The notes beneath the pieces are model-generated. The model was not told the origin of the DNA. It did no database searches and saw only the letters and a program-made list of their open reading frames with translations. The position numbers and the translations under genes are program-made. A stretch of 64,000 nt of DNA from Neoechinorhynchus agilis (lineage: Eukaryota; Animalia; Acanthocephala): positions 8,472,784-8,536,783 of the forward strand of contig CM121341.1 in assembly GCA_051530055.1 (NCBI GenBank). The letters are read 5' to 3'. Positions 1 to 64,000 of this stretch are shown in pieces. How positions within the stretch are numbered: position 1 is the stretch's first letter; every line of letters begins with the position of its first letter.

Positions 1-2730
1 GCAGCGTCTTCATTTCTGGAATCCCAGAATGCCCACATACTGATCATGCCTCGAGCAATCTACACCACTTCCAAGAAATCATGCAATTAACCCAAACCCT
101 CTTTCCGGAATTTTCAACAAACATACCAACTCTAGTAGCATTTCACCGAATACCTACGAAATATCCAGCCCTTAAACGTCCCCGCTTATTAAAGGTCACT
201 TTCTCTCTCCGCTCACAGCCTCTTTATTTTTGGAAAAAGGAGCGGTAATGCACTCATCATCCTTTGCTTATGGCATTTCCGCCCCAAGGGGAAGCTCAAC
301 CTTACAATCAAGCTCCGGGGGGAACTCATCAACAACAGCAAGAATTACGCTCACGACCCCTCAAAAAAACTGGGCCCAGCCAAATGTATCCAACGCCGTA
401 AATTTTTGGAATGTGCACAAAGAACTCGCCGTAACTTGGTCGGCCAGCAATGGGCGTCTCCGTATCTTCTACAACGACCATCACCGCAACAGCAACCCCT
501 AATGTATCCGACAAATCAATTCTCATGCCCACTCCCTGCAATATACGCTCCACATCTATTTTCGCACCCACTAATCCATCCCATGAACGCTCCTTATGCG
601 CCACTGAGTTAAGCGTAGCGCAAGTCGGTCTCAACAAATCATCTCCTCAGTCCTAGAAGAAAATATATTTTCCTAGGATACTTTACTCAAATGCTCGCAG
701 CCTCCTTCCCAAACTCGATGAGGATATAAGTATGTCAGTAAGCACCAATGCGGATATCATAATAATAACCGAAACATGGCTTACCCTTAGGAACAAGGAC
801 TCCGTCATCCTGCCCGGGCTCTCAGCGTTTCACTCTTATCGCAAAGACAAAACAGGGCGAGGAATCTCAATCTTTGTTCGCACTCTACTGCCTTACTCAG
901 TATCCCGCATAGGTTCCCTACAACATCCCGACCTTGAGTTCACTGCCATTCATCTCTCCACTCCACTTAAGAAACGGCCCTCCAAATTCTCGCCCCTCGG
1001 CCGCAGAAGCCCAAATAGAAACACTGATGGATCTGTTCAACAGCAACAATTCACACCACTTCCTCATTGCAGGCGACTTTAGCAACCTTTTTCCGCTTAC
1101 GCCACTCTCTGACATTCATCAACTCGTCAAATTTCGTAAACGGCAAAAATCCCGCCTCGATAAAGTGTTCTCCAATATACAAGCCTACACAACCGCTACT
1201 AAACTACTGCCACTCGCCAACTCAGATCACCCCTGCATCCTCGTCTCCACTTCTAGCTCACCTCCTCGTATCAAATATCCAGCAGTTCCCCTGTGAAACA
1301 AACGGGATCATCACATCTTCAAGCTCGTAGGAATGTTCAAATCTGAGGTTCCCTTTATCCCTATTGATAATGCACAAGGCCCTTCTATTACGATGTCCGA
1401 CCTCACTTCGGCGATTCGGTATTGCTTATCCTCTTGCATCCCCAAGAAATTTGTTAAAATCACTAACCGTGACCCGCCCTGGCTCAGCCCTATTCTGAAG
1501 CTACTCCAACAACAAACCATTGCCTCTTACCATAAAAATTTGCCCAATTTCCCACGCCTGCAATCCACGCTTTCTATAAAAATAATGAATGTCCGCAAAG
1601 AATATCTCTCGTCCAGAATTCGCTCCACGGGAAACGCACATTGGTGGCATACAATCAAAAGTTCCCTTGGGCTATGGAACCCTGAACCTATCGCATACCT
1701 GTCAGCCGCAAAGCTATGCTCACCAAACGACGGTCATATCCAACATGAAGCTACACAAAAAATGGGCTCTTCGAAGTTACCCCCACTAGTTTCCTCCCTC
1801 GAAGTGTTTCAGCATCTCAAGAAACTGCCGCGCAACGGATCCCCACATTCGGACATTCCTAACTGGGCTGTTGGTTTTATCATACCAAAAATCATTGACC
1901 CATTGACTACCATCGCCAATCATAGTTTCGCATCGGGAATCTATCCATCATGTTTAAAGATGGCCAGGGTAACCTTATTACCAAAAAATGGACTTCCAGT
2001 ATTCTCGTCATCTTTTCGCCCCATCTCCATCCTTTCCGCGCTCTCCAAAGTCTTTGAAAAATGCTTTAAAGCGCGCCTTCTCCCCAAGCTCCTAACTGTC
2101 GCCCCTACAATTTGGATTTCGCCCTAAATATTCAGCCACAGATGTTCTACTCTGCATTTATGACGCGCTCATCCAAAATGTTGATTCCAAACCGCCCTCG
2201 TCTCACGCCTTATCCAACTTGATCTACCGAAAGCGTTCGATTCTGTGGAAGATCACGAGCTTATCGAAGCCTGTTCCGATTTCGGACTGGATACTTGGCA
2301 AATTTGATGGCTCTTTTCATATTTGACAAATCGATAAAGGTGCCCCCTATATAGCCATCCTCTCCCCACTGCTCTTCAACATCTTTCTTAACAGACTCAA
2401 ACCCCTCTCGAGCGAAACCCGTCTATTCCTGCATGCTGGCTGAAATCTCAAACATTACGGATTTCTGCGACGGCATGAAATTATCGATCAATTTCTCGAA
2501 ATAGTTTGAGATGATCCCGGCTCTTAAAGGACTCTTCTGGTTTTCTGTCCATGAAAGACACTCTCCTAACAATTTTCACAAAGCAGAGCAAACGCCTGAT
2601 GTCCCATCCGTCGAAATTCGCTCCCCATGTTACCCCATTCACCCACCCTCATAGAACGCGCAAGCCATCCTCCTTCAAACCGCACAAATCGCGAACCAAA
2701 CCCCACCTTCATTCCTTTTTCCTGCTGCTC
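1..2730 (+). mobile_element. Degenerate LINE (CR1/L2-like): ORF1 remnant, APE endonuclease, reverse transcriptase
   Basis: Frame from base 3 reads SVFISGIPE...FHRIPTKYPALKRPRLLKVTF (LINE ORF1 RRM-like). 732-1082 has ADIIIITETWL (APE). 1333-2127 has SFRPISILSALSKVFEK (RT). A decayed YADD-equivalent (FCDGMKL) lies near 2460. Many frameshifts and stops. Confidence 0.9.
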
Positions 2731-2744
2731 AGTCATATTTAAAT

Positions 2745-3285
2745 AGTAACTGAATCGGAGGAAAGAGCACAACCAACTATACTTCGGCAACCAAAGATAC
2801 ATGGGGCGGAACTCGCCGTCGCGTCGTCTGCGATAACGCCATTCCTTACCCTTTCAACCGTCCGGGACATAAGTGGTACCGCGTAGATAGATATTTCTAC
2901 CTGGTCTTTAAAAACAAACCTATGCTGTGGCACTCTCAGTTGTGCTTTGAACATGGTGTGGCCCCGTAAAACCTTGACGAAAGGACCGTTCAGTTTTCCA
3001 TATCTGTGGATTAACCCGCGATTGCCATTGATCAAAAACCATTCGCAGGTGATTTCATAAACCACGTTGCTTCCATTGCAAATTGAATCTTGTCAACGAT
3101 TTTTGTCCATGGACTTCCTCGGCGCATGCGTACACATCAAGGACGATGCTGGAAAAGTTTCAGACATGACGTCCAGTTCTCGTCCGGATTCACCTAAGTG
3201 CAGGCGCGCTTCTATGGACAAACCGGACATCTATTCCCGAAACAAAGAGGTACATGAATCCTCTTCATATATAAACACGTTTTAT
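2745..3285 (-). mobile_element. Penelope-like element fragment (GIY-YIG endonuclease region)
   Basis: Minus strand reads GSNVVYEITCE, then after a frameshift IWKTERSFRQGF (GIY-YIG VVYxIxC...YIGxT pattern). Nucleotides 2974-3024 resemble, in reverse complement, 11443-11495. Confidence 0.65.
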
Positions 3286-5330
3286 TAATTAATGTAAGAA
3301 ATCCACGATCCACACAGTTCCCAACATCTATCTTTGCTCAAGGTGTCTGGATGTCGGATGTTGAAGGTAAGGGAGGTGGGACTTGTCTTTGAAGAAGTTT
3401 TACACGAGAATGACAGATTAGGAGTCTTTCCTTGTTCTCCGGTTATTAAGGAAAGATTGGGCTTGAGGGAAGAAAGATTTTTGGTAGAGGGTGGTACGAG
3501 CGAGGGGGGATTAAAAAGGTTTGGGTTTCGGGTGTTTACGAAGGAAGAGTATTTAGAGATGGAGGAAGAAAATTGTGGAGGGGGTTGAAGAAGGTGGGCG
3601 TTTTTGGAGAAAATGGTGTGGAGGTGGGCGTCGAGGGGAGGGAGTGAAGTCCCGCATATTCTCGCTGCTCTCTTGTGGAAGGTTTCGAGGGAATGGAGAG
3701 CATTGACGGAAAGGGCGAGGCAATTGGGGAAAGCGTATGTAAGGATAGGAAAGATGGCAGTAAGATAAAAGAGGGCAAGGTGTTTAGGGGATACGCCGAG
3801 ACGCCGGAGGAGTTTGAGAAGGTAATGACGAGGGTTTGCTTTAGAGAGTGTAAATGAAATGTGGGCATCCCATTTAAGGTTTTCTTGGAAAGTCAGGCCC
3901 AGTATTCGGAGAGAAGAGGAGCGTTGTATGGGGAGAAGGAGAAGCGCGGGGGATAAGATTGCGTTTAGAAATGTGGGCGGCAAGCTCAAAAGATTTGGAT
4001 AAATTTAGGGAGAGCTTTAGGGTGGAGAGGGAGGAAATGTGCGAGGAAAGGAGTCCTTCATCGCAGATTCTATTTGATTTAACAAAGAGCTCATTGCAAT
4101 CGAGGGGTCGATGCCAAAGATGGTTGAGCGGTTTTGCGTGATAAGAGAATTGACACATGCAGCAAAGGATTGCGTATGATGATCACGTTTATCCCAGACA
4201 ACGTAGGGGTCGGAAAATGAATGTTTTGGAGGTGATGAGGGGGAGAGAAGGGTGGAACAATGGTCAGACGAGGCGATCGGGGGGAGTTTGGTAGTGCACG
4301 AGTATTGCCTGATGTTTGAAAATTTTTTATCAAGGCGGGAGGAGAAGCGTGTGGTGAAAGTAACGAGTTGGGAGAGATGAGAGAGCGAGGGCGGGATTGG
4401 CAGTTTGGTAAAATCGCCCTGGGGATGTTTGAGAAAGGAGGGCGATAAAGGCCAGCGATAGAGATCTCACGCTGCCCATTGCGGATGGGGGAGCTGAAGT
4501 TGGATGTGAAGCCATTCAAGATCTTCGGAGATGAAAAGGTAGAGTGAAGAGCAATGGTAAGAGAGAGGTGCGGATGAAGATCGATATGCCTCCCCTGTTT
4601 CGGAAGTCCCGTGTGAGGTGAAAAGCTTGAAAGTTTGGAAGAAGGCAGATAATTTGCCATGGCGTGAGAGCCATGTTTCCGTAATTACAAGGATGTCGGC
4701 GCTGTAAGAAGAGGCAACCATATGGAGCTCATCCAGTTTGGGGAGGAGGTTGCGGATGTTAGAATAAAAGATTATTGGAAAGGGATGTCTAGAAGGCACA
4801 CGAAGGTTGGACACTGACGGGGAGGGTTAAAGCTGTGCAGAGAGAGAAATGATGGGAGTTGACCGGCGGGGTAGTTCGGTGGTAAGGGATTCGTGGGTGG
4901 ACACTGTAGTAAGGGGTGATTTGAGTGTAGGGACCATAAGGCTGGTAACTGCGTATGCGGGATGGGGGGCAAGAGGATATTGGGAGTTGAAAAGGTGGTG
5001 TTAAGAGGCGAGGTAGTGTGAGCGTCCAAGGAATTTTTCGCTTCTGAGGGGCGAAGCGAAAATTTCCAGATTTGGCAGGGTTCGGAATAGTGGTTTTAGG
5101 CAGATGAGAGATGAATGGAGGCAAGGGTGAGAGGGGTTTAGGAGGAGTTAGTTTACGAGGCGAGGGATGCTTAATGTAATCGTTGAAGGATGGTAGGGGT
5201 GTGTGCTTTTTACTAGAAAATCGAATTACAAGAGGGAAGGTGGTAGGTTTTGATGGGGCTAACGTTGAAACGTAATCGTAGAGGGATGGGGGGGGTTAGG
5301 TGGCTTTCAAGTACAAAAACGAGGATAATA
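3285..5330 (-). mobile_element. Degenerate, internally deleted LINE of the same broad family as the copy at 1-2730
   Basis: 4467-4814 has IFYSNIRNLLPKLDEL...ADILVITETWL (APE N-terminus). 3285-3989 has LRILGLTFQENLKWDAHISFTLSKAN (post-RT region of CR1/L2 LINEs). AATAAA lies at the 3' end near 3285. The RT core is missing. Confidence 0.85.
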
Positions 5331-5435
5331 TGTCGGATTGTAGTTTAGATTACGATGAAAAATACAATGCACTACTCAATTAGAACCAAACGTCCATTTT
5401 CACGCCAAATAAAACTATAAAAACATAAATTTCAA

Positions 5436-6240
5436 GCGGATTGAAGTACTCGACCGTGTACCCATCGTCCCTGGGCCAAACGAACACGGCGAATGGCACA
5501 CGAAGAAAGCAGTTTAAGATGATTCCAGCCGATTGCTATTTTAACAGCGAATTTACAGCTCAATATTACGCTGGACTTTTTTGGGCATGATGATTCCATT
5601 CAAGATAACGGAGTCTGCAAAATGTGGTCTTATTAATTAATCCAATCGCAACTGTCGACGAGGGATTTAAAATATTTTTCTCATGAACGCTTTGGACGAA
5701 TCGACTACATTATTCGTGCAGCAAATATCGGTACCCAATACACAACCGGAAACCTTTCTTTAAAAATATCTTAGCTGTGTCAATTTTAATCTCAACCTAC
5801 AATCCGTCACAAAATGTCCTTTTATTTCTTTAAATCAATTCCTGGACATTCGCACTAATCTCCATTTGTTATTGGACTAAAAGCTGTTATGATTCGACTA
5901 CAGACCGCAACTCCAAATCCGAATTGTCTGTACCTCGTTGGAAATAGCTCTGTTGCGAAAATCTAAACGATATCAGCATTAGCCGCAGCCGACACCTTTG
6001 CGATGTGATTGAAGACATTCAAGGCTGCTTGATTGCCTAAAGGAAGAACAGCAAATATTATAGATATGAGTACAAGCAAAGGTGGCTAAAAAGATTTGGA
6101 GTTTTTCGTCCGAAGAATTTCGTTGCGGCGCTAGATGAGACAAACGTTGGACGAAAATGAAGATGTTGATAGAGTTAGTCCGAAAAACCAAAAGAAGCCA
6201 ATGAAATCAGGAGAAATCCACAAAACAACGAATATGGAAA
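5436..6240. repeat. Copy 1 of a two-module dispersed repeat (about 205 bp plus about 190 bp)
   Basis: 5440-5650 is near-identical to 8165-8372. 6030-6220 is similar to 8413-8605. 5905-5981 is an inverted match of 7563-7640. Confidence 0.85.
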
Positions 6241-7559
6241 CACAATTGACGAAAACATTGCTCTTCTGGAATAGAGTATTGATTTTATACAACGATAATC
6301 GGCGCTACGGTTGTTTGTAAAAAGAACACTTTGATTTTCATGACAAATAAAAGATCTTATAAAAACTGACAAAACAAAGTAGCTCTTTTAACATTTTAGA
6401 ACCATAAAAAATCTACCCGCCGAGTTCGCAAAAGCTAAAACGCTAAAATTCAAATTATTGCGCTTTTAATGAAACTCTACTAAGCTGGAAAATAATTTTT
6501 AGAGATTAAAATGGTCAATACCTAATAGTTTATCGCAACGAACACGGGGGAAGTTAAAGACATCGAAGGATTAAATCGTGCAAGTATTGAGCCCAAAGTT
6601 TATAGTAAAAATGTTCAATCGCTAAATAAAGTCCCTATGGATTTCGCCAAAAAGTAATCTATGACTTGATAGTATAACGAAACCATTCGCGCATGAACAT
6701 TTTAGGCGTCAGATAAAGAGCGAATCGGTTTCCAACAAAGTAATTTTGGTTTAGTTTTAGCTTTTTAGTGTGGCCACAATGCCTTCTATCGAGTGTTTCG
6801 TTCGTACCTCCACACTTTATCAGTCCATTCACAATGTTAAAAAGGAAGATGCAGTGCCGTTTCCTTTGCTAGTTATGAAGCTACAATAAAATATGTGATA
6901 AAGATAGGGCTTTTAGGATGAGCTTTAAAAAATCTCCGTACTTTTTTGAATAACACCCGTCGCTCTAAAAATTCAAAATTTGCTTACAATAAACAAGACT
7001 GTAATGAGGATCCATGCTCAAGTGCAACTTTAAGTGCTTACCTTAATGACGAAGCATTAATTATTTGAACGATGAGGTGCCATTCTCAATAAGTTCTCCT
7101 TATATTTTCGCGTAGTGTTAAAATATTTAGCTTACCTCTACATAAATTCGGGTCATACGAACCTCAATTGTCTCTTGGCGCATTTTTGCCCAATAGCGAA
7201 ACAAAACGTCGAACCTTCTCGAATATAAACGGAAATAGATCATCATTGTCCGAAGTACTGGTAAATAGGCATCACTAATCATTCTTTATCAAAATTCTCT
7301 TACGTTAACTAATCGCGTTATACGGCAATCCGTGACATTCTCGACTATTCAACGTTTACATTTGGGACTCGAATGCTCGATAATCAACTATTTCCATCCC
7401 AAACGTTTACCGGCTCGAGCGAATGTGGCGTTAAAAACACTTGGCCGTTCGTTGCGAAGAATCACCAAACGGGAGAAAGACGAGTTTTACATTTTAAGAA
7501 AACTTTAAAGATCTAAACTTTGCGATGTCTTCAATCACATCGCAAAGTTGTCTGCTGCC

Positions 7560-8640
7560 GCAAATGCTGATATCGTTTGGATTTTCGTAACAGAGCTATT
7601 TCCAACGAAGTACAGACAATTCGGATTTGAAGTTGCTGTCTTGCTTACTTGATTGCTGTAGAACAGTAGCGTAATCGAACCAAATCTGTTGATATCTCTC
7701 TATTTCCTGTACGCTTTGGATTTTCTGACTCCATGGAATTTTCTTTAAATTTCAATTCCCTAAATCGTCGTTTGTATGATTCCTGAATAATAGACTGGTG
7801 AAGGACTGTGTAGCCATCTAACCAAATCTGTTGATATCTCTCTATTTCCTAAGTCTCTTGTGTGATTCTTGCACCGAATACATTTTGGATTTTCGGACTT
7901 CATCGAATTCTTTATTACCAAATTCAACGTTCCAGCTCGTTGTCGGCGGAGGTCGTGTCCATAATGCTGGCAGAGTTATTATCGCTTTCTTCAACATCGC
8001 TAATAATCATTCTATGCCTTGCGATCGTAACTTCAGTGATTTAGAATCGTAGCTTTAACAACCCGTTGTAGCATCTGCCCCTTTCTTATTGATATCCTTC
8101 GACTTAATCCAATTTCGAACTGGTATTATCTGCCGAATTCATCCTCCAAGCAGAGAATCGGTTTGAAGTACTCGACCGTGTACCCATCGTCCCTGGGCCA
8201 AACGAACACGGTGAATGGCACACAAAGAAAGCAGTTTAAGATGATTCCAGCCGATTGCTATTTTAACAGCGAATTCACAGCTCAATATTACGCTGGACTT
8301 TTTTGGGCATGATGATTCCATTCAAGAAAACGGAGTTTGCAAAATGTGGTCTTATTAATTAATCCAATCGCAAATGCTGATTGAACAACTTAACTACGGT
8401 CGACGAGGCGCTTGATTGCCCGAAGGAAGGACAGCAAATATTATGGATATGAGTAAAAGCAAAAGATCGCTGAAAAGACTTAGTTTTTCGCCCGAAGAAT
8501 TTCGTTGCGACGCTACATAAGACAATCAGTGAAATTAGACGTTGGACGAAAATGCGGACACCGATAGAGTAAATCCGAAATAACCAAAAAAGCCAATGAA
8601 ATTACGGTATAAAACGCAATTGACGAAAACATTGCTGTTA
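7560..8640 (-). mobile_element. Copy 2 of the dispersed repeat, possibly a decayed pogo/Tigger-like DNA transposon
   Basis: The repeat match to 5436-6240 is seen directly. Minus-strand fragments PKKSSVILSCEFAVKIAI and PVRNWIKSKD weakly recall a pogo-type N-terminal HTH. A 31-bp direct repeat lies at about 7678 and 7820. Confidence 0.35.
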
Positions 8641-8671
8641 AATATTCTTAACCCCGTTAAAAAGTTCTCCT

Positions 8672-8936
8672 AAATGCCATAGAATGCGAAGTTGGAACGT
8701 CAAAAATATCGTTCTTGAGTAAGAATAGATCAAAATTTTGAGAAAGTAAGCTAGAATTCTTCCGTAACGATAACGTCATTATTTATAAAATAAGGTATTT
8801 TTAGTTTTTTCGAGAAGTTTACCCACCTGAACAATTCTTCGAAAAGCCATAGAATGCTATTTTGAACGTCAAAAATATCGTTCTTGAGTAAGAATAGATC
8901 AAAATTTTGAGAAAGTAAATTAGAATTCTTCCGTAA
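8672..8936. repeat. Local direct duplication of about 95 bp
   Basis: gccatagaatg...gaacgtcaaaaatatcgttcttgagtaagaatagatcaaaattttgagaaagtaa...agaattcttccgtaa occurs twice, about 170 bp apart. Confidence 0.9.
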
Positions 8937-9074
8937 AGATTTCTCGCGAACTATTCGGAGTTAAAAAGTGCTGCTAATCTTCTTTTTTTCCGATTTAGAT
9001 GATTGCACCGTTGGTTCCGGCTACCCGTTGACTATTCTGGGTTCTTATAGTTTAGTCAGTGGTATAAAAGAGTG

Positions 9075-10055
9075 ATGGACTTTTCGAGTCACATTCCTGT
9101 GAAGAATCGAAGACTTTCTCGGTTGTTGGCTCCGACGATGCAATTGAGTGGTGGCCATGAATCTGAGATATACACGGCGCGATTCAGTCCTAATGGTTTT
9201 ATATTAGCATCGGGGGGGCACGATCGCAAGATTCTCTTATGGAATGTTTACGGTGAGTGTGTCAATTGGGCCAGCCTTTTGGGCCATGGAGGAGCTATAA
9301 TGCAGCTTGAATGGCGTTCGGATGGCACAGAATTGGTTAGTTGTGGAACTGATCGTCTTGCCTTTTTTTGGGACATGGGAACTTGTAGTCGGGTGAAGAA
9401 ATGCAAAGGGCATCGATCATACGTGAACGGTGTAACGTACAATCCATCGAACTGGTCGCTTGTATCAACTTGTTCGGATGACGGTACTATTCGGTTGTGG
9501 GATAAAAGACGTCGGGCTGAGATTGGTAACCTCACCTCGTCTTACCAAGTGCTATCCATTGCATACACGTCAGATGGAAAGGATCTTTGTAGCGGTGGAA
9601 TTGATGAAGTCGTCAAAGTATGGGATCTTAGGAGAATGGAGCAACGGTTGACTCTAAGGGGCCACACGGACACTATTACTGGTATGGCAATGTCAACTGA
9701 ATGCGACTTTTTGGCAACTAATGCAATGGACAACACCGTTCGTGTTTGGGACGTACGGTCATTTGTTCCGGAAGGGCAGAATAGGTGCCTAGCCGTCCAT
9801 ACCGGACATAAACATAATTTTGAGAAGAACTTACTTCGGGTGGCATGGTCCGCTGATGGGAAAAGAATTAGTGCAGGCAGCTCAGATAGAATTCTTTATG
9901 TTTGGTCACATGAAATGGCTCCTTCCGGTTCAAATCTCTTGTACAGGCTACCAGGCCACAGTGGATCTGTGAACGAAACACATTTCCATCCAATAGAATC
10001 GATCATTTTGTCATGTTCTAGCGATAAATCGCTATTTCTCGGCGAAATCGAATAA
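9075..10055 (+). CDS. SNRNP40: U5 snRNP 40 kDa WD40 protein
   Basis: Uninterrupted ORF with APTMQLSGGHESEIY, LRGHTDTITG, HNFEKNLLRVAWS and YRLPGHSGSVNE...FHP.E.IILSCSSDK, all characteristic of SNRNP40. A short upstream exon from ATG 8999 is possible. Confidence 0.93.
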   Translation: MDFSSHIPVKNRRLSRLLAPTMQLSGGHESEIYTARFSPNGFILASGGHDRKILLWNVYGECVNWASLLGHGGAIMQLEWRSDGTELVSCGTDRLAFFWDMGTCSRVKKCKGHRSYVNGVTYNPSNWSLVSTCSDDGTIRLWDKRRRAEIGNLTSSYQVLSIAYTSDGKDLCSGGIDEVVKVWDLRRMEQRLTLRGHTDTITGMAMSTECDFLATNAMDNTVRVWDVRSFVPEGQNRCLAVHTGHKHNFEKNLLRVAWSADGKRISAGSSDRILYVWSHEMAPSGSNLLYRLPGHSGSVNETHFHPIESIILSCSSDKSLFLGEIE

Positions 10056-10729
10056 ATTCACATAATGTCTACTTCTACGTTTTAGTGGAAATCATTCTTA
10101 CCTGGAAAAGAACGGAAACAGACGAAGTACGCTGTACACTTTTCATTCCAGTCCATTGCTCTTTTATCAATCAACCATTCAGTCAAATTCCTTTGTTTTG
10201 TCACCGGTACCTTTTGTCAGTTCATAAAACTTTTCCCTTCCGCTTCGTAACCTTCAAAAATTCTAATGCCTCTCAAAGGTCGCTCGGATCAAAATTTGTC
10301 AACATTAAGCAAAAAGACGAACACATTAGTAGGAAACTGCTTTTCTCGTACTAAAAAGGGAGCTTTTAAAATCGCTAAAACAGATTTCAAATGAATCAAT
10401 GCTTTGATTTAATTGGAAGGAAATCAAATAAAGATTGAGGTGCAAGGGCGAGACGGCTAAAATTACTAATTTTCGATCATCTGGTTTTACTTATTGAGCT
10501 CAGATCGGAGAAAAATCATAACATATAGGCCAAATTCCCTGTTCTCTATTTTGATCCTAAATTAAGATCGATATTAAAAGTCGAGATATGAGTTGAACTT
10601 TCTTTTTTAATTATTTTACAAATCAGAAGTTGAAACTGTTTGAAAGGAACGGAATGGCCTTCGAAAACGAGACAGGAAAAAACTCCAAAAATGGCCACAA
10701 GCAGTCGAATTAGTACTTAGTCTTCGTTG

Positions 10730-10900
10730 AGAGATGACTTACGATTCACTTAAAGGCCGACTCTTCGAGGTTTCCCAATCTTTGGCTAATATCGATCTCG
10801 TCCAAGGGGTCCGAAGCTTGAATGAACACCATCAGCAATCTGCGCGATAACGAAACCGTGAGGATGGAAGTCTCACTTAGGCTATCCACACAAATGCCGA
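10730..10900 (+). mobile_element. Old remnant of a CRE-type retrotransposon
   Basis: LRDNETVRMEVSLRLSTQM matches DETVKIKVSLRLGVSM (about 13900, minus) and DEAVRIGVSLRLGLPI (about 63370) in the CRE copies. Confidence 0.5.
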
Positions 10901-11069
10901 TGATGGCCGCTTCGCGAGACACACTGAGCTCGATGCTGTCATTAACAAGGCCTTCAACTCCGCCCGCGCTCTTAATATCCTCAAGCCCGGGCATCTATTC
11001 CGCTCGGAGGACAAGTAACTGAATAGAATGACAATTTTTAGCTTGGTGGCAGGGAAAATGCTCAGCCTC

Positions 11070-11690
11070 GGATGCAAGACAAACCGTTCCTCATTTTATG
11101 TTTCAAAGTAAATCAGGTCACTGATTTCAGTTGGTATCGCAAACATTAAAAAGTTACTCATGCATCGAGATTCTCATCATCCTTTTGGGTGATGAAACAG
11201 ACAATTTAAGCTGAGATGTACAGGACAGAGCTGGTTTGCTTATCGTCATTAACGGCCAGTAGCGGTGTAGCTCAAACGTGGAGAAACGGAAAGATTATCG
11301 TTCACGGAATCGATATGGAGGAAACCCGATTATCAACATGAGTTTCCTCCCTTCAGCGGTCTATGTATCAGAGTCTAAGTGATTCAATCACTGCCGCCGT
11401 TGGTCTACGAGATAACCGACGAACTATGTTTTTGGTCAGTGACAATCGCGGGTTAATCTATAGATAGGCAAAACTGAACGGCATTGGCGTCAACGTACGA
11501 CGAAACTCGTTCGCAACTCACTGAATCGCAATGAACCACTCGGAGTACCACAGCGACGGAGAAAACTCTCGATGTGAGTTAGGTTTGTGACCAAGAACTC
11601 GGTGGATCTATCTATCGCGGAGGCACTACTTCTATCCCGGGCGGATGGAAGGGAATGATGCTTCCCACGGACACTGCGATAGATAATTCT
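11070..11690 (+). mobile_element. Penelope-like element fragment (RT C-terminus plus GIY-YIG)
   Basis: PFLILCFKVNQVTDFSWYRK, then HRDSHHP in a shifted frame (Penelope RT thumb pattern WYRKxT...HxDSHHP). Further on are LVYEIT, *IGKTERHWRQR and SVDLSIAEALLL (GIY-YIG). Confidence 0.6.
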
Positions 11691-12024
11691 GGACTCGAGC
11701 ACGATAAACCCCTTAGAACTGCTCAACAGACGGTATGAACTTTCAACACTTCAATGTCGCTACTTTAACACTCGAATCACATCTACATGCGCCTATGTAG
11801 ATTGCTGAAGAAGTCGTAAGACGGTGTAAGGTCTTTTTTATCACTACAACAGCCCAAGCGTCCATTTTCGAACACTTGATCAATACTTCGACTGGAAAAT
11901 AAAATACTATTCCACAAGATTATTGATGAGATATTCTAATTTCGACGTATATCTTTCGCCATTTTACGTAATCGAAGTTTGTTTAAAAATCGATATGTAT
12001 TCCCGTTTCGAACAAAAATCGTAT

Positions 12025-12381
12025 TTATACATTATATTGGTTTTGTTGTCTAGTTTCGACGGGTACTAGCAATTCAGTTTTGGCCATAAAATCCATATCT
12101 GTAACAATTTGATTAGCTCTTTTTATGTGTTGCATCTGCACTATGAAGCGTTTATGAACAAATTGAAGATCTATTGTACTAACCGAGGTATTGTACTTTA
12201 AAGCGATTCCTTGGATAGTATCCGTTGAATTGATTTTGTGTTTCACGAACGTACAATCAGGGAATATCTCAGCATGACAGAGAGCCCCGTACTTTTTAGA
12301 CGGTCGATTGATAAGAAGTGACCTGCGTTCCTGTAATTCTACTGCATCTTCATACCCGTGGTTGTTGTTGTTAAAGAACAT
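12025..12381 (-). CDS. LysM domain-containing protein (LYSMD-like)
   Basis: HKINSTDTIQGIALKYNTS|MQHIKRANQI...TELLVPV is a LysM motif once a 48-nt GT-AG intron (12136-12183) is removed. A further 3' exon near 11800-11900 is possible. Confidence 0.8.
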   Translation of the reverse strand: MFFNNNNHGYEDAVELQERRSLLINRPSKKYGALCHAEIFPDCTFVKHKINSTDTIQGIALKYNTSVSTIDLQFVHKRFIVQMQHIKRANQIVTDMDFMAKTELLVPVETRQQNQYNV

Positions 12382-12849
12382 TGAACAAATAACAAGTGGA
12401 AATTTAGTATCAAAGACGAAGAAAAGACTATTATCGCTTTGCCACAGACACGACGTATACACACCCAATGCGTTATGCGTACACTACGCAGCATCTATCC
12501 TTGCGATATGCCGTTCCCTTGGGGAAATTATAATCGATCTTTTTAAGAAAAAACCATAAGAATATCATTTTTCACAAAATCACGTGCATTTCTTTTCTTC
12601 TAATCGCTTTGTTTGAATTACCGCCCTGTCCAATTATAGGCATGTCGTCATCACTTTCACAAATTCTTCCGTAGATTACACAACGTTCTTCTGGGTGAGG
12701 AAATATTTCACTCGTCAGTCATTGTGTGAAATATTTCGTCCTCTCTTTTAAAAGTTAAAATTGTTGCTAAAAGAGAACAACTTGCGATACGAAATATTCT
12801 AAAATAAATGATCAACACCATCAACAATCCGGGGTAAAAATAAAAAAAC

Positions 12850-13150
12850 TATGCGTTTTATCCGAGAAATCACCACTTGCAGAAAACCTACAAGCAAACT
12901 TTGGATAAACCCGACGAGGTTCGCAGAACGTCTTTAATACACTCTTTTTCGAGTTGAAAACTTCTAATGGACGATAAAGATGTTAATCCGCTTGGAACTT
13001 ATAGATTGGAAAAGAAAACAATTCTAATCTGTGAAGTGTTATTTAGAAGTCTTCAACCCGGCAAAGAACGTTTTATCAGACGTTCTGGACCTCTTCAGGC
13101 GAGAAAACTTACAGGCAAACTTAGGATGAACCCAACGAGCTATCAGCTTT
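12850..13150. mobile_element. Rearranged arms of the foldback MITE family also seen at 31681 and 53612
   Basis: Shares aacccgacgaggttcgcagaacgtctttaat and ttagaagtcttca motifs with the other copies. Confidence 0.55.
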
Positions 13151-13339
13151 AATAACATTCCACTATCATCATTCTTAGCTTAGATTACGGCGGAAGGCAA
13201 TTAAAATATCTATTTACTATTCCGATTTTAGGCAACGTGAGCACCATTTTTTCATGAAAAATAGCGAATTTTGTCTTCTAAGAAGCTATCGATGAGACAT
13301 TCATAACCTTCTCAAACTGATGGTTGCTTGCTTTCAGCT

Positions 13340-15810
13340 TGATTTTAATAACACGTTGGATCATTCACGCCACTGCTCTGGATAACACAGCTGCCGTCCC
13401 GGTTTAACGTTCGAAAGGACGAATGCAGCGTTCTCTCGTTGAACAGCCAGATTAATGTTTTGTAGGAGGAATGCCCCTACTCTCGGATCGCCAGTGATTC
13501 CTCTCAATCTCTTAGACAATTCTTAGACCAGGTCCTGCGCCGCGGTACCAAACGACCCGAGCGTCTCGACGCCAAATGGAACAAAATAATGATTTCGACT
13601 CAGCTCCCTGTATTTAATCTTTTTACGTTCCTCAGCGGCGATATGGTGGCGAATTTTATGTTGCTGGCTGCGAATGGCGTCCCGGAGAAGGCATTTTCCT
13701 TCTCGCCACGGGAATACTGTGACACCGTCCGATCTACGACGGCCATCGAATCGGCCAAGATTGATCGGCTCTAGGATGTTGGACGCATTCACAGTATTCA
13801 GGGCACGGCTAACAGAATTGCGTTCACTTCGGCGTGTCGCCGACAGACGAGACCATGACGTCCCGATGGTTCTACGGTCCCTTCGGAACGGCAGCAAAGG
13901 GATGTGCACATCGATACCCCAAGTCTCAGGGACACTTTGATCTTTACTGTCTCGTCGGAGAGTACCCACAGAAAGTGATTGGGAGAGCTTTGAGCCAAGC
14001 ACCCGATTCTCTTGTAGAGACTGCCGCCAATCGATTTCGGTTCACCAGGTCACTGGAATCTGAAATTAAAGAGTTATGAATTCTCGCTACCAGGGGCGAG
14101 TCCAAACTGATTGTTTGCAACCATTGATGGAGACCTGCTCGCTGCCTGAATCTCCACACCAAAGATCAAGCTCCTCCACGAAATCTTCATCCAAAGTTTT
14201 AATTTTCGCCAAGCACGGATTTAACTATTTTGCGGCTTGCTTCATACGATCCCAAATAAGCTCGCAGCGAAATATCGGCTACTTTTCGGATACCCAAACC
14301 GCCGGACGACACAGGCAAGGATGCTTGATGCCTGGCCTCGTCCGACAGCTGAGTATTAAAAATTTTCTCGAGAGAGGCTTTCACCGTCTCGTCTAATTGT
14401 GCCAGCTCATCCATATGTCTAAAAAAGGTGCTGTGCGCAGCTCATACAACAATTTTGGAATGAAGAGGTTGTTCTTGATCAGAAACAGAGCTCCGTGTGA
14501 AGATAATTCATCAACCCGTTCGCACAGCACCGAAAGTTGCGGTTGAAGATTGGCAATCTCTGCTTCAATATTAGAACTAAAAATGCCACTTCCAAGAAGA
14601 CACAACTCCTCTAGAGTGATCAATTCCACCCCGGGCCAGGTTTTGAAAATCTTTAACGATAGTTTGCCTTGGCGGTTCATCTTCCACGTTCATGACTAAA
14701 ATCTCGCATTTCGGAGCATTCAATTCAATGCCAATTTTCGCCGTCTTCTTCATCAGTGTCTCAGAATCCTGCAGTACAGCAGAGGGGCTACCTCCGAGCG
14801 TGGTATCGTCCATGTACCAGCCGTTAAATCTGGACTGGAGAGAGTGCGCGACGGGATTGACTGCGAGTGAGAAGGTTATTGGGCCATAAAGAACTTCTTT
14901 GTTGAGCTCCTCTTTCTGACAACAAAACGCGGTAACTGAACAACAAGGAAGTTGAAGTCCCGTGGGCATTAGCGAAATGCTTCTGGTGCGTGATCTCTAA
15001 CTACTTCGAGCAAATCTGCTCGGTGAACTACGTTGAATGCACCTATGAAATCACATTTCAATATCACGCACGGCTTTGAGTTTTCGGTGATGAACGTGCG
15101 GAGTGAGATATACAGCAGCCTAACTGAGTCGGGCGAAGCAGCATCCCGACTTTTTGCTCGATCCTTTTATTTTAAAATTTAGCTGTTAAGCGTCGCAGAG
15201 GTGTTCCAATTACAATGGGACGAATCCCCTCTTCCTTTTTTGCGAGGCCACACAAAGAGGCGCCGAAAAATTACTCAACTGCTTTCGGAATCAACTTTCG
15301 CCCTGCAAATTGGTCGACTAGGCGTGCCAATGTATCTTCAAGGGAATGGACAGCGTCACCTACTGAAAAAGGAAGTAATGTCCTTTAGGTGTTGGGGCTT
15401 CAGCCCGTCAAGCCCGTGAGCCAATCCGTTAGCAAAAGAGGAGATTGCCATCCTCACTTCTGATTTCGATGATAAAACATAAGGGATCGTATCAAAGGAC
15501 GAGGATTTCACGAAATACTGCCGACCACCGTCACTCGGATGTTTGGAACGAAGAGTTCGTAAGGTTTCTTCATTATCTTTGGTGAGACTGTCCATTGATG
15601 ATACTTCGAAGGAACGCATCCATCAACCGACTGATTTGGGTTTCGGCGGTGGTCATGCTCCTGGGCATGTTCATAACGTAGCTCGCATGCTGTTAAAAGG
15701 CATTTAATAACATTTTCGTCAAAAGAACTTATTCGCACTTTTGTTTTTGTGTCAGGGATCCCTCAGGAACATCACCATAGGAAAACACTAGTCTAGGGAA
15801 CGCAAAAAGA
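13340..15810 (-). mobile_element. CRE-clade (RLE) non-LTR retrotransposon, degenerate and 5'-truncated
   Basis: RT motifs YGPITFSLAVNP...GWYMDDTTLGG; GGLGIRK; CxxEGTVEPSGRH; RLE motifs SDGVTVFPWREGKCLLRD and FVPFGVETLGSFG. Multiple frameshifts. Confidence 0.9.
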
Positions 15811-16063
15811 CGCATCCACGAAAACTCTGAGTTAGTCTCGATGCAGCCTGTCAATAGGAAAGTGAATATCTTTGCGGCCCTTTGAATTTAAAACAAAGAG
15901 GAGAGAATATCTTTGTTATTCTGAATTCACGAAAAGTCATTAAAAATATTGACTAGCTTAAATAAACACAATCTTCCATGAATAATTCGCGAAAAATTCG
16001 AACTGTTTTATGGTTTTATTCTACGAATTGATGAAACCCGATGATCGACGTTCAATCGAGAGG

Positions 16064-16106
16064 TGCGTTGGCCGGGATTCGAACCCGGATCAATTGCTAC
16101 CAACGC
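16064..16106 (-). pseudogene. tRNA-Gly(TCC)-derived remnant lacking the D arm and anticodon loop
   Basis: Reverse complement GCGTTGGT-AGCAATTGAT-CCGGGTTCGAATCCCGG-CCAACGCA. The 5' 8 nt and 3' about 35 nt match the known metazoan tRNA-Gly(TCC) pattern, with the internal about 29 nt absent. Confidence 0.85.
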
Positions 16107-16269
16107 CGAATAAGTTATAAAGCTGTATTTTGCACAGTGAGAGATCGTTGTCAAGAATCGATCTGAAGTCAATGAGAAATTAAATTATCTGCGTTCTAGA
16201 TCCGATAGGGCCGAAACTGCGGCTGGTTTTTTATAAGTTTAACAATTCGATAAAATGTGTCGACATTGT

Positions 16270-16510
16270 TGAAATGGATTAGGTCCAAGGGAGGTATATA
16301 AAGACCAGCAACAAAAAAAACCCGGAAAACAGGGACAAATAGAGAGTACGATCGATGAAGAGTCCTGGCATCAACAACGAATTAATCAGGCTACTAACCC
16401 AGTTCTCTCTAACTTCCGGTGTCCCGTTTGCTCCAGACTATACAGATCCAGAATCGGACCGTACCAGAATGATCATCTTTAGAGAACTGTCGTATTATGT
16501 CATCGGCTGA
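16270..16510 (+). mobile_element. 3' fragment of an RTE-like LINE
   Basis: NFRCPVCSRLYRSRIGPYQ resembles the C-terminal CxxC...SRIGLxSH zinc-finger tail of RTE-type ORF2. Confidence 0.5.
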
Positions 16511-17732
16511 CAGCAACAAAACCAAAAATTAATTCTCGTAAAATTTTATGGGGCGTTTGTCCTTTTAAAAGTAAAACAATGCCTTCCCTTATACAATAGA
16601 AGTTTACTTAAAAGTCATGTTTATTTGTTAATCAACAAAGAATAGGGCCAACGTACCTTTGGGTCCTCATAAACACTCGAGTTTTGAGTTGATCAAAGAA
16701 TGCAATTGTTGATTTTGGAGTGGATTGCGGATTTGGTCGGTTGGGAATGTCCGGTCGAGGGATCTTAGCCACAAGAAAGCACTGCCTCAATGGACGTGTA
16801 ATAGACGGGATGAAAAATCGATAAATTTTTAGGGCTGGTGCTAAGCACTCTCCATGGTTGCGTCTTGTTAGCGAATCAATGGTTTCGCAAGTCAGACTTT
16901 AGTCAGTGGCATAGTAATGTTCGTCGCAACCGATCCAAAAGATATATTTTTGGGGAGGAACGGGAGATATTTTTTTCTTTAATGACAAGTTTTATTTCAA
17001 GGAAAATACAAGCCATCAAAATGTGCACCTTAGATATCTAGTGAAACTTGTAAGCTTTAAGCGGATTTTTAATGTTTTAGCTTTGCAGCCTAAAAACGTT
17101 AGTTGTTGTTTTACAATGAAACATCGATTATTTGTCGATAGGAGAGATAAATGAAATTAAGATTTTATTGGATATTTCGATCCACTATCTCGGATCTTCT
17201 TCAGCGCTTAACAAATAACGATGAATTATCTTTTCAACGAAGCATCGATTATCCGAAACGTCGATTTTATCCGAAAAAGCCCTACTAATCAATTATTGTT
17301 GATAGATAAGAGAATCAGAAACTTTATAGCGAAAAGAAGGTAAGTGATTATTTTAAACACCAAAAGCTAAAAATATGTAATTCTTCCCCAAAATTCGGTT
17401 TTTTTAAAACCATTGGGTTTTCGGTTATCCGAACGGTGTCCGATCTTAATTAATTCAAAATAGTTTGAACCTGTGCAGAACGATATTGGATTTTTTCCAG
17501 ACGAGATCAACTTGCTCACTATTTATTGGAGCTAAATTGATTCATTTTTAATCTAAGATATTCGAATGGCTAACGAGCTTTTATGATAGACGGCTAGATA
17601 TTTTATTGGTGAAAAATCGGCATTGACTTTAAAAAGTTTCAATATTTCGAGCTCTGAGGACTCAGGTGACGATCACCTTAATCTTCCTTTTGAATAAAGT
17701 AAGAATGAAAGCTATCAAAAAATTTTATAATA

Positions 17733-18028
17733 AAAGAAGTAAAACCAGTAATGGATATTTTGTTCTTTAAAAGAATCTACGATTATATCATTTTATTAGG
17801 CACAAAGTTCAAGGCGACTTGGTGTAAATGTGTCAGAAAGAAATTAGATAAAGACGATGCCGCTGATGGAATTGTGATAATGGAATCGTACCAACTTTTT
17901 AACATTCAGGATTTAATTCTGCTTGCAAACATCAATGGAAAGTATTTTCACCAGTGAATCTTTAGTTAGCCCATAAAAAAAGTTGACTGATTATTAGTCT
18001 CAGAGTTCTACCAAAGTTTGGATGAAAA
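17733..18028 (+). repeat. 296-bp unique cap of the left inverted arm
   Basis: Reverse complement of 60944-61239, identical by eye. Contains the 68-aa ORF 17751-17957. Confidence 0.97.
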
Positions 18029-20293
18029 GAAAGATGAAAGCCTTTATATTTTTGATTAATCGATATCCGGAATTTCGGTACATGACTTAATCTCCAAAAT
18101 CAAAGCAGTGATCTCTGATTGATTTTATTAAACGGACACTGATTGATATTTTCCTAATTGCCTTATAAATTTTCCTCAGCTGCCAGAAAGATGAAAGTCT
18201 TTATATTTTCGATTAATCGATATCCGGAATTCCGGTACATGACTTAATCTCCCAAATCAAAGCAGTGATCTCTGATTGATTTTATTAAACGGACACATTG
18301 ATATTTTCTTAATTGCCTTATAAATTTTCCTCAGCTGCCTGAAAGTTTATATTTGACTCTCCAATTTATTGAAGGTAAAAAGATTTAGCTAAAAAAAGTT
18401 TTTTTTTTTTGAAGATGAAAGTTTTATATTTTCGATTAATCGATATCCGGAATTCCGGTACATGACTTAATCTCCAAATCAAAGCAGTGATCTCTGATTG
18501 ATTTTATTAAACGGACACTGATTGATATTTTCCTAATTGCCTTATAAATTTTCCTCAGCTGCCAGAAAGATGAAAGTCTTTATATTTTCGATTAATCGAT
18601 ATCCGGAATTCCGGTACATGACTTAATCTCCCAAATCAAAGCAGTGATCTCTGATTGATTTTATTAAACGGACACTGATTGATATTTTCTTAATTGCCTT
18701 ATAAATTTTCCTCAGCTGCCTGAAAGTTTATATTTGACTCTCCAATTTATTGAAGGTAAAAAGATTTAGGCTAAAAAAAAGTGGTTATATTTTCGATTAA
18801 TCGATATCCCGAATTCCGGTACATGACTTAATCTCCCAAATCAAAGCAGTGATCTCTGATTGATTTTATTAAACGGACACTGATTGATATTTTCCTAATT
18901 GCCTTATAAATTTTCCTCAGCTGCCAGAAAGATGAAAGTCTTTATATTTTCGATTAATCGATATCCGGAATTCCGGTACATGACTTAATCTCCCAAATCA
19001 AAGCAGTGATCTCTGATTGATTTTACTAAACGGACACTGATTGATATTTTCCTAATTGCCTTATAAATTTTCCTTAGCTGCCTGAAAGTTTATATTTGAC
19101 TCTCCAATTTATTGAAGGTAAAAAGATTTAGGCTAAAAAACAAGTGGTTATATTTTCGATTAATCGATATCCCGAATTCCGGTACATGACTTAATCTCCC
19201 AAATCAAAGCAGTGATCTCTGATTGATTTTATTAAACGGACACATTGATATTTTCCTAATTGCCTTATAAATTTTCCTCAGCTGCCAGAAAGATGAAAGT
19301 CTTTATATTTTCGATTAATCGATATCCGGAATTCCGGTACATGACTTAATCTCCCAAATCAAAGCAGTGATCTCTGATTGATTTTATTAAACGGACACAT
19401 TAATATTTTCTTAATTGCCTTATAAATTTTCCTCAGCTGCCAGAAAGATGAAAGTCTTTATATTTTCGATTAATCGATATCCGGAATTCCGGTACATGAC
19501 TTAATCTCCCAAATCAAAGCAGTGATCTCTGATTGATTTTATAAACGACACTGATTGATATTTTCTTAATTGCCTTATAAATTTTCCTTAGCTGCCTAAA
19601 AGTTTATATTTGACTCTCCAATTTATTGAAGGTAAAAAGATTTAGGCTAAAAAACAAGTGGTTATATTTTCGATTAATCGATATCCCGAATTCCGGTGCA
19701 TGACTTAATCTCCCAAATCGAAGCAGTGATCTCTGATTGATTTTATTAAACGGACACATTAATATTTTCTTAATTGCCTTATAAATTTTCCTCAGCTGCC
19801 AGAAAGATGAAAGTCTTTATATTTTCGATTAATCGATATCCGGAATTCCGGTACATGACTTAATCTCCCAAATTGAAGCAGTGATCTCTGATTGATTTTA
19901 TTTAACGGACACTGACTGCTATTTTCCTAATTGCCTTATAAATGTTCCTTTGCTGCCTGAAACTTTATATTTGACTCCCCAATTTATTGAAGGTAAAAAG
20001 ATTTAGGCTAAAAAACAAGCGGTTATATTTTCGATTAATCGATATCCCGAATTCCGGTACATGACTTAATCTCCCAAATCAAAGCAGTGATCTCTGATTT
20101 ATTTTATTAAACGGACACATTAATATTTTCTTAATTGCCTTATAAATTTTCCTCAGTTGCCAGAAAGATGAAAGTCTTTATATTTTCGATTAATCGATAT
20201 CCCGAATTCCGGTGCATGACTGAGTCTCCCAAATCAAAGCAGTGATCTCTGATTGATTTTATTAAACGGACACTGATTGCTATTTTCCTTATA
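18029..20293 (+). repeat. Satellite array, about 13 monomers of about 157 bp and about 205 bp
   Basis: gaaagatgaaag anchors at 18029, 18186, 18565, 18927, 19288, 19443, 19802 and 20163 give periods of about 155-157 and 359-379. Confidence 0.98.
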
Positions 20294-21025
20294 ACTTTAA
20301 ATCAATCCTTATAGGATTTTGTACCTTAAAGCATACTGGTGACCATGTTGAAGGTTGTCGGTTTAAATTCCTAGAAATCTTCGCTTTAAAAAAGTGAGCT
20401 AACAAGTCGACGAACTGAGTGCGTCGCTGCTGTTTTATTCGTTGATCTTTACGTTTAGAATACAATTTTTATGGATCGAGGACGACAGCCGGCTGATATA
20501 TATACTTGTTATCTATAATGCCAATCGTCTTGTCCATCGTACTTCTAATCTGGACGTTGTTGTGTTCTTTTATTTATGTCGTAAATTCGTCTGCTGTTAC
20601 GCTCCTTTTCCATCGAGACATGCTGCCTATTTGATTTTGTTAAATCAATTGAAGAAGTCGTTCAAATTTCTCATCTTTTATTTATGTTTTGCAATATACA
20701 TTGTCTCGAGTCGAGCTAAGCCAGTGGCTGCTTAATTGACCTACGATCTTATAACCAATTTCTTTTTTCATGATTCCTACTAAGGCACAGATCGGACAGC
20801 TTCATAAATTGTTGCTGCAAAAAACTGACATAAAGGAAATGATTTTTCATTTAGCGGTTCTCGATGTATAGTTTTCATTGGGTAGTTTTTTGGAGACCAA
20901 AATTACGCTTTATGTATTTCTATTATTTTTAATACTCGTAAGCTTGATTTGTTTTAAAGTGCCACAAAGTCTGGGTCTTTTAAAGGTCTTAGACATTTAG
21001 CATCTTCATGTTCCGTACCCTTTAG

Positions 21026-24000
21026 ATGGTTCGCTTTCGTATAGGTTGGTGCCGATTCCGTCAATCGTCAATACTGTTCGCTACATTGGTCATTACGGTC
21101 GTAATCGTAATTTTCATGTCTTTTAACCACTTCACTGGAAGTGAAGATAGCTTTTGGCCAGTTCCTATGAAAGTTCGTCAACCTCAATTTGAAGCAATAA
21201 CGCAAGATTTAATGGAAAATAACAGTGTTTTGACACGCAAATACCCTTTTATGGATCGGAATAAACTAGGAAACTACGAAGAAGTATCGTTCATGGAGAT
21301 TAAAGCAATCGGTGCAGGTGGTGTTGGTGTGGAATTGGATGAAAGTGAAAAGGATGCTATTGACGCGAGCGTTGCCGAGTATGGTCTTAACGCACACTTG
21401 AGCGATATGATATCAATGGATCGAAGAATCCGGGACACTCGTCATCCAGAGTAAGTGTGGCTCACTATAGTGTAAATGTATCCATTTTAAAACTCTAGGA
21501 ACTCGACCAAATGAAAATTATTAGCAAATTTCCTTCTTAAGCTTTATAATGCGATTTTTGCCTATTTTTTAATTGAGGTTGTAGCAAGGTTAGACTTGAT
21601 TTTGGTGTCATTTTCGGTGATTCTTACACTTGTTTCGCATCTTGTTTCCACTGGAACATTATATCTTCATTGTTCGTTGGCGAATCCTGTCCCCGGTGTT
21701 GTCGCTACTTATTTATATGAGAAATATTTCACAAGGAAACTTACCAACAATGGCGACTGAAGAGGCAAGGAAAACCTTGTGAAATATTTCTCAAATAAAC
21801 AGGATTCGCCAACGTACAATCAAATTCACCCCGAGGACAATGATATATGACGTTATATCTTTAATTAGAACGCGATAAACTCTTTTATTTGTTATCACAA
21901 GGTAAAAACGATCGATTTTAATAGAAACCTGTTCCATTATTCGCTTCATTATGTTAAACTACGTTTCATTGGTGTGTTTGAAAAGGTGCAAATATTGGCA
22001 TTATCCGGAGATATTGCCGACCGCAAGTGTCGTGATCGTATTTTTCAACGAAGCATGGTCAGTTATCGTTCGAACGGTTCATAGTGCAATCAATACGTCT
22101 CCAAAGCACCTAATGCGTGAAGTTATTTTAGTAGACGATGGAAGCACTTACGGTAAGCACTTCTCCTCACTAATTTCTTACTTAAAAAAAGATACGTCGA
22201 AAAATTTGACGGAATACATTAAACGATGGCGAGGCAAGGTTAAACTAATCATAAATCCACACCGAATGGGTCTTATTAAAGCCAGGATTATTGGGGCTCA
22301 GCACGTTTCTAGCGACGTTATTGTCATACTGGACGCTCACTGTGAGTGCGTTACAAACTGGCTACCTCCTCTTCTTGCTGAAATTTCAAATAATCGGTAA
22401 GCATTTTCAGCTTTATTCTGGCGCTTTGAGTACTATTAAAAAAAAATAGACGCACAATGGCTATTCCTATCGTAGATGGACTCGATTGGCGGACATTTCA
22501 ACATCGAAGTATTTACGGCGAACAACCATATCGCGGAATTTGGGAATGGGGATTTCTGTACAAAGAAACACCAGTATCGAAACGAGAATATAGTCGCTGG
22601 GATCACATTACTCGACCGTATTGGTAAGCTTCGAAACTTGTAATTCCGTTCTATTGTTTGAAGGTCACCTACTCATGCAGGTGGACTGCTAGCCATTGAT
22701 GCCGGCTGGTTCAGGGAATTAGGAATGTATGATGAAGGAATAAAAATTTGGGGAGGTGAACAATACGAACTTAGTTTTAAGGTTTGGTCCACGGATTATG
22801 GTGGTAGCATGAAGAATATCGTGTTTAGGTTTGGTTATGTGGAGGAAATGTCAAATGGGTACCTTGTTCAAGAGTCGCCCATGTGTACAGGGGACCGAGA
22901 AGAAAATATTTTCCTTTTCCTCACGCACAAAATCATCAGACTGATCGGGTAAGCGGATGACTTTTTAGCTAATATTTATGAGAAAAAAATTTGTTTTGAA
23001 ATTTAGTTCCAAAGTGTACATTTGTCGCTTTTTATTCAATTTCTTTGGTAGAAATCTGCTAAAGATGGACATTAGCTAGCGGAGCTAAAGATGTATTATC
23101 TATAAAGAATGATTGGGCGAGAATTGAAACCTCATTTAAAAAATCACAACCTTATATTTTAATGCAATATTCTTAACTTGCGCGTATAAGACCTTTTTTG
23201 AAGAGCTAATTTTGCACAATTTTAATGTAAAACGAGATTGCCATTTCGATTTGATGGCTAATTTTGGAAAGCCCAAACACGAATTGGGTTTTAGTTGAAC
23301 AATTTTGCCCACACTTAAATTTTTTTTAACGGCACCACGATTTTCGTTTCAATTTACTCCTCAATGACTTAATCATGATCAGAATCACCTTCGTCTATCG
23401 GAAGTATGGATGGACGAGTACAAAAAGTACTTTCGAATTCGGGAACCAGCTACGGTGCAACTTGATTTCGGTGATGTTTCGGACCAGATATCTCTAAGAA
23501 ATAGACTAAACTGTACATCATTTGATTGGTTTATGAAAAACGTAGCCTACGACATGTTCAGAAAATTTCCTCTTCCATCTGAGAACGTTGCTTGGGGTGA
23601 GGTGAGCTGAACCATTATTTTGTTTCTCTCTTTGCTAAAGCTTATTATCAGTGCAAAAACATTGGAGCTAACGTTTGCCTCGATCAACTTGGAGCCGGAT
23701 TCGGAGATGTGATCGGTGTTTATACCTGCCATAACCAAGTTTGCCTTTATTTGATAAAATACCTTTTAATTGTGTCTTGTGCAGTTATTCAGATTAAATG
23801 CCAAAGGCGAAATCTCATCTGGAGAGCACTGTTTCCATTCACGATCCGATGGAACCGTTAGAAAGAAGTTCTGTCTTGATAACGAAGGCATTTGGAATCC
23901 AGTTGGAGAATGGATGTACGATAATGTAAGTACCATTAATGTTTAAGTTTAAAATATATCCTGCTCCGTAAAAGGTCACTCTAAAGTTAACATCGAAGGT

Positions 24001-24106
24001 AACTGGTAAATGTCTGGAGGCGAGCCAATCCAGTCTTCAGATGAAGAAATGTGTTGGCGGGAAAAAGGATCAAATGTGGACATGGAAAAATTTCTACTAC
24101 AACTAA
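21026..24106 (+). CDS. GALNT7: Polypeptide N-acetylgalactosaminyltransferase (GALNT7/gly-7-like), multi-exon
   Basis: Type II TM N-terminus; [16 protein letters not shown]; LDAHCEC (DxH motif); [12 protein letters not shown]; [12 protein letters not shown]; WMDEYK; ricin-B lectin exons ending [11 protein letters not shown] at 24104-24106. GT-AG introns were checked at several junctions. Family assignment is sure, subfamily is likely. Confidence 0.9.
21660..21850. mobile_element. Small foldback (MITE-like) element in GALNT intron 1
   Basis: Nested inverted pairs gttggcgaatcctgt/acaggattcgccaac and gagaaatatttcacaagg/ccttgtgaaatatttctc. A related gaaatatttcac hairpin lies at about 12696-12740. 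Confidence 0.65.
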
Positions 24107-24429
24107 AAAAATCCCATGTTATTTTTGTAATATTTGCAAAAATGAACGACCCTGTTGTCTTCTTTGTATTCGTCGTAAAATCCATCTTATTGTTTAACGA
24201 TATTTCTTAAGATACCCGAGAGCCTATAAACGATCGTCCTTGTGGCCAACAAACATTATCAAATGTAACCTGTACGTTCCGTGCTTTCGTTTCCGAAGAC
24301 CAATCTTCTTTGTTTACCTTTTTTTGCAATGTTTGTTTTTTGACCATTTGTATTTATCGATTTTTTAACCTACGAATTGTAAATTTCTTAATATACTTTC
24401 TTGGGCGTAGACTAAAAACGAATTTTTAA

Positions 24430-24880
24430 AATGTTTGAAAATTGAATTGTTCATGTTTGCATTTGGGATAAAAATTAAAAGAATTTATTGATTCCGAGTG
24501 GTTTCGAAGGTACAATCTCGTACGCGTTTATCAAGGTTGTTTAAATGTCGTTTTCGCACTTGAAAGTATAAGATTGTTTCGAAACCAATCGGAATTAATA
24601 AATCCTTTTAATTTTTATGCCAGGTGTAAACAATTTTTAGAATATTGTTTATTTTCTCTATTAAGTTTCTTTTATTTTATTCCTAAACTACAATACAGTT
24701 CATGCATTAAGGCGTTTGTTAACGAATGGAAAGTAGAAATGTTTGAAGACTGAATTGTTCATGTTTGTATCTGGCGTAAAAATTAAAAGGATTTATTGAT
24801 TTACAACCTTGATAAACGCGCACAAGATTGTGCCAAAATAATGGAAACACTAAATCCTTTTAATTTTTACGCCAGAAAGT
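24430..24880. mobile_element. Two related foldback elements in tandem
   Basis: taaaaattaaaag(a/g)atttattgat and aaatccttttaatttta arms recur in inverted orientation in both 24440-24620 and 24745-24875. Confidence 0.6.
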
Positions 24881-25911
24881 AAAGGTTTGAGACCGAGTAG
24901 AGCGTTTATCGGGTAGGATTAATGAGATTTTTATGCTCACAAAATATTAAATATAGGATATTTTAACGGATTTTCTACCAATCACTCAAGATCTTAACTG
25001 GTTGTGTTTCGTACATCGTTAAATCAACAACAAAAAATGGTTATTTTTTAGAACTTCTTTTTTATACTAATTAAAGAAGCTAAGAAGTTGTATCATTTAG
25101 GACTTAGTTTCATTTAAAACACCGCAGCTTGTAGTAGCGATGGTAGACTGGTGATTTTCATTAATACTCGCTAAATTGTCTCGTGAATAATATTGATCGT
25201 TTAAAAATTGAAAGTGATGTAGCGCTCGTTCCAACCGCGGATGTGGAAGGTCCACGGCTACTCCAAATATGTGTTTTTGGAGAGCAGTTCCATTTTTAGT
25301 GTGGTTCCTTTTGTTTCCTTTCGACTATTGTTGTTTTTACGATATATGAACCCATAGTTCCTTTCATAAATCGACGTTAAAGGTTTTTATTTATAAATCA
25401 AGGAACTATTTCAACACTTAATTGTTGATCTCGATCGTGTTCGTGATGTAAAATAGTGCAAATTGCTAGTGGCAACTCACCACTGTCTTATATTTGTTCA
25501 ATAATCTGATTCGGTTTGCAAATTCACGCTTTTAGGAAAAGTACCATTACCAGTTTGTTATCAAGCAAAATTAGATTTTTAATTTGATATTTAGTGGCAA
25601 TAAAAGACTTTTTAAGTGTCTTCCTAGATTTGAATTCTTGACAATTACCAATTTAATTCATAACCTAAATCTTAGACTCTCGCGTACTTTTTTGGGCGTA
25701 TTACAAAAAAATTTGGTTTCAGAATCGTACAAAAGGGATTTTGATTTATCTCATTGGTTTAGTTATGTAAGCAACCTCATTTACTTTTTCGTATGCCCTG
25801 TTGTGCTGCTGCTGTCCATATACAACAGCGTGGTTAATTCTTGAATGACTCACCATTGTATTTATTGAGTTCATTTAACCTTTTTCAGATCACAAAAAAG
25901 GTGTCCAGACA

Positions 25912-26705
25912 ATGAGATTCTTCAATACAATAAGGGCATCTAAACAATCTCGTCGTTATTTGTCCAACCTAATGCAGTCAGCTCTCCCGGATGAGTTTGA
26001 ACCACTTGAGGTTTTATCCGTTCCCCAACATGAAGAAACACAGACAAGTTTAAAATTTAAACTAAACCTAGAACCTCCAATCTCGTCCTACGAGCTTCAG
26101 AACACCCGTAAAATCATCGGTGCATTCGCATCGATCAATCACTTTTGTTGGAGTACTTCGGATCTCTTAAATAATGAATTTAGCGAATTTAGGTTTATCG
26201 AGACAAAGAAAGAGGATTTTTTGGTTTAGGAACTTGGGAGAAAATCAAAAATCTTCTGCACTTAGACCTCGTTACGTCCAGTAAATCACACGGTCTATAC
26301 CGATCGATCAGTCAAGCAATCGACTATATGAATATCGACAACAACACCGTTGTCGTTCTTCAAACCTTGGCATCCCGAGTAAATAAGCATTTTGCTGATT
26401 ATTCACTAAAGCTCTCAGTGAACAACGCAACGCTTCATGCTCTTATTATGGAAAGGTATTGTCCCGATCAAGTTCATTTGTTAGACGAGAAGCAAGTTGC
26501 CAAGAAATTCAATCTTCTAATTGGTCACGAGCCAGTGTCTTTCCGGGACTCAATAAAGCAAGAGTTCGCCAACAACGATCATTTGTATGGAATTTTCGTG
26601 CCTAGACAATTGAGACAATTCTTTGTTGAACAAAAACCTTTCCTACAAGAACCACTCGCAAAGTGCATTTTGTCCAATGTTTGTGTCCGAAAACATTTTA
26701 AATAG
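25912..26705 (+). CDS. Uncharacterised multi-exon protein, possibly mitochondrial
   Basis: ORF 25912-26170 joins plausibly to a long open frame VYRDKERGFFGLGTWEK...RKHFK (26193-26705). The N-terminus MRFFNTIRASKQSRRYLSN is basic and acid-free, like a presequence. It may continue to about 27045. Confidence 0.5.
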
Positions 26706-29035
26706 TACGATGATTGAGGTAATGGCAAAGAGGAGGTAAATGAAAAACGGGTTGTACTCCTCTCACATTATTATTGATTTTATTTCGCGAATTTGTCTTA
26801 GAATGCTTAGAATGATTTTGCCATTTAACGTCAAAATCGGTAAAAACAATTTTTTCTTATATATTAAGCGCCGTAGCATTTTAGGAGATGGAACATTTCG
26901 TTTCCATGATTTCCATTGTCGCTTTTATTAGAGCAACCGTGAAAGATCGATGTATATTTACGCTGCTATTGATATCTGGCATCTTTACGATGCTTTTTCA
27001 GTGAGATACCACTTTATGGAACATCAATCATTCAAAACCACCATGTAAAGGTGAAACTTATTTTTATTTTATGCTCACTGCATTATGTTTCATGTTAACA
27101 TAACGTTTTAGATACTTTGTAGATAAATCATAGTGAGAAAATAGTTCGAGATTATAGAGTTTTGGCGTGTTCATATTCCCCTCTTCTCCAACGGATAAAA
27201 CCATATTTTTTATTCATGATATTTCAAAAAATAAAGTATCATCAATCACCTACAAAAAAAAGGTTTTAGTTGTTTTGCATGGCTCGGGTTAGCGAGATCC
27301 TTTAAGTTCACGGACCGAAATGTCCACTCCCTACGTCGATGTTCGGTAGCGCATTCTAAGATTTTTCTCGTTAACAAAATAACTACGAACCTTTTTGGAT
27401 AAACAATGAGGTTTGCTCTTTCGAAAAATCTTGAATAAAATATGTGTTTTATCCGTTGGAGGTTAGGGATTATGATCATCACATTTCTAACTTATTAGAT
27501 AAGAGAGCTCAACGATTTGAGTGACGGAAATAAAACCTTTCGATTGGGACTAACCTTTGTTTTCAAAAGCCACTTCTATGAGATATAGGAGAAATGTGGT
27601 AACCCAATCACAGCATCGCTTCCATGTCTCGCTGTCTTGAAGAAATAACTTTTCCTGTTAAGAAAGAGTAGGAACTTCTTGTCACCCGTCAGACCGTCTA
27701 ACATCGAGTCAACGCAGAATACTGTGCTCTGAAGTATTTAACGTCTACTCAGAAATGTATATGTTTTGTCAAATGACTTGGAGACCGATCATTTTTTAGG
27801 CACGAAAAAGTTTAAATTTTACAATGAATAAATTAACGGAATCGGCGCAAAAGATACCTCGACGTTTCTTAGAATCGTTTGTGTATTTTTCTCATAGAAT
27901 GTTCATAAGGCTGTCCACTTTCTTGTTTCATGAACGATTAAGCCTTTTTCAGACACAAATTGTAAAAGTTTAATCAGAATTAATGATTCGGCTGTCTTCG
28001 ATGCATTGTACCATTCGCCGAAAATGGCTCAATTTTAAAAATGACATTTCCAGAGGCACCGAGCCGTCTTAATGGGACAAAATTCCATTCCTGCGTGTTT
28101 AAATGATCTTCAGCAATCCAGAATGACACATTTTGTAGCTATATGGCAAAAGTTTATGTTTCCACTAATGGAAAGAGAACACGACAGTTTAGCTGAATCC
28201 TTCTATGAATGGTGCTCAAAATCCAAAGCTGCTTTCCTGTTGTTGTTTTTTCATTGCTTAGAAAAAAAAAGAACTAAGCTCTATGTTGTAACCTTTTTAG
28301 TGTTAAATTTGCTCGTTCGTCCACAAACCCAAGTTTTTGTTTGGAAATAGTGGACCAAAAAGCGAGTCCATTCGTTTTGTGTACGATTCTTTTTCTCATT
28401 GACAATGAACGCTTTTTTGTACACTATCGCGCAAATACTCACACGTAATCGTGAGCCCTATCGTTCCGTTGTTTTTGTCTTGCTTTCTCGGTTTTCGGCA
28501 CACACACAGCCAAGATGATCGACATTTGTTCGCTTGCTGCCTTAGGAGCCACCATGGTTCCGTCGCTGCCACTACCTCCATCTTACGCAACCGTTTTTTC
28601 TCTTTGGTGGTGGTGTTAGTTGAAATGCAGCTTGTTCGATTTTCTGTATACGGCGCGAAACCCGGCGGCGCAATGGTTACAACAAGTTGCAGCAGCAGCA
28701 GCACTACGTGTCGGTGCCACATACATCCTAATTGGAACCATGAGAAGGAGCGGTAGTTGCGAGTTAGCGGTAGGAAAGGGGATTCGGAACGGTTTTTGCC
28801 TGATGCAAAAGCGTACGGTACGCCTAGTTTGTGTGTTTTCGCCGGCATCGTTTCTGTTCGCCTAACAAAAAAACCTACTCCATCCGGACACTTTCTCGTG
28901 GCTCTCTCATGGACATCCAGTGCATTGCCTAGATCGCTCTGCCAACAACACCAACATTGTAGTGGAGAAAGTCTCAGCTCCAACGCAAAGGCTTCAAATA
29001 TACTGATCGCCCTTTTTTTTGAAATCATATTCATT

Positions 29036-30425
<1,390 letters not shown>

Positions 30426-31680
30426 TCTCCTCTGGCTTGTACCACAGAGTGTGTGAGATTGCACAGAAATCAAGGGAGATCATCGGTGATGCACCAAAAC
30501 CCTTCTTTATCCTGCTCCTGTCAACACGTTAAGACAAATCGCTCTTGTTAAAATCTCGAATGGCAGTGCGAGAGAACCAGTGGCTGACGAACCTGTTTCT
30601 CTCTCACACCAGCTATTGTCTAAATTTTCAAATACAACCCTCTTATTTAACACTGGAACAATTATACAATCTCCAATGTGTGCGAGGGAGAAACTATCCG
30701 GTACCATGAGTGCTCACACACACACACCAAAAAAACTAACCCATGAAAAGCCACTTACTTGTCAACATAAGAGAGAGATTAAACATTCGCCTTTTATGCC
30801 TCAGGAGGTGGCAATCGGGAGAACTTTCCGAGCTAAACGCTAAATCGATTAGTGAGCTATCAAAAATTAAAAAAAAACATCAGCTAGCGATTTTTTTTAA
30901 AAAACAATCCCAGTTTTGGATTATTTCTTTTCGGTACAATTGTAGTGTTTTGCTTCAAAAAAATGACATTGAGAAAACATTCTTTTTACCAAAGAATATT
31001 TAGTGCTCTTACAATGGTCAAATACAAACTACCTTTTTCTTACTTTTCAACTAATTCATGCACTAAGTCGAAGTTCGATCTTCCCCAACCCACACCAAAA
31101 AATATCTGTCCATTAAACTCGGATTTTTCTACCAAGTGCACTACGATTTGTTTAACAGTCTACATTTCAATTCATATCCCAATGATTTCTTTTTTACCCA
31201 AGTTATATTTATTTCCTCGAGCCATCTTCAACATTTTCTGAACTTTCTCGAATCCCATAAGCAAAACTACTCTTAACAGCCTCGTTGAAAAAACAGCTTA
31301 ACATAAGCAATGTGAGTGAAAGGAAACAATTCATCCGCCGTTCAAAAGCTACGTATCGCTAGCTCGATTAAATTTTGTGGAACGATTAATGCCCGTGGAA
31401 TTATTGTTTAGACGTCTACATCCGCGGTAAATGATTATTAGATTAAAGACGTTCTTTGAACCTCGTCGGGTTCATCATCCTTTTTATTTTGTTGGTAATA
31501 GACGCTAGCGGATATTTAATTTTATTGGAATTTGAACAAGAAAATTAATATTCATTCGAAAACCTCGTTTAATAGACATGGAAAAATATATTTTTTTTCG
31601 TAGTTCCCGTGGAGCAATTGTACGTGATTTTTAGTAAAATAAAAAAAGTAGATAAAATACAAACTATTAAAAATGTCGAT

Positions 31681-31922
31681 ATGTGAGGAACTGGGGAATG
31701 TGATTGGAATTATTGTCTAGAAGTCTACATCCGCGGTAAATACTATTTCGATTAAAGATGTTCATCGAACCTCGTCGGGTTCATCGCGTCTATTAATAAC
31801 TAACAAACTGACGATGAAACCAACAAGTTTCGATGAACGTCTTTAATCGAAACGAAATCATTTACAGCGAGTGTAGACTTCTAAACAATAATTCCAATCA
31901 CATTTCCCGGTACCTCACATTA
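31681..31922. mobile_element. Complete foldback MITE with about 100-bp imperfect inverted arms; partial copy at about 31395-31470
   Basis: atgtgagg...gggaatgtgattggaattattg.tagaagtctaca pairs with tgtagacttctaaacaataattccaatcacatttccc...cctcacat. Confidence 0.8.
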
Positions 31923-32066
31923 ATACTCGTATTTTTTCCACAGAATGTGACCCTAAATAACGCGATTTGTTTTAAACAAGAAATTTAATCTACAAAAAAA
32001 TACAGATTGATCAGTATTGCCAAGCGAAGGAGTCTGCAACAATCCATTGATAGCGGCTTATTTCAG

Positions 32067-35000
32067 CTATGTATAGAGCGAGCAATCCCTTGATCGGCAC
32101 AATGGCTCTCCAATATTTGTATCCGAATACGAGCAGCAATCCAACACATTAGCTAGGATACAAAATACGATAGTGAGTAGAAGTATGGATAAAAGTAGAA
32201 AAAGCGTCCATTTGTAGCACCGACTTGACGAAGATTTGACAGTCGAAGTGTTAATTGTACGATCTTTATATCCGGAACAATCTTTTTGATTAATATTGTT
32301 GTCCGATTCGGTGCTGGTACAGTAGCTGTTACTTGTTGATTGAATGTTGTTCAAACCGCAATCGTCATCGACCGTATGCATTTCTCGTGAGAATTCGTTT
32401 AAGTCAGAAGGACCGAGGGAAACTCTACTGTCTTCATGATATCCACTATCAGCTGTGAGATGAACTGATCTGTCGCCGGCTGCATTTTCATCTTCCAGTG
32501 AAGGAGAATCTGTCATATCTGCGTCCGATAATCTATTGTAGGTGATCCACGTACTGCAATTAAGCAATCTATTTAATAAAGTCTTTAAATTTAGAAAAAA
32601 GAATTAAAATTGTACTAGATCATTAAAAATTTGCCTACACTGGATCACCTACTCTACGCGAAAACTCAGTGGATACTTGGATGTCGTCCAAGCCAGAGAT
32701 AAGTCGTTGTGCTGAAGAAGTCGTGTACAATTGATTATTTCTGATATCGTGACACCAACTGATCATTGTATCAAACGATTCGGTCAATCCTTGGACACGT
32801 CTTTTAAGAACGTCAAAACGACTCCTCGTGCATCCTGTTTCGATTTGACTGAGCAGAAATTTTAGGTGTGTTATACGGCCGTGAACACGACTAAGGTCGT
32901 CGAGTTTCGCCTGTAAAAATAGCTTAGAAAATGCATAACAATTATTTTGATTCACCTGTAGAACGCGGTCAAATGTGGATCTATTTCTCAATTGGTCAAG
33001 ATCGCTGTGGTTTTCGAGATTTGACAGATCCGTTTCACATTGAAGCAGAATTCGATTAACTGAATAAAATGTCTGCTCAAATGTTTCCCAGAGCATTAGC
33101 AGGTGAGTTAACTGGGAATGGAACCTCCTAAGCCTAAAATGAAAAAAGTAAACTCCTTCATAAATCTTCAGGTCTTCGTTTCTATCTCTTTTCCAGCGAT
33201 AAAAATGAGAGAACTTTTTAAAAGCCATCGACGTCCTAATTCCAACATTGCAGATCGTTAAGCGACATTTGTTATATTTCTTCATAAAAATGCATATGAT
33301 AAGTATTTCGCTTAATGCGTAAACGTCTTTAGATTCATAGATTAGTGTTCCCTCCCCCAGAAAAAAGATGATCAAATCCAAAATTTACTAGCCCGCTTAC
33401 CTCTCAGCTTCTAGATGAATAGATTGTTGCATTGAATCAACTATATTCTCAACCATCCTGGTTTCGATCAGCGACCACTCATCTCGATCTCTCCTAACGC
33501 TATGGTCCACACGAGAAAGCGATTTCTCACAATCAGACAAATCTACTTCGATAGCTTCCAGTTGTTTAATATGTACATCCACTTGATGACAATTTGAGCA
33601 TTTCATAATATCAGTCCCAGTTGTCAGACGTTCCAATCTACAAGCCAAATCGTTCAATCTTCTGTATGCTGTCTGACATGATGGAGACACCATTGCTTCA
33701 GTTTTTCGCCAGTCAGAGATCAGATCTATTCTCGATGAATGGTAAACTATAGAAACAAAAGACTAAAAAAACCTGACAATGCACGTCGACATCGATTGTA
33801 TTCAGTTGTGTACATGGCATCAGCCTTTTCCTTGATTGAACACTCACTGTTCAAATGACAGTCTACTGTCACGTCAGCCTAAAAATGCGAGGAAACACGA
33901 GTTTGGTGTTACTCAAGATACGTAAGGAACAGAGGAGAAAATCTTCCCGTGGAAGCAATGACAAAAAGGTGTTTATTAGCAGACATACCGGTCTGAATTT
34001 GTTTCTGCCTATTTCTGACGGCTTTGAGTGTACGTATTTTTTCATCATCTGTTGAGAACGACCCAGTTTGATAGGGAACTCTTTTTGGTAGTTTGCATTG
34101 TCAGAATCGATATCCGATGAAGATTGCTAAATGAAAGGATGTCTCAACCTAGAAGGAATAAGTCCCTTACGTCCAATCTATTGGCAAGGTAAACTATAAG
34201 TCTTTTAGGTATTTGAAAAATCACATTATGCGTTATTTGCGGAAACAAAAGATCGTCTGGACCATGTAATTTAAGAAACCCGTGCAATTTTGTTTAAATG
34301 GAACATAATGGTGATAATATATTAGGCAGAACTAATCAAAGATTACAATTGTTAACAGCCTTATTTATAAAATTAAGGTACAAAAATGGATATTTTAGCC
34401 GATTGTCAGATGATTTGTTTCTTTAGGAAATCAAAATTTATTATATAGTGCTCAGTTGCTTTAAATTTTGGATATCCAATTTCCGGCGCTATTTTTTAAA
34501 AACAAGACTATGCAATCTTTAATTTATTCGACAAAAACCATTTACTGGATTAAAAAAATAAAATTTCGTCGCTTTTACTGTGCCCATACTAAATGCTAAT
34601 GTGTTATCAAACGACATTAATTTGTTCACAACAATACAATGGATATCTCAATACTTTACGTAACTAGCAATTTAAATTCATAGATTAGCATTTAAGAATA
34701 TTCGTTTACAATTTTAAAAACGCTGGATGGGTTTTGTTTGAAGAATTAAAAGTCTTTTTAAGTACAGAATCGGTAGATAAAAATTGCTTTAGTTAAAGTT
34801 ACTCGCTATTGGCTACGTTTCAATGCGTATTTTGATTGGACCAGGTTTTTAAATTATGTCTAATTTTTTGATCAAATACCGCTGTTATCATGGCACTGAT
34901 TTTCTCAATGTTGGACAATTCATTGACGAATCGCTTAGATTCAAACCTTTTCTACCCCTCGAATCTAAAAAACATTTTTGTTTTCACGATTACATTTCTA

Positions 35001-35939
35001 ATAATCGAAAAAAATCTCAAATAATCAAATAGAGCCTACTAAATTCGTTCAAAAAAACACAGACCTCATTATCCGGTGGCGGATCATAATAGAACTCAAA
35101 GACTGTCCTGGTCTCTTTTACATAAATGAAATCGTTTCCCGCCTGGTCTAATGATTCCACCATGGATGATATTTTTCTATAAAGCGCTGTGTCTAATAAG
35201 ATAAACGCATGAGCTTTGATACGAATATGTTTCTCTAGATCCAAGTGCAGTCGGAATCAAAGAACGAATTGGTCTGCTTCGTTCTGCAGACTCCGTCTGT
35301 CAACTTAGCACGTTAGGCGTCTATCTGCCTCCTTCTCCTTTATTGTACGTATTGAGGCAACTGTATACGCGCATTGCTCCGAGACTAGGGTGCCAGAGTT
35401 ATATCATTTTGGTGATCGAAATTTTACAACTACTTTGTCGACGAAAGCAGAGAAAACGGAGTGAAAAACGACCAAAGTTCCCATGGGTTTCCTGTAAAAT
35501 TCGGAAAAAAACAGAATTTGCTTGTTTGGAAAACGGGTTGCGTAATGAATCATAAGTTGGGTGCGTTGGGAAGGTGGAGAAAAGTGGGTACATAGAAGGA
35601 TTGATGACCGTGAAGGAAGTTGTCACGCCAAAATCTAACCTTGTTTTTCAAAATCGAATTCTTCACAAACGTCCGATTTCCAGTTGATCGGAACGGACTT
35701 CCTACGTCACATAGATCAGAGGAACTTTCTTCACTCGCATCGTAGTCCCGTTCGCAACTACAAGACATCCTTAAATCGACGAATCGGATTTGCTGCGAGA
35801 TTTTTTCGCTCCATTCGTTTTCTGATTGGCTGTGCTTGCGGTCCATTCGATTTTTGTGCTTGGTGTAATCAATGTTAAGACGCGAATCAGAAATGGTGCG
35901 AACAAGTGTGAGCAAGTTGTCAGGCATTTTTGAGCACAA
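32067..35939 (-). CDS. Spectrin-repeat, tail-anchored protein (nesprin/KASH-like), multi-exon; 5' extent uncertain
   Basis: Spliced exons in 32635-33790 give helical repeats (LWETFEQTFYSVNRILLQCETDL). These are followed by a Ser-rich linker, a single C-terminal TM (WTLFLLLSILLLTIVFCILANVL) and a short Cys-containing tail. Upstream ORFs 35017-35244 and 35550-35939 are assumed to be exons. Confidence 0.55.
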
Positions 35940-36763
35940 TTGTTCTGTTTGTTTTTCTTTTAAATATTGATTATATCGACAATCGATTGTTTCTACTGAG
36001 CTGCGCTCCAGTGAGGATTCTCGAGATTTCGTCTAAATTTAGATGGACATAATTAGAGAGAGAAAAACAGCACTTCTAACTCCCTCCTGGAAAAGGAAAA
36101 TACCTGCTCAAAAGTCCAAAATTCGGGGTCTTCGTAAAGATCGCAACGAGGAAAACTAATGTCGCTGAGAGTTTTTAACTGAGTACTGAAGAGTAGGGTT
36201 AGTTGATGCATTTTTCAATAGCACTCAGTGCATTTATGTTTTACTTGAGTGTACACGATCGAAAATGACGAGGGTGACCTCTAGAATGTCTTCTGAAAAG
36301 GATGCGTGGTTCCTCACGCCCCTGGCAACGGTGACCCCGTGAGTTGTTAACGAAAAAGGCAGGCTAAGGTGTATTTGTAGAAAAGAATATCCTTGTCTTA
36401 TTCCCGGGTCGTCTCAAGTAGTGATCTAGAGAATAAAGGAAATTCGCTTTGTTAAAGGTAAACATTTGTGCATTCAGAAAATGAGCCGGAGATTGAAACT
36501 GGATTCGGTCTAGGAAATGAAGGGACCACCTTTTCGGTAGTAAGTTTATGTAATCAGAAGCACGGCACCGGTGTCTCTGGAGTTACATGAAGTAATCAGT
36601 TACTATATAAGGCTTATAAAAAATTTAAAACGAGCCCAATTAGACTTGCGATGGCAACATGAGGCCTCAAGTGCAGTTCAATGGATTGGAGACGGTATTA
36701 AAAAGGTTTTGTGTTAAAATTGGATGCCAAAATAGCCCATCAGCTATTCAAATCGGCAGCATT

Positions 36764-39700
36764 TTAACTTGTAACATGAAACCAGTAGGAGTTATCGAAC
36801 TGGTTTTTTTGCCTCTTGACGTGAAAAACGCCTAGGACCAAGAGTGAGATGGCGTTTAATTGAAAGCATTGTAGATAATTTGGAACTGATCTCAAAGACC
36901 GAAGTATCAAGTCGCCCACCAAATCGATTATTATCGACTTGCTATTCGCAAATATGATAGTGGCATCACTGCTAAATACTTGTGACTGCTTGGACTTTGA
37001 AGACATAACACATTCCCTGAGAACACTGTCTATAGTTTATATTGTCTTCTTTCAAAGGTCCAGTGTCCGGCTCGTCTACTTGATCATTAACTTCTCTATG
37101 CCGAGCCATTATGACTAGTTTGAATCAATCGATCGCCGTTAGAAACTTTAACACGTGTAGCTGTTGTGTAGACTTTCTAATATTTATCAGACAAACATTT
37201 TCTGCAAATTTCAATGTTCCCAAAATAAATGGTAAACTCTAAGTTCAAATATAAGGACATGGTGACCTTAACTTTCACATCTACTTTCTTTAAAATATAC
37301 CTAACCGGCAATGGTAGATAGTCTCGCGAAAATCTCCATTAATTTCTGCTGACCTTCAAATTGACAGCAGTCTCGACTGAAATCTCCTGTGATGTAACTC
37401 CATAGTGCCTTACAGCCAACAAATCGCCAGTTTGGACCCATCAGGGAAATAAGAGTACTCGTAAAAAGAAAACGATTTTTAGCCACTAATGGTTTACGAT
37501 ACAAGAAATTATCCTCAAGAATTTCCAACGCTAAAAAATAATAAAATTCAAGTCAACTACTTATTTCTGGTACCCCGATTCCAAAATAGTATCGATGAAT
37601 TAATATTCTGATAACAAATTAATCGTTTCATTAATCAAACATTCAAAAGCGGTCCTTAGAGCAGACGGGATTCATAAAAAATCGTAAAAATTTATCTTTA
37701 GAATGAATAAAACACATTTTTCATATGAACATTAGACGAGGAGGGAGATGATCGAAAAATTTATAGGTGAAATACTCGGATCCTTTTTTTCACGAGAACT
37801 TTAAGTGTAAAAAACCACTTTAAATCTTAAATAAATTAAAAAGTATGCGAGAATATATCATTGTGAAGTGCATTTATCAGAATTAGAGTTTTTAAAATAA
37901 TATTATGGAAAGCCTCTTTTCCTAACACCCTCATGTTTATTCCAGATTTATTATCGAACGTAAAATGGGTGTTTTATTTGCTTTTTGCTTCAAATTTTCG
38001 ACGCCTTGCGTCTTCGTCAGGAAGCTTTTCTTCGGTTGTCTGAAAAGGAATCGCTGTCCGTCAGCTCATCCCTCGGGATGCTCAATAAGAGGGATGAGCT
38101 GACGGACAGCGTTGCCCTCCTCTGATTCCTTTTCAGACAACCGAAGAAAAGCTTCCTGACGAAGACGCAAGGCGTCGAAAATTTGAAGCAATAAGCAAAT
38201 AAAACACCCATTTTCCGTTCGATAATAAATCTGGAAGTTTTTAAAATAATAACTCTAAATGTATTCAAAAACACAGAGAAATCCTGTCAATGGTTAACAA
38301 CTTCACACGCTCGTGAAAATATCGCCGCCATAAGAAATGAGGGCATTATTTAAAATTCTTAAACGAATCTGAAAAAAAAGGTAATATTCAAAATTCATTT
38401 GATATATTTTTTAGCGATCAAAACTTATAGAATGCGCTAAATAATTTACCTTTATCGAAAGAAGAAATGATTTTTGGAGTAGACACTCAAGTTCGATTGA
38501 TCGTATCCAAAGGTTTTTCCACTTATTTTCGGATTCCTCAATTTGTTTAGCCAGTTCAAATCGAATCGGCGTGTACTCTTCCAAGCTGTTAATAAGTTTT
38601 CCAATGTACCGATAAATATGACTGAATTCCTTTATCCTTTTTTGAAAGTCCTAATCAAAAAAGGTTTTATTTAAAAGCAGTACAAATGGCTAAGGGACAT
38701 CTAACCTCAATTAAATACACCGATTTTCGAAGCAAAGAGAGATTGTTTTTTGAGTTATAGACATTAAAGAGGCCCAACTCGATCTCGTTTAAATCTCTAT
38801 TGGCGTCTCCGAGCAGGTTAAGAATTTCTAAAAGACGGTCATTTGTGAGAACCAGACTCTTATATTTCATCTCCTGACAGGTAAATACAACTCTGGTAGT
38901 AGTCTAAGTATATGTCTAGAAAAGATATCCAGGTACTTGACTTGGTGTAAACATTCGGACAGCCTGGTACTCGCCTTTGACTATTTCGTTACTAGTTTTA
39001 AAGTCCGTTTGACTAAAAGATCTTCGTAGATTTGGAGCCAATAAGAAGTGATTTGTCTAAATATGCAATGGAAATAACATGACTCGTTTTTGTTCCAGGA
39101 ATTCTTTAAGAAACCAACTCTTTGTTCCCGACTCTTGTAATTATCGCGACTGGTATAAGTCACCTCAAGTTCTAACTCTTGACCAAGATTGTCATCGCTT
39201 TTTGATTTGAGATTAGATAGCAGGCTCTAAACGAAGGCAGCAGTCGTTTGATCTGTCAAAATGACTGAAAACCGTACGGATTCTGAAGACCTACGGCAGG
39301 AGCAATAACGAGATTTCCATTTGTAGTAATATGATAAAGATGCACCCATTTTGGGATTTTATTTCTGAAGATATCGAATTTCAAGCCAGAAAATTACTGC
39401 ATCAATTCGCGGTGACAAATGTTCGTGTTTACCCGCTAAGGTTCTTGGTGGCTATGGTCACAAAAACATTATCACCGTTATTCGCCCGTGAGAAACAGTT
39501 GTTTGTGCAAAATACCCGATTTACTCACACCAAATCTAAATAATCCTTTCATTTGGGCCTATATTTAAAGTTGTGTAATAAACTTTGGGAGCTCCGATGA
39601 CTTGGCAAAGACGAAATTCTCCTTGTCTTTCTATAAGCACTCAACGGGTGTCCTTTTGGCACGCCAAGGATAAGACTTGGAGATGACGAACCTTCTTAAA

Positions 39701-42700
39701 TGTCCTAAGTGTCAAGTATTCATGGACAGACTGTATCGTACATTTTATATCTTTCCAGTGCAATCAAATAAATTCAAAATCAAATTCAAAACAGTGGTTG
39801 ATTGACGCCCTAATAAAATAAGAGTGGCAGGCATATGGGTCCGTTTTTTTAATTTACAAAAATATATTCGCTATTAATTTGTAGCTGCTGCAATCAAATA
39901 AATTCAAAATCAAATTCAAAACAGTGGTTGATTGACGCCCTAATAAAATAAGAGTGGCAGGCATATGGGTCCGTTTTTTTAATTTACAAAAATATATTCG
40001 CTATTAATTTGTAGCTGCAAATGTATCTAAATTGTATTTTAGAAGAAAAGAAGCGGTATTGCATTCTTAATCTAATTATAAAAAATAGGACAAGCGTATT
40101 AAATCGCTTTCTCCGCTACAAATAAAGTGGGGATTTTTTGGCTTGTGATTATTTTCACCAAAAGTATAATAAATTAAAATTTTAAATATAATACTTGCGA
40201 AATATAATCAAGCGATTATTTTTGTTTACTTTGCCCCTCAAAGACAGGCAACCTAACATCGTAATTTGCATTGTTATATTCCTTAGATTAAAAAACGCAT
40301 ATTTCAATCGTTAATATGCGATTACAAAAGATCCACCTTTTTCGTGAATTCATTTTTAAAATAAAAATCTATGGTAAAATCATTGAGTTTTGAAAATACG
40401 TTTATTTCACAAGTATAAGATGTGTTTAAGTGTGGCCTTTTTCATGGCAGATAATTTTATTTCTTTGGCAAACTTCTGAGTTTGTACGAATCCCTGAAGA
40501 TCCTCACTCCGGGAGACGGGATAGAATTTACCGGCTAACCAGACTTCAAAAAATAGAAATACAAGAGTCGATCTAGCTTCTTTAAAAAAACGGAAATCAA
40601 TCAAAAGGAGGTTTTCGGCTTATTTCGCTAATTACGTGTTTCAACTTTATTAAAGTGCCAAAATGTTAATTAATTGTGTCTTTTGTTAAATGGCATATTC
40701 CCCATGGAATCCGTTTATACCAAGCAGACGAGAATGCGTTTTAAACCCAAAAAACGGCCCATACCGCAACAGAATAACGCTTCTTGAGGTTCTCGGTGTG
40801 AGGCTTCATATTTCCCTTCTAGCGAATGCTGAGTCTATCAATTAGCCTCCAGGGGTTCCATCTAGATTACTGATCACATACCTCGCACAAGTCCGCAATG
40901 CTATTTTTCATAATATAATCATAATTTGGCTTGAGGGTATTCCAGAAATCGTCGTTGAGTTTCAAGATTTCAATAGAAGAAAGACTAGAGTCCTTTTTGG
41001 GGCCATCTCTTGAATCAATATGATTATAGAACATGATTTCCACTCTATGAGTCATTTTATAAATATCTAAAAGTGTTACCCGTGTTTGCCAGAAAAAGAT
41101 CGACGTTTTTTTATCTATAATCAAAAAATTTGACTAGAATTTCTTTGAAGAAACATCACAAAAGTGTCTTTTTTGAGGCATTGGAATAAGCTTAGTAATC
41201 AGAATGCTCGCACTTATTTGTATGCGTTTCAAGTGAAAATTAAATAAAATTGGAGAAAAATACTTTAAAACCTAGTTACAACTTTAATCAAAATCATGAG
41301 TTTAGAATGAGAGTTTCTTGGAAGTAGGAGACGTTGATTAGCGGAATTTGCTACATGGCTGTAAATGTCGTCAGTTCCCTTCGTTCAAATTTAAACGCTC
41401 TAATAAAAGATAATAAAACTCTTATTCTAAACTCATGGTTTTTGATTAAAATTGTAACTATGCTTTAAAATAATTTACTCTTTAACGTTCACATTACTTT
41501 TAAAACATTTTTATTAGAGCGTTTAAATTTGAACGAAGTCAGGTAATCAACGTCGCCTGGTTCCAAGAAACTCTTATTCTCACTTCGATAGAACCTCGGA
41601 GCTTAGCAGTCTAATCAAAAGTACGATCGTGGAAAGCAGCAGAACAGACAGGCTATCAATATGTTTACTCAAGCTTGGATTTCGATTTCTCTTTACTCGC
41701 TCGCCAATAAAAATTCTAGATTAATAATGTTAACTCTAAAAGTGTGTTAATTGTCGAGAAATGAAGATTGAATTTCAAAAATTATACAGGTTTAAAAAAA
41801 CTCTAAAACGCTTTAAAGTATGCATTTTAAGCGCTCAGTGGAAGCTCAAACCCGATGAGGCGTTTATAACGAATTTGGATTTTATTCAAGGATTTAAAAG
41901 TACATTCTAAAACAACTCCTTCTTTCACCGTATGTATCCGTTATATTCCGGCTTCGTAAATCTCGAATTTTGTAGTTTAAAGCAGTAAAAGACGCAGATA
42001 CTATAGACCGAATATTTTTGCATAATCGATTGAGAGCTTCTAAAATAGCAAAAAAACATACGTTGAGAGGACCCAACAAAAAGGGAACAATCTACGTGGG
42101 TTTTTTTGTTAAAAGGTTAATAATACTTAAAGGGAAAAAACGTGTTCTTTCCTTAGATCTTTTTTAATTTGATTAAGTCTAAACGTGCTCAAGACTTCTA
42201 TTCGGATTTAGGAAGTCGAATAAGCTAATTCGAGCGATGTCGTGTCTCCAATCTCTCTCTCTCGTGGCCTTTGGTACCAAGATAATCATGCAAAGCCATT
42301 CTCGTGTAGATTTCGGCAAATATGAAACTCTATCAGCAACCTTCGACCACACGTATAGTCCGTTTTAATGCAATTGATAAGCGAGCCTGAAGAGTTGATG
42401 AGAATGTAAATATGGCGGTGAATACGAAGGAGGAACATAAACAAACGAGACCGTTAGCTATTTATTTCAATTAGTTTCGGCTGCGATGGGATAAATCTTT
42501 TCTGCTAGGCACGTTTTTCTAACATTTAAAAGTAAATAATTTTTGCTTGTTTTGGCATAGGATAGTTTAAAAAAATGGAACCATTTATTCCTTTTTAGAT
42601 TTGGAAGCGAAGCAGGCCATGAATAAATGCACTTGACTTGATATAAAATGTTATATCTGCAGATCAACGCTTTAAACCTTGCATGATAATGGTCTAAAAT

Positions 42701-44100
42701 GTGAGCTTTGTTGCCACTTTAGGATATTTGAAAAAAAGAGTAATTCTTAAAAAAATCTATTTGTCACAAGTAAACGCTTGTCCAATTCCTTTTAAGATTG
42801 ACGGGGTTCTGATGGCTGCACTGTGAAAAAGAGGTCTTCACGATTGGGAGGGATTTCCCCACAGACACATCAGAAACGCATGTAAGTTTGATGGAACTTT
42901 ATCCGCCGGCGAAATTAGTTGTCAGCAAAAATCAGGAGTATACTCTTTGAAATAGAAATTAAAGCCGCTTTCTAAAAGATAGGACTGCTCCATTTGTATC
43001 TTTGGGTGTATTTTAGATCTCATGTACATTGAGCGAATCTTTGGAATATATATTGTGTTAAATTAAAAGTTTAATTTGCGTTTAAAGCTTTGGTTCACGT
43101 TAATTTGGATAAGCTTAGCACTTATGGGCCTGGAGGAAGAAATCGTTTCAAATTGCACTTTAAATGGAGAGCATTACACACATCTTTGATGACTGATTTT
43201 AACAAAGAGAGCTTGCAAGTATAGTAGAGACAAAGGAAAGGATTTGGCAGTTATGAATGAACTAAAAATTCAATGAAACATTCCAGCAATTTCGAGAAAT
43301 CGGAATCTAAATGAGAAGGCGTCTGAATTCATTCTTTGTATTTAGATAAGAAATATTTTAAGAATTTCATGTGATTCAAGTCTCACGAATAAGCGATTTC
43401 CTTAAGGTTTTATAAGCGTTTTATGCTTTAAATAAGAATGCTGAAATTATACAGACTACTGGCACCAATTAAGGGATGAAATTAACATTGCAATATTCAA
43501 TATATATTTAAAAAAGAAATAAGCAATCGATTGAGCATCGCTTGTCGAACAATATGGACGTTTATTATGTTCAGACCTTGTATCAATTACTCAATTAGAA
43601 CGTTCATGCTTTAAAGATCTTTTGTCGAGCGCAAAGATTGACGAAATTTGTTAGAACAGTACGAATCCAACTTACGCTCCAGATATTTTTGTCCTCAAAA
43701 ACTTGATATTTTGTCGAGATCTTGTCATTTATGGGTTAAATTAGCTAAAATCACAATAGAAAATTTGCATTCAAACTAAAGAAAATCGTATTGATTAAAC
43801 ATCAATGATTCGTCAGGTTTTTTTATAATTCGGATTTTCGATTTAAATGTTGGATAAAAACGTAGAACGGTTTGATCGATCTCGGTTCTGGTGAACGTTT
43901 TTGAACATCTAGAAAATTTCGACTATTTTTTTAATTTGAGATTGCGACATTGTGAAAGCTATTTTACTTAAAATGAATATCATTGTGCCCATATTTGAGA
44001 TTACTTGCACTTATTATTGATTGACCATCCCCAGCGACATCTTCATCGCTAATGTTCTTCATAGCCACTTGTATATTTCCAAAAGCGCCACGTCCATCAA
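36764..44100 (-). CDS. Unidentified multi-exon gene or genes on the minus strand
   Basis: Series of minus-strand exon-like ORFs (37301-37528, 38667-38870, 38981-39260, 40407-40604, 40867-41124, about 43670-43745), several bounded by AG/GT. No recognisable family motif; boundaries are approximate. Confidence 0.35.
37940..38236. repeat. 297-bp near-perfect inverted repeat (hairpin)
   Basis: Outer stem 37940-38052/38124-38236 has 2 mismatches. Inner stem 38053-38074/38089-38110 is perfect. There is a 14-nt loop and a 13-nt one-sided bulge. Confidence 0.97.
39759..40018. repeat. Exact 2 x 130-bp tandem duplication
   Basis: tgcaatcaaataaattc...tttgtagctgc is repeated with period 130. Confidence 0.97.
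41265..41581. repeat. Three interleaved inverted repeat pairs
   Basis: A about 41265-41317 / 41417-41470; C about 41305-41341 / 41544-41581; B about 41380-41409 / 41509-41538. Confidence 0.85.
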
Positions 44101-44163
44101 CCCGATCAATAACATACCAATCGTCACAGATTTCACCTTCAACTTTCCAGACTGTTGACCAAA

Positions 44164-45153
44164 ATGTCCAACTTAAACGGCATTCTTGAAAAGTAAGAAC
44201 TCAGAAATGCATTCAAAGTCCACGAAAATAGCATTATAGTCCCGATGAACAATCCTATCTTGATCTGGTCGGTCGGATTATATCTGAAGGCAGTGTTCGC
44301 GAGAATCGAACGGGGATCAATACACGATCGATATTTGGAGCGCAACTTCGTTATAATCTTAGTGAAGGTTGGATTGCTTCCTTTTTAAATTCCACTAAAA
44401 GTTCATTGGCTTCTAGACACAATGCCGGTTTTCACGACAAAGCGCGTCTATTGGAAAGGCGTTTTGGAAGAGCTGTTTTGGTTTATTGGAGGTAAGACCG
44501 ATAGTCGATTATTATCGGCTAAGAATGTTCACATCTGGGACGCTAATGGTAGCAGAGAATACCTTGACTCGATTGGACTCAAAGATCGCGAGGATGGAGA
44601 CCTTGGTCCAGTGTATGGATTCCAATGGAGGCATTTTGGTGCCCAGTATACTGATTCCCACGCTGACTATCGTGAAAAAGGAGTTGATCAACTTAAATGG
44701 CTTATTTCGGAAATAAAAAACAATCCGACAAGTCGAAGACTAATAATGTCGGCATGGAATCCCATGGATTTAAACGAAATGGCACTCCCTCCGTGCCACG
44801 TAATGTGCCAGTTTTACGTTCAATCAAACGAACTTTCATGTCAGATGTATCAAAGATCGGCTGATATGGGTCTTGGCGTTCCGTTCAATGTGGCCAGTTA
44901 CTCACTCTTAACTCACTTAATCGCTCACGTAACAGGACTTCGTGCTAAGGAGTTTATCCATTCTATTGGAGATGCTCACGTCTACGAAAACCACATTAAA
45001 CCTCTCGAGGAACAGTTAAAGCGAAAACCTTTGCGGTTTCCACGCTTAAAAATCACCAATGATTGTACGGATATTGATTCTTTGAAACCCGAACACGTCG
45101 AACTTGTGGGTTACAAGCCCATGGCTAAGATTCAAATGGACATGGCCGTATGA
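44164..45153 (+). CDS. TYMS: Thymidylate synthase, 3 exons (44164-44192, 44240-44367, 44417-45153)
   Basis: [10 protein letters not shown]|[10 protein letters not shown]...[21 protein letters not shown]|...[17 protein letters not shown]...MALPPCH...[14 protein letters not shown]...GDAHVYENH...MDMAV*. The 47- and 49-nt GT-AG introns keep the frame. Confidence 0.98.
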
Positions 45154-45792
45154 ATTGCCATAAAATAGACTTTTTTGGTTCTAACATTAATCGTGGTGGC
45201 GTAAACATGGGTTTGAACAATACTATTTAGGGTTCCGTTTTCAAACGATAGTGGAGTTTGGACGTTATTTTAAAATAAGAAATTGTTGCATCATCTTGAA
45301 AAAGGAGAAATATTAATTGATTTTGTTGTAAGCAGTAATATTATTAAGCCTTAGGCGTATTCGCTCTTGACAACCAAACTATTTCGATTACGCTCTTTTA
45401 ATTTATAGATCGATCACGGCCAATGAGTTTAAGTTCAGTATTCTAAAGATTCCGGTGAGGGTTGAGATGTGCACATGGAAAGGAAAAATCGACCAATTTC
45501 TTATCTAAATAAAGTGGCATCTTTCAAAACCAATTTGTCAAAATATCTTCTAATGTTCCACAAGGAACGCTCAGGCAATGTTACCAATCAAAAGACTACT
45601 ATGATTCTTGTTTTAAAAAACTAAATGTACTTAGTTCATCCAATATCCTAAAACTGTTCAAGTAAACAGGTTTGAACATTAGATAATTGTTCGCTTTGTA
45701 TATATTATAAAATACTGTGTCGGGTTTATCCCCATGGATACCAAATATATTTCGATTTTAAACATTGATGCGTTTTTATCCTTTTTGAATAG

Positions 45793-47392
45793 ATGGCTGA
45801 CCCCTCGATTTTTAAAAACCTGTTGAGTAAACTTGATCAAAAATTCAATGATTTTGTTTATAGCTCAGACAAAGACACAAACAATCCGATTTTAAACAAC
45901 AAACATGAAAATATTGTTCCACAACATCTCTCGCGACTATTAGTGGCCATTAGAACAAAGAAATCTTATTTTGTTTATCCTTCAAGAGTGCAGTTTATGT
46001 GCGGGTTTAAGTTAAAAGACTTTTTTAAGAATAATTTCGTTATTGGTAGTGAAGATTGTGAACGAGTTCAGTTGGCATTTGATCGTGTTAGGAAGGAGGC
46101 CAATGTATCGCCTGACGGTTCAATCCCACAAAAATTTGTCTTACCTGCACTTAAGACCCTTTGCGGCATTGATGAAAATGCAGCATTTGAACAGGGAAAT
46201 GGTGGCAATGATGAACCAAAGACTCAAGGAACACTCGATTTCAATATGCCATTTCTCAACGACATTCTAAAAAGGATAAGTAAACGGAATACAATGAAAG
46301 AGAAACTGTTATCGATTCAGAAAAAAATAATGACAAATACGACCAGTATTTGAGTGAAGGGAGCAGTCGAAGTATAGTAATTTTAGTTATCGTTTAATTT
46401 CGAGAGACACAATGTTCACTAATCGCGGAGAGTCGTTTTCGCAATGAGCGAATTTAAAAATATAACCTGTTTACAGTTACAAACTCGATTTTTGCACTTA
46501 GGTTTTTATGCTGTACTCTCTCGGATGTAAAGATAAAAAATCTTCATAACTTGTATAATAATTAAGCCAGAATATTTATTTTTTTACGACTATCCGGTTA
46601 GATTGTGCTTCAATTCGCTATTAAATCTTCAGTGATGATACTTTTTTCTATTTAATCTACTCGAATTCTGGTCACAAGCTTGTTTTTGAGGGCATAAAAG
46701 ATGCTCTTTTTTGCAAACACCAAACAGAAAAAAGAATCGAATTTCACCAAAAGATGGTTGTGTTATTACAAGATTGGGTGAGAGTTGATTTTCAGGCTTT
46801 CTCTGCCTTACATTGCCTCGCCGAACGAGTTTTGCTTTGTATTGATCAGCAATACTAACATAAAGTGGACTACGTCCATTCTAAGGACGACCTTAAGGCT
46901 CCAGTGCAGTCAGAAGAGCTCCAGTCGTCGATTGAGTCGTATTATCCATTTGCTAAGGAAATAAGTGACTTTAAAAAGGAATACGATTTGAAGACAAAGG
47001 AACGAGATCTCATATGTAAAGAAAAAGACGTTTCGTCGAGAGTGATTGAAAGGATTGCGAATATAAATTTAAGAAAACCAATCATGCCACTTAATGATCT
47101 CTTCACTCATGACGCTGATCTAACCCTTCTCGAGAAGCTGAGACTTTTTAGCTCAGTTAAAGAAGGCGTTCATGAGGTAGTGAGAAGAGGTAGAACCCAA
47201 GAACCACGGATCACTACCTACATTATCATATGGCTCACTTTATGCGATATTTATCCGCTGTTGATCAGTATGGATACTTATAAAAGGTTCCAGTTCCTCT
47301 TAGATTTGAATAGATGTCTTGCAATAAAAGTCAACATATTCATTAGAAAACAACTTAAGATCGGGAACTCCAACGGAGTTTATAACCGATAA
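45793..47392 (+). CDS. Uncharacterised protein(s); two long ORFs probably exons of one gene
   Basis: 186-aa ORF from an AG-preceded ATG at 45793 and a 175-aa ORF at 46865-47392. No family recognised. Confidence 0.45.
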
Positions 47393-48915
47393 AAAGCACG
47401 TGACTAAATAGAACCTTCAAATAGTACTTGAGAAAATCCTTAAATGCATTTCCACCAGTGGAAATGTTATGATTGTTTCTATCTCGAGTAATCCATAATG
47501 AATTGCTTAGATACCATGCAAATTTAATTGGATTTCTGGTGATCATAATCTCCCGAATAAAATATGTTTGTGCGAAGAAACCTCGCAAAAGAGCTATTAG
47601 AATCTCTTCTTTCAAGCAATGACTGATGAAGCAAACCGTCCTCTTTCGAAATATACCAATCAAATATTTTCTATCAAGACGAAGGATTATTCCGATCACA
47701 ACTCGAACTCTATCAACCCGAAGGATTTCCTCTTGGTGATTTAAATTTAAGCGGGCGATGAATTTTTAAATTCCTTTTCAATGTCGGAAAAATTGTTGAA
47801 GTCGAACATTAAAGATGTCTGATTTAAAACTAAAGTATATTTACGGGACTCCATTAGCAAGGCCGTCGTCAGAGCAAATAAAATGAACATTGAATGCTTT
47901 TGAGCGCCATTTTTCCAATCTTAAAACTCCGGTTGACTTTACGAATTTTCATATTAAAATTTAATATTGTTGAAAGGATTGCACATTTTGCGCACAACTG
48001 GAAATGGGTTTTTCTCCACGTCCATTATTTTATCGATATCATCACGAAAGGATATTTGGCACATAACGAATTCTTTTTTGAAAGAATGATTTCGAAAAGC
48101 ATCCACGCGACCGCTCCGGATCAGCGGACTTCGGGGAATGAACCAGGACCTCCGCAGGGTACCCCGTGGGCTTCGTCAAGGAAAAGACTCCACCATCGAT
48201 GATGTTTTCTTCAATTGTCTCGTTTTGTGAGTGGCAAGTTTCCGTCTTTAAGTCGCGGTCCAATCTCCAGGAGGATCGTAACGAGTGTAGTGTTCCTAAG
48301 GACCGAAATGATCGCGGTTAAAAGAAACGCTTTTAAGTAGACATCGACATTCGTGCTTGTTAAAATGTCTGAAGATAATGTCTCACAGCTTGATATGAGT
48401 GTTTTGTTGAGTTGTTTCAGCGTTTGCTGCGAAATAAAGAACTCACATGAAGGAATAATAAATGGGTTTTAAAATAAGAAAACTGAGAAATCCTGGAGAA
48501 TTCAAGGAAAAGATGATTAAAACGGTTGCGAATAGAATAGCTCAACGTAGGTTTATTTCTGAAACGTAATTAAGAAAGAGACGCTGATTAAAATGTATGG
48601 AGAAATATCGAGAGTCGTTCTAGGATAAGATGGGAACTTAGACTAAGCCACGAAAAGTCATAGTGTTGTCTTCGCAAAAGCAGAAATGGCAATGATGCAC
48701 TTTTTGTGACATGCTGGCATCAATGATTTCTCATTTTGCACGAAGGAAATCGTGGATGTCAGGAATATTCTTAAACGGACGTTTTCTCCACTACGATCTT
48801 CTAAAGATTTCAAAGAGAGACTATGTTGGTTTTTATATCTTACAGATTGTAATTTAGGTTTTTTAGGCCGGAAATTGAAGGAATTTATTATGTCCGATTG
48901 ATTTCGGAGGCACAA
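47355..48915 (-). CDS. Possible unidentified multi-exon gene
   Basis: Cluster of minus-strand open frames (47355-47699, about 47960-48160, 48230-48430, 48658-48915). No motif identified. Confidence 0.25.
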
Positions 48916-49229
48916 TCTTGTACGCCTTTATTAAGATTATTTTTGTTTATCTAAACCAACAATTCAATCTTCAAACGTTATAATTTATGCCTGAATTTTT
49001 TTCCTGAGACTGGATTATTTTATAAAAAAGTTTACTTTGGTTATGGACACTGCGCTCGTGTTCTTTGGCGAAAAACGGAGTGTACCTTGTTCTAAAAACG
49101 TCTCTGAATAAGTTAGAGTGCACGTCGCGATCAGCTATTTAAGGACTTTGAAATAAAACGTAAAACCACATAACTTAAAAAACGAGCGTAATATCGCCGT
49201 CTCCACAAAGGTTGCAGCGGCGTTTAAAG

Positions 49230-50755
49230 ATGATAAATTCGTTGAAATCAAAAGAAATCATTGATCGCGAGTGGAAATATGGCTGCCACAATTATCACCC
49301 CCTTCCAGTTGTTCTCAATTGCGGTCAAGGTTTGTCCACACTTGAAGCCTTTAATGAAATCATTCTTTTAGGAATCTTTGTCTTCGATCTGGACAACCGG
49401 CGATATTTCGATTTCCTTAGTGGATACAGTGCCCTCAACCAAGGTCACTGCCATCCTAAGATAACTGCAGCTCTCAAGGACCAAGCAGATAAACTAACCC
49501 TTACGTCTCGTGCTTTTTATAACGACAAATTGAGTGATATGGAGCAATTTTGTTGTCAATTGTTTGGCTACGATAAACTTCTTCCAATGAACTCCGGTTG
49601 TGAAGGGTCGGAAAGTGCAGTGAAGATTGCTAGAAGATGGGGATATGAGATAAAAGGCATTCCTGATAACGAAGCGATCGTCGTATTTGCGGAAGGGAAT
49701 TTTTGGGGGCGTTCTATTGCTGCCGTGTCCTCTTCCACGGATCCAGATTCTTTTAAGCACTATGGTCCATATTTGCCTAAATTCGAGATAATAAAGTATA
49801 ATGATCTAGAAGAGTTAGAGGTTTGTTCTCAATCGTTATCAATGAACACTTTCACAATCCACTAAGGATAAATGCAAGAATCCAAATGTTTGTGCTTTTA
49901 TGATTGAACCGATTCAAGGGGAGGCAGGTGTAATAATCCCAAATGAAGGATACTTAAAGGGAGTCCGTGAACTGTGCTCAAAGTATAATGTACTCATGAT
50001 CGCTGATGAGATACAAACGGGATTAGGGAGAACTGGAAGGTATGAAACTAAAATCAAGAATTAGGCCAGTAGTTTTAAGATTTTTTGAAATTAAAGTCAC
50101 GAAAACTCTCGGTTTCAATTCAGAGTTTTGATGTGCGCATTTAAGGTTGATATGCTGCGACCACGAAAATGTGAAACCTGACATCCTCGTACTTGGAAAG
50201 GCAATGTCTGGCGGTTATTACCCGATTTCCGCAGTATTGGCCAACGACAATGTCATGAATGTTATTACACCCGGAACTCATGGCTCAACTTATGGTGGAA
50301 ACCCACTTGCTAGCGTTGTGGCAATTGCTGCTTTAAAAGTACTTCAATGGCATTTTTTACGTTAATAAACAAAAAATTTAGTGTTTAGTTGAAGAGAATA
50401 TGATTGAGAATAGTGAGTGTATGGGATTGAAACTGAGAGAAGGATTGGAAAAAATGAAAGGACGTGTGATCGTCAATGTCCGCGGAAAGGGTCTAATGTG
50501 TGCCATCTCCCTTGCACCGGGTATAAACGAATCGGGGTTTAAAAAGTCTTTATGGCTTATTTTTCAGGTTTCGACGCGTTCAAATTCTGTCTGAAACTTA
50601 AAGACGAGGGACTTTTGGCTAAACCAACTCACGGTGTTCACATCAGACTTTGTCCACCGCTGATCATTAACGAAGAGCAGATAAAAGAAAGCTTAGACAT
50701 TATCAACAAAGTGGTCGAATACGTCTCAAGCAATCAGACTGAATTTAGAGCTTAA
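49230..50755 (+). CDS. OAT: Ornithine aminotransferase, multi-exon
   Basis: [13 protein letters not shown]; [17 protein letters not shown]; [22 protein letters not shown]; EPIQGEAGV; [12 protein letters not shown]; LGKAMSGG (PLP lysine); [10 protein letters not shown]; GLLAKPTH...IRLCPPL. Confidence 0.97.
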
Positions 50756-50790
50756 AGGACATTAAAAAATAATTAGTCTTTATTGAACGA

Positions 50791-51740
50791 TTAGATAAAA
50801 AGTCCTGGGGGTACTCTATACTTTTCATAGGCATTCTTTTCAATGTCTATCTGAGTATCTTTAATCACATAAACGCATTCCAATTCTAATTTAAACGGGA
50901 CCTGTGATGTTATCCATAAGACTGATTGTTATCCCAGTCACGGAGCTCATATACTTCTTTTCCGGTTGGATATCTTTTAGTACGCCTTTATTAGCAAGAG
51001 CCAGTTTAGCAAACGGAATCCGGACGTCCTGCCAATAAGGACCACCGCGAGTGTGAAGAGGATATACATACATCTCATGAGCAAGCTCTTGATAATAACC
51101 TGGCATGTTCAATATAAGAGTATAACATCGTCCATCTCCACGTAATCGGAGTCCAATGTGAGTGTACGCCGCCCATTCGAACTTTTTATTCCCAATACGG
51201 AAAGGCATTCGATCTCCTTTGGCAACCATTGCAGCGAGACCGCGTACTTTAATAGGTTCAATGTTTTTTTCGCTACTGATGGCTTGTGAGAGGTCGAAAT
51301 CGTATCCTCCATCCAAGTATCCGCTGAAAATAAGCCAACGTTTGTTTGGGGAAAGTTCTACTCTTGCCCAAGACTCTCCAATTCGCTCTGGTCTATCGGA
51401 TGCAACCATCCAATTGTTCAAAGGTTCATCCGTACCGTCGAATGTGTACACCGGAGTACAGTCACCGTGGTAATGAATTAATCTTTATTGGTAAGGGATA
51501 AAGGAAAAAACAAGCTGAAAGTTACGTAAAAGTACCGAGGAGTGCTCGTAAACACTTCTTTCAATTCTTTACATAATTTCATTGTATCGCCCCAAAGAAG
51601 TTTGATTGTCTGTAAGATCCGGACGTCGATGGGAATCGAACTGATTTCATCTTTTATCTCCTTTGCACCCTCGATGCCTATGGAGCGGACGATAGGTTAG
51701 CCGACAAAGCTCTTTTATACGCCAATATATAGGGGCATTT
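50791..51740 (-). CDS. NDUFAF1: Complex I assembly factor CIA30/NDUFAF1, with a 1-nt frameshift at about 50897-50899
   Basis: IGLRLRGDGRCY; YPLHTRGGPYWQDVRIPF; ISLMDNITGP, then FKLELE...NAYEKY...GLFI* in the shifted frame. The start exon is uncertain. Confidence 0.85.
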
Positions 51741-53611
51741 TAATTCTAAAATGTGCAAAATGTTATGGAGTAACACAAAAATCACACAAAAAATATATTC
51801 AGAGTGGTGAACAGAATCGCAATGGATATCAATTTTAAGAATCGCGAAACAACAGATCTTGAAGGACGTAACGGAACCCTATGCTGGGAATTCGACCCGG
51901 AATTTTTTGCAGCGTCAAGATAATGTGCAGCGAGTACTAAAGTTGAACAAAAACATTCGGCATTAAATTTCTAATGGTATCACTAAAAAAAGCCATACAG
52001 AATTTTTAGATTTTTTCCATTTTCGATAAAAGCGAGAAACTCGAAGTAAAATGAGAAATATCGTAAGAATGATTATGTTACAATAGAAATCTTTATATAG
52101 ACAACAACGAGCATAAATAGCATTTTTCCAATAGAGTAAAATAGACGGAGAAAAAAGGACACGGGTTTTTAAATACGCCGCAATCATCAGCTACTAAAGT
52201 CATAAATCCACAGTCCTGTAACAATAGGATTTGGTTTCCAGATTTTTCAGGAAATCAGGTTGAAAATTGACTAGTATGAGCAGAAAAGTTTTGAGATAAA
52301 TGGCGGATAATAGGAGTATTATTGCATATACTTGACGAATGTCTTGTTTTTATTCCAAGTGTTCCATTTAAGAAGTTAGTCTACTTCAAGTGCAAATGGT
52401 TTTTTCCGGGGTTGAAGAAGCATCTAAACTTTTGATTGGAAACGCACTAGTAAAAAAGAGGGCAGTTTATTGCGACGAGACAGTCTTCATTTATCGGCTA
52501 CTGAAGTTCAAAGAAGAGACGATATTTGAATTGGAGACAACATCGAATGTGAGTACTTTTCGAATTGGTGGCATGGGCCGAATGTAAATTCCCTGAATAT
52601 TTATTTCCGAAATTTCACTCGGGATAATTCATTTTGGTAATCATTGTCAAAATACAATAAACTTGATTTTTTAAGTGGCAAAAGTGGGAGAAGGTATGTT
52701 TAGATTTCAAGTTCGACTAAACAAAGATGATTAAGGTTAGGTCGACATGGAGCACTAGAGCAGCAGCACACTATCCGGAAAAGCGAATTTCTGCGCAGAA
52801 TTCCGAGTACTACAAAACGCGTTGTTCTGAAGGCGTTATTTCCGTGGCGACAGAAGCTGCTCAAGCACTCACATTTCGGGAAACATGACCTCGAGAGCGA
52901 GAGAGATCTATAATTTTTATGGCCTGTTGAAAAGGAACACAAATTCACTTAACCTCATGCATTCAAAAGAGAACGCCCCCCCACCGACATAGCAGCATGT
53001 TGCACACTTGGATCTCGTGAGTTGTTGAGACGGAATGTCAGTACGAATCCTTGCACCCGCCGGCATAAAACGACGACATACCCCTCCGTGCTCTCCAATA
53101 ATTGTAAAAAAAGTCTCGACGTTGTACGTTCACCAAACAGATCATCGTCCTCTTCGCTTTGACCAATGCATTCCGCATGTCTAAAAAGAATTGGAGAAGA
53201 TCCGGTTTAAGATGTGCTGTAATCGAACAAGGAACGAAGAAACGGGCGAAAACGTCCATAATAAGGTGCGCTCAGATGTTTTACTCGTTTTCTAAAGAAA
53301 TTGACTAGAGAAAAATGGTTTCAGAGGAACACATTCACAAAATCGTAAAGGAGAATCAGGTGGGTCATACAAAACAACAACATTATTTTTATTTACGGGC
53401 GTGCGAAAAAGACAATGTTAAACCATTGACGTCCAGACAAGCTTACAGGGATTTCCTTAAAGAATCTACTCAAAAACCCTAGCATTTGAAAGAAAATGAG
53501 TAAAAAGACGTTCATTTCCCGACATACAAAAAGTGCCAGTTAATGAGGCACTCATTCATAATGTCGATATGCGAGAGGAGGTACTCGGGTATATGATTAG
53601 AAGAATTATGG

Positions 53612-53915
53612 TTTAGAAGTCTTCATCCGGTAAAGAGTTTATTAGAGACGTTCTGCGAGCCTCCAAGGGTTCATCATCAGTTTGTTGCTTTTTAAAATAC
53701 GCTTAGTAAAGCAACGAACTGATGATGAACCCTAGATGGTTCGCAGAACGCTTTTAATCGAAAAAGTTATTTACGGAGTGATGAAAACTTCTAAACAACC
53801 TCCTTTCACATAACGACATTTTATTAAAGACGTTCTGCAAACCTTTTAGAGTTCATCATCAGTTCTAAAATAAAAATGGAATAAAAAATTATTTACCGGG
53901 TAAAGACTTCTAAAC
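53612..53915. mobile_element. Foldback MITE (same family as 31681) plus a partial copy
   Basis: tagaagtcttcatc...gacgttctgcga...gggttcatcatcagtt pairs with aactgatgatgaaccc...tcgcagaacg...gatgaaaacttcta. Confidence 0.75.
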
Positions 53916-54339
53916 AATAAGACTTTCTCTATAAGTTTTGGTAGACATAGCAAAAAAACCCTTAATATCGAATCCATTTTAGGCATGTTATATGCATAGC
54001 GATTATCTTTTTTTTTCAAAACCAAAATCACCTTTAAGTGGACAAAAAAGAGAAGAATGCCAACACTCGAGGGACATACCATTTCCGTGAATAAAGGAAC
54101 ACTCACAACTTCAGCTATTTCTGTTGCACGCATTGTGTTTGGGTAACAATCTGTCTGCCATTTCCCACGTGGATTTAGCATCCGCCATCAGATTCCACTG
54201 AGTAGGATGTATACCGTTAAATCTAGAAAATCTTCATTCAGAAATACTCACTTCTAAGTGGCGGTCAGAACAGAATCTCTTCAATTTTTATCTATAGCTC
54301 GCATAATAAAATAAGCGCAAACCAGAGTAGTTGGTGCGA

Positions 54340-56667
54340 TTTAAAAGAAGAGCAAGTCTTTAGAAACTAAATTTCATTTTAACTATCCATTCCATGATAG
54401 ACATACAAAAATATCGATTAGAGTTTCTCCGATACAAAAAAGTGATATTCTAATTGATCTCTTCTAGAAAACGGCTTTATTATCGCACAATGAACTTCTG
54501 GACAGACTGATGCCAATGGACTTGAGAAACATTTCTCAATCAGAATTGGAGTCCAAAACTCGGGCAATATTTGAAGAAAATGCAAAGAGGTGAGATTTTG
54601 GTTCTCCGAATGTCTATCATTAATCAGTTATCGTTAAAGAAGGTTTGAAGCGATGAAAAGTCACTTGGGCGAATATTTGGTCAAGCAGAATAAGAGACGA
54701 ACACGATCATGGGTAATCGATAAGCATCCAAATATGACATTTAAGAAAAAACGATATTCGTCCATTGGAAACACTAACACACTTAAGTACGCGGAGGAGC
54801 ATAACTCGTTTTTTATCGTTATTTTATAGCTCTTGCTGTTTTGAACGATGCCAGTCGACTAAGCCGACGGCGCAACTTTCCCTAATAAATTGGAACGATC
54901 TTTCAAATGAACAACGTTCTCAACTCATTGGATACACGGGTTTATTTTAGATCAAGTCGACTGAAAACGAGAAAAAACTTTTCTTGGGTAGGTTTACCGA
55001 AATGGAATGCAAGTGGACAATACCTCGGATGCGACCGTTGTAAGGATTTAGTGGACCAAGTAATAAATCAGTCTTCCAAATGTAACCAAAAGGGTAAGGA
55101 CAGTCATAATAAGTGACTTATAAAGCTGTGCGCTAGATGAACACCAAAAGGAAATGGCACTTTCGACAATGATGGTTTGTCAAGATTCTTTAAAACTAAA
55201 GACACGTAGGCTAAATCATCGTTTTACAATTCGACCTGATTTTGTCCTTTTCAAACCCAGTTGAATCCACAATTCCGTTTACTATCGAATCACTTGCATT
55301 GACATCCAAAGAGGATCCTTCATATGTACACCGATCAGCTTTTCGTGCAGTTAAAAAGACTACTCGCAATGAATGGGAGGAACCTATTATTTCGGATCAA
55401 CTAACGAATTGCACACTTCCGTTCGAGTACTTAAATGAAACCGTTAAAAATCAAACAAATTATATCAAACCGACTACTAATCATCCAAAATGCGACTATC
55501 AATTACAGATTAGTAAAGACTTTACTCAACATTTGCCAACATCAATGCTGGAATATTTTTACTGGCAATGTATGAGCCCAGGAAGTAAGTATTTCACTTT
55601 TTCTTTGAAAATGGGTTGCATGGTCGATTGAAGAACAAGTATCTAGAAACACGACTGCTTTAGATGGTCACTAACTCGATTTTTGTCTTTCAAGCAACCT
55701 TGTGTAAAAATCACCAAATCGAATTTGGAACTTAAATGCAAGTTTTTTTAGTTTCCCTAGGGTGTCATTTTGAACAAGGTGACTCAAGAGATTTTTAAGT
55801 GATTCAACAATACCCATTTAAGGAACTGTTTTGAACACAAAATGAACGAGAGCGCAGAATTTTGGTCCCTTAGTGAGAAAAGGATTAAATTAGAATGAAA
55901 TGCTGTTTGATTTTCTCATCTATGAAACTTCTTAATTCTCGCGATCCCTATAACTATGAATTATAGTTTCAGAAACAGAATTCGATTTCTCTACTCTGAC
56001 CTACTAGAAACTGTTCAAAAATCACGATTTTCTTCGCTCGCTCCTATCGTATTAGTTGCACCGCAACGGCAATGCCAAAAGACAAGCGTTTCGTCAATTC
56101 TTTATCATGAAAAAAGGCAGGAACGGTTCAGGGCGCATAGGGAACTCGGTGGTGTAGTGAGGTCTTTTGCGACGACCACTGAGCAAAGCCTCCAATGCCA
56201 AAAAAACCCTTTTAGAACAGTTTCCTTCGAAAACAATGAACATGGACGGCGGTTCCGGTGGTGCCGAAGTATCAAGGAGAAAGCGAAAGTCTCAACCGAA
56301 GAAGCATCCTAACCATAGAGAGAGGTGGAATAATGGCGAAAGCAATGTGGATAACGGAAAAATCACAAAACCTTTGTTTTGGAAATATTTTCTGGGACCG
56401 CCGATAGACGTCCCACGGTCACAACTGCAACACAGAGAGTCGAGTGTTAAAAGTCCGGGGATGGATTTCGTAAAGGAAGAGGAGGACGGTGAGGAATTTC
56501 ATAGGAGGTTTCAGGAAACAATCGCAATGAGAATTTTAAGTGATTTGCCCATTAGTGATGAGTACTACCGAGATCTAAATGAACGGGTAAAATCGAAAAA
56601 CTCAACTAGACTGCTACAATGGACCCGTGTCCTTAGTGGTGGCGGATCAAGCGGTACAAATAATTAA
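54340..56667 (+). CDS. Unidentified multi-exon gene, possibly secreted or membrane; 5' exons may extend to about 52300
   Basis: AG/GT-bounded short exons (for example ELLDRLMPMDLRNISQSELESK, RFEAMKSHLGEYL, GLPKWNASGQYLGCDRC) and ORFs 55242-55631 and 56167-56667. Several N-X-S/T sequons and Cys residues. Confidence 0.4.
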
Positions 56668-56831
56668 CTGAAAAATAGAGAATAAATTGAGCGAAAATTG
56701 ATTAGCATGGAGGGGCTTTTGTTGACTAGGAAATAAAAAGGACCCTAAAGTTTCTAGTATTTAGAATCAAAAGACAAAACAAATAAACCAGCTTCTAAAA
56801 ACAATAACCACCAACCTTCCCACACTCGACC

Positions 56832-57255
56832 GGACCCGTGATCTACTCTATCATTCGGCGTAGTCGTCGACCGTCATCGTCAACCGTCTCCTCCGGATCC
56901 GTAATCCACATCCACTTCCGGATCCGTCATCCACTTCAAACTCAGGATCCGTCATGTACTCCAATTCCTGATCTGTCATTCACTCAAAATTTCCGGATCC
57001 GTCATTCATCCACTTCAAATTCCCGATCCGTCATCTACTCCACATTCCGGATCCGTCATTCATCTACTCCAAATTCCGAATCCGTCATTCATCAACTCTA
57101 ATTCCGGATCCGTCATCAACTCAAAATTCCGGATTCCTCATTCATCCACTCCGAATTCCGGGTCCGTCATCAACCTCTCCGGATCCGTCATACACTCGCA
57201 ATTTAAAGATCCGTCATCCACTCAGAACTCCGGATCTATTATCCACTCCGAATTT
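56832..57255 (+). repeat. Minisatellite, about 15 units of about 24-29 bp (consensus near aattccggatccgtca(ttca)tccactcca)
   Basis: The ggatccgtca core recurs at about 25-30 bp spacing. Confidence 0.92.
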
Positions 57256-57264
57256 CCCAATAGG

Positions 57265-57475
57265 AGACGGCGAAACTTGGCATTAAACGCTGCGAAATGC
57301 GAGATTTTAATGATGAACGGCGAATATGAGGCGTCCAGACAAATTATCGTTAAAGATTTTCAGAACTTGGCCCGGGGATAGAATTGATCACTCCAGGCCG
57401 GTTGAGGGTTCTAGGTGCCAATCTTCGACCGCAACTTTCAATGCACGAGGCTCTGTTCCTGATCAAGAAAATATC
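57265..57475 (+). mobile_element. Internal CRE-type RT fragment abutting the satellite
   Basis: gcgaaatgcgagatttta...acaaattatcgttaaagattttcagaacttggcccgg...ctgttcctgatcaagaa matches the reverse complement of about 14470-14740. Confidence 0.85.
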
Positions 57476-60400
57476 AATCAGTGTCCGTTTAATAAAATAA
57501 ATCAGAAATCACTGCTTTGATTTGGGAGACTAAGTCATGTACCGGAATTCCGGATATCGATTAATCGAAAATATAAAGACTTTCATCTTTCTGGCAGCTG
57601 AGGAAAATTTATAAGGCAATTAGGAAAATAGCAGTCAGTGTCCGTTTAATAAAATCAACCAGAGATCACTGCTTTGATTTGGGAGACTCAGTCATGCACC
57701 GGAATTCGGGATATCGATTAATCGAAAATATAACCGCTTGGTTTTTTAGCCTAAATCTTTTTACCTTCAATAAATTGGGGAGTTAAATATAAAGTTTTAG
57801 GCAGCTAAGGAAAATTTATATGGAAATTAAGAAAATATTAATCAGTGTCCGTTTAATAAAATCAATCAGAGATCACTGCTTTGATTTGGGAGATTAAGTC
57901 ATGCACCGGAATTAAGGACATCGATTAATCGAAAATATAACCGCTTTGTTTTTTAGCCTAAATCTTTTTACCTTCAATAAATTGGAGAGTCAAATATAAA
58001 CTTTTAGGCAGCTAAGAAAAATTTATATGGAAATTAAGAAAACATTACTCAGTGTCCGTTTAATAAAATCAATCAGAGATCACTGCTTCGATTTGGGAGA
58101 CTAAGTCATGTACCGGAATTCGGGATATCGATTAATCGAAAATATAAAGACTTTCATCTTTCTGGCAGCTGAGGACAATTTATAAGGCAATTAGGGAAAT
58201 ATTAATGAGTCCGTGTAATAAAATCAATCAGAGATCACTGCTTTGATTTGGGAGATTAAGTCATGTACCGGAATTCCGGATATCGATTAATCGAAAATAT
58301 AAAGACTTTCATCTTTCTGGCAGCTGAGGAAAATTTATAAGGCAATTAGGAAAATATCAATCAGTGTTCGTTTAATAAAATCAATCAGAGATCACTGCTT
58401 TGATTTGGGAGACTAAGTCATGTACCGGAATTCGGGATATCGATTAATCGAAAATATAACTGCTTGTTTTTTAGCCTAAATCTTTTTACCTTCAATAAAT
58501 TGGGGAGTTAAATATAAAGTTTTAGGCAGCTAAGGAAAATTTATAAGGCAATTAAGGAAATATCAATCAGTGTTCGTTTAATAAAATCAATCAGAGATCA
58601 CTGCTTTGATTTGGGAGATTAAGTCATGTACCGGAATTCCGGATATCGATTAATCGAAAATATAAAGACTTTCATCTTTCTGGCAGCTGAGGAAAATTTA
58701 TAAGGCAATTAAGAAAATATTAATGTGTCCGTTTAATAAAATCAATCAGAGATCACTGCTTCGATTTGGGAGATTAAGTCATGCACCGGAATTCGGGATA
58801 TCGATTAATCGAAAATATAACCACTTGTTTTTTAGCCTAAATCTTTTTACCTTCAATAAATTGGAGAGTCAAATATAAACTTTCAGGCAGCGAAGGAACA
58901 TTTATAAGGCAATTAGGAAAATATCAATCAGTGTCCGTTTAGTAAAATCAATCAGAGATCACTGCTTTGATTTGGGAGATTAAGTCATGTACCGGAATTC
59001 CGGATATCGATTAATCGAAAATATAAAGACTTTCATCTTTCTGGCAGCTGAGGAACATTTATAAGGTGAAAATATCAATCAGTGTCCGTTTAGTAAAATC
59101 AATCAGAGATCACTGCTTTGATTTGGGAGATTAAGTCATGTACCGGAATTCCGGATATCGATTAATCGAAAATATAAAGACTTTCATCTTTCTGGCAGCT
59201 GAGGAAAATTTATAAGGCAATTAGGAAAATATCAATCAGTGTCCGTTTAATAAAATCAATCAGAGATCACTGCTTTGATTTGGGAGATTAAGTCATGTAC
59301 CGGAATTCCGGATATCGATTAATCGAAAATATAAAGACTTTCATCTTTCTGGCAGCTGAGGAAAATTTATAAGGCAATTAGGAAAATATCAATCAGTGTC
59401 CGTTTAATAAAATCAATCAGAGATCACTGCTTTGATTTGGGAGATTAAGTCATGCACCGGAATTCGGGATATCGATTAATCGAAAATATAACCGCTTCTT
59501 TTTTAGCCTAAATCTTTTTACCTTCAATAAATTGGGAGTCAAATATAAACTTTCAGGCAGCTAAGGAAAATTTATAAGGCAATTAGGAAAATATCAATGT
59601 GTCCGTTTAATAAAATCAATCAGAGATCACTGCTTTGATTTGGGGTCATGTACCGGAATTCGGGATATCGATTAATCGAAAATATAAATGCTTTGTTTTT
59701 TAGCCTAAATCTTTTTACCTTCAATAAATTGGGGAGTTAAATATAAAGTTTTAGGCAGCTAAGGAAAATTTATAAGGCAATTAAGAAAATATCAATCAGT
59801 GTTCGTTTAATAAAATCAATCAGAGATCACTGCTTTGATTTGGGAGATTAAGTCATGTACCGGAATTCCGGATATCGATTAATCGAAAATATAAAGACTT
59901 TCATCTTTCTGGCAGCTGAGGAAAATTTATAAGGCAATTAGGAAAATATCAATGTGTCCGTTTAATAAAATCAATCAGAGATCACTGCTTTGATTTGGGA
60001 GATTAAGTCATGCACGGAATTCGGGATATCGATTAATCGAAAATATAAAGACTTTCATCTTTCTGGCAGCTGAGGAAAATTTATAAGGCAATTAGGAAAA
60101 TATCAATCAGTGTCCGTTTAATAAAATCAATCAGAGATCACTGCTTTGATTTGGGAGATTAAGTCATGTACCGGAATTCGGGATATCGATTAATCGAAAA
60201 TATAAAGACTTTCATCTTTCTGGCAGCTGAGGAAAATTTATAAGGCAATTAGGAAAATATCAATCAGTGTCCGTTTAATAAAATCAATCAGAGATCACTG
60301 CTTCGATTTGGGAGATTAAGTCATGTACCGGAATTCGGGATATCGATTAATCGAAAATATAACCACTTGTTTTTTAGCCTAAATCTTTTTACCTTCAATA

Positions 60401-60943
60401 AATTGGAGAGTCAAATATAAACTTTCAGGCAGCTAAGGAAAATTTATAAGGCAATTAAGAAAATATCAATCAGTGTCCGTTTAGTAAAATCAATCAGAGA
60501 TCACTGCTTTGATTTGGGAGATTAAGTCATGTACCGGAATTCCGGATATCGATTAATCGAAAATATAAAGACTTTCATCTTTCTGGCAGCTGAGGAAAAT
60601 TTATAAGGCAATTAGGAAAATATCAATCAGTGTCCGTTTAATAAAATCAATCAGAGATCACTGCTTTGATTTGGGAGATTAAGTCATGTACCGGAATTCG
60701 GGATATCGATTAATCGAAAATATAACCACTTGTTTTTTAGCCTAAATCTTTTTACCTTCAATAAATTGGAAGTCAAATATAAACTTTCAGGCAGCTGAGG
60801 AAAATTTATAAGGCAATTAAGAAAATATCAATGTGTCCGTTTAATAAAATCAATCAGAGATCACTGCTTTGATTTTGGAGATTAAGTCATGTACCGAAAT
60901 TCCGGATATCGATTAATCAAAAATATAAAGGCTTTCATCTTTC
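57468..60943 (-). repeat. Satellite array, about 20 monomers, same family as 18029-20293 in inverted orientation
   Basis: Reverse complement of the 157/205-bp monomers. Counted from gatatcgattaatcg anchors. Confidence 0.98.
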
Positions 60944-61239
60944 TTTTCATCCAAACTTTGGTAGAACTCTGAGACTAATAATCAGTCAACTTTTTTTATG
61001 GGCTAACTAAAGATTCACTGGTGAAAATACTTTCCATTGATGTTTGCAAGCAGAATTAAATCCTGAATGTTAAAAAGTTGGTACGATTCCATTATCACAA
61101 TTCCATCAGCGGCATCGTCTTTATCTAATTTCTTTCTGACACATTTACACCAAGTCGCCTTGAACTTTGTGCCTAATAAAATGATATAATCGTAGATTCT
61201 TTTAAAGAACAAAATATCCATTACTGGTTTTACTTCTTT
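60944..61239 (-). repeat. 296-bp unique cap of the right inverted arm
   Basis: Reverse complement of 17733-18028. Both encode the same peptide MDILFFKRIY...KYFHQ. Confidence 0.97.
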
Positions 61240-61372
61240 GGATAATTTGCTTGCTGCAACGGGCACAAAAAATACACGATTGTTGTGGCACAAGCAGAGC
61301 AACAGATAATACCATCAAAATCCATCGACGCAAAGACAAAAGCATGGGAACTCCGTAGAAATATTCTTGGTA

Positions 61373-64000
61373 CGACAGCCCAACTACGTATTCGGACCAC
61401 TCAAATACCGAGGAAACGCCCAACGCTACCGGGACACCATTCCTAAATTCTGTTCATCAAATCACTACTTTGGGACAAGCAATTTCATTTGCACTCTAAA
61501 CACACGATCCTTATCCGACCGTTGACACTGCAATGATACAATTTGACGCAACCAGTCACGACAGCCCAACTACGTATTCGGACCAATCAAATACCGATGA
61601 AATGCCCGACGCTACCGGGACGCTAGGCCTCCCTTTTTCAATCACGAAATTGGAGTTTTTTAAATCACGTCGTGGGGGATCTGGTCATATCCCGCGATCA
61701 CTTCAACCGGCAACACCAGAAAATCCGTCGACGCTCCCCGAAGACGCCGGGAGTCTTCCTTCCGCTGCTGATCTCGTGCGTGTTCTTCATAGGAACATTC
61801 TGAAACGGATCCCAAAGGGCGCATGATATCTAGTAGCTTAAGGATTCGCTTTCCCCAGATTTGTACTTTTCGCTGGCGACAGTTCGGGGGAGTCTTTCAC
61901 TGCGGTAATCAAAAGATGCCTCGTATCCTTTGAGGAAAGTTTCTTGAGCATTCGTCGTTTAGTAAAGAAGGATCCCAAACAACGTGCGAATGCGACTAAC
62001 TGCCATCGAACACCTACAAGACCGCTTGCTGAGTGCGTATCTTCAAAACTCGCTGATGGAGATGTTCGGTGAGGTGCCCGTATTTTGTCCTCCTCTGATA
62101 CATTTGCAAGTTATTCGCCCTCCACACTTCAGGGTTTAAAGTTGAGGCATCCGCAAAGTTCAACCCAAACAGAAATTCCTGCATGTTCCGTCCCTCAAAG
62201 ACACTCCACTTCGACAGTTGAACTGAGAATGGCCATATCCTCCTTCGCCCACGGCTATGGTCATTGGGCTTCGTCCTCAGCACCTAAAGGATATGATGTC
62301 GTTCTCAGTTGGAGATGCAGACCACTCGCTTGCTACCAATCTTTGTCGACTAGTCGACCTTTTCATCGAAGCAAATTTACATCCTCGGGCAGTTGAGTTA
62401 TTTTTTGGCGCATCTTTGTGCGCTTTGAACAAAAAGACTAGTGGGATTCGTTTTATCGCCGTTGGCTCTGTTCTACGTCGGCTCGCAAGTAAAATCCTTT
62501 GCAAACGTATTGCAGAAGGGATAGGGCAGCAACTTCACCCAGTCCAACTGGGATTCTGCACACCCTGCGGGTCCGAAGCCATTGTCCACGCACTCCGCCA
62601 CTTCATCACCAATAGTTCAACGCAGTGTGTGATTTTGAAGTGCGACTTTACAAATGCCTTCAATTCCATTCACCGTGCCGCTCTCAGCGCAGAGCGAAAT
62701 CGTCAAAAGTTTTCGAAATCTGGCACCCGGTTTAGAATTGATCACTCTATTCCGGCTGAGTCTTCTAGGGAGTTGCGTTTTTGATTCTAATTTGGAAAAT
62801 GAAATCGACCATATACTCCCGAACATCACGATTGGCTCTATTCATGATCAAGAATACCCTCTTCATCCCGAAACTACTTTATAAACTGCGTACGGCTTCC
62901 TTCTTCACGCACGTCGATAAGTTAAAGAAGCTCGATGACATTGTGACGGCCTGTCCCGAGCACATTTTAAATATCAAGCTATCAGACGAGGCCCGGCGAC
63001 AAGCTTCATTGCCGGTGTCGTCGGGTGCCTTGGGTATTCGAAAAACAGCAGATGTGTCGTTTTCCGCGTTTTTATGATCATTCGATGGGATTCGGGATCT
63101 GATAAAACGTATATTGGGATCCCAGTTCTGTTTAGCGGACGAATTTCTAGTAGCGGTCCAGGAATTGTGGGAGAAGACGGATTACAACCAAGTTCCCATG
63201 AATGGCCTAAAGCAATCTATCTGGCATAAATCTTTAGTCGCCCGAGCTCATAGTTCTCTAATTTCAGGCTCTCGCGACGAGGTCGACCGGGCTAGATTGC
63301 TGGCAGTCTCTGCAAGAACCGGGAGCATGGTTAGAAGCCTTACTCCGTGGGAACGCTCTTCGTAGACGAAGCAGTTCGGATCGGAGTGTCCCTCAGATTA
63401 GGTCTACCGATTTGTGTCGAACATCGTTGCCAGCGTGGAATGATCGTGGATCCACTGGGGAGACATGGCCTTGTTTGCAACAAATCAGGGGGTCGTTTCT
63501 CACGACATGCTGAAATGAACGACGTAATTTCGTGTGCCCTGAATACGATAAACGTCCCAAACATTATAGAGCCAAGCAAATTGTGCCGACTCGATGGTTG
63601 TCGTCCGGATGACGTCACCGTATTCCCGTGGCTAGAAAGCAAATGTCTTCTCTGGTTCGCCACGTTCGCGGCAAGTAACAGGAGGTTTGTGGTGCAGTCC
63701 CCAGGGGGAGCGGCAACTGCCGCGGAGGACCACAAGGTGGCGAAATATAAAGAATTAAGTGGGTTTCACGTTTTTGTACCCTTTGGAGTGGAGACTCTTG
63801 GTGCGCACGGTAGCTCGGCACTTGGATTTACGAAGGAGTTATCGAGTAGACTCCAGGCCAAGACAGGGGACACAAGAGCTGGTGCCTTCCTGCGCCAAAA
63901 CATTGTGTGGTCGCGATCCAAAGAGGAAACGCAGCGAGTGTGGTCGCGATCACTGAGGGGAGAGTGATGCCTCTTTTTCGTGGACGGTGGTGATTATTGA
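61373..64000 (+). mobile_element. CRE-clade (RLE) non-LTR retrotransposon, degenerate with RT-core deletion
   Basis: A 63-bp 5' direct repeat (61373-61435, 61559-61621); ILKRIPKG; GLRPQHLKD...GIRFIAVGSVLRRLASK...CDFTNAFNSIHR; YxDD region deleted at about 62690; CVEHRC; RPDDVTVFPW; FVPFGVETLGAHG. Confidence 0.92.

What the first reader, a model, noticed from the sequence alone, without database searches (positions are those of the whole stretch)
17733..61239. Giant inverted satellite-capped arms enclosing about 37 kb of housekeeping genes
Seen: 17733-~20293 and ~57468-61239 are reverse complements. They share an identical 296-bp unique cap and identical private variants in the first monomer (aaagcc, ttttgattaat, gaatttcgg, ctccaaaat), then run into arrays of about 13 versus about 20 monomers with different variant order. 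The left array has one extra short unit right after the cap, so the arms are not a literal copy. Between them lie GALNT7, GNB1, a KASH-like gene, TYMS, OAT and NDUFAF1. Established: Drosophila Foldback elements have tandem-repeat TIRs, and pairs can mobilise large host segments; long inverted repeats also drive inversions. Inference: a composite foldback-like element, an invertible gene cassette, or a satellite-bounded chromatin loop or rearrangement unit. No TSD or transposase is visible.
Basis: partly seen in the sequence, partly recalled or inferred. Interest (0 to 1): 0.9.

Follow-up and report, generated by a model that had tools for sequence, protein, structure and literature searches.

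The report
Young inverted duplication bracketing gene block
A 37-kb block of ordinary housekeeping genes in a thorny-headed worm genome really is flanked by two mirror-image copies of a short unique piece plus a local tandem repeat, but these are a recent two-copy duplication private to this locus (probably left by an inversion), not a jumping element.

Summary
Arms 17733-20289 (+) and 57465-61239 (reverse complement) share a 296-nt unique cap and most of the first monomer at 407/407 identity. They then run into 13 versus 20 monomers of 155-157 or 203-207 nt, and both stop at the same monomer phase.

Reads show the pair is real and private to this locus. The cap has 2.1-2.2 times the depth of both flanks in two DNA data sets. 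Total array depth matches the 33 assembled monomers. The right outer junction is present in DNA and in RNA libraries of four separate worms.

There is no clean target-site duplication in any configuration, no transposase domain, and no further copy. The foldback or composite-transposon reading is therefore not supported.

The best reading is a young inverted low-copy duplication (about 0.5% private divergence). It most likely arose with a roughly 40-kb inversion by staggered breaks or a related one-step event, and it is now a substrate for homologous flipping of the block. Whether both orientations exist could not be tested, because only short reads were served.

One internal junction of the left array (T12 run, 18399-18410) is not supported by reads.

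The scan's first readers noted at least seven similar inverted duplications elsewhere in this genome, all unchecked. A genome-wide census is the interesting follow-up.

The parts
17733..18028 (+). Left cap: 296-nt unique segment, outer end of the left arm
   Evidence: 100% identical to 60944-61239 in reverse complement (I5). Read depth is about 42 against about 19-21 in the flank. No similarity to the monomers above shuffles.
18029..20289 (+). Left array: 13 monomers (short 155-157, long 204-206, one 222), last one truncated
   Evidence: Anchor spacing and monomer listing. It ends at the same phase as the right array.
18333..18452 (+). Doubtful junction inside the left array (long-unit tail, T12 run at 18399-18410, restart of a short unit)
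   Evidence: Depth is 3.4 against about 20 expected, and the reads there carry 9 or more other differences. It holds the only homopolymer of 11 or more in the window. The published assembly used ONT gap closing (PMC12690905).
20290..57464 (.). Enclosed 37,175-nt block: GalNAc-transferase exons (about 20403-22949 +), G-beta (29363-30308 +), thymidylate synthase (44389-45150 +), class-III aminotransferase/OAT (49179-49862 +), CIA30/NDUFAF1 (50894-51484 -), plus unassigned ORFs, a 25-29-nt minisatellite (56892-57254) and a short reverse-transcriptase relic (57262-57415)
   Evidence: Pfam hits. Self-BLAST and tandem-repeat results.
57465..60943 (-). Right array: 20 monomers, last (innermost) one truncated at the same phase as the left array
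60944..61239 (-). Right cap, outer end of the right arm
   Evidence: I5. The junction 61239|61240 is held as 31-mers by one DNA run and four RNA runs of separate worms. An RNA contig of X3 covers the cap with 25 letters that do not fit the left flank (record 19).

Best explanation
The two arms are a young, locus-private inverted low-copy repeat. One discrete segment, a 296-nt unique piece plus the whole adjoining local tandem array, was copied once in inverted orientation to the other end of a 37-kb gene block.

The most likely origin (inferred) is a single rearrangement that couples duplication with inversion. This could be staggered breaks on either side of the segment with fill-in and end joining, as in the Ranz et al. 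2007 model, or staggered sister-chromatid breaks or a replication template switch.

After the duplication the two arrays changed unit number and order by unequal exchange (13 vs 20 units), while the point-mutation clock has barely ticked.

The consequence (inferred from established NAHR biology) is that the arms are a good substrate for intrachromosomal homologous exchange that flips the block. They share 407 nt of perfect identity and kilobases at 93-99%. Because the arms are mirror images, every gene keeps the same kind of neighbour in either orientation, so flipping should be nearly neutral.

Shown: the arms exist, are two-copy, are discrete and are young. Not shown: that an inversion happened, or that flipping occurs.
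For: The copy number is two.
- X8 Illumina depth is about 19.4 in the outer flank, about 41.9 in the cap and about 18.8 in the inner flank.
- X1 contig k-mer depth is 104.8, 221.9 and 128.7 for the same three regions.

The satellite is private to the locus. Mean array depth is about 49, against about 51 expected if only the 33 assembled monomers exist at 88% identity or more. No copy lies elsewhere in the window.

Both ends of the duplicated segment coincide in the two arms, and homology stops abruptly. Flank alignments score no higher than shuffles.

The duplication is young.
- 94 minor monomer variants are shared between the arms.
- Only about 6 (left) and about 22 (right) events are private, about 0.5% overall.
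- At that rate about 2 differences are expected in the identical 407 nt, so observing 0 has P of about 0.14. No gene conversion is needed to explain it.

The right outer junction is present in DNA and in four separate worms' RNA libraries. The left outer and inner junctions are present in X1 contigs (records 1 and 8).

The topology argument is as follows. With two caps, two array ends and a repeat-free block, the only alternatives are the two flip isomers. Both of them are 'inverted arms around the block'.

Inverted duplications of otherwise single-copy sequence at inversion ends are documented for 17 of 29 Drosophila inversions (PMC1885836).
Against: No outgroup or second assembly was available (one search found only GCA_051530055.1), so an inversion is not demonstrated. 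A duplicative insertion of the segment without inversion fits equally well.

The inner boundary of the duplication coincides to the nucleotide with the natural end of the array. That is a coincidence under random staggered nicks, unless array edges are fragile. It would be natural for an element with defined termini.

The Drosophila duplications of this kind were at most 1.9 kb, whereas these arms are 2.6-3.8 kb, although array size may have grown since.

The best array diagonals are only 93-98% identical, so much reshuffling must be assumed. Part of it could be assembly noise, since the consensus comes from ONT reads of a pool of 50 worms.
Confidence: 0.6

Rival explanations
1. Composite foldback-like transposon: two FB/Tetris-type ends (unique outer domain plus tandem-repeat domain) mobilised 37 kb of host genes as one unit.
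For: The anatomy of each arm resembles a foldback TIR, with an outer unique domain followed by tandem repeats. Tetris has a flanking domain plus 220-bp repeats (PMC4079207). The arms are inverted and have sharp outer ends.
Against: The cap is exactly two-copy and the satellite is confined to this locus. There is no clean TSD: the best composite match is a 5-mer offset by 1 and 2 nt, with chance about 0.02 per comparison and five comparisons made. Tetris has 8-10-bp TSDs. No transposase domain appears in about 57 ORFs scanned. The 'middle domain' would hold at least five essential single-copy genes at normal depth.
Confidence: 0.05
2. Two separate insertions, in opposite orientation, of a rare non-autonomous element made of cap plus array with defined termini.
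For: Both ends of the two arms coincide exactly, as expected for an element with fixed ends. Earlier notes of this scan describe satellite-carrying, inverted-repeat-bounded small elements in the same genome (unchecked).
Against: There are only two copies in the genome, both within 44 kb of each other and identical over 407 nt. No TSD flanks either arm: 5-mer with offset on the left, 3-mer on the right. The two ends of one arm show no terminal inverted repeat. No Helitron-type ends are visible in the sequence.
Confidence: 0.1
3. The arms are real, but the drawn linkage or orientation is partly an assembly product. The left array contains a scaffold or gap-fill join, so the orientation of the block, or the unit count, is arbitrary or mixed in the pooled sample.
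For: The T12 junction at 18333-18452 has about 3x depth instead of about 20x and is not matched by reads. The published assembly used pooled ONT reads, instaGRAAL scaffolding and TGS-GapCloser.
Against: The window holds no N runs. Total array depth fits the assembled length, about 5.3 kb estimated against 5.7 kb assembled. All four outer and inner junctions that could be checked exist in reads or contigs. Even if the join is wrong, the only alternative is the flipped isomer, which keeps the inverted bracket.
Confidence: 0.15
4. The paired arrays have a selected function, for example paired boundary or looping elements, a promoter module for the adjacent GalNAc-transferase gene, or a source of complementary transcripts.
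For: 31 of 33 monomers keep a 12-nt perfect palindrome, and 15 keep a second one next to it. Neither occurs elsewhere in the window. RNA contigs of X3 run from the last left monomer into the GalNAc-transferase gene at 14-30x, against a background of 0-5x.
Against: There is no Rfam match. RNA depth over most of the arrays is near zero. The arrays vary freely in unit number and order. Nothing links the arrays to regulation, and there is no conservation data.
Confidence: 0.05

Closest known systems
Inverted duplications at inversion breakpoints (staggered-break model; Ranz et al. 2007, PMC1885836)
   Same: Otherwise single-copy sequence is present twice, in inverted orientation, at the two ends of a chromosomal segment. 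No transposon family is involved. Only one breakpoint region is duplicated, as in 12 of the 18 Drosophila cases.
   Different: These arms are 2.6-3.8 kb, against at most 1.9 kb (median 321 bp) in Drosophila. The duplicated piece is mostly a tandem array. The copies are far younger, about 99.5-100% identical against about 88%. The inversion itself is not demonstrated here because there is no outgroup.
Human Xq28 FLNA-EMD recurrent inversion (HsInv0389) between 11.3-kb inverted repeats
   Same: A block of housekeeping genes a few tens of kb long lies between near-identical long inverted repeats. In humans this flips recurrently by NAHR without harming the genes (bioRxiv 10.1101/2020.04.20.051185).
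   Different: The arms here are 3-4 times shorter and are built of a satellite, so exchange can also change array length. Flipping has not been observed here.
Foldback transposons (Drosophila FB, Tetris, Galileo) and FB-flanked composite elements
   Same: Each arm has an outer unique domain followed by tandem repeats, and the arms are inverted (Tetris anatomy, PMC4079207).
   Different: There is no TSD, no other copies, no transposase, and 37 kb of essential host genes lie between the arms. It looks like a foldback element in layout only.

Membership tests
Foldback / FB-flanked composite transposon | Long terminal inverted repeats with an outer unique domain and inner tandem repeats | tested here: met
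   Definition taken from PMC4079207.
Foldback / FB-flanked composite transposon | Target-site duplication flanking the element (8-10 bp in Tetris) | tested here: not met
   The best match is a 5-mer with offsets 1 and 2. The own-arm and exchanged configurations also fail. Chance of a 5-mer or longer is about 0.02 per comparison.
Foldback / FB-flanked composite transposon | Dispersed family: further copies or fragments elsewhere in the genome | tested here: not met
   Cap depth is 2.1-2.2 times the flank in X8 and X1. Array depth equals that of the two assembled arms at 88% identity or more. More diverged relatives were not searched.
Foldback / FB-flanked composite transposon | Transposase, or shared termini with an autonomous element | tested here: not met
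   No transposase domain appears in about 57 ORFs of the window scanned against Pfam. The only mobile-element hits are reverse-transcriptase relics outside the arms. ORFs shorter than 60 aa and spliced genes were not covered.
Inversion-coupled inverted duplication (staggered breaks) | Two inverted copies of otherwise single-copy sequence at the two ends of one segment, with sharp shared boundaries | tested here: met
Inversion-coupled inverted duplication (staggered breaks) | Ancestral arrangement (outgroup or other haplotype) with one copy and the segment in the opposite orientation | not testable with these tools
   Only one assembly of the species is in the collections. No close relative's genome is reachable. 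Only short reads were served.
NAHR flip-flop (recurrent inversion between inverted low-copy repeats) | Inverted arms long and similar enough for homologous exchange | tested here: met
   407 nt at 100% identity and 250-570-nt diagonals at 93-99%.
NAHR flip-flop (recurrent inversion between inverted low-copy repeats) | Both orientations present among individuals or cells | not testable with these tools
   The served runs are 150-nt Illumina reads, Hi-C and Logan contigs. None can span a 2.6-3.8-kb arm, and only one read-laying run was allowed.
Assembly artefact (false duplication or uncollapsed haplotype) | The duplicated stretch has single-copy read depth when reads are laid on one copy | tested here: not met
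   Depth on one copy is about 2.1-2.2 times both flanks in two data sets. The two copies have different, unrelated flanks.

The most novel reading that the evidence does not exclude
This locus is one instance of a genome-wide, ongoing process in Neoechinorhynchus agilis. The scan's first readers noted at least seven other kb-scale, near-identical inverted duplications bracketing gene blocks (six of 12-52 kb, one with no block size given) in this 46-Mb genome. Their arms carry unrelated content (kinase, homeobox, PCNA, satellites). If these are real and, like this one, two-copy by depth, the species would have an unusually high rate of duplication-coupled inversion. That would leave many flip-capable gene cassettes, some perhaps polymorphic or switching within individuals.
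Probability: 0.2. Interest if true: 0.7.

Novelty: new member of a known kind. Interest (0 to 1): 0.4.

Why it matters
On its own this is a clean, validated example of a very young inverted low-copy repeat around a gene block in a phylum (Acanthocephala) whose genome dynamics are almost unstudied. It shows that a local satellite array can be duplicated as a unit and then diverge in structure faster than point mutations accumulate. Its value rises if the other inverted-duplication brackets noted in the same small genome are also real. In that case the worm would be a compact system for studying how inversions arise by staggered breaks and how inverted repeats keep gene blocks flip-capable.

Tried and rejected
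- TSD and TIR tests in all configurations gave only short offset matches at chance level.
- The ORF in the cap (82-99 codons; it extends 25 codons beyond the cap on the right copy, after a plausible splice acceptor) has no Pfam hit and no convincing ESM Atlas neighbour. It cannot be used to say which arm is ancestral.
- An Rfam scan of the left arm and its flanks found nothing.
- I tested whether the reverse-transcriptase relics outside both arms (13412-15604 minus, 62073-63964 plus) are an older, larger part of the inverted duplication. They are only about 50% identical in protein and 67-75% in DNA, so they are separate family members.
- I tested whether the right arm sits inside a retroelement. 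The relic at 57262-57415 does not continue beyond the arm.
- A look-up for a second assembly through an exact protein found only the source record.
- The scan's sequence look-up for the cap and monomer was blank.
- I did not attempt synteny in distant relatives (Pomphorhynchus, Seison, rotifers), judging it too diverged to polarise a 40-kb event.
Full report
**What is there**

The window holds two arms in inverted orientation: 17733-20289 on the plus strand and 57465-61239 as its reverse complement.
- The outermost 407 nt of each arm are 100% identical (pair I5).
- Inward of that, each arm is a tandem array. Counting a conserved anchor motif gives 13 units on the left and 20 on the right.
- Units come in a short form (151-157 nt) and a long form (200-207 nt, with a roughly 50-nt insert), which often alternate as a roughly 362-nt higher-order unit.
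- The order of forms differs between the arms.
- The right first unit equals the head of left unit 1 joined to the tail of left unit 2.
- Beyond all four boundaries the flanks are no more alike than shuffled sequence.

The arms are thus two copies of one discrete segment with shared ends. Refined sizes are 2557 and 3775 nt, with 37,175 nt between them and 43,507 nt in all.

**Is it real?**

Earlier notes of this scan name the genome as Neoechinorhynchus agilis. The source record is GCA_051530055.1, CM121341.1, 19.4 Mb. That fits the published 46.2-Mb assembly with three major sequences (PMC12690905). I did not verify the species independently.

- In Logan contigs of run X1, k-mer depth is 104.8, 221.9 and 128.7 for the same three regions.
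- Reads from every copy in the genome pile onto the one copy given, so the cap exists exactly twice per haploid genome.
- This rules out a false duplication or an uncollapsed haplotype, either of which would give 1x. It also rules out a dispersed family.
- Mean depth over the 18 array bins is about 49. The two assembled arrays alone predict about 51. At 88% identity or more, the satellite is therefore essentially confined to these two arms.

The junctions are also supported.
- X1 contigs cover the left outer and left inner junctions (records 1 and 8).
- A 60-nt query in which every 31-mer crosses 61239|61240 is fully held by X1 and by RNA libraries of four separate worms.

With two caps, two array ends and a repeat-free block, the only possible linkages are the assembled one and its flip isomer. 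The inverted bracket is robust under both, even though the orientation of the block is not.

**One weak spot**

The bin 18333-18452 holds the only long homopolymer of the window (T12 at 18399-18410). It has 3.4x depth instead of about 20x, and the few reads there mismatch it heavily. The published assembly pipeline used pooled ONT reads, instaGRAAL scaffolding and TGS-GapCloser. This junction is therefore probably a gap-fill or consensus artefact, or a rare allele. It does not affect the main conclusion, but it makes the exact left-arm unit count provisional.

**Age**

In an alignment of all 33 units, 94 minor variants are shared between the arms. After setting aside phase artefacts, only about 6 events are private to the left arm and about 22 to the right, which is about 0.5% overall. 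At that rate about two differences would be expected in the 407 identical nucleotides, and seeing none has a probability of about 0.14. A recent duplication of an already heterogeneous array explains the data without invoking gene conversion. The different unit numbers and orders then reflect fast unequal exchange within arrays, and perhaps some assembly noise.

**Is it a transposon?**

Each arm has the layout of a foldback TIR as defined for Tetris: an outer flanking domain followed by tandem repeats, with 8-10-bp TSDs (PMC4079207). The defining tests fail.
- There is no clean TSD around either arm, around the whole 43.5 kb, or in the exchanged configuration expected after recombination between two insertions. 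The best matches are 5-mers with offsets, with chance about 0.02 per comparison.
- There is no further copy.
- There is no transposase domain in about 57 ORFs scanned. Only reverse-transcriptase relics were found outside the arms.
- There is no terminal inverted repeat within an arm.
- The retroelement relics on the two outer sides are inverted relative to each other, but they are only about 50% identical in protein. They are unrelated insertions, not an older part of the duplication.
- Rfam finds nothing in the arm.

**Best explanation**

The structure is a young inverted low-copy duplication of one discrete segment, placed at the two ends of a gene block. It is what the staggered-break model of inversion produces. 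In Drosophila, 17 of 29 fixed inversions carry inverted duplications of otherwise single-copy sequence at their ends, often from only one breakpoint region (PMC1885836).

I favour that or a related one-step event, but the inversion is an inference. No outgroup or second assembly was reachable, and a duplicative insertion without inversion fits equally well. One point sits uneasily with random nicks: the inner boundary of the duplication coincides with the natural end of the array.

Whatever the origin, the arms now have the properties of an NAHR substrate. The close analogue is the human FLNA-EMD block between 11.3-kb inverted repeats, which flips recurrently (bioRxiv 10.1101/2020.04.20.051185). 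Because the arms are mirror images, either orientation leaves each end of the block next to the inner end of an array, so flipping should be nearly neutral. Whether it happens could not be tested.

**Context**

First-stage notes in the same genome describe at least seven other kb-scale, near-identical inverted duplications, with unrelated arm content: s1-288875, s1-038528, s1-039350, s1-255072, s1-282235, s1-255119 and s1-303131. Six are said to bracket 12-52-kb blocks, and s1-303131 gives no block size. All are unchecked, and the 64-kb window limits what can be seen.

If they pass the depth test used here, the pattern points to a general rearrangement process and not to a repeat family. That is the most interesting reading the data leave open.

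**Verdict**

- The foldback-transposon reading is not supported.
- The rearrangement-unit or invertible-cassette reading is plausible but untested.
- This is a new member of a known kind, of moderate interest.

Noticed in passing
window 17133-17252: A roughly 120-nt stretch 480 nt left of the left cap has about 2,775x depth against about 20x for unique DNA, roughly 140 copies. It shows many 'opposite strands' joints and varied loose ends. It looks like a high-copy, palindrome-forming dispersed repeat, MITE- or foldback-like.
   Followed up: no
window 18399-18410 (bin 18333-18452): A T12 run at an aberrant unit junction in the left array has almost no matching Illumina reads. It is a likely gap-fill or consensus artefact, or a rare allele.
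   Followed up: partly
window 18029-20289 and 57465-60943: Almost every monomer carries a perfect 12-nt palindrome (TCGATTAATCGA, 31 of 33 units). Three nt further on there is a second one (CCGGAATTCCGG in 15 units; a one-base variant in 14). Neither occurs elsewhere in the window. They look like paired dimer-binding sites, but nothing was tested.
   Followed up: partly
window 20158-20732: In RNA contigs of run X3, depth is 14-30x from the last left monomer through 20409. It then jumps to about 209x from 20601 into the GalNAc-transferase gene. This suggests a minor upstream start or outron reaching into the array, and a main 5' end near 20601. The contig depths are crude.
   Followed up: no
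window 13412-15604 (-), 62073-63964 (+), 57262-57415 (+): There are three relics of one reverse-transcriptase-bearing retroelement family. The two large ones lie outside the arms, in inverted orientation, and are about 50% identical in protein. The small one lies about 50 nt inside the right arm's inner end, next to a 25-29-nt minisatellite at 56892-57254.
   Followed up: partly
window 39759-40018: A perfect two-copy tandem duplication of 130 nt at 100% identity lies inside the block.
   Followed up: no
window 61018-61314 (-) and 17709-17954 (+): The cap holds an open frame of about 72 codons ending in TGA. On the right copy it continues 25 codons beyond the cap, after a pyrimidine tract and AG. 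It has no Pfam or Atlas relative, and it may be chance in AT-rich DNA.
   Followed up: yes
window 9075-10055 (+): An intronless 326-aa seven-WD40 protein gene (U5 snRNP 40K/WDR5-like by Pfam) lies 7.7 kb left of the left arm. This is a different gene from the G-beta inside the block.
   Followed up: partly
window 5434-5654 vs 8156-8376, and 61372-61444 vs 61558-61630: Further local direct repeats occur outside the arms: 221 nt at 96% identity spaced 2.7 kb apart, and 73 nt at 89% spaced 186 nt apart.
   Followed up: no
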